Shown here: piece by piece, positions 1-64,000 of the stretch
How positions within the stretch are numbered: the stretch's first letter is position 1
How the letters are laid out: each line of letters begins with the position of its first letter
Source: Haliotis cracherodii
Lineage: Eukaryota
Reading direction: 5' to 3'
Length of the DNA stretch: 64,000 nucleotides
Assembly: GCF_022045235.1 (NCBI RefSeq)
Contig: NW_027266264.1
Location: forward strand, 56,668,001-56,732,000
Notes under the pieces: model-generated
The model's input: the letters and a program-made list of their open reading frames with translations, nothing else
The model's database searches: none
What the model was told of the DNA's origin: nothing
Program-made: the position numbers and the translations under genes

Positions 1-3000
1 AAACATCATAGAGTTATTACATTTGTCAGAGCAGCTAGGAACATCTGAGAGTTATAACATTTGTCAGGGCAGCTAGGAACATCTGAGAGTTATTACATGT
101 GTCAGGGCAGCTAGGAACATCTGAGTGTTATTACATTTGTCAGAGCAGCTAGGAACATCTGAGAGTTATAACATTTGTCAGGGCAGCTAGGAACATCATA
201 GAGTTATTACATGTGTCAGGGCAGCTAGGAACATCTGAGTGTTATTACATTTGTCAGAGCAGCTAGGAACATCTGAGAGTTATTACATTTGTCAGAGCAG
301 CTAGGAACATCTGAGTGTTATTACATTTGTCAGAGCAGCTAGGAACATCATAGAGTTATTACATTTGTCAGAGCAGCTAGGAACATCTGAGTGTTATTAC
401 ATTTGTCAGAGCAGCTAGGAACATCTGAGAGTTATTACATTTGTCAGAGCAGCTGGGGACATCTGAGAGTTATTACATTTGTCAGAGCAGCTAGAACATC
501 TGGGTGTTATTACATTTGTCAGAGCAGCTAGGAACATCATAGAGTTATTACATTTGTCAGAGCAGCTAGGAACATCTGAGAGTTATTACATTTGTCAGGG
601 CAGCTAGGAACATTTGAGTGTTATTACATTTGTCAGAGCAGCTAGGAACATCTGAGAGTTATTACATTTGTCAAAGCAGCTAAGAACATCTGAGAGTTAT
701 TACATTTGTAGAGCAGCAAGGAACATCTGAGAGTTATTACATTTGTCAAAGCAGCTAAGAACATCTGAGAGTTATTACATTTGTAGAGCAGCAAGGAACA
801 TCATCGAGTTATTACATTTGTCAGAGCAGCTAGGAACATCTGAGAGTTATTACATTTGTAGAGCAGCTAAGAACATCTGAGAGTTATAACATTTGTAGAG
901 CAGCAAGGAACATCTGAGAGTTATTACATTTGTCAGAGCAGCTAGGAACATCTGAGAGTTATTACATTTGTCAGGGCAGCTAGGAACATTTGAGTGTTAT
1001 TACATTTGTCAGAGCAGCTAGGAACATCTGAGAGTTATTACATTTGTCAAAGCAGCTAAGAACATCTGAGAGTTATTACATTTGTAGAGCAGCAAGGAAC
1101 ATCTGAGAGTTATTACATTTGTCAAAGCAGCTAAGAACATCTGAGAGTTATTACATTTGTCAGAGCAGCTAGGAACATCTGAGAGTTATTACATTTGTCA
1201 AAGCAGCTAAGAACATCTGAGAGTTATTACATTTGTAGAGCAGCAAGGAACATCTGAGAGTTATTACATTTGTCAAAGCAGCTAAGAGCATCTGAGAGTT
1301 ATTACATTTGTAGAGCAGCCAGGAACATCTGAGAGTTATTACATTTGTAGAGCAGCTAGGAACATCTGAGTGTTATTACATTTGCAGAGCAGCCAGGAAC
1401 ATCACCGAGTTATTACATTTGTCAGAGCAGCTAGGAACATCTGAGAGTTATTACATTTGTAGAGCAGCCAGGAACATCTGAGAGTTATTACATTTGTCAG
1501 GGCAGCCAGGAACATCTGAGTGTTATTACATTTGCAGAGCAGCCAGGAACATCATCGAGTTATTACATTTGTCAGAGCAGCTAGGAACATCTGAGAGTTA
1601 TTACATTTGTCAGGGCAGCTAGGAACATCTGAGAGTTATTACATTTGTCAGGGCAGCTGGGGACATCTGAGTGTTATTACATTTGTCAGGGCAGCTAGGA
1701 ACATCTGAGAGTTATTACATTTGTCAGGGCAGCTGGGGACATCTGAGTGTTATTACATTTGTCAGAGCAGCTAGGAACATCTGAGTGTTATTACATTTGT
1801 CAGGGCAGCTAGGAACATCTGAGAGTTATTACATTTGTCAGGGCAGCTGGGGACATCTAAGTGTTATTACATTTGTCAGGGCAGCTGGGGACATCTAAGT
1901 GTTATTACATTTGTCAGGGCAGCTAGGAACATCTGAGAGTTATTACATTTGTCAGGGCAGCTAGGAACATCTGAGTGTTATTACATTTGTAGAGCAGCTA
2001 GGAACATCTGAGAGTTATTACATTTGTCAGGGCAGCTAAGAACATCTGAGTGTTATTACATTTGTCAGAGCAGCTGGGGACATCTGAGAGTTATTACATT
2101 TGTCAGGGCAGCTAGGAACATCTGAGTGTTATTACATTTGTCAGAGCAGCTGGGAACATCTGAGAGTTATTACATTTGTCAGAACAGCTGGGGACATCTG
2201 AGAGTTATTACATTTGTCAGAGCAGCTGGGGACATCTGAGTGTTATTACATTTGTCAGAGCAGCTGGGGACATCTGAGTGTTATTACATTTGTCAGGGCA
2301 GCTAGGAACATCTGAGTGTTATTACATTTGTCAGAGCAGCTAGGAACATCTGAGTGTTATTACATTTGTCAGGGCAGCTAAGAACATCTGAGTGTTATTA
2401 CATTTGTCAGAGCAGCTAGGAACATCTGAGTGTTATTACATTTGTCAGAGCAGCTGGGGACATCTGAGTGTTATTACATTTGTCAGAGCAGCTGGGGACA
2501 TCTGAGAGTTATTACATTTGTCAGAGCAGCTAGGAACATCTGAGAGTTATTACATTTGTAGAGCAGCCAGGAACATCATAGAGTTATTACATTTGTCAGG
2601 GCAGCTAGGAACATCTGAGAGTTATTACATTTGTAGAGCAGCCAGGAACATCTGAGAGTTATTACATGTGTCAGAGCAGCTAGGAACATTTGAGTGTTAT
2701 TACATTTGTCAGAGCAGCTGGGGACATCTGAGTGTTATTACATTTGTCAGGGCAGCTAGGAACATCTGAGAGTTATTACATTTGTCAGAGCAGCTAGGAA
2801 CATCTGAGTGTTATTACATTTGTCAGAGCAGCTGGGGACATCTGAGTGTTATTACATTTGTCAGGGCAGCTAGGAACATCTGAGAGTTATTACATGTGTC
2901 AGAGCAGCTAGGAACATCTGAGTGTTATTACATTTGTAGAGCAGCAAGGAACATCTGAGAGTTATTACATTTGTCAGAGCAGCTAGGAACATCTGAGAGT

Positions 3001-3029
3001 TATAACATTTGTCAGAGCAGCTAGGAACA
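1..3029. repeat. 38-bp minisatellite (~80 copies, runs off window edge)
   Basis: Unit aacatctgagagttattacatttgtcagagcagctagg with minor variants. Confidence 0.97.
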
Positions 3030-3194
3030 CCTTAGTCTGGTCCCACTTGTCAAAAGGGTAGGGACTGAATTTCCCGATTTGCCAGTAAATATAAATGTAG
3101 GTGTGTTCAGTGTACATGTTCATTGGCATCAAGGTAAAAAGGTACTGTTTACTCGCGGAGAATGTTACATTTTGACAACTGTTTGATGACATAC

Positions 3195-3375
3195 CTGCTG
3201 GGAGTGTCACACCTGGAAGTAATGGGGCTGCGTCGCCTGACATAATGGCCTGACATTCACTGAAGACTCTAGCAGCTGTTGTCTGGGATGCCGTAGCTTC
3301 AGTTGTGATGTTGTTCACACCATCCTTGGCTTCTAATATGACTGCATTGTTTGCCTCTGCTTGTTGTTTTGATGC
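3195..3375 (-). CDS. Laminin exon 32 (coiled coil, Pro-rich break)
   Basis: ctccag|ASKQQAEANN...PLLPGVTLPA G|gtatgt; next exon presumably outside the window. Confidence 0.8.
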
Positions 3376-6300
3376 CTGGAGTTCCCACACAAAGACTATG
3401 ATCAATACAGGATCGTTTCCAGCTTCAGCTCAGAAGAATTTTATTATCTGTGTCTTTAACACTCTAATTCTCTGCATTTTGCTGTGCAGGGTTATGTTCC
3501 TTGGATGTGTCAGGATTCTTGGTTTTATTGGTTTGAATCCTGATTATAGCCTTCGGATTGTCGGCACCATATACGAGGGGCGTTCTTTAAGTTTTGCAAC
3601 TTCAATATAAGACCAAGTCTGTACAGTTAAATCACCCACCCTAGCTCCCAGTGACTATTTCCTGTTCCAGCAAATGAAATCAGCCCTACGTGGAAGACGC
3701 TTCCAGGATGACGAGGACATAAATGCTGCCACAGAGGCGTGGTTAGAGGGCCAATATGTGCATTTCTATAAAAGTGGTAATAAAAGCTTGAAGGTCAAAT
3801 GGAAGAGTGTATTGAGGTGAATGGAGATTATATTGAAAAATAAAAATGCAAAAGATATTCTGCAACTTGGTCTTGTATTGAAGTTGCAAAACTTATTGAA
3901 AGCCCTGTGTAAATACTTGTGGGATTTTGACCCCTTTTCATTTGCAGTAGACATCTTTAAATGAATAATGTTGAACTTGATAACAAATTTCATAAAAAGG
4001 TATTTAGTAATAAACAGCATATTTTGAGACATATTGTTTTGACCAGCACCATACTATGCATGGTAGTATCCCCCCTTGGTAAATCAAACCCAATTTATGC
4101 AATAGTGAGTGAGTGAGTATGGTTTTACGCCGCTTTTAGCAATATTCCTGCAATATCACGGCGGGGGACACCAGAAATGGGCGTCACACATTGTACCCAT
4201 GTCGGGAATCGAACACGGGTCTTCGGCGTGACGAACGAACACTTTACACACTAGGCTACCAGACATCCCCCAATTTTTGCAATAACCCTCCCAGAATCTC
4301 ACATAATATATTTTACATATTTCACATATAGTCCTAATGAGCTGATAAGGAAAGTTTTGGACAAGTTCAAATAAGGTGAAATGTAACATGATAATAATGA
4401 CAGTTTTACCTGAGCTTGTGTCTGGTGTACAGAAATCATGTTCACTTTAGTCTGCAGATCATTGAGTTGTGCATCGCTGGCCGTGAGTTCACCAGACTTA
4501 GTCTTGTAGTTCTCTCTTATACCAACTTCTTTAGCCAGCAGTCCTGCTACAGTAGCAGCCTAAATGAAAACAATAATAGTAATAATACTACAATAACATT
4601 TAGAATTAATTCACTAAATGGGTTGGGCATAATAAAGGTCTGCATATAAATAACAAGAGTCAGCAGAAGATGACAAATTTCTATCTAATCTGTCTGTCCG
4701 TATACAAGAGTAGTTATCAAGCTATAAAAACAATAGCATTGAATTGTGATTTCGAACTTTGTATTTCTATTTTAGGTACACATCACTATGAACAGAGTCA
4801 CAATCAAACTTGTTGCCATGGACACAGAAACAAATTATATTTTTTTAAATTACTAAAAGAATATGTCCTTAGTAGCAAAAAGCACCACTTCATCCCCTGG
4901 TCAATGGATGGGGGTCATTCAATCCATATCGTATATCTAGGGTAATGTATACTTTTCTTCCCTAGTACCATACTTTTAACAGGTCAAATCCAAAAGAATT
5001 GTTCTTTATTTTAATGTTCATTTCTACCAAATCTAGGGTTATGGGTTATTCACAAAAAAATTGTTGTATAATTAAATGTTCATATCCACCAAATCTAGTG
5101 CTTTGGGCCATGCACAAAAATATAGTTCTATAATTTAATGTTTATTTCTACCAATCTAGGGGTTTGAAAACCAAGAAGTTGTATGAGGACTGACCTGTCC
5201 TTCTGCCTTAGTCCTCATGTCCTGCAGGCTCTGGTCACCGGTGATCTGCAGATAGGTTGTGTTGGCCCGGTCCAACTGGGGGCTGAAGTTGAGGCTGAGT
5301 GACCCTCCTCCAGTGCCCTGACTGCGGTACTGAAACATCACATCGTCATCAGTCTCCTGTACATGCTGCATCACTCACTGACTCGTTCACTCACTCCAGT
5401 GACCTGACTGCAGTACTGAAACATCACATCGTCATCAGTCTCCTGTACATGCTGCATCACTCACTCACTCACTCACTCACTCCAGTGACCTGACTGCGGT
5501 ACTGAAACATCACATCATCATCAGTCTCCTGTACATGCTGCATCACTCAACTGACTCGTTCACTCCAGTGCCCTGACTGCGGTACTGAAACATCACACCA
5601 TCATCAGTCTCCTGTACATGCTGCATCACTCACTCACTCACTCCAGTGCCCTGACTGCAGTACTGAAACATCATATCGTCATCAGTCTCCTGTACATGCT
5701 GCATCACTCACTCACTCACTCCAGTGCCCTGACTGCGGTACTGAAACATCACATCGTCATCAGTCTCCTGTACATGCTGCATTACTCACTCACTCACTCA
5801 CACACTCACTCACTCCAGTGCCCTGACTGTGACATCCTCACATTCACATATGGAAGATCCAGTAAAGCTCCAGAAGGCAGGGTTTACAGCTTCAAGTCAA
5901 GGGATTCATTGTTTCATGATGTCAGTTTGTTACAACAAATAATATCTACTCAGCTTTGCTAGGAATAGTTGAAGATTGTACCGTTTGTGCTGTGACATTG
6001 TACTGCTGGAACTTGTACTCGTAGTTGTTTCCTTTCTGTGTCTCAGTTTGAGCAAGGTCAAGGGTGCTAAAGCTTTCAGTAAGGAGGCCATTTAGCCTCG
6101 CATCTTCAGAAATGGATATGTTTTTCTGAAGACCCGCTGCCATATTCAAGCTGGCAACCTATAGAGAAAACAAAAAGGATTTGGCAATTGTCGTAAAGAT
6201 TGCCACCATAACACAATGAAAGTCTCAAAATAATATTCTTCATTCCCATGCACAACCACTCCTATCTTTACTTTGTTTTCTGAAAAATGTAATAAGTACA

Positions 6301-9300
6301 ATATGGCCACCCACAGCACACTAAAAACTCAAATAAAGTCATAACTACACCTATTCTTGGGACCTTTCCCTGAGATCGTAGACAACAGGCCATCATGCCT
6401 AGTTTAGCCTATATATTACCCCACTGCAGGGCTGCATGTAGGAGTTAGAAAAAGGACAGCACATTACTGTTACATGGTTGCTCCACCTGACAAATTAGAG
6501 TTACCTCCCTTACAGAAATGTGTATTACATCGCCATTTTGTGATAACAAGAACTCCTTGCAAACCCTCTCTGCATCCACCAGTGCATTGTTGTTTGAAAA
6601 AGAAAAGAGGCAACATGTATGACCCATCAGCAAAGAATTTAAACCATTGTTCCAGTTACTGATGGCCTCACATCAGACTGTTATGATTGATGCACCATTG
6701 GGATGGAATATATCTTCAACTGACAAATCAGTAATCACTAAAATGCGCATCTGCAAATGTCCGAACATTTTTCAAACTCATCTTTCAACCCTCACATGTA
6801 ATATCATTGACTACATGCATCCTGCAACAGTTTTGTAATACCTTCTGTTTGAGTTGCTCCACCTGCTGTTTGGTGCTGTTTTCCTGAAGAGTAATGTTTG
6901 CTGTCATCTCACTGACCGTGCTGTTGTTGGTGTCGGTCAGACCGAGGTCTGTCATGGCTTGCTCTAGCTGTGTGTGAAGAGACTGCAACAGAATCCACTT
7001 CATGTACAGCATCACAGAAATGCTAACCACTGTGAAGACATTCTCCCTTTGCATTTTTACAACTGGACTGATATTCATATAAATCTTTGCAAAATTATTA
7101 ATAATTTTGTCACAATGTCTATAAACAGCTTTTTGTGAGAACAAGAAGACCTATTATACACAGGCTTTTCCAGATTAATCCTGTAACTGAAGGACTAACC
7201 GTCTGCTGAATCCCTTTTGATATTGCCTCATGTACGAGTTAGTGAGTGTAATTTTACCACGCAATATTCCAGCAGTATCATGGCAGGAGACATCCGAAAT
7301 AGTTTCACACAATGTACAAATGTGGGAATCAAACTCATGCCTTTGGCATGGTGAGTGAATGCTTTAACCACTAGGCCATCCCACTGCTCCATGTTGGTTA
7401 GACTATTCCTTGAAACAACATGAAGCTGGTCTGTCCTTACCTGAAGTTCTTTGTCTTGTGCCTGGATTCCAACAATATGCTGTGACACTGTATATGTTTC
7501 CTGCCATTTTTCTTCCAATTTCCTAGTATCATTACCCAAGGATGTTGAACACACATCACACCCTGCAGGAGGTATAAACAAACAAAAGAAAATTACAAAC
7601 AACTATTTAAAATTCCATATTTGTTAAGATTTGTTTGTTTGTTGTTTACTGCTGCACTAAGCAATATTCCAGCTATATGACAGCGGTCCGTAAATCGAGT
7701 CTGGACCAGACAATCCAGTGATGGACATCATGAGCATCAATCTAAGCAATTGGGATATGATGACATGCTTTAACCAAGTCAGTGAGCCTACTGTGTTATC
7801 TCCTACTTGTGTTAATAGATTTCAATTTAGGATTGACTGTGTATTTTTTTCGGTTCATTGAGGTATGAATCGAAAAACCGATGTGCAAACTTTTGTAAGA
7901 ATCCGCATAAATAGCGGATTCTTACAAAAGTTTGCACATCAACGGAGAGTGGGATTAAAACAATGTTCATTGGACCTGTCTGTTAAGGCAAGAGGCGAAA
8001 AGACTTGCAACAGTCAGACTGTAACGAACCGGAAGAAATATGTCCGAGAGAAGGCGGCTGTTTCAAATAACATGGTCATTTACTGCGTGATTCAAACATT
8101 ACTTCCCTGATTACAGTAAAACACAGTTGGAGAAGTGCTAGTTAGAAATGAAACCCGAAGACATGAAAGTTGAACCGAGGCGAGCGGGAAAAAAACAGGC
8201 GAGCGAGCCTGCACGTTTGCTGTTTCATTCAATCTTAGCCTTCTGTTTCAAAGGATAGTTTGGACAATGAATATGCATGAAAGTCGCTAAAAGTCCTGTA
8301 CATGACGATACACGTGAGCAAAAAGGGAATTCCCTCGACCGTAATATTGGGATTCACCGACATTCCGCAGTAATAAAAGTAGTGCGCAGCGGTGGGCGTG
8401 GCTTAATTTTTTACATTCATTGGGAAATGAATGCAATAACACCTGACCAATTCAGCTAATCAGAATGCAGGAATTTCCATCAACACAACGAAAATTTAAT
8501 TATTAACATATCAATTAAATCTAAATTGTCCATTGACATCATTAATATGTTGATAGCAAAAAACGCTTTAATAAAATATATTGACATCTTGTAAATTCCA
8601 ACGGCTCCATTGTGAATGAAATCAACTAACAAAATAACAAAATGCTTATAGGGTTGAAAGAGATGTCTTTTGTATAAATATTCCTAGATTCTAAAATAAT
8701 CAAATTTTCTAAACATTGAAAATCCCCATCCATTTTAGCAACTGGACATCCTCATCCAGCGTATTTATCTTCATTCTACTTTGGTCCTGGGCCCAATCAC
8801 CACCATACATTTGGTTTTACTGCAGTTCAACTGTTGCAATGCTAAAAATAAATATCCAGTCAAATTACACTATTCTTTCATGATTCGAATAAAGCTGCAG
8901 TATCAATAGTATATTCAAAATGCCATAAGGAAAGTATTGTAGCATAAGGCCTTCCCTGTTCCTGTCCAAATAGTCAGCAGAACATAACTTTATAGCTGAA
9001 AGTCAATTTGTAACAGCCTTCTATTTCAATTATAAAATATCATGGCTTCGTTTAGAAGAGACAGTGATTTTGAATGGAGATCTATGCCGAACGCTCTTTC
9101 AGAAGAAGCATTGTGCTTGGTTGTCAGGCTGGTGACATAATTCTTCTGAGATGAAGCTCTTGTGGCCAATAGCTCCAGCGTATATATATCATTACAGCAT
9201 GGAAACAATGGCAAAAGTGAGTGTGTCTCACTAATACCCCCGACCCACCTAGTGTGTCAGTAGTTTCAAATCAAATAGCTAGGATAGGGTTAAGGTTTGA

Positions 9301-12300
9301 AAAATTTATTCAAAAAATGGAAAATTAATAAAAAAAAATATTTTTTTTTGACTGCACCCCCATAAAGACAGACGTGCATTCCTGACAATACCTTTGCATC
9401 CAGTGTCGCTGAAGTCTATAAATAGAGCCTGGCAGCTGTCACATGTCCGACCGGTCACTCCTGGCTTGCATGGGCACTGACCAGTCGCTTTGTCACATAC
9501 CGAAGCATTCCCACCGACAGCCCCAGTCAGATTGCAGTTACATGCTACAAGAAGACATAGTTGGAAGTTACACTGACTACTGTTACACTGTTAATATATC
9601 TTGTTAAAGTTTTCAAGATTTTCATAAAATTAACCTCAAAGCCCTGTTTTTGTTTGTTTTCTCCTGGTGTCATACACTTACCAGTACATTCTTGATCTGG
9701 TAGACCAAAGTAGCCATCAACACATGTATCACACCGTTGCCTGGGGGCAAGAACATTGGCCTTGCATACACACAGCCCCTGGTCTGTACACTGGGTGGTC
9801 ACACTGCCTTTCTCCACACAGTTGCAGGCCTGACAACCTGTAAGATAAAACAAAACTCATCCTGGGCTTATAAACCTCCAGTGACGTCATCTTATTGTTC
9901 TCCAGTCTGGTTAAATCTCCAATCTCATTAAAATCGGATCATAGTTCTCGCTACCGCCAAACAAAGATCTGAGGACATCCCATTAGGGGTCACGTCAGAA
10001 CGACCTTTCATCTGACCAATCAGAGCTTCGCTTACCAGATCAAGAAAGTGACATTCGGAATGTGAATTCTGATAATGCAACCTCGAAAACGTTAACACAG
10101 GATATTCTGGACAATAGTTACGGGTTTAACAACTGAATCCATACACTGTAGACCATCTATTAGCCATACCAGAATGTTCTTTTGTTCAGGTTTCAAATTT
10201 GTAATCAAGAATTTGTCAAAATGTTTCGAAGGGTTGTCGCCAATTTGACATTAGTGCCGTAAAGCACGAGAAAGCTGCTTTCTGATTGGCTAATGTCGAC
10301 TTCTTGTCAGTCCTTCTATCGTACTGTCAAAGTTTGCGCAAGGTCGGTCTGATGTGACCTGTAATGGAATGTCCTCAGATCTTTGTTCAGCGGTAGCGAG
10401 AACAAAAATCTTATTTTAATGAGATTAGTTAAATCTCATAAACAGGGACATTATTATTTCCCAGGAATTTTATTAATACAATTTCTGTTTAGATTGTGAC
10501 GTATGAATGCTTGAACACAATGTAATGAAATGTAAAATGATAAATTTCTATCTCTACATTCATGAGGCTCGAACACTCAACCTCCGTATCTGTAGCCCAG
10601 TGAGTGTACCACAAGGCTACAGAGGTGCTGATAATTTAAATCACACTGCTTTTAAAATTTTTTTTTTCAAGTACCATAAGAAGCCAGCAACAGATATTTA
10701 ATACCCATTTCAAAAGGTTCATGGAAAGTATGCTTGAAACCTAAAATGTTGATAAATGTTTTAGGTTTCAGTTTTCAGTTTATATAAGGATTGACTGTGA
10801 ATACTTTTCGGTTCATTGACAAGCCCATAAAGTCAGCAGCCAAACAACAGAGAGTAGGATAAAAGCAAAGTTCATAGGACCTGTCAATCAAGGCAAAAGG
10901 CGTCCGGGGAAAAGGCGTCTGTTTCAAATAACATGGTCAGTTACCGCCAGGTTCAAACATTAGTTCCCTGAGAACGGGAAGACAAAGTTGGAAAAATGCG
11001 GGTGAGAATGAAACCCAAAGACATGAATTTCGCTAAATGTCCTGTGCATGACAAACTATTCATTGGTTACACATGAGCAGAAAGGGAATTCCGTTGACTG
11101 GAATTGGGATTCTCCAACATTCCATGATAATAAAAGTAGTCCGCTTCAGTGGGCGTGGCTTAAACATTTACATTAATTGAGAAATGTATGCAATATAACC
11201 TGTGACCAATTCAGCCAATCAAAATGCAGGAATTACAATGAACACAACGAAAATTCAATCATAAGTTAGATAAAACACTTCCCCTCAGTTTTTTATGATA
11301 TTTAAACCCGTACCGGCTGGATAGAATTATTAATTATCATAAAAATCCTCGTCTTGTGCTTTATCCTACACTAGTCTCTGAACATATCAAATGTTCTTTG
11401 CTTGCATTAAGAAAGGGACACATTTTTATCTGGACATACTGGAGTTCTGTAACTCATGAAATTGATGCTGGCATGAAATGAAAAATGTGAGTGTCTTTAG
11501 CTTGCATTGATAAAGTGGTGCCTTTTAATCTTGACATATTAGGTGTCCTGTACATCATGAAACAAATGTGAAATATGTGTGTCCCTTGCTCACATTAAAT
11601 AAGTGAAACATTTTTATCTGGACACACTGAATTTTTTGTCATCTTATGTTCGCGGTGCACATGCATGACAAACATTACAAAGCTCACAATAAACAATGTA
11701 ATTGAGTGCGAGATTTAGAGAGTGCTTCTCACAAAGTTCCACATTTAAAGGTGTCCTTATTCATTTTCAGTGATCTATTCATATAATATTCACCCTTATT
11801 TTGTCTTTTACACCAAATTGAATCTATTTCTGCACATAAATAACATTATGACTATTCTCTGGCATTAACATTTGACATTTACACAAGTTCATCAAGCTGT
11901 TATGACCGTCGCCAGCCATGTATGCTGGCATCTTTGTTCTTGGTAACCTTGTCAAATAATCTTAAACACCAAGGTAGTGAAAATGTCAAGTACATCAAAA
12001 GCAGTCATTATGGATACATAACACTGCTCACTTACATTCAAAGGATCGTGCTAACTCATATAACAACAATCGAAAGCTGTACAATCCTCGTTGGTGACTC
12101 AATCTATCTCATCTGAACATTCATTATTTGGAATCTCATGCTCTTGATTTCATTGAAGTAAGATCACACGTCAAGCAGTTAAAGTTAAGTTTGAGAAGAT
12201 CGCAAATAATATTAAATCTACCAGCTATCACCCCATACTGTAAGAGGGAATACAAAGTCAACAGCCTTGGTGTTATCATTTGCTGATCATATTTTTTAAA

Positions 12301-15300
12301 AGTTCAAAGGCAAATACATAAAGTTAACTTCTGATCTCAGGCCCTTTGACACATTTCTGCCAAACTGTGATGATCTTGTTATTAATTCTAGAATTTCCAA
12401 AAGAAAACGATAACTTAATTTCACAACAATCTGACATTCTCTGCACCCAAAAAGACCTAAACAGAAAACGTTAATGCCAGAAAATAATCAGCCTTGATTA
12501 TCTGCCAAACAGGCAAAAAAGTATACTGAATAAAAGTGACGACACCAGGTGTTTGTGAAAAGGGCAAGCATGTCCTTCTCTACCGGTAGCACCCGCCATT
12601 CACACAATTTGCCTTAAAAGGTAAAGTGTTTGTTAAATTTTATGTCACCTGTTGATAATGCTGCACAGCAATACTAAAATTTTCCATGTATATTTCTAAA
12701 TATTTACATGATAAGGAACATTATTCTTTTTAAGGATGGTTGGCATTCAACATTCCTTGTTGGTTTAACCAACCTACATGGAATGCTACATGAAAAACCT
12801 GTTAAAGTTGCAAGCTACTAATTTGGATCTGTCAGCTTCCTTATTGGAACAGGATTGTCCGACTTATGACAGCAGATGACAGATCAGCTAGGTGGTATAG
12901 CCTCGTGGTTAACCCTTAGGCTGCATGTCGCGACAAGACTTGTGCAGCCCTATCGAGCATGGCAGAGCATGTCGTGACCAAGTTTGGTTGAGATATCTCT
13001 CATGGTTTTTGAGTTCACGAAAACGTGATGGATGGACAGCACCCATTCCTATATCCCCCTTCCACTTCGTGACGGGGGATAATATACCTGCCACCTCCAT
13101 CAACACTCACCTGGCGGGCTAGTGCTATAGCCCCAGTAGTTGTCCAGACATGTGTTGCAGCTCCTTCCCCCAACCCCAGGATAACAGGGACAACTGCCAT
13201 TGTACCGGTCACACACAGCGTCGGTCGATCCTGTTGAGTTGCACTCACATACTGGAATATTAAATATTAAATATTCATTGTTGTACAAGGAATGTCAGCA
13301 CCACCTTTGTGTGTATGATACAGTCAAATCTTATACTCACAATCACAAGCATTCGTCACCGAGTTCCGATAGAAGCCAGTTATGCAGAGTTCGCAGTGGT
13401 TTCCTGTTGTGTTGGAGTCACAGCCATTACATATTCCTGTGACTGTATCACAGATATCAGTCCTGTTGTTGCAGTCACACGCTGTGCAGCTTCCGGTTCC
13501 AGGGATTGATGGCTGACCGTAGTGGAACGGTTTACACCTGACAAAGGGAACAGCATTTTGTGACTCACCTCATGTCAATTAAGTCAAGGAGTAGAAACTA
13601 TGAAAACTGAATATCAAATGCTGACTGGACATTTAGATGTGAAACTGAATTGTTTTGTAGGTCCCATCAAGTTCAGCTGCTATAGTCTAGAGAGGAATTT
13701 AACTTTTACAACCAGTCCTAGAGAATATATTGGCTGTTAGAATAATCACCTCCAGAGTTAGAGAGGAAGCTGCAAATATTAAAAGATAGTTACTATTGTT
13801 AATAATTTGAAGAATACTACCTCTATCAGATTTGTGCCAGAAATCCTGTTTTTCAGCTGTCATCACACTATAAAATCTTAATATTTTCAACAGAAGTCCT
13901 CTTTACTGTGAACTATCCATGACCAGTTGAGACACTAATATTAGCAGGTGAACAGGTTTAGGAAGGGAGGTGCTATTAGTATCTTGACTGGTTATGGATG
14001 GTTGACAGTTAAGAGGACTTCTTTTGAAACTCTCAAGATAAAGTAGTGTTACAACAGTGTAAAAAGAGGATTTCTGGCACTGATGCAAAAGAAGATTAGT
14101 ATTCTAAAGAACTACAGCAAAGACATTGTATATACGTCTTTGACTACAGATAATACTACAATGTACTGACTTGTCACAATGGTCGCCTGTGTATTCCGGG
14201 TTACAGAAACACTTAATGACACTGGCTTCCTTGTAGCAAGTTGTGTTTACAACTCGTGGGTCATAACACGGACACTGGCTGCAGTCGTTTGGATTCCCAA
14301 TGGTAGCGTTACCATAGTAACCAGGTTTACACATCTCACAATTTGCACCTGAAACAGTCAAACATATTTTCTATTAAACTTCGAAAATGATGGATTACTT
14401 TCTTGTGAATGAGTCCTGTAAGTTTGTAAGTTGTCTAACATTTGTTCCCTCGATTTGGACATGTAACAGTGATTAAATATCCATTTTACATAATGGAATT
14501 TGAACCACTGACTTTCTGAATCGAGGTCAGACGCCTTGTCCACATGGCCAAAGAGGTTAATCCCATTAGCAAACTGACATGGTACAGATGTCAGCTGTGG
14601 GATGACTCCCTGCTACAGATGGATAATCTCTAATCTTTGTAGCTCTTTAGTGCTTTAAGTCAGTATTTCATCTTCAGATGAAACAAATTGAGTTCATGTG
14701 ATGCAAGTTCCTGCGGCTACCTGTGGTTTGATGCTGACAGTCGAGACAGTTCCCGGTGTTGGGGTCACAGGTAGAGGCATGGTTATTACAGGTGCAAGGT
14801 TCACACACACCCAGATACTCATGGCCGGTCACGTTGGCACGCTTGAAGCCTGTTGCACAACTCTGAAGAGGAAACATTACCACTCACGCCATGTTCGACA
14901 AGGAAATTATAGACCTATGTCCATCATAACTGTACACTTTAACATTGACCTATAATGGCTATATTACGCTAAGAGTGTTTTGTGGAACAAGATCCAGGGT
15001 GTCGTTTTACAAAACAACCTCAGCGCTATGATCGTCATAAGTCTATGTTTAGGTATGGTAGTTACGATCACTTTAGCGCTAAGATCACTTTGTACAACAG
15101 CACCTTGGATGTCCAATGTCACTTGAGAGTATAATGCACGAATAACTAGGGCTGCAACGAAACACCTAGATCACGATACGATACATATCTCGGTATTTAC
15201 ATCACGATTCGATACGTATCTCAATACGCGACGATACACATAATGACAAGAGAAGACAAAAGATAAATGAATTAGTTTATTAAAATGAAAAATAAAAATG

Positions 15301-18300
15301 AAAGTGAATGAATTTTCATGAGTCATAAAATATGTACTGTAATGAGTATTTGAACTTAATCATCTGACATTTCCATGTAATGGCAAGCAACCAGAAAAAG
15401 TAACAGTCCTACATATTTGTGAGTTGTGACTAGATAGTAATGTCTATAATTGGGTGATGGCTGCGTATGTGAGTTGTCATGTTTGTCGTGCTGCCCGTCT
15501 ATTACAACATTGCATGACACATGCGACAGCACGTTTGATCTTTGCACACGTGTTTGATTCCATCTTCAAATGTTACTAGGAACCCGAAATGTTCCCAAAC
15601 TACTGATTTGTGAATCCCCGGTGGTCTCTCCAGCAAAGGACAAGCGTCTGCTTTTTCCGACATGTTTGAGTTAGAGACCGCTCAGCCAATCAGAAAGCTT
15701 GAACTGCTGCTGATATACAAAGCTAGCATACCCGCTGTATTTTTGAAGACGTACATGTGTGAAGAGAAAATTATATTTTCCCTACTTTTTATGACTCGAA
15801 TGTTCGAATTTGAAATTAATTTAAAAACCATTTAAAATGTATCTGTGATAGAAGTTTATTAAAAAAAAATGTATCATGGAAAATCGAGATACAGCACCTT
15901 ACAAACTGTGCACCATATCGTATAGAGTGAATCGCGATGCATCGGTGTCCCGGGATATCGTTTCAGCCCTATGAATAACCCAGTGACGTGAGAAACAACA
16001 CATCTCATGACAGGTCATTCTATTTCAATGATCTGTCAACATTTAATATATGAGCCCTTTAGGCTTGAAAAAATAATAGTCTTGGTTCTCAGGCACCACC
16101 CACTTCATCAGAAAGTCTACCGCATGTTTCGTTTTATTTCCATTTGAATTCCTTTTTAAAACCCTAACACCGCCCATTGCATTATAGTTTAACAAAATAT
16201 TGTGTGTCTGCTGAAGTATATAAGTACAACAACCACTGGGCCATCAAAAAAAATAAAAACATTCTCCTTTGTCCTTATTTATTCCCTTTCTGCTTAGCAG
16301 TCATTATCATGCACCACAATGTTACAAACCTCGCACGACAGTCCTGTATATCCTGTTCCACATTCACATTTCTCGACACTACTTGCTACAAGGCCCACAG
16401 CACCATCTAAACTGTACTCAAGACGTGACAAGCTGCAATGATAGAAGGTCTATAGTTAAGAAGGGGCACGTACAACACGAGACGACAGCTAGGTCAAAGT
16501 GCAGACAAGAATATTCAGCTAGTCAAATCCTGCACAACCTCCTTGTTATCATGATAAAGTTTCTGGTTTGCAAAAGAAGAAAAATAATACTATGAAGTGT
16601 ATAATGTAATATCAGTGAAAAGCTAACTAAACTAATAGTGAGGTTTCAAGTTAAAAAATGAAAAATGGTTTTATGAAGGTGAAAAAAATGTATCTTTGTC
16701 ATTTTATTAATATTTGGCCGTTACTTTAAGTAAAACTTTATTATGGGCTAAACATACCCAGGATGCAGCATCTTAAGCAAGAGAAGTGGAATGAGAGCAC
16801 TGTATCAACTTGAACCAATTCGTTTTGATTTATTTTTCACAATTTTTATAGAAAAGAAGTGCCAATTCTTTTATTCAGATTTGGAATAGACAAGTTATGA
16901 AGTTTTGAAACTATCCACATCCTGGCATATTAACAATCCCTATAGTCATCATCACTTGAAATAGAATCACAAAATATTGCAATTATTAATTAATGAACAT
17001 TGAAGCATTAATTCCAATACTTATAAAATAAAAAAAAAGCCATTACTGCAATTTTGGTAGGGATAAACATCACTGGGCTTTGATCACATGGTTACAATCT
17101 GGGTACGGATCGGTAGTCAGGTGACTTCGAGTGATTATATATAGCATTGCGTGCATTTTGAACTTGGTTAATAGCAGTTTAAATACTACATCTGCACAAT
17201 TTTTACTATCAGTTCGTGCTGGTAAGGTACGTACACTGCACATGCAGTTAAATATAGCTGCTTGAAGTCAACTGACTGCCAATCCTAGCCCGAATTGTAA
17301 CATGATCAGAAATGATAGTCATCGATAGTAAAATGGGTATTTCTTGAGAAGGGCACTTTGCAATTTTGGTCATTACTCTATGTAATATTTCTTATCGTCA
17401 GATAAGGTTTTCACCTAATTATTACCAGCACACGTGCAGCTGTCTTTGTTAATTACCGTATTCGACGTAATAAGCGCCCAGGGTGCCCTTAAATTTAGAA
17501 ATAGGGAGCTCTTATTAGAATGTTATTTTGGTGAAAAAAACAGAGTTAAAAGATAAATCTCGTGGTTTATGCTGACAGCCTGAAATGATTATGTATGACA
17601 GATATATTTTTCCAGAATTAAATTCCCCATAATTAAAGGTGCATAAAACACATGAGTGTGTATTATACGCAAATAAAAAAGTCTTGTGTACATTGATCAA
17701 TTGGAAGGGGTGCTAATTGGGATTGTTCACTAGCCAATATCTTAGCAAATGTCGCCATGGGGCACTTATTAGAGCGGGGCGCTTATTACGCCGAATACGG
17801 TATATATTTTCGCGATTCTATTTCAAGGACTATAGTCGTCAGTGCCGAATCACATTGCTTTTGGCGAATGTGGAAGATATCCTCAATATGGTTTTGCACA
17901 TACATGAGTACTGACCTATTGGACTAAATTAATGAATATGCCCAATTTAAGATATCACAAAAAATATTTTCAAATGCTATTACAAGCAAATAATAAATGT
18001 AAATGTAAATGGTTCTCAAAATTCCTTCTTCAATTTGGCTTTGAATAGCTGTGGAAATCACAGTTTGTATACCATAAAGAATGTTTTGCTGGAGAATATC
18101 TGTTCATTTGAGCTAAACTGACCTCTTTCAACTTTTGTATTACATTATCACAATTTTGTTGTTCCGGTAGTTTGTATCATCTGTGTCTGTGAAAGCAGCA
18201 TATATCATAGAACTTACTAAGACACATGATCCGTGTCTGTGAAAGCAGCATATATCATAGAACTTACTAAGACACATGATCTGTGTCTGTGAAAGCAGCA

Positions 18301-21300
18301 TATATCATAGAACTTACTAAGACACATGATCCGTGTCTGTGAAAGCAGCATATATCATAGAACTTACTAAGACACATGATCCGTGTCTGTGAAAGCAGCA
18401 TATATCATAGAACTTACTAAGACACATGATCTGTGTCTGTGAAAGCAGCATATATCATAGAACTTACTAAGACACATGATCCGTGTCTGTGAAAGCAGCA
18501 TATATCATAGAACTTACTAAGACACATGATCCGTGTCTGTGAAAGCAGCATATATCATAGAACTTACTAAGACACATGATCCGTGTCTGTGAAAGCAGCA
18601 TATATCATAGAACTTACTAAGACACATGATCCGTGTCTGTGAAAGCAGCATATATCATAGAACTTACTAAGACACATGATCTGTGTCTGTGAAAGCAGCA
18701 TATATCATAGAACTTACTAAGACACATGATCCGTGTCTGTGAAAGCAGCATATATCATAGAACTTACTAAGACACATGATCCGTGTCTGTGAAAGCAGCA
18801 TATATCATAGAACTTACTAAGACACATGATCCGTGTCTGTGAAAGCAGCATATATCATAGAACTTACTAAGACACATGATCCGTGTCTGTGAAAGCAGCA
18901 TATATCATAGAACTTACTAAGACACATGATCCGTGTCTGTGAAAGCAGCATATATCATAGAACTTACTAAGACACATGATCTGTGTCTGTGAAAGCAGCA
19001 TATATCATAGAACTTACTAAGACACATGATCCGTGTCTGTGAAAGCAGCATATATCATAGAACTTACTAAGACACATGATCCGTGTCTGTGAAAGCAGCA
19101 TATATCATAGAACTTACTAAGACACATGATCCGTGTCTGTGAAAGCAGCATATATCATAGAACTTACTAAGACACATGATCCGTGTCTGTGAAAGCAGCA
19201 TATATCATAGAACTTACTAAGACACATGATCCGTGTCTGTGAAAGCAGCATATATCATAGAACTTACTAAGACACATGATCCGTGTCTGTGAAAGCAGCA
19301 TATATCATAGAACTTACTAAGACACATGATCCGTGTCTGTGAAAGCAGCATATATCATAGAACTTACTAAGACACATGATCCGTGTCTGTGAAAGCAGCA
19401 TATATCATAGAACTTACTAAGACACATGATCCGTGTCTGTGAAAGCAGCATATATCATAGAACTTACTAAGACACATGATCCGTGTCTGTGAAAGCAGCA
19501 TATATCATAGAACTTACTAAGACACATGATCCGTGTCTGTGAAAGCAGCATATATCATAGAACTTACTAAGACACATGATCCGTGTCTGTGAAAGCAGCA
19601 TATATCATAGAACTTACTAAGACACATGATCCGTGTCTGTGAAAGCAGCATATATCATAGAACTTACTAAGACACATGATCCGTGTCTGTGAAAGCAGCA
19701 TATATCATAGAACTTACTAAGACACATGATCCGTGTCTGTGAAAGCAGCATATATCATAGAACTTACTAAGACACATGATCTGTGTCTGTGAAAGCAGCA
19801 TATATCATAGAACTTACTAAGACACATGATCCGTGTCTGTGAAAGCAGCATATATCATAGAACTTACTAAGACACATGATCCGTGTCTGTGAAAGCAGCA
19901 TATATCATAGAACTTACTAAGACACATGATCTGTGTCTGTGAAAGCAGCATATATCATAGAACTTACTAAGACACATGATCCGTGTCTGTGAAAGCAGCA
20001 TATATCATAGAACTTACTAAGACACATGATCCGTGTCTGTGAAAGCAGCATATATCATAGAACTTACTAAGACACATGATCCGTGTCTGTGAAAGCAGCA
20101 TATATCATAGAACTTACTAAGACACATGATCTGTGTCTGTGAAAACAGAATATAGCATAGAACTTACTAAGACACATGATCCGTGTCTGTGAAAACAGAA
20201 TATAGCATAGAACTTACTAAGACACATGATCTGTGTCTGTGAAAACAGAATATAGCATAGAACTTACAAAGACACATGATCTGTGTCTGTGAAAGCAGCA
20301 GGAACCAAAATGACTTCAACGTTTGTAAGAGCCAGCAAAAATTGTCCCCGTGTAACGGCAGAACCATTTTCCCACTTCCATTCAGCCTCTATCAAGCCTA
20401 TGTCGATTTTGGCTGTAACATTCACCGCCAGAGCATTAATGTCATGAACAAGTCGCCTCTTGTCTCGTCCAATCAAAATTGCTGTTGCTGGGGTTCCCAC
20501 TGCTACAACAGGCTCGACCTTGACCTCAACCTTGATGGTGGTCCCGTAGACGGGCAGCAGTGACCCTGTGAGCTGTGGAACTCTCCAATACACATTGCCT
20601 GCTGCACTTATGACTGTCCTGACAGACACGTGGTTCGTGGCTGGATCGGTGAAAGAGGTCACCAACTGGGATGCGTTGGTAACACCATCTTTATCTGCCA
20701 CTGATACTGTCGGTGTCAGCTGTCCTTGAGATGACTCAACAAGTGTGGCAGTTTTCTGAAATAGGAAATCCAGGATTTCGAGCACTTCAAGATTTAATTT
20801 TGACATTTAACAGAAACTTCTATACTGAAGGAACCCACCTAGCTGTAGCTGTGCAGGAAAAGAAGGGGTACATATTGTGATCACAAATTATAAACATACA
20901 AAGCTTGACGAATTCATGGTAGTCATGCTATTTGTTGAAAATATATCATCAATGTAAATGAGTACCGTATTCGACGTAATAAGCGTCCCGCTCTAATAAG
21001 CGCCCATGGCGATATTTACTAATATATTGGCTAGTGAACAATCCCAAGTAGCACCCCTTCCGATTGATCAATGTACACAAGATTTATTTATTCGTGTATA
21101 ATACGCAATCGTGTGTTATATGCACCCTTATTATGGGCAATAAAACAGTATATAAACAGTTCAGGACGTCAGCATAAACCACCAAATTGATCTTTCCACT
21201 CTGTTTTTTCCCACCAAAATAATATTCTAATAAGAGCCCCATATTTCTAATTTTGAGAGTGCCCTGGGTGTTTATTACGTCGAATACGGTATGTCATTCG

Positions 21301-24300
21301 TCCCAATGGAGACATGTCTAGTCTGTTTCTGAAAGAGAGCTGCACAACCCTTAAACTCAATTTGATCAGCATAGGAGAATCTTCAGTACTGTTGGATTCA
21401 ACAACAAGACATACATCTTCTGCCTATGACACATCTGACAGCAGAATGTTATGAACAATATTGTGATGATGCTAAGGGTTCCTTTTTAGAAATATTATGA
21501 TGCATTATTCAAAATCACATGATCCTGCATGAACTATTCTACGACTATTAAAATGGAGCCGTGTGTACATACCAACTCTTGTCTGCTCGTGGAGCTGGAA
21601 CACTGGGACGTGATGCCTGTGCATACACAGTCAAGACAGCCTTTAGTATTGTTGCCATGGAGATAGAAGGATCCTGCTTTACACTGGTTGCACAGCAACC
21701 CCTCAGCATTGGCCTGAAGCATAAAACATCATCAAGTCAGGTCAGAGGAGACTGTGTCCAGTCAACACATCAACATCATCAAGTCAGGTCCTACATTCAC
21801 TGTGTCCAGTCAACACATCAACATCATCAAGTCAGGTCCTACATTCACTGTGTCCAGTCAACACATCAACATCATCAAGTCAGGTCCTACATTCACTGTG
21901 TCCAGTCAACACATCAACATCATCAAGTCAGGTGAGAGGACACTGTGTCCAGTCAACACATTCACATCATCAAGTCAGGTGAGAGGACACTGTGTCCAGT
22001 CAACACATTCACATCATCAAGTCAGGTGAGAGGACACTTTGTCCAGTCAACACATTCACATAATCAAGTCAGGTCCTACATTCACTGTGTCCAGTAAACA
22101 CATTCACATCATCAAGTCAGGTCAGAGGACACTGTGTCCAGTCAACACATCAACATCATCAAGTCAGGTCCTACATTCACTGTGTCCTGTCAACACATCA
22201 ACATCATCAAGTCAGGTGAGAGGACACTGTGTCCAGTCAACACATTCACATCATCAAGTCAGGTCCTACATTCACTGTGTCCTGTCAACACATTCACATC
22301 ATCAAGTCAGGTGAGAGGACACTGTGTCCAGTCAACACAATCATATCATCAAGTCAGGTCCTACATTCACTGTGTCCAGTCAGCACATCAACATCATCAA
22401 GCCAGGTCCTACATTCACTGTGTCCAGTCAACACATTCACATCATCAAGTCAGGTCCTACATTCACTGTGTCCAGTCAACACATTCACATCATCAAGCCA
22501 GGTCCTACATTCACTGTGTCCAGTCAACACATTCACATCATCAAGTCAGGTCCTACATTCACTGTGTCCAGTCAACACATCAACATCATCAAGTCAGGTC
22601 CTACATTCACTGTGTCCAGTCAACACATCAACATCATCAAGCCAGGTGAGAGGACACTGTGTCCAGTCAACACATCAACATCATCAAGTCAGGTGAGAGG
22701 ACACTGTGTCCAGTCAACACATTCACATCATCAAGTCAGGTCAGAGGACACTGTGTCCAGTCAACACATCAACATCATCAAGTCAGGTCCTACATTCACT
22801 GTGTCCAGTCAACACATTCACATCATCAAGTCAGGTGAGAGGACACTGTGCCCAGTCAACACATTCACATCATCAAGCCAGGTCCTACATTCACTGTGTC
22901 CAGTCAAACATTCACATCATCAAGTCAGGTGAGAGGACACTGTGTCCAGTCAACACATCAACATCATCAAGTCAGGTCCTACATTCACTGTGTCCAGTCA
23001 ACACATTCACATCATCAAGTCAGGTCAGAGGACACTGTGTCCAGTCAACACATCAACATCATCAAGTCAGGTCCTACATTCACTGTGTCCAGTCAACACA
23101 TTCACATCATCAAGTCAGGTCCTACATCCACTGTGTCCAGTCAACACATCAACATCATCAAGTCAGGTGAGAGGACACTGTGTCCAGTCAACACATTCAC
23201 ATCATCAAGTCAGGTGAGAGGACACTGTGTCCAGTCAACACATCAACATCATCAAGTCAGGTCCTACATTCACTGTGTCCAGTCAACACATCAACATCAT
23301 CAAGTCAGGACCTACATTCACCGTGTCACGTCAACACATTCACGTCTCCAAGTCAGGTCCTACATTCATTGTGTCCAGTAAGGCAGGCATTGGAGGAACC
23401 AAGTGGTGAAAGTGTTTGCCTTCCAACATGGGTCAATGTGTGAAACCCATTTCTGATGGCCTTGCTATGATTATTACTCAAATACCCCTGTGCCTGTCAC
23501 TGACTGAAAGTGTTTAATAATCCAGGCAGTGTTGCCCATGACAAGAACTGCTCACCTTGCAGGAACATTGACCTGTTGCCTTGTCACACACAGTGGAGTT
23601 GGAGCCGGTGCTGTCACAATTGCAGGGACTGCATCCCAGGCTGCTGAAGCCGGTGAACGTGTCCGCACACTCATGACACTTGTCTCCCTGTACACCTGTC
23701 TTACAGGAACACACCCCAGTCGTGCTGTTACACCATGTCCGCTGGGATCCAGTGGTGTTGCAGTTGCATTCCTGTTGTCGTACAACACAGATTTATCAGT
23801 ACTTGATATACTTACAAAAATACCAACATCAATTCAGTGTTCACTCTTGCCAAACTAGGCTGGAATTATGGAGTTATATTTTGGCTGGACTAACAAGTGC
23901 ATAATCCAATCAAATCGCATAACAAAAAGCACATGCGTAAACTGCTGTGCAGATTTCAGTTGATCGTAGGACTTGCAAAGCATGTGTACCGCCAGCTTGA
24001 CGTCAGCATATATTTTTCCAGATTTTGTTTTGTTTTTAATCAAGGTGCTCATGTGATTTGATGCACTTTATATTACAATATAAATTTTGATTATCGATTA
24101 GCTTGTTTTGAATGGGCGACACCATTTTGTTTGAAGCAAATGCAAGTGATATGAGAGGTAGAAAATCATTGGTCAATAGGAAGGACATAGAAGGAACATA
24201 ACTTATGATAGCCACTGGTGGCACGACGATTGAGCCCAGATTTTCCAGCCTAGTTCGGCTCTTGTCTCCGGAAGATGTATCAGTACTTGATGTACTTATA

Positions 24301-27300
24301 AAATTATCAACATCAATTCAGACTTATCAGTGCTTGATATACTTGACATAAGTGGGTGGATGTGACAGGAAGTGGGTGGATGTGGCAGGAAGTGGGTGAA
24401 TGTGACAGGAAGTGGGTGGATGTGACAGGAAGTGGGTGGATGTGACAGGAAGTGGGTGAATGTGACAGGAAGTGGTCGAATGTGACAGGAAGTGGGTGAA
24501 TGTGACAGGAAGTGGGTGAATGTGGCAGGAAGTGGGTGAATGTGGCAGGAAGTGGGTGAATGTGACAGGAAGTGGGTGAATGTGACAGGAAGTGGGTGAA
24601 TGTGACAGGAAGTGGGTGAATGTGGCAGAATGTGGGTGAATGTGGCAGGATGTGGGTGAATGTGGCAGGAAGTGGGTGAATGTGACAGGAAGTGGGTGAA
24701 TGTGACAGGAATTGGGTGGATGTAACAGGAAGTGGGTGAATGTGGCAGGAAGTGGGTGAATGTGACAGGAAGTGGGTGAATGTGACAGGAATTGGGTGGA
24801 TGAAACAGGAAGTGGGTGAATGTGGCAGGAAGTGGGTGAATGTGACAGGAAGTGGGTGAATGTGACAGGAAGTGGGTGAATGTGGCAGGATGTGGGTGAA
24901 TGTGGCAGGAAGTGGGTGAATGTGACAGGAAGTGGGTGAATGTGACAGGAAGTGGGTGAACGTGGCAGGAAATGGGTGAATGTGACAGGAAGTGGGTGAA
25001 TGTGACAGGAAGTGGGTGCATGTGACAGGTTGTGGGTGAATGTGGCAGGAAGTCGGTGAATGTGGCAGGAAGTCGGTGAATGTGACAGGAAGTGGTGAAT
25101 GTGACAGGAAGTGGGTGAATGTGACAGGAAGTGGGTGAATGTGACAGGAAGTGGATGAATGTGACAGGAAGTGGGTGAATGTGACAGGAAGTGGGTGAAT
25201 GTGACGTACAGGATGTGGGTGAATGTGGCAGGAAGTGGGTGAATGTGGCAGGAAGTGGGTGAATGTGACAAGAAGTGGGTGAATGTGACAGGAAGTTGGT
25301 GCATGTGACAGGATGTGGGTGAATGTGGCAGGAAGTGGGTGAATGTGGCAGGAAGTGGGTGAATGTGACAGGAAGTGGTGAATGTGACAGGAAGTGGGTG
25401 AATGTGACAGGAAGTGGGTGAATGTGACAGGAAGTGGATGAATGTGACAGGAAGTGGGTGAATGTGACAGGAAGTGGGTGAATGTGACAGGATGTGGGTG
25501 AATGTGACAGGAAGTGGGTGGATGTGGCAGGAAGTGAGTGGATGTGACAGGAAGTGGGTGAATGTGACAGGAAGTGGGTGGATGTGGCAGGAAGTGGGTG
25601 AATGTGACAGGAAGTGGGTGGATGTGGCAGGAAGTCGGTGGATGTGACAGGAAGTGGGTGAATGTGACAGGAAGTGGGTGGATGTGGCAGGAAGTGGGTG
25701 AATGTGACAGGGAGTGGGTGAATGTGACAGGAAGTGGGTGAATGTAAGTGGGTGAATGTGACAGGAAGTGGGTGAATGTGACAGGAAGTGGGTGAATGTG
25801 ACAAGAAGTGGGTGAATGTGACAGGAAGTGGGTGAATGTGACAGGGAGTGGGTGAATGTGACAGGAAGTGGGTGAATGTAAGTGGGTGAATGTGACAGGA
25901 AGTGGGTGAATGTGACAGGAAGAGGGTGAATGTGACAGGAAGGGGGTGAATGTGACAGGAAGTGGGTGAATGTGACAGGAAGGGGGTGAATGTGACAGGA
26001 AGTGGGTGGATGTGACAGGAAGTGGGTGCATGTGACAGGAAGTGGGTGAATGTGACAAGAAGTGGATGAATGTGACAGGAAGTTGGTGCATGTGACAGGA
26101 AGTGGGTGAATGTGACAGGAAGTGGGTGAATGTGACAGGAAGTGGGTGGATGTGACAGGAAGTGGGTGAATGTGACAGGAAGTGGGTGAATGTGACAGGA
26201 AGTGGGTGGATGTGACCGGAAGTAGGTGGATGTGACAGGACAGTGACAGAAAGTGAATATATGTGACAGGAAGTTGTCAGGAATTCAGAATGATAGCAGG
26301 TGACAAAAGGTGACACGTAGGTGAGTGATGTGACCTTGCATCCAGTTGTTGCATTCCAGCCCCACATGTTGAAGTTACACAAGTCACAACGGAGGCCGAT
26401 AGTGTTGGGAGGACAGTCACACTGGCCCGTCACTGCATCACACACGACATTGCTGGATGCACAGTTGCAGCCTGGATAAGGAGAAAGTTGCATCAGTGAA
26501 CATCAGCTGAAATCACTAACTTTTCATGATTATTATAAAGCTGATCAGTGCAATGGGTTGCTGAAGAAAAATGCCAGCATTACATTGGAGGAACTCACCA
26601 TTGCTGACAAAAAAATGTTGGTTTTCTTTCCTTGTTGTTACATGTCAGCAATATTTCAGCTGTATCATACTCTAGTCTGGGCCTAACGAACCAGTGGTCA
26701 AAACAATTTACAAGACTGGTCCAGTTTATGCACCTCTTATGACAAGCATGAGAATGGTGGGACCTAATCTAACATAGGTCATCACGGTGACAAGCAATAG
26801 GGGACCTATTCTACCCCTAATGGATAAATGTGTCCATTCTATATAACGACACTGGTTTCTGTCACAAGTTTATTTGTTCAACATGATATTACTTACTTAC
26901 TATTGGAGATTTAACATGTACTTTCCGACATTATGAGTATTTCGCACATGGGCCCGCCAGGCCATTTAGTGAGATTGCCAAGGAGGGTGTGTCCGAAAGG
27001 TGAGGCAACCTGGGGGGAGCTTAGGTTGCTTATTTTCAATTTTGAGAAATTTGGAAATTGGAAAGTTGGTGGTGTAAGGTGGAGGGACGCATGATATTCC
27101 TACTACTGACCTTTATATCAATGAAATATGTTTAAAACAAACACACTCTCAGTGAATTCCCCTTACTTGAACAGCCAGCATCAGTGAGCTGGTAGAAGCC
27201 GGCCTGGCACTTGTCACACGCCCTTCCTGTCACTCCACCCTTACACTGGCACTGCCCACCAAAGGGATCACAGGATGCAGCGGACCTGCCTAGCTGGCTG

Positions 27301-42300: not shown

Positions 42301-45300
42301 ATCACACTGTACCAGGCACAGAGACACCTCATCAGACTTCCATTTTGGAAATGGCAAATGAAAACCTCATTCTACTGTTCATTACTTTACTGACGGAGAT
42401 ACAATAAATAACTGATGGTGACGACTACCGATATAAGGCCACAACAAGTCAGTCTTTGGATTTTCATCCAAATCTTTGCCAAATGTCAGATGGTAGACAC
42501 TAATTTTTAAAAACATTTTTTTAAACAATCTCATCAAGACATGTACATTAAGTGATGGATGAAGCAAGAATGTTTTGTAGGACTATGTATATGGTGTAGT
42601 TCACCAAGTTAAAAGGAGGCAGCACACATCGCAAGGCGCCATTGATACTGCCCATTTCAATGATTAAACATCAGATCCTTGTTGTGCAACCTTTACAAAA
42701 AAACTTCATCAATAAAAATAAGAACAATTTCAATTTAGTTGGTTTGTTCCACATTCTACCAACCCGACCGGTTGAGTTATGATGAAACATAGAATGTCAT
42801 CCATTGTATCATGACGTCACAGCATTCTGCATGATGTTATCGCCTTGCAGACTAATTTTATGTCTATCTCACAACTCTGAAAGTTTACTTTGAGAGAGAG
42901 TCCAAAAGAAAATTACTGATAACTTTTGTATTTTTCAATGTCTTATATCGCGAGGAAGTGTTATGCCCATTGTAGTGGCAAGTTGTTCCTAACAAGCCAC
43001 ACAAGTGCCACGGTTTGATGAATTGAGAGGGGAGCAAGACTTGCTTAATAGTTCTGCATCCTCGTGGTATATGTCGGCCGGCTACCCCTCTGCAGCTGAC
43101 ATGGACTTCAATGTTCTTAGCAGAGACCATATAATCTATCATATGATCTCTGCTCTTAGGTAGAGCCTCAACCATTAAAAGTCCATCGCACCATACTTAA
43201 ACACCTGCTTTCCAGTTTGTGATATTGAGAATTCAACATCCAAACATGTAATACTCAATAACACCTGCAAATCTGAAAACATTGCTCATACTATTAACCA
43301 CTAGTTTGCCTTGCCCACATTCAATTATTTATAGGCTGCTTTGCTGTGAATGGCATATTGATGACTGCATACCTTCACAGGCTACACCGTACTGCCAGGC
43401 TTTCTGGTTGTAGAAGGGGAGACAGCGCTCACAGAACTGGCCCACTGTGTTGCCGCCACACACACATTCGTAGATCTGGGTCTGTGCACTGAGTACACAG
43501 TCTGTGGCATGGCCGTTACACACACACTCCGCCATCACCTCAAGCTCTGATATGGCGAAGTGTTGCTGAAAGATAGACATGACATCTCAATTACTTTCAG
43601 ATCCGAAAGGACAGAAGAGTCGCTAAAATATAGACATGGTTTCTTGATTACTTTCAGCTCCGAAAGGACAAAGAGTCGCTGAAATATAGACATGGCATCT
43701 CGATTACTTTCAGCTCCGAAAGGACAAAGAGTCGCTGAAATACAGATATAATGTCTCACAGAAAAACAATCTGATGGTCAGTTTGACTTACAGTTTTTTT
43801 GTACGACAAACAATGACCATCAGTCATTTATTTCGTATATGACATTATAAAATGTACAAGCTTTAAATAATAATGACTCCCTGAATACAATCCGATCTCG
43901 GCAATGTCAGACAGGTCCATTTTTTAATGAACGGTGGGGGGGGGGATAAAGTCTTGTATTTCCAGAATATTCTCACAATTTTCCTGTCAAACATCTGTAC
44001 CATTTCTCCATATACTGATTGTCATATCTCTTCCACTTTTGGCTGCAATCGTTTGGCCATTGCGTTTATCTGTGTTACCCAGCTACATCTATGGGGAATA
44101 ACTCATAAGATACTCCCCTCTCAAAAATAACTTGTCGTCTAACTTACGTCAACAAGTTGTGAGAGCGGAGAGCATGTTCCAATCTCCAGATATGATGTAA
44201 TTTTATTCATTTTTTTGTCATTTGTCATTTATATATAACGCATTGTTCTACCCCTATCAGGAAATCTGGCAATTCCATTGGCAGGGATAAGAATGGATAA
44301 TTTCCTTTTCAGCTGAAACCTCTTTGCAATGGAGCGTGGTCCATAATTAGTGGGTGTTTAGGGGTAAGCCATGAGATTTTAATAAATTTGTGGTCACTAA
44401 AACATGCGGAAATTTGCAGATCCGCGGAAGATTCTCACCCCTGCATTGGTTTGTCCATACAACGTGAAGAAACAATTCATTTTGATGTAGACCCCCAAAT
44501 CATGTCACTGACACTGACCTCAAATATTGATTCAATACATGATCAGATGATGAATACTGACTTGTCTGCTAGTAAACAAGATGGCTTCTGATACAACATT
44601 TTACGGTTCACAGCAAAGTTACTGTAACGAAACAGAGGACAGTTTAAAGACTCTCTGAATTTGTATTGCATTTTGTTATAACAAAACAAAATGTTTACTC
44701 TTGATCAGGTTAACATGTGAAAACAAAGACCCATGGGCCCAACCCCTACAGGGCTCTGACCGGCCCTTGGCCTGCTGCCTCGTTCCGATCAGACAACCTC
44801 AGGCGTCGGGTCATCGGGTCCTTGTTTTTGCATGTTGACCTCATCAAGATTAATTGTTATATTCAGTCAGGTGAGCTCACAAAGAAGGTGCTGATTTCTA
44901 TTTGTCAGTGATCAGCACTTATAAGACAGCTTAGAACAGTTGAGATACTGACTTCATTCTTTCCTAGTAGCCTAGAATTGCTTTCCATTTATTTGTCTTT
45001 TACAAATCAAATGAAACAGTGTACTCAATGATGATCTGATTTTGATTTCTAAACATTCAGAGCTTTCTGTTTAAACCCATCATTTACAAGGTAGAGAGAT
45101 GCTATTCATCAGTTGGTCCAACTTAGACTAACATATCGGCTTGGTTAAAAAGTAATAGTGATTGAGTGAGTGAGTTTGGTTTAACGCCGCTTTTAACAGT
45201 ATTCCAGTTATATCACGGCGTGTCAGCTTAATGAGGGAGGAAAGCCCCAAGTGATGCAGGTCTCAGACGTTTACCACTTCGGTGAAACCCACGAGCACGG

Positions 45301-48300
45301 GTATGGTGCTGACAAACCTAGAGACATAATTGGGGCGAACCGGGGTTCGAACCCACAATAATAGGTTTCTGGTGTGCCCAAGGTACGCAACTCTGCACAG
45401 CGAATCGCAGCGCCTTAGACGACTGGGCCACCCGTGCCCCCTAAGAAGTAATAGTCAGTAATAGACTTCTCAATGTATTTGTGAGTGCTTGAGTATGGAT
45501 TTACTCCGCTTTTTGCACTATTCCAGCAATATCATGGCAGGGGACCCTAGAAATGGGCTTCACACATTGTACCCATGTCGGGAATCAAACCCGGGTCTTT
45601 GGCGTGATGAGCGAACGCTTTAACCACTAGGCTACCGGACCACCCCCTCAATATATTTGTAACTAAATAAATCAATGATCATTTGATTATATACATCATC
45701 ACCATTAACCTGAATTTACATAATTTCTAATAAAAAACTGATGACATGACATAATTTCAGTCTGTGACTTTAGCCACTTGTCAGTAGCCAGAGTCTAGTA
45801 AAATGTCTTTCAGTCTAGTAACCTTTACTATTACAAGTCCACTTATTAACCTATGTACTGAAGATGATGTCAAGTGTCAGGGTCAGGCGTGAAGACTCAC
45901 ATGATTTGGGGCACAGATTGTAATTATATAGTAGAATATTGTTATATATAGAAACGGACTCCGTCTGTCCGTCCGTCACGTTTCGTTTCCGGAGCATAAC
46001 TCAGAAACCGTTTAATATTTGTTCATGACACTTTGCAGGTCTGTCAAGTACATGCTGAACTGGTGCATTTTGCTATTTAGAAATTTTAGAAATTTTTATT
46101 TTTTACATTTCCATGGCAACAAGATGGACTTAGGTTTCCAAACTCTTTTTTTTACAATTTCCATGACAAATTCCACCTCGGTTAAAAAAGGTTAGGGTTT
46201 GTTTAGATTTAATTAAGTCATAAATTCTGCAACAGGGGCGGAGGATATAGCCACGTTAGTGGCAAACTCTTGTTTGAATTTCATTAATAATCAAAATTAC
46301 ATTGACTGTCATTGAGACAAGCAATCATGTGCTCCTTTGAAAATACATATATTTTCATGTCATGATTTAACAATACCACTGATGAGAGATGACAATACAC
46401 TGCACTGCCAAGTTAGCAGCCTGAAGCGTGACAATGACGTTTATTGATTCTGGATTGTACAGACCCTAACACCTGTTACCAAGCCAGATCTTTTGTTTGT
46501 TGTAAGCACATAACTATTGTATGTGTCTAGTGGAGGAATCAATACTTTCTTTACCTGTCACAAAGGCTTCATACACCGACTTAACTGGCGTTTGTAGTAA
46601 TTAACAATGAAAGTTATATTAATTTTTATTACAGAATGCAAGGCATTCTCACAGGGAGACAGCCATGGCAACGAGGTTAGGCCACAGTAAATGTCTTCTT
46701 TGGAATATCCTCAAAAATTTCTCATAGAATTTTTCTGATTATGAAAAGGTTACAGTGGATGCCAAAACTAGGACTCAACAGATGTAATTAGGTCCTATTA
46801 CCTAAATTCAATGGTATCTCAACAGTAAATGTTATCATTTGAAAATGACTGTCACCACATTCTGATAAAATACACATGAAGTCCTAAAACTATTATTATT
46901 TTTTAATAACTTTTTTTTCAGAATTACATGCACTAACTGTAGTATCATTAAAAACAGATACATTTAACCCGTGAAGATCTGGATTAGAATTGTTTTTCAG
47001 CAACCCATGTTGCGAGAAGTGACTAACGGGATCGGGTGGCCAGGCTCACTGACTTGATTGATGCATGTCATTGTATCCATTTTGCATAGATAGATGTTTA
47101 TGATGTGAAGCATAATGATTGTCTGGTCCAGACTCGATTATTTACAGATCGCTGTCATATAGCTGGAACATTTAAACAAACAAACAAACAAACATATAGC
47201 TACATGTAATATAAATACCCTAGATCATCGATCATCAAGACAATCCCCTCCAGCTTAAAACTACCCGGTAATCATATTCCCAAGACTGTCCGAAGACATC
47301 CATCAGAGAGGGTAACAGTGCTTGATGAAATGCCTTGTTTCTATGGAGTCATTGTTGTAAACATTGCAAGACTCAAGAAAACTCAAAGCTTTGCATGACT
47401 GTGTACTTACAAAGCGAAGTGCTTCTGGGCTGAGAGTCCTTTCAATTTCATAGAACTCAATTCGGATATAGCGGGCTCTTGTCCATTCCTGAAAATAAAA
47501 ATTGCCAATGCACAATTATTCCAATATTATATTTTAATTGTGATATTGGATACATATTTGAATTTCTCAGTACCTCAATCAATCACTTCACAGTTTCATG
47601 CTATGGTTTTTGCTTTACTTGTTTTGTTTCATATAATACCCACATGTTATACAAAAAATACTTAAAGATTTACTCTGCATACCTAAAAGAAATTGTAAAA
47701 ATGAATTTCAAAAAGACAATTGACTCTCCCAGAAGCAAATCTTGGATTGAAGAAAAAGACAAATAAGATTAATGGTGAAATCAGAAGCTGTGCCGATAAG
47801 CAGATATATAAGGAGAAATGGAGAACCATAGACGATCTTACCCTGAGTTCACTTGGAACAGCAGTGAAATTAAACTGAATCTGAAACAAAAAGTGTGTCA
47901 GTGTTTGACAGCTTTATCACAGGCTTCTCTTGAATGAATAATGTCTTATTGATGCTCTAATCTCTATTCATGCTAATGTGGTCATTATTTTACAATCGAT
48001 GTACCATCAGGTAGGATGCAGTCAGTATTTAACGATACCATCAGGATGCATGCAGTCAGTACTTTACAATACCATCGGATAGGATGCAGTCAGTATTTTA
48101 CAATACCATCAGGTAGAATGCAGTAAGTATTTAACGATACTGACAGGATGCATGCAGTCAGTATTTTACAATACCATCAGATAGGATGCAGTCAGTATTT
48201 TACAATACCATCAGGTAGAATGCAGTCATTATTTTACAATACCATCAGGATGCATGCAGTCAGTATTTTACAATACCATCAGATAGGATGCAGTCAGTAT

Positions 48301-51300
48301 TTAACGATACCGTCAGGATGCATGCAGTCAGTATTTTACAATACCATCAGATAGGATGCAGTCAGTATTTTACAATACCATCAGATAGGATGCAGTCATT
48401 ATCTTACGATACCATCAGGTGGGATGCAGTCATTTTTTTACAATACCATCAGATAGGATGCAGTCATTATCTTACAATACCATCAGGTAGGATGCAGTCA
48501 GTATTTTACAATACCATCAGGTAGGATACAGTCTTTATTTTACAATACCATCAGGATGGATGCAGTCAGTATTTTACAATACCATCAGGATGGATGCAGT
48601 CAGTATTTTACAATACCATCAGGTAGGACATGTAGGATGCAGTCATTATTTAACAGTACAATCAAGGGAGATGCAGTCTGTATTGTATCCAACCTGTAGT
48701 AAGTGCTTTGACCACACGTTCAGTGGTGCATATGGTGCACAACAAATGTCAATTAATATTATAATGCCGTATTCGACGTAATAAGCGCCCCCCTCTAATA
48801 AGCGTCCACGTCGATATTTGCTAATATATTGGCTAGTGAACAATCTCAATTAGCACCCCTTCTGATTGATCAATGTACACAAGACTTATTTATTCGTGAA
48901 TAATACGCACTCGTGTGTTATATGTACCCTTAATTATGGGCATTTAAGTCCTGGAAAAATACATCTGTCGTATATAAACATTTCAGGCTGTCAGCATAAA
49001 CCACGAAATCTACGATCTTTTAACACCAAAATAATATTCTGAAAAAAAAAACCTATTTCTAATTTTGAGAGCGCCCTGGGCGCTTATTACGTCGAATACG
49101 GTAATCATTATCATTATTATAACAGTGAACAGTAACCCACATGAACCAAAACAACAGGAAATCATTTCACTTGAACTTTGAGATGTGTCCAGCAGTTGTA
49201 ACAGTATTATTTACAAAGTTTCTAGTTTTCAAAGTGATATTGAACTGCTGTATGTATCACTGTCAACTCACAGTTTCAAAGGTGACAGCTGTGTTCTGGG
49301 TGTATCGTGAACACACAGCATCTCCAGGGACAGTGGGGAGGTCAGTCGGGGGCCTACTGAACTTGGACTGGCACTCCTCGGCAAAGTTGACCTTGTACGC
49401 CCATGGTGCATACCCCATTGTAAGGTTGTCTGACTTGTGGATCGCCATGAAGTTGGGCCTTTTGGCATCTCCCAACTTCAAGATAAGCAGTTGCACTGTG
49501 AACGACTGCAACAGATTTTAAAAGTATTTTACTCCCTTGAAAACATCACTATCTTTAAGTGGCACATTAATTGTTTGTTTGTCTGTCCTTTAACGCCACA
49601 TATGGATTAACACCACTTTCAGAAATATTTCTGTAATATTATGGGAGGGGACACAAGAAATGGGCTTTGCACATCACACCCATGTGGAGAATCAAACCAA
49701 GGTCTTTGGCATTATGAGCAAACTGTTCAACCACTAGGCTGCCACACTACCCCTCAGGGACATTTGATAATGATAAGAAAGAAGAAAATAGCTTCCTCTA
49801 CACAACCATGTGTGTTGTTGGGATTTCCATCCAGACATCATGAGATAGCATTCACATTGTCTCATCTTTCTGAGGTTTACTGTTGTTCTAAATGTCAACT
49901 CTAACCGGTCTTAGTCAACACGACAAGAGTATACATGCTACACTGATGTCGTGTAGAAAGGTCTGTGGCACTACCTTGGCACCAGGTGTTCACATGAGTC
50001 TGTTTTGAACAAGTTGTGGTTTTAACCTCAGCTTCAGAACTGTTTTCTGGTCTACATCTGGTGATTTGGCAAGTTCTTGCCAAAAACAAGGTAAAATTGT
50101 TTCCAACTTCAAGTTTTTTACTTTAATCTGTATTCAACAGAAAACAATATATAGTATCGTCTCTGTCACAGACATCCTAAATTGACTTCTCAACAATTTC
50201 TAATTTTTTGTCAAATGAAAAAGAAATTATTTCATTAAATATTTGAATAGGTAGAGAAATGCCCTTGAAATGCAAATCTAAATTGAAACATGTTAAATAG
50301 TTAAACAGAATAAACATTGTGGGGTGGGGGGATGGATGGGTAATTCCATCCTGGATATGGCATACTGGTAAATAAATCCTCAAATGGTCCCAAATTGCCC
50401 AAAATTTTGTAGTGATCATTGCTTTTGATCATTTCATGTAAATTCTTGAGATAGTTCAACGANNNNNNNNNNNNNNNNNNNNNNNNNNNNNNNNNNNNNN
50501 NNNNNNNNNNNNNNNNNNNNNNNNNNNNNNNNNNNNNNNNNNNNNNNNNNNNNNNNNNNNNNNNNNNNNNNNNNNNNNNNNNNNNNNNNNNNNNNNNNNN
50601 NNNNNNNNNNNNNNNNNNNNNNNNNNNNNNNNNNNNNNNNNNNNNNNNNNNNNNNNGTGCTTGCCCACTGAGATACCATGAAATAGTTTAACATGGATAC
50701 TTCACTCAGTCCTTGTTTTATCATTAACGAAGAAAGAAATGTTATTAATGGTGACAGATACAAAATAATAATGTAATGTCACCAAAACAGGTCCATATTT
50801 TCTTATACTAGATTAAAAACAAAACAAAACATTTTTTGTTATTGCCCAGGGCTTTGTACCATAATTGAATCCAAATTTGATGCATCAGTGATGCAATTCC
50901 CTTGTTTGAAATATATCATATATACCATTTTTAGGTGAACAATTGACTTGCCTTTGCATATGTGGAGCAGGATACCCTCACTTTCTTGTAAACACCTGGT
51001 ATCATCACTATTTGATAGTGATTTATAATCATAATATTTGCGCATCAATATTACTTCCTGATGAATAATGAGTGTTTATGTATTTGTGGTTTAAAGATAT
51101 CCATTTAACCAAGTTTCAGAAGTCTGTATTTTTAATCTGACTCGTTTTGCTAACAAAGTAAAATGCATCAGTATCAATTAAAGAACCTAATAAATATGAA
51201 ATAAAAAACCGTACCTGACTTTTTTCCAAATGGTATAGAATTCTAATGATAGATGGTTCTAACAAGTTATAACCAAATCAAAGAGTCAATAAGTCTGATA

Positions 51301-51750
51301 AAGTCTCCTTGACATAATCAACTAAGTCGTGAACGATCACAAACAAAACTTATCGACTGTCCAAAGCAAGTCCAATCCAGTACAATTCCTTACCTGTCTG
51401 AGGTCGATGTAGATTACTGCATGTAAATTTGCAGTTGACTTCGGAAAGGCTGGAAGTGACAGATTCCCAGAGTTGATGATGGAGTCGAAGTTAGTGCTCT
51501 GCCATTTAGTGTCCGACTTGCCGTCCACCATGGCGCTCGGTGGGTGGACGGTGACGTTACTACATGTCATCTGTTGTCGGACTCTGTCCGCTTTGTCCAC
51601 ATCCTTGTGGTTATAGTAAGACTCCGGACCAAACTGACCACATGTGTACAATGCCTGGATTGGCCTGTTGAGAGCGACATTGACCGGTACTCCATTCACG
51701 ACGCCCATGCACGTTAGGAACACCCCCACAGTCAGCAGCGATGTCGCCAT
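3195..51750 (-). CDS. Laminin-family chain, multi-exon gene (32 coding exons in window, 3' end outside window); LN-LE-LF-LE-L4-LE-coiled coil
   Basis: Manual splicing of 32 GT-AG exons gives one open frame with consistent phases (summed length 5245 nt). It has a signal peptide, LN motifs, many 8-Cys laminin EGF repeats, LF and L4 domains and a heptad-rich tail. Confidence 0.95.
3572..3911 (+). mobile_element. Internally deleted mariner element
   Basis: TIRs tacgaggggcgttctttaagttttgcaac / gttgcaaaacttattgaaagccctgtgta; the interior translates to a mariner C-terminus (LAPSDYFLF...LRGRRF...CIEVNGDYIEK*). Confidence 0.88.
4105..4270 (-). mobile_element. tRNA-derived SINE family A
   Basis: A box TAGCCTAGTG, B box GTTCGATTCC, (ACTC)n tail, TSD ccaattt(a/t)tgcaata. 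Confidence 0.9.
4410..4559 (-). CDS. Laminin exon 31 (coiled coil)
   Basis: atttag|AATVAGLLAKE...QLNDLQTKV...AQ|gtaaaa; phase 0-0. Confidence 0.83.
5005..5162. repeat. Degenerate ~65-bp tandem triplication
   Basis: Repeated ttaatgttcatttctaccaaatctagg motif. Confidence 0.6.
5195..5329 (-). CDS. Laminin exon 30 (coiled coil)
   Basis: tttcag|YRSQGTGGGSLSLNFSPQLDRANTTYLQI...EGQ|gtcagt; an in-frame alternative acceptor lies 27 nt upstream. Confidence 0.8.
5308..5830. repeat. 74-86-bp tandem repeat containing the exon 30 acceptor
   Basis: Unit ccagtgccctgactgcggtactgaaacatcacatcgtcatcagtctcctgtacatgctgca(tcac)n; the first unit overlaps the exon. Confidence 0.95.
5982..6158 (-). CDS. Laminin exon 29 (coiled coil)
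   Basis: ctatag|VASLNMAAGLQK...YNVTAQT|gtacaa; the donor is weak, so the 3' boundary is less certain. Confidence 0.75.
6842..6982 (-). CDS. Laminin exon 28 (coiled coil)
   Basis: SLHTQLEQAMTDL...QVEQLKQK; phase 0-0. Confidence 0.85.
7232..7385 (-). mobile_element. SINE family A, degenerate
   Basis: Similar to the 4105 and 59966 copies. Confidence 0.75.
7441..7562 (-). CDS. Laminin exon 27 (CxxC + coiled-coil start)
   Basis: GCDVCSTSLGNDTRKLEEKW...DKELQ|gtaagg; phase 1-0. Confidence 0.9.
7631..7790 (-). mobile_element. Interspersed repeat family B (SINE-like, (AAAC)n tail), partial
   Basis: ctggaccagacaatccagtgat core shared with the 28880, 30385, 38195 and 46967 copies. Confidence 0.85.
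7815..8500. repeat. Interspersed repeat family, copy 1 (copy 2 at 10785-11260)
   Basis: Shared blocks ggattgactgtg..ttcggttcattga, tgtttcaaataacatggtca, tgggcgtggctta, accaattcagc.aatca. Confidence 0.85.
9392..9544 (-). CDS. Laminin exon 26 (last LE)
   Basis: ACNCNLTGAVGG...CDKATGQCPCKPGVTGRTCDSC...GCK; phase 1-1. Confidence 0.92.
9682..9837 (-). CDS. Laminin exon 25 (LE)
   Basis: GCQACNCVEKGS...CDTCVDGYFGLPDQECT; phase 1-1. Confidence 0.93.
9920..10427. mobile_element. Foldback/Mutator-like MITE with ~90-bp TIRs and 10-bp TSD
   Basis: aatctcattaaaat...gttctcgctaccgc.aaacaaagatctgaggacat inverted at both ends; flanked by gttaaatctc direct repeat. Confidence 0.88.
10785..11260. repeat. Interspersed repeat family, copy 2
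   Basis: Direct copy of 7815-8500 blocks. Confidence 0.85.
11375..12230. repeat. Old interspersed repeat (second copy 29700-30770, interrupted)
   Basis: aaagctcacaataaacaatgtaa, tttacacaagt..atcaagctgttat and aagttaagtttg.gaagat occur at both sites. Confidence 0.75.
12905..13083 (+). mobile_element. Helitron/Helentron-type non-autonomous fragment
   Basis: accaagtttggttgagat motif, (GATG/GACA) run and 3' hairpin atccccc...gggggat. Confidence 0.55.
13111..13251 (-). CDS. Laminin exon 24 (LE)
   Basis: CECNSTGSTDAVCDRYNGSCPCYPGVGGRSCNTCLDNYWG; phase 1-1. Confidence 0.93.
13341..13537 (-). CDS. Laminin exon 23 (LE)
   Basis: KCKPFHYGQPSIPGTGSCTACDCNNRTDICDTVTGIC...CELCITGFY; phase 2-1. Confidence 0.92.
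14171..14348 (-). CDS. Laminin exon 22 (LE)
   Basis: [28 protein letters not shown]...YTGDHCD; phase 1-2. Confidence 0.93.
14462..14617 (-). mobile_element. Solo LTR of the tRNA-containing TRIM
   Basis: Reverse complement TGTAGCAGGG...aacctctttggccatgtggacaaggcgtctgacctc...GTTACA matches the LTRs at 29890. Confidence 0.85.
14721..14862 (-). CDS. Laminin exon 21 (LE)
   Basis: SCATGFKR...CEPCTCNNHASTCDPNTGNCLDCQHQTT; phase 0-1. Confidence 0.93.
14994..15107. mobile_element. Short palindromic MITE (related to 54521-54633)
   Basis: Imperfect inverted repeat ...tacaaa..a.ct.agcgcta...tagcgctaagatcactttgta... Confidence 0.7.
15147..15971. mobile_element. Non-autonomous hAT-type element
   Basis: TIR tagggctg.aacga / tcgtt.cagcccta, subterminal cgata repeats, 8-bp TSD (c/t)gaataac. 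Confidence 0.88.
16330..16432 (-). CDS. Laminin exon 20 (L4 end + second half of split LE)
   Basis: LSRLEY...ASSVEKCECGTGYTGLSCE; phase 2-0; not in ORF track. Confidence 0.9.
17456..17800 (-). mobile_element. Tc1/mariner(pogo)-type MITE family E
   Basis: TIR ccgtattcgacgtaataagcgcc, TA flanks; inverted relative to the 20965 and 48767 copies. Confidence 0.92.
18178..20300. repeat. 50-bp near-perfect tandem array (~42 copies) containing the exon 19 donor
   Basis: Unit gaaagcagcatatatcatagaacttactaagacacatgatccgtgtctgt. Confidence 0.97.
20268..20755 (-). CDS. Laminin exon 19 (L4 / laminin B domain)
   Basis: YWRVPQLTGSLLPVYG...EAEWKWENGSAVTRGQFLLALTNVEVILVPA; phase 0-2. Confidence 0.93.
20965..21289 (+). 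mobile_element. MITE family E
   Basis: TIR ccgtattcgacgtaataa...ttattacgtcgaatacgg, TA flanks. Confidence 0.92.
21573..21713 (-). CDS. Laminin exon 18 (LE, split LE before L4)
   Basis: ANAEGLLCNQCKAGSFYLHGNNTKGCLDCVCTGITSQCSSS; phase 0-0. Confidence 0.93.
21725..23378. repeat. 47/48-bp minisatellite with two interleaved variants
   Basis: catcatcaagtcaggt(cctacatt|gagagga)cactgtgtccagtcaacacat.a. Confidence 0.96.
23556..23771 (-). CDS. Laminin exon 17 (LE)
   Basis: ECNCNTTGSQRTWC...CDKATGQCSCK; phase 0-0. Confidence 0.93.
23850..24258. mobile_element. MITE with 15-bp TIR and 6-bp TSD
   Basis: cc(a/g)aactaggctgga inverted ends; ctcttg on both flanks. Confidence 0.75.
24350..26280. repeat. 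20-bp minisatellite (~95 copies)
   Basis: Unit tgtgacaggaagtgggtgaa. Confidence 0.97.
26335..26471 (-). CDS. Laminin exon 16 (LE)
   Basis: CNCASSNVVCDAVTGQCDCPPNTIGLRCDLC; phase 1-0. Confidence 0.92.
27167..27387 (-). CDS. Laminin exon 15 (LF end + LE)
   Basis: CKAGWFSLMSYYLNGPRSCDCSQLG...CDPFGGQCQCKGGVTGRACDKC; phase 2-1. Confidence 0.93.
27785..28209. repeat. Compound (ACACAG/ACTCAG)n microsatellite
   Basis: Directly visible. Confidence 0.95.
28285..28385 (-). CDS. Laminin exon 14 (LF)
   Basis: ttacag|DRLMCAPIEL...KCDVVTNDM|gtatgt; phase 0-2. Confidence 0.85.
28880..29113 (+). mobile_element. Repeat family B
   Basis: agcaacccatgcttgtcgtaagaggcgact...ggattgtctggtccaga...aaacaacaaacaaac. 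Confidence 0.88.
29164..29421. repeat. 43-bp tandem repeat x6 abutting the exon 13 donor
   Basis: Unit cataatccccatggtttcacatctgagagtaatctcccctg(a/t)a. Confidence 0.95.
29427..29566 (-). CDS. Laminin exon 13 (LF)
   Basis: ttgtag|NDPRPMTILFPACPDRWC...LGTLYL|gtaggt; phase 1-0. Confidence 0.82.
29890..30298 (+). mobile_element. Miniature non-autonomous LTR retrotransposon (TRIM) with tRNA-like sequence in the LTRs (Helenus-like)
   Basis: LTR1 29890-30050 and LTR2 30157-30298 (TGTAGC...GCTACA); PBS TGGCGCCCAACGTG at 30052; PPT gacgggggag; 4-bp TSD tctg. Confidence 0.93.
30385..30632 (+). mobile_element. Repeat family B
   Basis: Same core and (AAAC)n tail. Confidence 0.85.
31588..31748 (+). mobile_element. 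SINE family A, full length
   Basis: gggcggtcgggtagcctagtgg...actcactcac; TSD tatctgaagtc. Confidence 0.92.
31855..31972 (-). CDS. Laminin exon 12 (LF)
   Basis: STIKTNIVFPGGTTFNGTCDILIRYSAP... (DILIRY motif); phase 0-1; gtaagt donor. Confidence 0.87.
32288..33200. repeat. 31-32-bp minisatellite grading between two unit types
   Basis: atcaacatgaccacaaacaatcatctcaaga then aacaatcctcatcaccataaacaatcccccctt. Confidence 0.92.
33471..33600 (-). CDS. Laminin exon 11 (start of LF / domain IV type B)
   Basis: ttccag|SVAPGYFSPDIHFIHTEFED...YFGNGYAKLGFG|gtaagg; phase 2-0. Confidence 0.88.
33838..34640. repeat. 33-bp minisatellite (~24 copies)
   Basis: Unit aatagagtcagcttgtaa(c/g)agagg(a/c)aggctct(t/g). 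Confidence 0.96.
34652..35001 (-). mobile_element. tRNA-derived SINE family D
   Basis: B box (ggggatcgaaccc on +), aacaagtaccatcttttaacgtcttttggtatga shared with the 53490-53677 copy. Confidence 0.8.
35621..35729 (-). CDS. Laminin exon 10 (truncated LE5)
   Basis: GCSPCACDLGGASSPTCNKASGQCSCRPNIQGRKCD; phase 1-2. Confidence 0.92.
36754..36874 (+). mobile_element. Penelope-like terminal fragment with hammerhead-like core
   Basis: ttgataa-cggtgt..acacc-gaaacgtc then aataaa; flanked by 19-bp direct repeat agtgtaaacataaattcac. Confidence 0.7.
37342..37494 (-). CDS. Laminin exon 9 (LE4)
   Basis: ACGCDVAGTVG...[24 protein letters not shown]; phase 1-1. Confidence 0.93.
37620..38182. repeat. (ACTC)n-rich low-complexity / degenerate repeat
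   Basis: Repeated ccctaactcactcac, gggacccacc. Confidence 0.75.
38195..38400 (-). mobile_element. Repeat family B
   Basis: Reverse-orientation copy. Confidence 0.88.
38514..38619 (-). CDS. Laminin exon 8 (LE3)
   Basis: [35 protein letters not shown]; phase 0-1. Confidence 0.92.
38655..39560. repeat. ~25-bp degenerate minisatellite
   Basis: tataacaatcacattgtcatcatgt. Confidence 0.92.
39676..40790. mobile_element. Non-autonomous pogo/Tc1-type element
   Basis: TIR cc(a/g)tattttcttgag(t/c)atagtgc, TA flanks, subterminal repeat agaagggggtgc.cattataca. Confidence 0.85.
41101..41276 (-). CDS. Laminin exon 7 (LE2/LE3)
   Basis: GTNCEKCLPNYFRP...DPQACVLCGCNAAGS; phase 1-0. Confidence 0.92.
42155..42286 (-). 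CDS. Laminin exon 6 (LE2)
   Basis: ACNCFNHSTECTY...GGGQCINCQDNTA; phase 1-1. Confidence 0.93.
43373..43565 (-). CDS. Laminin exon 5 (LN end + LE1)
   Basis: QHFAISELEVMAECVCNGHATDC...CERCLPFYNQKAW; phase 0-1. Confidence 0.93.
43566..43745. repeat. 56-57-bp triplication of the exon 5 acceptor + exon start
   Basis: On the minus strand tt(c/t)ag|CGACTCTT...GA.CTGAAAGTAAT repeats three times. Confidence 0.88.
45163..45441 (-). mobile_element. tRNA-derived SINE family C
   Basis: Head ggggcacgggtggcccagtcgtctaaggcg, B box ggttcgaacc, (ACTC)n tail, TSD aagtaatagt; near-identical to 55297. Confidence 0.9.
45481..45646 (-). mobile_element. SINE family A
   Basis: TSD ctcaat(g/a)tatttgt. Confidence 0.9.
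45900..46275 (+). mobile_element. Helentron-associated (DINE-1/pearl-like) element
   Basis: (GTCC)n microsatellite followed by tttccggagcataact; 3' hairpin gccac..gtggc then ctcttgttt. Confidence 0.7.
46967..47193 (+). mobile_element. Repeat family B
   Basis: acccgtgaagatc...(aaac)n. Confidence 0.85.
47411..47488 (-). CDS. Laminin exon 4 (LN)
   Basis: tttcag|EWTRARYIRIEFYEIERTLSPEALRF|gtaagt. Confidence 0.88.
47842..47880 (-). CDS. Laminin exon 3 (LN, 39 nt)
   Basis: tttcag|IQFNFTAVPSELR|gtaaga; phase 0-0; leads into the conserved L-x-E-W motif. Confidence 0.75.
47985..48655. repeat. 34-bp minisatellite
   Basis: atgcagtcagtattttacaataccatcaggtagg. Confidence 0.95.
48767..49101 (+). mobile_element. 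MITE family E
   Basis: Same TIR as 17456 and 20965. Confidence 0.92.
49272..49505 (-). CDS. Laminin exon 2 (LN)
   Basis: ttgcag|SFTVQLLILKLGDAKRPNFMAIHKS...WAY...C...CSRY...FET|gtgagt; phase 0-0. Confidence 0.9.
50463..50656. other. Assembly gap
   Basis: N run in intron 1. Confidence 1.
51394..51750 (-). CDS. Laminin exon 1: signal peptide + start of LN domain
   Basis: MATSLLTVGVFLTCMGVVNG-VPVNVALNRPIQALYTCG...HPPSAMVDGKSDTKWQS...IYIDLRQ; donor CAG|gtaagg. Alternative in-frame ATG at 51789. Confidence 0.9.
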
Positions 51751-52498
51751 TTCTACTGACCGTTTTTTCACTGTGTCGCTTCCGGTCATATCTTTTACAT
51801 TCGGTTAAAATGTGTGTACTCCTTTCCACGATACGGACCTTATTGTACACACCTGTTGTTCATAAATATTTCCGCAATCGATTTACATACGGTGAGATTC
51901 TTGGGGCAGATGCGGTGTCTGTTTGTCGCGGTATCGTCTTTGGAAGTTCTGGAAGCGTTCTGATCTGTCTATTTACCGCTTGGTGTATACGGAGTTCATA
52001 TCGGCTGATGATATGCGCAATAATCAATCAATATAGTTTTGAGTACTTTTGTTAGTCACGAACGTATTGTCGCGTTCAGTTTGCCATTATGTTTCATTTG
52101 CTATAGACCATTCAATGGTTAAACATGTGTTGCACGGTAATCGAAACTAGTGCGCATGCTCAGTTTGCTGTCTGAGTTGTACGTTTAAGACACACCCTAA
52201 TGGACGGTATTGGACTTCTATTTCGAAACTTATGCGTCAGCTGAATAATAAAACATAAAAGGGTCGCAGGCAAGACGTTGATTGTTTTGCTGTCATTACG
52301 ATAAAGGGAACATCAAAGTCAAAATAGTTATAGCCCTATTAAGGAAAATATTGTTTGGGTAACCAGTCATCACATGTGTTGTGCCATACGTCGATGTCAA
52401 TAATACTAACATATCAATAACATAGCGGAAAAAAGACAGCTCATTACAGAGTGTAGCCCACATGGATGCAGTGATGTGGAGATTAACATAATCAATTA

Positions 52499-53024
52499 CC
52501 CCGTTCACATGCACAACATTTACTAACGTAAGTAATTTTGCACACGTATAACTATACATACGTGCGTATGTGTAAATTTGCTATCAACTTTCTTGTGTAA
52601 ATAAGGTATGTAAATTGTGTAAGGCACACATATTCGTCAGTCTGTTTAACACTTTCAACACAAAACAGGGTGTGTTCCAAACAAAGTTTTGACTCCTTGA
52701 AACCAAAAGAAAACACCGTCCGCTCAGCTCTGTATATACGCATAAAAGTTGGTAACTGTTGACAATTTGTTTGATGTTGGCAAAAGAACAGATATTGATC
52801 AGATCATCATCTTACGTTAAAATAAACGTTCACATTGCAACATATACACACTGTGCAAATTTACATTTACATTTGCACCTGCTCCAGACATGATGCAAAT
52901 TTGCTCCTGGTGTAAATATACACACATGAGTAAACGCGTTCACATGACAAGTATACTCATTTATGTATTTCTACACACGTATGCACATATACACACAGAT
53001 GTACAGAGGCGCATGTGAACGGGG
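52499..53024. mobile_element. MITE upstream of the laminin start
   Basis: Inverted ends tta-ccccgttcacatgc / gcatgtgaacgggg-taa. Confidence 0.75.
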
Positions 53025-53321
53025 TAAATGTCTCCTCTCTGTTGATTGGAATGCAGAAGCTGGAGCAGCATCTAGTCTTTTTGATTTCAGTTTTATTTCG
53101 TTTGTTTGTTTTCATTCTTGGCGCGCGGTTGGGAGGGTGAGTGGTTGGTTTAATGGTTTGATTTCACACGAGACCCGGGCCATGTCCTAAAGTGACGAAA
53201 AGCACCATTCGTCACCACTCGCATCTTTCTTGTATCTAGGGAATGGCAGGAGTTGGTCACGCAAGTAGGGTCGGTGCTCGGAATAATAACAAGAAGCAAC
53301 TCGTAAATGAATGTTGTGGTT

Positions 53322-53464
53322 GGAGTGAGTATGGTTTTAGGCCGCTTTTAGCGATATTCCAGTGATATCACGGCGGGGGACACCGAAAAGGGGCTTCACA
53401 CATTGTACTCGTGTCGGGAATCGAACCCGGGTCTTCGCGTGACGACCACTAGGCTACCCGACCG
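53322..53464 (-). mobile_element. SINE family A
   Basis: Family consensus match. Confidence 0.88.
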
Positions 53465-53489
53465 TGTGTGTGTGTGTGTGTGTGTGTGT

Positions 53490-53677
53490 GGCTGCTTGTA
53501 CTAGTCAGGACTGATGCTGATGTATAGTGCTAGCTCACTAGGATACCATGCTGCAGTTTAACAGGGTAACAACAAGTACCATCTTTTAACGTCTTTTGGT
53601 ATGATGCGACCGGTGATCGTGCTGCGGACCTTCCGCTCTCCGGGCGGACGCGCTACCACTGGACCACGGAGGCTGTC
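53490..53677 (-). mobile_element. SINE family D fragment next to (GT)n
   Basis: Shared block with the 34652 copy; tRNA-like head. Confidence 0.75.
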
Positions 53678-54177
53678 AAATTGTCTTGAAAGACATATTT
53701 AGGAGGTTGATGTGTATTTCCAAGGTAATGTCACGAAGGTTCATGTGTTTGATTCTATTTGTGATTTTCGAAAAGGACGATTGTCTTCGAGCAAGACTTG
53801 TCTTACGTCAAACTGAAGTCATATTCGCGAAATAGTTACTTTAACAACACTACTTACCCAAATCAAGTTTTATTATCTCGTTCAATCTGCCCATAAGTGT
53901 TTACCACGACTACACAGCGACAGGGACTCTGTTTCACACAGGGCACTGATTGCCAGTCTAGACGTGTGGAGGAAACAGCCGATGGAGGCTATAAAGGCTC
54001 GTCTTCAAATATTCCACTCATTTAATCACTCATGTAGGATATATCGACCATCAATAACTATATACTAGTATATGATGTATGTTTTATGAGGATGCGTATG
54101 TTCACAGACATTCTCTATACTATATGAATATATAAACAATGTAAACAACGGAAGATAATCCAACTGGTTTTATGGAA

Positions 54178-54885
54178 TACGAGGTCTGGTGGAAAAGTTC
54201 TAAGCCTGACTAACTTTCAACTATGGACCATAACAAAGTGAACTTGTCAATGTAGTACATTGTTTGAGTAGTTCATTGCAAATGTATATAATTTTGGTCT
54301 GTTGAGGCCGTTTACATATTAGTGACATCCACTTAAACGTGATAGGGGCCCAAATGTACACAGAATTGGAAAAGAACGAGTACCGAGCAGTCATCAAGTT
54401 TTTTACTTCAGGGAAAAGTACTCCCCAAGACATTCATGACCGCATGTCACAAGTGTATTCCACTGTTAAATGTTGGGCATCTATGTTTAAGGCTGGTAGA
54501 ACAAGTCTTGATGGTGACAGCTGGGCCTACTTGCACAAAGCGATCTTAGCGCTAAGATGATCTTAACTCCCATACTTTAACATAGGCTTACTATAGTCTC
54601 AGCGCTAAGGTCGCTTTGTGCAAGTGGGCCCAGGTCTGGACGTCCCTCAGTTTCCATCAAAGAAGATTCAATCAAGGCGACAGTAAAACTTATACTGTCA
54701 GGTAGACGTATTACCATTGATGAACCTTTATTGAAACTTTACGAAACTATTATTCATGAACATTTACAGATTGCCATAGTTTCTAAATCATGATCTCGAC
54801 TTGTAAAATCTGCTGTGCGACAATGTGGGTTCGAAGAGCATCATCACCCTACATACTCGCTAGGCCAGGTACCATCTGGTTTCCA
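54178..54885 (+). pseudogene. Decayed mariner transposase
   Basis: TIR-like tacgaggtctg; EKNEYRAVIKFF...IHDRM..VY..STVKCW..FKAGRTSL..D / SGRP; HP.YS..APS remnant at ~54845. Confidence 0.82.
54521..54633. mobile_element. Palindromic MITE inserted into the mariner relic
   Basis: ctgggcc.acttgcacaaagcga.cttagcgct ... agcgctaaggtcgctttgtgcaagtgggcccag. Confidence 0.88.
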
Positions 54886-55296
54886 TTAAATTAGAAGATA
54901 CTATGTTTCCAATGTATAACTATGTACCTGTAGATTTAACCGCGTTAAAAAGAAATTTGGAACGTACAGTCTGTGGTTTCAAATGTTGAATTTAGAGTAA
55001 AATAATGCCAAATTCATGGTAAATTAAAATGTTTGTATTCTTAATTGTGCACAATATATGATGTCCCATCTGATTGCGACACTGATTTTTATCGTTAATC
55101 CTTGAACAAGTGACGAGTGTTTATTTATTTCAGAAGGTCGTAAGACCTTTATTTTCCAGCAAGCGTTTGCATCAAGTTTTCAATTTCAATTGTCTCTTCT
55201 GGATGTTTCACAGGTTGTAAGGGCACATCAACAGTTAAATTCTGGGATAAAAACATACCACTGTGTTTTCATGTTCCACTTGGCGGATTGAAATTG

Positions 55297-55573
55297 TGTG
55301 AGTGAGTTGGGTTTAACGCTGCTTTTAACATTATTACAGTTATATCGCGGCGTGTCAGCTTAATGTGGGAGGAAAGCCCCAAGTGATGCAGGTCTCAGAC
55401 GTTTACCACTTCGGTGAAACCCACGAGCACGGGTATGGTGCTGACAAACCTAGAAACATAATGGGGGCGAACCGGTATTCGAACCCGCAATCATAGGTTT
55501 CTGGCGTGCCCAAGGGACGCAACTCTGCACAACGAATCGCGGCGCCCTAGACGACTGGGCCATCCGTGCCCCC
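55297..55573 (-). mobile_element. SINE family C
   Basis: Copy of 45163; TSD ggattgaaa. Confidence 0.9.
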
Positions 55574-56840
55574 AGGGGGATTGAAAAAAAGGAACACTAT
55601 GTGATCATTTTCTTTTCATTTACCGATAGAAACAAACATAATGTTGAGAAAATACTGCAATCTATGTGACCCATGTTACAAACATTTAAATATGTATATA
55701 TTCAAATGTGTAACAATCATTGTGCCTTTCGTACAATAAATAAATAGCTCATTTGAATTGATATATCAGTAGCATGGTTTGTGCTCATGTTATCAACTGT
55801 TAGGTTGCTAGTCAAGGCTTGTCTGTCAACAGACCGTTGTGATACGGTTTCAGAATACATGGTAAAGCCACCTTTACTCATCCAATATAGTACATATATT
55901 AACTGTTGATTGGGAACCATCTTAGTCAACAAGCCGAATGTGGTTACGGAAACATGCGAGTGGTGACGAAAATTTGGTCACGTTGGAGGTTAGGTGTCCC
56001 GCTACCGTCACGTGACTTAAATTGTCGTCCGCTTCATGTTTTAGACCATTTCCGGAAGATTGGGTTTCTACATCTTTTCTGAAGAATGCAAGGTTATTAT
56101 TGGGTGGAAAAATCACCCAGATTTCGGATACAGCTTGGCGTAGTTTTCCTCCACACGTGCCTGCGTCCAGATCGGCAGCCTAGATTCAGATTGATGATCT
56201 GAGCCCAGATCTATAATCTCTGGCATGGCGTGGGAACGTTGACTGTCGTGGATGGATATAAAAATGCTAAAAACTATATGTCATTGATTCTCACCTGTGA
56301 CCTGTATTAGCGAGGCATGTCCCGGGAAATAGTTACATTTCTCCGTGATGATAATGCCCCCGTTCGACCTTAGGACGCGTGTAGGAATCAGGATTACAAA
56401 CTACAGAATAATGGAACTTGTCCGATACACTATGTTCCAATATTATTGTGAAATTATAATTTTGAAAAACAAGCCCCAGAGACGTCGAGAAAACAAAAAA
56501 AATGCAGTTGAACTGGATCGAGAGATAAGAGACATTTTGGAAAATGACCATTTGGTATACACGAGGAATCTGCTGGGACAATTCCAACTCGCATATTGAA
56601 AATAAAGAAGATGAAAGGGCAGATAACCAATTATTGAGGTAAGAAAGAATAGTTTTCAATCTCATTTTGAATTTCGCGTTTGTCTTCACAGAAAGTTCCT
56701 GTATATATTTTACGTACGCTTCATGACAATCGAAGGGTGAGTGTAGTTCTATGCCGCTTGTAGCACTATTCAAGCAATATCATTACTATTGGCATCGGAC
56801 ACTGACCCATGTGTGGTATCAAACCCATAACACTTGTCTG

Positions 56841-58683
56841 AGGAGACTGATGACGATGTGATGTTTCAGTACTGCAGTCAGGGCACTGGAGTGAGTGAGT
56901 GATGCAGCATGGACAGGAGACTGATGACGATGTGATGTTTCAGTACCGCAGTCAGGGCACTGGAGTGAGTGAGTGATGCAGCATGTACAGGAGACTGATG
57001 ACGATGTGATGTTTCAGTACCGCAGTCAGGGCACTGGAGTGAGTGAGTGAGTGGGTGATGCAGCATGGACAGGAGACTGATGACGATGTGATGTTTCAGT
57101 ACTGCAGTCAGGGCACTGGAGTGAGTGAGTGAGTGATTCAGCATGTACAGGAGACTGATGACGATGTGATGTTTCAGTACCGCAGTCAGGGCACTGGAGT
57201 GAGTGAGTGAGTGATGCAGCATGTACAGGAGACTGATGATGATGTGATGTTTCAGTACCGCAGTCAGGGCACTGGAGTGAGTGAGTGAGTGAGTGAGTGA
57301 TGCAGCATGGACAGGAGACTGATGACGATGTGATGTTTCAGTACCGCAGTCAGGGCACTGGAGTGAGTGAGTGAGTGATGCAGCATGTACAGGAGACTGA
57401 TGACGATGTGATGTTTCAGTACCACAGTCAGGGCACTGGAGTGAGTGAGTGAGTGATGCAGCATGTATAGGAGACTGATGACGATGTGATGTTTCAGTAC
57501 CACAGTCAGGGCACTGGAGTGAGTGAGTGAGTGATGCAGCATGTACAGGAGACTGATGACGATGTGATGTTTCAGTACCGCAGTCAGGGCACTGGAGTGA
57601 GTGAGTGATGCAGCATGTACAGGAGACTGATGACGATGTGATGTTTCAGTACCGCAGTCAGGGCACTGGAGTGAGTGAGTGAGTGGGTGATGCAGCATGG
57701 ACAGGAGACTGATGACGATGTGATGTTTCAGTACTGCAGTCAGGGCACTGGAGTGAGTGAGTGAGTGATTCAGCATGTACAGGAGACTGATGACGATGTG
57801 ATGTTTCAGTACCGCAGTCAGGGCACTGGAGTGAGTGAGTGATGCAGCATGTACAGGAGACTGATGATGATGTGATGTTTCAGTACCGCAGTCAGGGCAC
57901 TGGAGTGAGTGAGTGAGTGATGCAGCATGTATAGGAGACTGATGACGATGTGATGTTTCAGTACCACAGTCAGGGCACTGGAGTGAGTGAGTGAGTGATG
58001 CAGCATGTACATTGTATAGGAGACTGATGACGATGTGATGTTTCAGTACCGCAGTCAGGGCACTGGAGTGAGTGAGTGAGTGATGCAGCATGTATAGGAG
58101 ACTGATGACGATGTGATGTTTCAGTACCACAGTCAGGGCACTGGAGTGAGTGAGTGAGTGATGCAGCATGTACAGGAGACTGATGACGATGTGATGTTTC
58201 AGTACCACAGTCAGGGCACTGGAGTGAGTGAGTGATGCAGCATGTACAGGAGACTGATGACGATGTGATGTTTCAGTACCACAGTCAGGGCACTGGAGTG
58301 AGTGAGTGAGTGATGCAGCATGTACAGGAGACTGATGACGATGTGATGTTTCAGTACTGCAGTCAGGGCACTGGAGTGAGTGAGTGATGCAGCATGGACA
58401 GGAGACTGATGACGATGTGATGTTTCAGTACTGCAGTCAGGGCACTGGAGTGAGTGAGTGATGCAGCATGGACAGGAGACTGATGACGTTGTGATGTTTC
58501 AGTACTGCAGTCAGGGCACTGGAGTGAGTGAATGAGTCAGTGAGTGATGCAGCATGTACAGGAGACTGATGACGATGTGATGTTTCAGTACCGCAGTCAG
58601 GGCACTGGAGTGAGTGAGTGAGTGATGCAGCATGTACAGGAGACTGATGACGTTGTGATGTTTCAGTACTGCAGTTAGGTCAC
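56841..58683. repeat. 74-86-bp tandem array (~24 copies), inverted copy of the 5308-5830 repeat
   Basis: ggagactgatgacgatgtgatgtttcagtaccgcagtcagggcactg(gagt)ngatgcagcatgtaca. Confidence 0.97.
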
Positions 58684-58797
58684 GCCGAAGACCCGGGTTC
58701 GATTCCCGAAGCCTGTTGTAGCAAGTTTTCCTCCCACATTAAACTGGCACACCATGATATAACTGTTCAAAGTGGTGTTAAAACAAAATCACTCACT
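58679..58797 (+). mobile_element. 5'-truncated SINE fragment
   Basis: gtcacgccgaagacccgggttcgattcccg ... gttaaaacaaaatcactcac. Confidence 0.75.
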
Positions 58798-59965
58798 TCT
58801 CACATCTCTGTAGCCTAACAAATAACACAGTAAAGTATGTCTATAAAACACTTGTTTATTCCAAATGACAGATGTGTTGAGAGCATTGTTTGCAGTACAT
58901 GCATGAGATGACACCTAGTCTATGTACAGTGCCCATACAGCCACAGCAGCTTCTGGATGGGACATTGCTGTGTGTGCACTACTTGGTGCCTACCCGGCCA
59001 GCAGAACGCCATCAAAGTCTAAAGTCATGCCATAATAGGGATCTAAGATGTTCTACCATTGAAACAGAAGTGTATAGCAAATCTTGTGCATACAGAAAGA
59101 TACAACCATACCTCTGAAGCTCACCAGCATTTATCTGGGAGTAGCATCATACGGAACAAACAAACTGAACTAAAATACAGGTGATGCAAGTGTTAAAACA
59201 TTGGATTTCAAAGCTCTTGTAAGTACCACCATTGGATCATCCATGCACACCTTCAGCATCACATGGGCCGTGTCAAAGGTGTTATATTACAAAAACCCAA
59301 AGATGACGATTCACAATACAGATGAAAAGCCATGCGATTAGGTCATATGAATATTGTTATTGGTACAGTATTTGTGATATTTAAAATTGAGAAGTACCTC
59401 ATAAAACCTTACAATGTATCATACAAGTCTCTATGTTAAAATGGTCAAATCTACAGTGTACTACATAGCACTAAGGTGAAATAAACTGTCATCATTCTGC
59501 AATCAATAGATCCATGGTAAAGGTTATTGGTAGTATGTGAAAAACAATTGGCAACAAAAACAAACTAAATTTTGAAACATTTTCTTGAGATTTGTCCAAG
59601 AAAGGAAAGGTTTGATTAAAATCCTTTTTAGGCCACTCCAAATGTCTATTTATTTAAATGTTGCTGTTTACGACAGCTTTGTGTGTCCTCTTGATCCTGA
59701 AGGACTGCAGTCAATAAGCCAGAGGATACTGTCAGAGGATACAACACATACTCTTCTTAAAAGAGTTTTTTCACCCTCAAAGATCATGAAGTTAAAATTT
59801 GAGAAACATCTGGAGGGTATAAGCTCATTCATGGCATCATCATTTGAGCAGTTAACACCCAATGTGTCTTTCACAGAGGGAAAACAATTAATGTTATGTT
59901 AAAAGTAAAATGATTCACAATGAAACATTGAAATGACCTTATAATGGATGTCTTCATTTTGATTT

Positions 59966-60150
59966 GAGTGAGTGAGTGAGTGAGAGAGTGAGTGAGTATG
60001 GTTTTACGCCGCTTTTTAGCAATATTCCAGCAATATCACGGCAGGGGACACCAGAAATGGGCTTCACACATTGTACCCATGTCGGGAATCGAACCCGGGT
60101 CTTCGGGGTGACGAGCGAACGCTTTAACCACTAGGCTACCCGACCGCCCC
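59966..60150 (-). mobile_element. SINE family A, full length, young
   Basis: Intact A/B boxes; TSD cattttgatttga. Confidence 0.92.
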
Positions 60151-63100
60151 CATTTTGATTTGATGGTAAATGACATAACACATAGGAATACACTAATAGC
60201 ACTAAGCAGTTAGTAGCTATACATCATGCACTAGATATTCTTGAAATATTTGCACAATTCAAGAAAAACATTGATATAAATTGCTGGGACATAACAAACA
60301 AAAGTAAAACAATCACATCTGTTTTGTGTCCATTCAAAACATAACAGTGCCCTAATATCAACATTTTTAACTATCATCCTGACGCTATTCACTCCCAATC
60401 TTATCACAGATCCTGCCCATCAGGACAATTTTATTTTCATCTTGGCAGCAAAAGTAACGGTTACCAGATCAATTATAAAACACAAACTTATTCCTTCAGC
60501 TTGAGAATTTCTCCCTCTGACCTCTCCACAGACCATTAAAAACTGCCACTAATCCCATAGTCCCTAAATTTACTATGGTTTGTGAACCCATTGTGAACAT
60601 TTTCATTCCACCATTCATTCATATCATCATTCCGGGTAAGGATTATCGTGACAAAAATGAGACCACTGCTGCAACCTTGTCACTTTAGAATTTCAACTTA
60701 TGTTAACAGAGCTTACCTGGAAAAGCTTTTAGAAACAAGAAAAGCCCTTTTTCTAAAATGCTGAGTGGGCAAATCTAGGAAATAAAATATAGGTTGGCCT
60801 GGAGTAGGACACATTTTGGGGAGCCTGCCTGCATCTTCAGACTTGTTTTCCCGATCTCAAACTACACCTTATAACAGTTATTGAATGTCAATTGAAGTCT
60901 TGAAATATAGCTTTAGGTACAGCAGAAATTTGGTGCCTAGCACTGAGGTGGGGGGAGACATATTGTAAGTGTAATGGCAGCCTACAACTGAATCAAGACA
61001 TGGTACATTGGTGATGACTAATATGTTCTATACAGGCTAACATGGCTCACGAGCAGCTCAACTGTCCACCCTTCATGGCGTCCACGCACACATGATGGAG
61101 TGAGTGAGTGAGTGAGTGAATGTTATTTTATCCCCCTGAGCCAGCATCATGCCAGCTATATCATTGCAGCCTATAATAATGGAGTCTGCACCAGGCAAAC
61201 CAGTGACAGAAAGCATGAGCAATGATCCATGTCATCAGGATACGATGACACACCTAGAAACATCAAGCAGCCTCACTGGTTGATATTGGAGTAAGGTCTT
61301 AGGGCAAGCATTTAGTCCTCAGACCTGGAACCTCCACATGGTTCATGGGATTTAGGGGAGAGGCTTACATCCGTTCAGATAAATGAATACGACATGATTG
61401 ACAAAAACAATGGAAGACAAGACACACTACATCATACAGGAAAATATTAAATCAATATTATCCAGCAATCAAATTTAAAGACACTGGATTTTGATTTGAG
61501 TTAATGTTCAAATACAACTATACACACTACAGTTTTTGTCAACTATCATCTTGATAGTTCAGCCTTGAGCCAGCATGTGTATCATAAACATACATATTGC
61601 TAAGTCAGTTAACATGGGAAGTAAAACAGTTTCCTCAACAATTTCAACTAAACCTTACAGCAACATTAAATGTATCCGTTATCAAGCACTCCTTACAGAG
61701 GCCTTGGACCACTTCGTGATAGAGCTGTGTATGATCTTGGGAAACTTCATAGTTTCAACTCGCCATCTCAAAATTTGAATGGCTGAATCTCCTTTTTTAA
61801 TTGAACAATATTTCATAACAATGAGAAATAAGTGTAGAATTTGACGTCAATCTAACATGCGCAATGGGGTCATTAATAAGGCAAGCACAGTATTGCACAA
61901 TGCCTGCATGTGTGACAGGGGCGAGATTAAGCACAAATACAAGATACCAATATTGTTTACAACTGCATTGTCTCAGATTAGTTCATTTTTTAGAACACTG
62001 ACTGACTGTCATACAAATTTAAAAAAATCTTTTTTTCAAGGTTGGTCATCGCATAGAAGAATGTCCTATGAAAGGTTGTTAAGGTCATGAACATATCTCA
62101 CGGCCATTTGTCTCTTGCAAAATTACTTCTACTGCTGATAAGGTCAATTCCTAAAGAAGTTGTTATAACCAAGACTATTAATGTTGACTAATACTGTGTT
62201 CAATAATAATGTTCGATAACTGTACCTATATGACAACGTAACCTTGCAAACTGATTCTAATGACTTTTTTTACAGTTTTTTTTTTCAAATGCCAAACATT
62301 ATTTCTGAAAGCAAACTATTTAAGGATAAGTAGGGTGAAATCTAAAAAGCAGCCATCAATCAAGAATATTCTTTGGAATAATTAACTACGTGAAAAAATA
62401 ATTTTGCATCAGGTTTTAAAAAAATACTTGTTCACAGCAAATACTGGATGTCCTGAAAAAATATCAATTGTTTGGCCCCCTAAAACTTAAAGTATTGAAA
62501 CAGTCACTGAAAAAATATTTTGTCTAGCAAAAATCCCAGCCTCCATTCCGAGTCCATTCATAACTAGTCAGACCCCTGCTGAATTTTGCACCTCAGTGGG
62601 AAAAAAAGGAAGAGATTATTCTATAAATTGAAACGTACATCTGTAACCAAGCAATATCTTCAATGAATGAAACACAGCATTTAATTCTCATACTGAAGAT
62701 CACCTATCTGAACATAAAGACATTCTTATATTTCACACACGTCTTGCACAGCGAGGCTTAACTATTACAGTCTTTCCTCAGCCAGTCTGCTGACAATGCT
62801 TCCAAACATTACTAGTACTGATTCAACCCCTTAACCTGCATCCAGATATAATTGTCCAAATACATGTAATTGGAAAGGAAACTACCATGAAAGATATGAT
62901 ATAATCCCAAGTGAGTTTGTATAATGAAAATCCCTGTATCACTATACTTGTCACTCATCCCCTCAAACAAATCCTCAACAGTTGTGTTATCATGGCCTAG
63001 GCCGGTGACACATTAGTTCAACATGGAATTCTAATAATGGGACTTTCATACTGATTCCAAAGTAAATACTGTGATAAAAAGCACATTGAAAGAAAGACTG

Positions 63101-64000
63101 TGTTCAATTTACAAAAAAACTATTCAAAGTTGAATCTCTGAAAGCTACATACCAAACTACAATTATTCACATTTGTACAAGGATTTGGCACAAATCAACA
63201 ATATTAACTTCAGTCAACAGCTACAAGGGTTGTAAGTATCCAGGCCCCAAACATCTCTCAGTCAGAAATTGCACATTAGCAAAGAAATGGACAGTTAAAA
63301 GTAAATAAAACTATATTTTTGTCTGTTTTTGTCTTGTATTTTTAATAGACCTTAAAATCAAAGATATGTAATGGTGTTATTCACAGAAAGAAATACTGAC
63401 TGAATGTTCACTGACAGTTGTCATTTGGATACGATATGATCCCCAACAAATTAAAACATTAAAAATATGAGATAAAATGTCTTTCACACGGAGACAACTC
63501 ATTCACACTTGATGTACTGAACCACTGACGAACTTGATGAAGGACCTCTTTAAGGTCAATGCTTTCAGGATGAATAAATACTGTAAAGAATGCAAAACAA
63601 ACCCTGATGCTGTGATGACAGAGGATGAATGTGAAGGTGCATCATTTCATCCTTGATCAGGCCTTGTCACATTAACCTGGTGGGTGAGTGAGTGAGTTTG
63701 GTTTCACTCATATAACCGGTATCTGGTTTCATGTAGGAGGAAAGTTAAAAAAAACTTAGGCAACTGACATTCACAACTGACAGATCTAGGATCATCAACC
63801 CTGCTACCAGCTGATCCTGGCACCATTAAGGGAAGCAATTCTGCATATAATTATGATGTATAATATATGACTTATGAAAAGATGTTTACGACCATCTCAT
63901 CATTACTCCTGTAATGCAATCAACATCATTTGACAATCTGCTTCATTGGTACCTAGGTAGGAGACAGAACAAATTCTTTTTGCCTTCGTGCTACACTGCT

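Follow-up and report, generated by a model that had tools for sequence, protein, structure and literature searches.

How does the splicing machinery handle a gene in which one acceptor is preceded, unit after unit, by further copies of itself? The stretch of abalone DNA that we analyzed (hereafter the window, 64 kb long) raises this question on its minus strand at 5308..5830, where the boundary between intron 29 and exon 30 of a laminin-like gene is repeated in tandem. An initial annotation had left two readings side by side: a cassette microexon array that varies a Gly-rich coiled-coil hinge, or a set of decoy splice sites that must be silenced. We put the probability at roughly 80% that the array arose by neutral tandem duplication of the intron 29/exon 30 boundary, and that its extra acceptors lose by exon definition and are likely silent decoys. 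Below we describe the gene and the array, its splicing, its origin together with that of a second, inverted copy, and the readings that compete with this one.

The host gene and the array in intron 29

The gene model was built by hand and places 31 exons on the minus strand (4410..51750); it runs from the ATG at 51750 to 4410 through 1688 open codons, with GT-AG borders in 30/30 introns. Single exons matched Laminin_N, EGF_laminin and Laminin_B, six of the nine exons tested gave a laminin match, and laminin-G-like exons, judged by eye, lie downstream of the model. The nearest protein came from Haliotis rubra (1408/1688 residues identical, 83%; EGF, B and G domains), followed by one from H. asinina (1370/1687, 81%). 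A word-index protein search with exon 19, covering proteins up to 2000 aa, gave no match. Its domains and relatives identify the host as a laminin alpha-like chain of abalone. This chain combines a weak N-terminal LN domain with one laminin B domain and G domains, its orthologues bear inconsistent database names (epi-1-like, beta-1-like, alpha-3), and it may represent a laminin alpha subtype specific to molluscs.

Exon 29 (5982..6158, minus strand, 177 nt, phase 0) ends in the donor ACG/GTACAA, and the true exon 30 (5195..5329, minus strand, 135 nt, phase 0) in the donor CAG/GTCAGT. Both exons were supported by the gene model and by RNA joints, exon 30 also by its donor score. The number 30 and the phase 0 assigned earlier to this exon proved correct in our model. 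Given its place after the last EGF repeat, exon 30 probably belongs to the coiled coil. The exon 29 donor (5982) scored lowest of the 31 host donors (−2.0), yet it was used in 4/4 of the RNA runs described below. The shortest intron of the gene measures 89 nt (n = 30) and the shortest exon 39 nt.

Tandem Repeats Finder (TRF) and the unit sequence delimit the whole array within intron 29, with a period of 78–86 nt that varies with the length of a GAGT tract; the TRF score of 725–755 for 6 copies was far beyond chance. On the minus strand, copies of the real acceptor (5329) stand at 5740, 5662, 5584, 5501 and 5415, so the five duplicates that the initial annotation placed upstream of the real exon do exist. 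Each duplicate repeats the start of exon 30. Duplicate 1 (5720..5740) reads YRSQGTG, duplicate 2 (5642..5662) YCSQGTG, duplicate 3 (5564..5584) YRSQGTG, duplicate 4 (5481..5501) YRSQVTG and duplicate 5 (5395..5415) YCSQVTG, all on the minus strand; the three variants listed earlier beside YRSQGTG were thus all recovered. A GTGAGT had been ascribed to every unit, which is accurate for four of the five; duplicate 3 continues with GTGAAC and is without a consensus donor at +21. The spacers that follow the five duplicates measure, in order, 57, 57, 62, 65 and 65 nt. The annotated range of ~57–65 nt was therefore right, but these lengths fall below the shortest intron of the host rather than near a minimum intron size.

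Outside the GAGT tract, the units of this near array differ by 0–2 substitutions each, and cryptic AG/GT signals are present. The array is closed by a degenerate sixth unit (~5813..5840, minus strand), a remnant that appears to be a unit with an 8-nt deletion across its acceptor. This remnant carries the +5A allele, which was otherwise seen only in the far array described below.

Splicing at exon 30 and the strength of the duplicated signals

We examined splicing in assembled contigs of four runs (of 21 listed) from two studies. The four runs were taken as RNA by guess, and the GT-AG joints in their contigs show splicing. For splicing, evidence was drawn from these joints alone, and uncovered bins within the array were given no weight. 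A test on contigs reveals the main isoform, rare isoforms being lost in contigs, and the mapping covered the region except for the repeat stretches 5450–5489 and 5776–5819. Results showed that in 4/4 runs one contig crosses exons 27–31 with GT-AG joints, including the joint from 5982 to 5329. For intron 29 this was the only joint among those listed for the contigs of the four runs, from which rare variants drop out, and the insertion tables of the same contigs held no inserted letters. Runs X1–X3 matched the exons without difference, and X4 differed at 17 of 728 positions. Run X4 also yielded a 108-nt contig that matches 5675–5775 exactly (101 nt), a unit left unspliced and flanked by intron on either side. 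Because this contig spans the unit junction, the repeat junction is present in a second, slightly diverged organism.

We concluded that the last acceptor copy (5329) is the only one joined in the main mRNA, and the five extra acceptors are therefore likely silent decoys. The earlier suggestion of decoys that must be silenced fits the data in its first half, in that the decoys are unused in the main mRNA; a dedicated silencer was neither shown nor needed.

Splice sites were scored with a matrix built from the host gene alone, with 31 donors only. On this scale the duplicated acceptors scored 5.2–7.0 and the real exon 30 acceptor 6.5. The unit donor GGA/GTGAGT scored 3.7, above only 2 of the 31 real donors on this small matrix; the real donor of exon 30 reached 9.8. 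Since the donor hexamer recurs every 4 nt along the GAGT tract, equal donors stand at +25, +29 and beyond; in a comparison of pairing with the U1 motif, those at +25 and +29 were at least as good as that at +21 (7.0 vs 6.5). Of the 15 GT[GAC]AGT donors, 5 preserve an open frame, and the other 10 either break the frame or bring in a stop codon. If an upstream acceptor were used with read-through, translation would end at codon 11–15, whichever copy was chosen. Because read-through ends so early and most alternative donors shift the frame, the aberrant products of either kind would probably be degraded.

Given six acceptors that are alike in sequence, we infer that exon definition is the selector: it would pick the one acceptor that has a 135-nt exon and a strong donor downstream. 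An RNA hairpin that distinguishes the real from the decoy acceptors was considered and rejected (z = 0.25, 0.92, 1.72 and 1.33 in the four windows folded).

The geometry of the units differs for joint and for single use. Splicing adjacent units together means introns of 57–65 nt, with a branch-like A 38–46 nt from the donor. If unit 1 alone were included, the flanking introns would be 241 and 390 nt, and intron sizes are normal in this way for units 1–4. A single unit thus fits with normal introns, which makes leaky use possible. Every unit has a branch-point-like CTGAT at −20. Upstream of the unit acceptor, 15 of 37 positions are pyrimidines (longest run 4), and the sole UGC lies at −41, upstream of the branch point.

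Origin of the unit, its inverted copy and other boundary arrays

At the unit junction, exon sequence ending in ACTGGAG is joined to tract sequence ending in TGAG via a shared GAG (3 nt). The two exon GAG sites nearest the acceptor (+20 and +23, in Gly-Gly codons) give phase 0, and the other two give phase 1. We propose that a template switch from the GGA-GGA codons of the exon into the intronic (GAGT)n, via the shared GAG, made the first duplicate, and that the unit then multiplied by slippage or unequal exchange. A switch through GAG always yields GA/GTGAG, in phase 0 at either Gly codon, so the in-frame donor needs no selection.

The variants admit a similarly plain account. The unit has only two CpGs, and the changes +4C>T (Cys), +5G>A (His) and −16C>T all fall on them; +4C>T and −16C>T are common to the near array and the far array described below. 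The Cys and His variants are best read, from their positions, as products of CpG decay. The copy outside the gene shows the decay as well, which counts against an array that varies a hinge.

The orthologues bear on the direction of copying. H. rubra and H. asinina each have one YRGQG-type heptapeptide at the exon 29/30 junction, without a gap, and the length of the region stays within one residue in the alignments of H. rubra, H. asinina, Patella caerulea and protein match P0018; the more distant match P0028 gave a gapped alignment in this region. A single homologous heptapeptide in abalone orthologues indicates that the exon was the source of the repeat. The aligned proteins show the ancestral protein sequence at this junction as a single copy.

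The initial annotation was accurate for the array at 5308..5830 and missed a second array of the same unit. TRF and a unit search located this ectopic, inverted array on the plus strand at 56841..58683, with 24 acceptor copies (23 whole, the last partial). It lies ~5.1 kb upstream of the host ATG, a distance counted from the ATG and not from the transcription start, and in opposite orientation to the gene. Its units encode YRSQGTG (×11), YCSQGTG (×6) and YHSQGTG (×6), the last unit being truncated. A genome search for the unit, which skipped very common words, returned 14 matches, all inside the two arrays. Common to the far and near arrays are the changes +4C>T, −16C>T and +14G>T, as well as a tract interrupted in a similar way. 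The +5A allele of the far array is that of the near remnant, and the far array has in addition alleles of its own and a block of units that recurs.

Two remnants that we take to be SINE-like, both multi-copy in the genome, flank the far array head-to-head: one on its left (56737..56840, minus strand) and one on its right (58679..58800, plus strand). At the right junction the array stops mid-unit at a 5-nt microhomology, GTCAC, common to the last repeat unit and the right remnant. As a putative templated insertion, the locus has a candidate template 51 kb away, inverted, with GTCAC shared at the right junction. The far array appears to have been copied from a template that already comprised several units; microhomology-mediated repair would have carried the copy into a break between the two inverted SINE remnants 51 kb off, where it would then have expanded locally. 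Later exchange between the near and far arrays is possible. The far array is a natural control, in that microexon-like anatomy and the Cys variant persist there, where the laminin mRNA cannot use them. Long-range pairing of the two inverted arrays in one pre-mRNA was considered and judged unlikely, as the far array precedes the ATG by 5 kb and no acceptor stands before that codon. In the same part of the window, 54300–54750 (plus strand) holds a broken stretch resembling a transposase N-terminus, presumably of mariner type. Beyond the window, at ~71100–72250 in its numbering (L018, minus strand), two immunoglobulin-domain-like exons recognized by eye belong to a neighbouring minus-strand gene that we take to be lachesin-like.

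Tandem arrays make up 24% of the 64 kb. All 12 in-gene arrays lie within 280 nt of a splice site, and five of the 12 lie within 15 nt of a real one against 0.77 expected, a descriptive figure only, the threshold having been set post hoc. By their proximity to splice sites, arrays at 43558–43746, 29164–29422 and 21725–23379 adjoin the exon 5 acceptor, the exon 13 donor and the exon 18 acceptor, respectively. At 18179..20300 (minus strand) the end of exon 19 and its donor form, by TRF and unit count, an array of 42 copies of a 50-nt unit, with 41 out-of-frame 19-nt AG..GTAAGT pseudo-exons.

Two further donor-type arrays, recognized by sequence on the minus strand, lie downstream of the window in the direction of the host gene. 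One belongs to the same gene and sits just left of the window (L015:7453-9654). It has ~40 units of 55 nt, in 39/39 of which the length from AG to donor is 21 nt. Its units consist of a pyrimidine-rich acceptor, a 21-nt in-frame segment, GTAAGT and 34-nt spacers, and their splice signals look better than those of the intron 29 array. The other (G000:C1:56647809-56651901, from the end of L017 to L016:3901) has 49–50-nt units and 70 counted donors, with an AG-to-donor length of 12 nt in 69/69 units and of 16 nt in 47. Besides the intron 29 boundary, three more exon ends of the host gene have thus been amplified likewise. In three of the four AG..GT arrays the most frequent pseudo-exon length is divisible by 3 (21, 21 and 12 vs 19), a proportion that is not significant (binomial ~0.11). 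These 3n lengths are a weak hint of frame selection, and the sole result that leans toward a microexon nursery, a reading discussed in the next section.

Competing readings and known systems

We weighed neutral duplication against five other readings. Leaky, unregulated use would have one unit occasionally spliced in as a 21-, 25- or 29-nt microexon, seven added in-frame residues being tolerated and the rest degraded. Its acceptors are identical to the real one, CTGAT stands at −20 in every unit, single-unit introns have normal size for units 1–4, and the unit donor still scores above two real host donors. Moreover, the pseudo-sites of the human F7 gene are reported to be functional once the authentic site is lost (PMC1557585). 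However, the donor is weak and no such contig was among those listed in 4/4 runs; we regard leaky use as unlikely, and it differs from silent decoys only in degree. A regulated cassette array, lengthening the Gly-rich coiled-coil break by 7n residues, draws support from the succession of AG, 21 nt in frame and GTGAGT in four of five units and from the fact that another host exon independently shows an in-frame 21-nt architecture. Against it, the contigs of the four runs gave no RNA sign of inclusion, and adjacent units would need introns of 57–65 nt, with the branch A 38–46 nt from the donor, where the shortest host intron is 89 nt. The donors are weak and not specific to one frame, a pyrimidine tract is missing (15/37; run of 4), and the sole UGC lies at −41, unlike in SRRM3/4 microexons. 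The same architecture recurs in the far array outside the gene, orthologues have a single heptapeptide, and the region keeps its length within one residue in H. rubra, H. asinina, Patella caerulea and P0018. We therefore gave up the hinge-varying array of the initial annotation as very improbable. A broader version, in which abalone mirage repeats (defined below) serve as a microexon nursery, is speculative, and we think it decidedly doubtful: (GAGT)n ends or chance YAG would make AG..GT mini-exons, low-rate splicing would expose them, mainly the frame-preserving ones would be kept, and in at least one tissue inclusion of the 21-nt unit would be frequent enough to yield laminin chains whose Gly-rich coiled-coil break is longer and tuned by copy number.

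The two remaining readings concern the arrays themselves. The gene could have received a new acceptor and seven codons from a repeat of outside origin, either the far array or something mobile, a direction suggested by the larger copy number of the far array (24 vs 6) and its private alleles. Yet H. rubra and H. asinina have homologues of the seven codons, the far array ends within a unit at the 5-nt microhomology, and only two sites were found in the genome by a search that skips very common words; such an origin seems extremely improbable. One or both arrays might instead be assembly artefacts, as their support comes from the assembly. The units differ in a structured way, however, some alleles of the far array are not seen in the near one, and the X4 contig, from another organism, matches 101 nt across a unit junction with no difference, which leaves an artefact a negligible chance.

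Neutral duplication also agrees with what is known of related systems. Microexons controlled by SRRM3/4 (eMIC) are reported to combine a strong 5' site with a strong pyrimidine tract, and in most cases a UGC lies between the branch point and the AG (10.1101/2024.09.17.613571). With these the abalone units share, on that description, only the size range (21 nt, frame-preserving): the unit donor outscores only 2/31 real donors on the small matrix, and tract and UGC differ as given above (branch-like A at −20). SRRM3/4-type inclusion was not seen in the listed contigs of the four runs, contigs in which rare isoforms are lost; a 21-nt cassette is absent from the listed orthologous proteins, and the unit junction is unspliced in X4.

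Boundary repeats in human genes come closer. In F7, a 37-bp VNTR of intron 7 spans the exon-intron boundary, and its identical pseudo-sites are described as functional but silent (PMC1557585). That repeat is on the donor side, like the exon 19 array, and is explained there by 5'-to-3' scanning, whereas the intron 29 array is on the acceptor side. The insertion c.844_845ins68 of human CBS duplicates 52 intron and 16 exon bases, and splicing reportedly takes the downstream acceptor and removes the upstream copy (PMC7490669). Abalone resembles CBS in having a duplicated acceptor of which the downstream copy is used, but CBS is a single duplication and the abalone array comprises five extra copies. 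G-run silencers have reportedly been linked to CBS; the abalone unit, in contrast, is without a G run.

The closest match is with amphioxus. Its 'mirage' minisatellites, found in Adh3, the globins BflGb6 and BflGb9, troponin C and PGBD5, are tandem exon-intron boundary duplicates with cryptic AG/GT signals, and splicing is reported as undisturbed; the possibility that a unit turns into a genuine exon was already raised by the authors (PMC3087553, PMC3902484). We concluded that the intron 29 array is a mirage, having four of the five mirage features. The repeated unit bridges a genuine exon-intron boundary; the unit next to the exon, last in the array, is the genic copy and the one that the mRNA uses (main isoform, 4/4 runs); the units are near-identical, with cryptic AG/GT signals; and the repeat is derived from the gene, the heptapeptide being homologous in two other abalone species. 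The fifth feature is copy-number instability between haplotypes or cells, and the comparison rests on one assembly. As in abalone, the amphioxus arrays duplicate the 3' end of an intron with the 5' start of an exon, BflGb6 having 6 and 3 units in two haplotypes, and both boundary types occur; the abalone gene likewise has acceptor- and donor-type arrays. The abalone differs in being a mollusc, in that the junction enters a (GAGT)n tract that supplies donor-like hexamers, and in having a larger inverted copy outside the gene. A polymorphic intronic minisatellite is on record in abalone, described without boundary duplication (PMC6905558), and the literature searched yielded no report of a mollusc mirage.

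The intron 29 array thus adds a mollusc to a phenomenon described in amphioxus and in a small number of human genes, and shows that the splicing machinery can choose one of six identical acceptors. With at least four boundary arrays of different frame in one gene, and a copy outside it as a natural control, the locus offers a direct way to ask whether repeats of this kind give rise to new microexons and whether these come under frame selection; if inclusion were demonstrated, it would document a route of microexon birth by tandem duplication. Set beside the amphioxus mirages, CBS and F7, the abalone laminin array is a convenient test case rather than a new system.

Follow-up and report, generated by a model that had tools for sequence, protein, structure and literature searches.

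Minisatellites that cross exon–intron boundaries, known as mirage minisatellites, have been described gene by gene in the lancelet, in Adh3, the globins BflGb6 and BflGb9, troponin C and PGBD5 (PMC3087553, PMC3902484). A role in intron gain is proposed and the origin of the repeats is called unclear (PMC3087553). In human F7, the first unit of a 37-bp VNTR in intron 7 lies across the donor, with identical pseudo-donors downstream (PMC1557585). In human segmental duplications, repeats change gene structure and novel introns have been reported, in a paper that also cites Rogers' duplication model of intron gain (PMC2812944).

Here we compare these systems with a laminin gene of the abalone Haliotis cracherodii, located in a window of 64,000 nt. 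The chain type is likely alpha-like. Our exon model keeps the numbering of the first-pass annotation, and its 32 window exons form a 1748-aa open frame with no stop in 1748 codons. Pfam matched Laminin_N, EGF_laminin and Laminin_B on six of eight scanned exons. Exons 21–26 and 29 agree to within 2 nt with spliced RNA contig blocks among the matches listed, at junctions none of which adjoins an array. A homologue search with exon 19 among proteins of up to 2000 residues gave no match. The gene and the arrays (TRF unless indicated) are as follows.

3195..51750, minus strand: laminin gene, exons 1–32, extending past the left window edge (exon model, Pfam, RNA contigs, downstream exons)
2..3029, minus strand: 38-mer array, about 80 copies, 165 nt past the exon 32 donor, extending beyond the window (repeat scan)
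4991..5161, minus strand: 62-mer, 2.8 copies, 33 nt past the exon 30 donor, absent from the first-pass annotation
5308..5815, minus strand: 78/86-mer, 6 copies, likely across the exon 30 acceptor, which if placed at 5329 gives a 22-nt overlap
18179..20300, minus strand: 50-mer, 42 copies, across the exon 19 donor by 33 nt
21725..23384, minus strand: 48/95-mer array that occupies 1660 nt of the 1842-nt intron 17 and stops 11 nt short of the exon 18 acceptor
24350..26245, minus strand: 20-mer, 95 copies, 89 nt from the exon 16 donor (26335), with degenerate copies up to the donor (TRF, spacer test)
27785..28199, minus strand: 6-mer microsatellite, 85 nt past the exon 14 donor, excluded from the minisatellite count
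29164..29422, minus strand: 43-mer, 6 copies, beginning 4 nt past the exon 13 donor
32286..33198, minus strand: related 31-mer and 34-mer arrays, 272 nt past the exon 11 donor
33841..34651, minus strand: 33-mer, 25 copies, 240 nt upstream of the exon 11 acceptor
38682..39558, minus strand: related 25-mer and 33-mer arrays, 62 nt upstream of the exon 8 acceptor
43558..43746, minus strand: 56-mer, 3.4 copies, with an 8-nt overlap of the exon 5 acceptor
48002..48628, minus strand: 34-mer, 18 copies, 121 nt upstream of the exon 3 acceptor
56841..58683, plus strand: inverted copy of the exon 30 array (93.9% identical), about 24 units, 5 kb upstream of the ATG (sequence comparison)

Measured from TRF array ends to junctions, the positions agree with the first-pass annotation. 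It had reported overlaps at exons 30, 19 and 5, arrays about 5–12 nt from the exon 13 donor and exon 18 acceptor, and arrays about 40–240 nt off at exons 3, 8, 11 and 32, all of which TRF recovers at the distances listed. Distances of 120–270 nt are unremarkable taken alone. At exon 30, where RNA does not pin down the acceptor and several weak AGs are in frame, the array may overlap it by 22 nt, by 10 nt, by more or not at all. At exon 16, where the first-pass annotation reported a likeness between array unit and donor, the intervening spacer consists of degenerate unit sequence (z 8.0 overall and 3.1 for the first 20 nt). Degenerate units also occur in the spacers at exon 8 (z 5.2), exon 3 (3.2) and the exon 11 donor (3.2), and five other spacers tested show no likeness to the array unit. 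Within 50 nt of or across a junction we find 6 of the 12 intronic minisatellites against 1.9 expected (p 0.006), and three span a junction against 0.77 expected (p 0.037), under a null that lets repeat seeds straddle junctions.

The window arrays share the features of lancelet mirages in part. As in the lancelet genes, boundary copies occur in tandem at either exon end, AG/GT signals are duplicated and units are locus-specific. The unit lies across the boundary at exons 19 and 5 and likely 30, and does not in the other nine of the 12 window arrays. In these three cases and in all 21 spanning arrays of the dynein genes described below, the splice signals are kept, and one or more sites score within 2 bits of the genuine site. 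A genome search with six window units found a single site for five, including those of exons 19 and 5, and two sites for the 78-mer of exon 30, both within the window. A kinship between the 38-mer and the 43-mer (p 0.025 for one picked pair) was not accepted. The exon 19 array resembles F7 in that its first unit crosses the donor and pseudo-donors follow downstream; 41 of its GT sites outscore the modelled donor, and the Laminin_B match ends 5 codons short of it. Use of the most upstream donor is experimental in F7, whereas normal splicing at the abalone junctions that bear arrays is predicted only from the open reading frame. The F7 account concerns one locus and gives no positional statistics.

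Mirages being already known, what is new here is the measured gradient. The out-of-sample set comprises 253 minisatellites from 1004 introns, which belong to 16 dynein genes and 19 ABCC genes of the same genome, a sample of two gene families rather than the whole genome. Exons were predicted by homology, and 645 of 979 dynein and 359 of 722 ABCC introns passed the filter. In these genes about 18% of intron bases belong to minisatellites, and 44 of the 1004 introns contain decoy splice sites. At −4 to 15, 16–50, 51–100, 101–200, 201–400 and >400 nt from a junction, there are 9.2, 5.7, 2.6, 2.7, 1.5 and 1.2 arrays per 10 kb. The near/deep density ratio, which sets the first 50 intron nt next to an exon against deep intron sequence, is 5.1 (gene bootstrap 3.5–7.3), or 3.2 (2.2–4.6) on non-TE bases with interspersed repeats masked; by family it is 3.1 in dyneins and 3.6 in ABCC genes, and it ranges from 2.4 to 5.2 across eight filter settings. 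Density decays smoothly over about 97–100 nt from both junction types. Under a within-intron null, 77 of 207 arrays lie near a junction against 48.0 expected. Set against the random intronic null named in the first-pass annotation, the enrichment holds in the window and in 35 other genes. We did not find a positional null test of this kind in the literature searched, which takes in few subscription papers.

Also upheld is the earlier description of the units as local and mostly unrelated: of 245 arrays compared within the sample, 212 are singletons. A dispersed or TE-borne satellite family, with kindred units at many loci, was not found, and recognised interspersed repeats contain just 5 of the 253 arrays, versus 26 of 115 short duplications. 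Lancelet mirages are single-gene descriptions, while in the abalone no more than 46 of the 253 arrays span a junction, and these mark the edge of a broader gradient of non-spanning arrays. Spanning arrays are less common than arrays just within the intron. Against deep background they are enriched 1.9-fold when pooled (p 0.003) and strongly, 3.2-fold, in ABCC genes, but not significantly in dyneins alone (1.5-fold, p 0.15). A donor-over-acceptor asymmetry was dropped (15:6 in dyneins, 10:15 in ABCC genes), and unit lengths are a multiple of 3 in 8 of 37, which is not significant. Flank likeness does not differ between the near and far sides of arrays. The idea that non-spanning near arrays are decayed mirages was rejected in general (exon-edge likeness in 2 of 56 near versus 0 of 56 far, p 0.78), yet four window spacers are degenerate units. 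Non-array length is below 100 nt in 9 of 222 array-bearing introns versus 5 of 782 array-free ones; in ABCC genes alone, the excess is not significant (2 of 70 versus 3 of 289).

With rising copy number, the near/deep ratio climbs from 0.95 through 1.8 and 2.2 to 3.7 (trend p 0.0001). The 2-copy duplications of the dynein and ABCC introns, at 0.95, show no junction bias, although this class is mixed and may contain unrecognised TE pieces. A separate scan for perfect 2-copy duplications gave 4 near and 4 deep (ratio 2.7, p 0.22), which may leave room for biased birth.

Comparison of six paralog pairs revealed that arrays up to 50 nt from a junction are shared in 18 of 30 rows and deeper ones in 1 of 17. 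By hand-counted events, 10 of 22 junction-side arrays are shared versus 0 of 16 deep ones (p 0.002); these counts are small and come from one family. In the single haploid assembly used, the lengths of shared arrays differ between paralogs. Meanwhile, alignable non-repeat intron sequence falls with distance from 69% to 2%, or from 20–29% to 2% without exon anchors. Arrays occur at 25 of 167 ABCC exon edges that are ≥95% identical to a paralog versus 26 of 481 other edges (within-gene permutation p 0.0004; p 0.009 without close paralogs). At some of these edges 19–20 of 20 synonymous codons are identical, where the median in those pairs is about 50%. Arrays prefer exon edges that look gene-converted. 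They could cause conversion instead of riding on it. GC-biased conversion was considered and found weak: GC3 is 0.04 higher beside near arrays (p about 0.02), but GC12 is also up and paired tests are not significant. Human loci have a flanking hot spot and polarity. The abalone arrays share with them G+C-richer units of 10–100 nt and converted-looking edges, and differ in showing no polarity of copy identity toward the junction.

We lean, with some reserve, toward near-even birth along introns followed by exon-anchored survival and growth as the cause of the junction gradient. Units would be copied from local intron or junction sequence and be mutually unrelated, as we observe, and the 2-copy class suggests that first duplications arise about evenly along introns. 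Indels would then quickly replace intron interiors while exon-side sequence and arrays persist, as seen between paralogs. Deletions that touch splice signals may be purged, and homologous exchange or gene conversion paired in the conserved exon may carry and re-homogenise the flank; dyneins have no close paralogs, and allelic exchange there is an assumption. An exon-side array would survive longer, and would therefore have time enough to grow. Spanning mirages would be the edge of this gradient, likely tolerated, with the outermost site being used. What matters would be that the exon is an island of conservation, rather than the chemistry of splicing. The selective tolerance proposed in the first-pass annotation comes near this reading, but it needs to be broadened so that it covers the differential survival of junction-side sequence as a whole.

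Its main claim, that minisatellites nucleate at splice sites, is disfavoured by the absent 2-copy bias, the rise with copy number and the rarity of spanning arrays. We consider it unlikely that breaks, polymerase pausing or slippage at exon–intron edges, linked to nucleosome or methylation borders, to repair coupled to splicing or to R-loops, initiate the duplications or enlarge them. The 1.9-fold excess of spanning arrays suits such mutagenesis, as does a density that falls off smoothly over about 97 nt at donors and acceptors alike. Units on the acceptor side share the T-richness of the surrounding sequence (skew −0.33 at −4 to 15 nt), which would be expected had they originated there, and the copy-number trend could also result from a process that promotes expansion. 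However, the unbiased 2-copy class and the lack of polarity speak against it, no G-rich sense-strand bias is present (88 versus 82), contrary to the R-loops invoked earlier, and mutagenesis alone leaves unexplained why paralogs do not share deep arrays. It is less probable still that a uniform process on old sequence only seems junction-biased, deep introns being mostly young unrecognised insertions and junction-side DNA richer in G+C. The TE mask is unsaturated, its share of deep dynein intron bases having risen from 23% to 41% with the growing library, and masking cut the ratio from 5.1 to 3.2; arrays have 43% G+C versus 36% in introns, and array-side exon edges are about 3 points richer. 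Yet the ratio stays at 2.0 or 1.5 if 35% or 50% of the remaining deep bases are hidden repeats, and past the splice signals neither the G+C content of introns nor their density of 7-mer microhomology changes much, with no microhomology gradient. We notice that this dilution overlaps with the replacement of intron interiors in our preferred reading.

That selection favours the arrays because they regulate splicing, or because they supply alternative sites, microexons or new introns, seems very improbable. Spanning arrays do hold several sites equal in strength to the real one, 13 of 37 contain an AG...GT pseudo-exon, some arrays are common to old paralogs, and according to a review, the human repeats that lie near splice sites and influence exon inclusion number in the thousands (PMC13196383). 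But the units are unrelated, and frame-keeping pseudo-exons are about equally frequent in spanning (5 of 37) and other arrays (15 of 153). Lancelet mirages and the F7 repeat are reported to splice normally. The suggested route to new introns was not found among the 1004 introns. No array touches both junctions of a dynein intron. One ABCC intron consists wholly of repeats, but these are two different arrays at a position common to 16 paralogs, hence ancestral, and an intron at a new position with ends in copies of one duplicated exon piece, as in Rogers' model, was not found. Erosion as the origin of this all-repeat intron was not accepted, because the 1.3-kb spacer of a paralog is 72% interspersed repeat and insertion fits equally. 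As in the human segmental duplications, boundary minisatellites differ between paralogs; unlike there, no novel intron appears.

Returning to exon-anchored survival, we tentatively extend it, in a form we hold doubtful. In highly polymorphic animals, exons may be the sole dependable homology islands, where recombinational repair starts and at whose ends, where homology ceases, it slips. This edge would build minisatellites and copy them between paralogs and, inverted, nearby. If so, the mirages of lancelets and the junction-side arrays of the abalone would both be the same genome-wide by-product of exchange anchored in exons, and exon-side array density would map allelic and paralog recombination. 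The gradient, the copy-number rise and the paralog contrast turn biased birth versus biased survival into a testable choice, and the arrays matter for how long introns are, which splice sites are chosen and how mollusc genes are annotated.

The window lies in an animal genome of 1.18 Gb, one ABCC exon of which matches a protein labelled Haliotis rufescens at 97% identity and so points to an abalone. It contains a laminin gene on the minus strand, for which our 32-exon model yields 1748 codons and no stop. Laminin_N, EGF_laminin and Laminin_B matches occur in six of the eight window exons scanned, and spliced RNA contigs agree with the blocks of at least exons 21–26 and 29. The encoded chain is likely alpha-like, because the gene runs on leftward beyond the window into an open frame that opens with what we take to be a laminin G start. 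Several stretches of this locus are set out here.

Window 37626–38181: low-complexity stretch rich in ACTC/GAGT, occupying much of intron 8
Window 50463–50656: 194 N in intron 1, outside every test
L115, just left of the window: 55-mer x41, spanning the donor of the next laminin exon; outside all counts
L115: 35-mer x6.5, at the end of an open frame; outside all counts
L115: 36-mer, starting about 37 nt past a likely donor; outside all counts
L115 7453–9654, 5292–5515 and 1802–2292: joint coordinates of these three arrays

The 4-mer of the intron 8 stretch also terminates SINE-like elements and forms part of the exon 30 unit.

Introns 1–31 of the window hold 12 minisatellites (TRF arrays with period ≥10 and length ≥100 nt), which make up 23% of the intron bases. 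Overlap with a junction is seen in three of them (at exons 19 and 5, and likely at exon 30), while two others start within 11 nt of one (exons 13 and 18) and one more lies at 33 nt. A null in which arrays were collapsed and seeds could straddle junctions predicts 1.9 arrays within 50 nt and 0.77 spanning a junction; the observed numbers are six of the 12 (p 0.006) and three (p 0.037). The exon 19 donor scores weakly with our own matrix, but the Laminin_B match comes to within five codons of it, and in-frame donors further on run into a stop. At exon 30, array overlap with the acceptor is only likely, since several weak in-frame alternatives are available.

The units are local and mostly unrelated, as the first-pass annotation had proposed: five of six window units searched occupy a single site in the genome, and 212 of 245 arrays are singletons. 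Only 5/253 lie inside recognised repeats. The sixth unit, from the exon 30 array, has an inverted copy 51 kb off (window 56841–58683, 93.9% identity), flanked by SINE-like pieces, one of which shares 5 nt with its right end. A spanning dynein array (G000:C56, L117–L128) has an inverted mid-intron copy 12.6 kb off at 93.3%. Our guess is that such copies arise by local templated insertion.

Because the window had been picked for showing the pattern, we examined other genes: dynein heavy chains (16 of 18 loci, partial spans) and 19 ABCC transporter models. Introns were predicted with a purpose-written spliced protein aligner, and junctions well aligned on both sides were retained (645/979 dynein and 359/722 ABCC introns), giving 253 minisatellites. 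From −4..15 through 16–50, 51–100, 101–200 and 201–400 to >400 nt from the junction, the array rate per 10 kb of non-array intron is 9.2, 5.7, 2.6, 2.7, 1.5 and 1.2. The density ratio between ≤50 nt and >200 nt is 5.1 (gene bootstrap 3.5–7.3); the decay length fitted in dyneins is 97 nt. Of 207 arrays, 77 are observed near a junction, against 48.0 expected under a within-intron null. The claimed clustering at splice sites thus holds beyond the window. In total, 123/253 arrays span a junction or lie within 50 nt of one, which equals the window's share, so the window gene is typical. Microsatellites show a gradient as well (ratio ~4, n=52). A compact dynein gene (G000:C12, L034–L036; 31 predicted introns in 24 kb) has zero minisatellites in its 23 confident introns, and its exon CpG ratio of 0.38 is below that of most paralogs.

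ABCC paralogs show that arrays persist beside exons. In six pairs, 69% of the non-repeat intron sequence next to the exon can be aligned, a share that declines to 2% past 400 nt (from 20–29% to 2% without exon anchors). Paralogs have arrays in common in 10/22 events within 50 nt versus 0/16 deeper (hand count, p 0.002). At one acceptor, arrays occur in 4/17 paralogs; three have near-equal exon overlap and are therefore not independent births. Some single exons reach 98–100% identity in paralogs that share 36–76% in their remaining exons, which suggests, from sequence comparison, exon-sized gene conversion. Single nucleotide-binding-domain exons (ABCC paralogs, L145–L213) are 95–100% identical in paralogs otherwise 40–70% identical in protein. 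Arrays sit at 25/167 near-identical exon edges versus 26/481 others (permutation p 0.0004), and arrays might drive conversion instead of following it.

A dilution or composition effect is an improbable source of the gradient. With interspersed repeats masked, the ratio drops to 3.2 (2.2–4.6), at 3.1 in dyneins and 3.6 in ABCC genes; across eight filter settings it is 2.4–5.2. The mask is unsaturated, and the ratio would still be 2.0 were a further 35% of deep bases hidden repeats. Junction-linked mutagenesis, by which arrays would arise at splice sites, is possible but doubtful. Once close paralogs are removed, 222 arrays in 28 genes remain; among these, the spanning rate is 1.9 times that of the deep background and 0.63 times that found immediately within the intron. 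In dyneins alone the spanning excess is not significant. From the 2-copy class upward, the near/deep ratio climbs with copy number (0.95, 1.8, 2.2, 3.7). A separate small scan for perfect 2-copy duplications gave four near and four deep, numbers compatible with either even or biased birth. No signal came from strand skew, array polarity or the density of microhomology.

For this one haploid assembly, we lean towards duplications being born evenly along introns, after which a neighbouring splice signal would shield junction-side arrays from deletion and exon-anchored exchange would retain and expand them. Of the proposed nucleation at splice sites, the junction-side excess is confirmed, and survival with exon-anchored growth more probably produces it.

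A selected function of the arrays appears very unlikely. Frame-keeping pseudo-exons occur in 5/37 spanning and 15/153 other arrays, and in the window the only ones to pass are 12-nt candidates within two arrays, those of exons 30 and 18. As for the suggestion that arrays are a route to new introns or microexons, we found no case in dynein, ABCC and window introns, and no dynein array reaches both junctions of an intron. In one ABCC gene (L170–L173), a 1664-nt intron is built entirely from two arrays, a 49-mer x28 across the donor and a 68-mer x5 across the acceptor, but its position is common to 16 paralogs.

Junction-spanning repeats are described as lancelet 'mirages', whose unit spans the exon-intron boundary (PMC3087553, PMC3902484), and as the human F7 VNTR (PMC1557585); the window, ABCC and dynein spanning arrays share this boundary-spanning structure. 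An earlier positional test of this kind was not found in the literature searched. At the level of the genome, the junction-side excess of minisatellites is real. It represents a broader variant of this known repeat type and probably results from survival together with growth anchored on exons.
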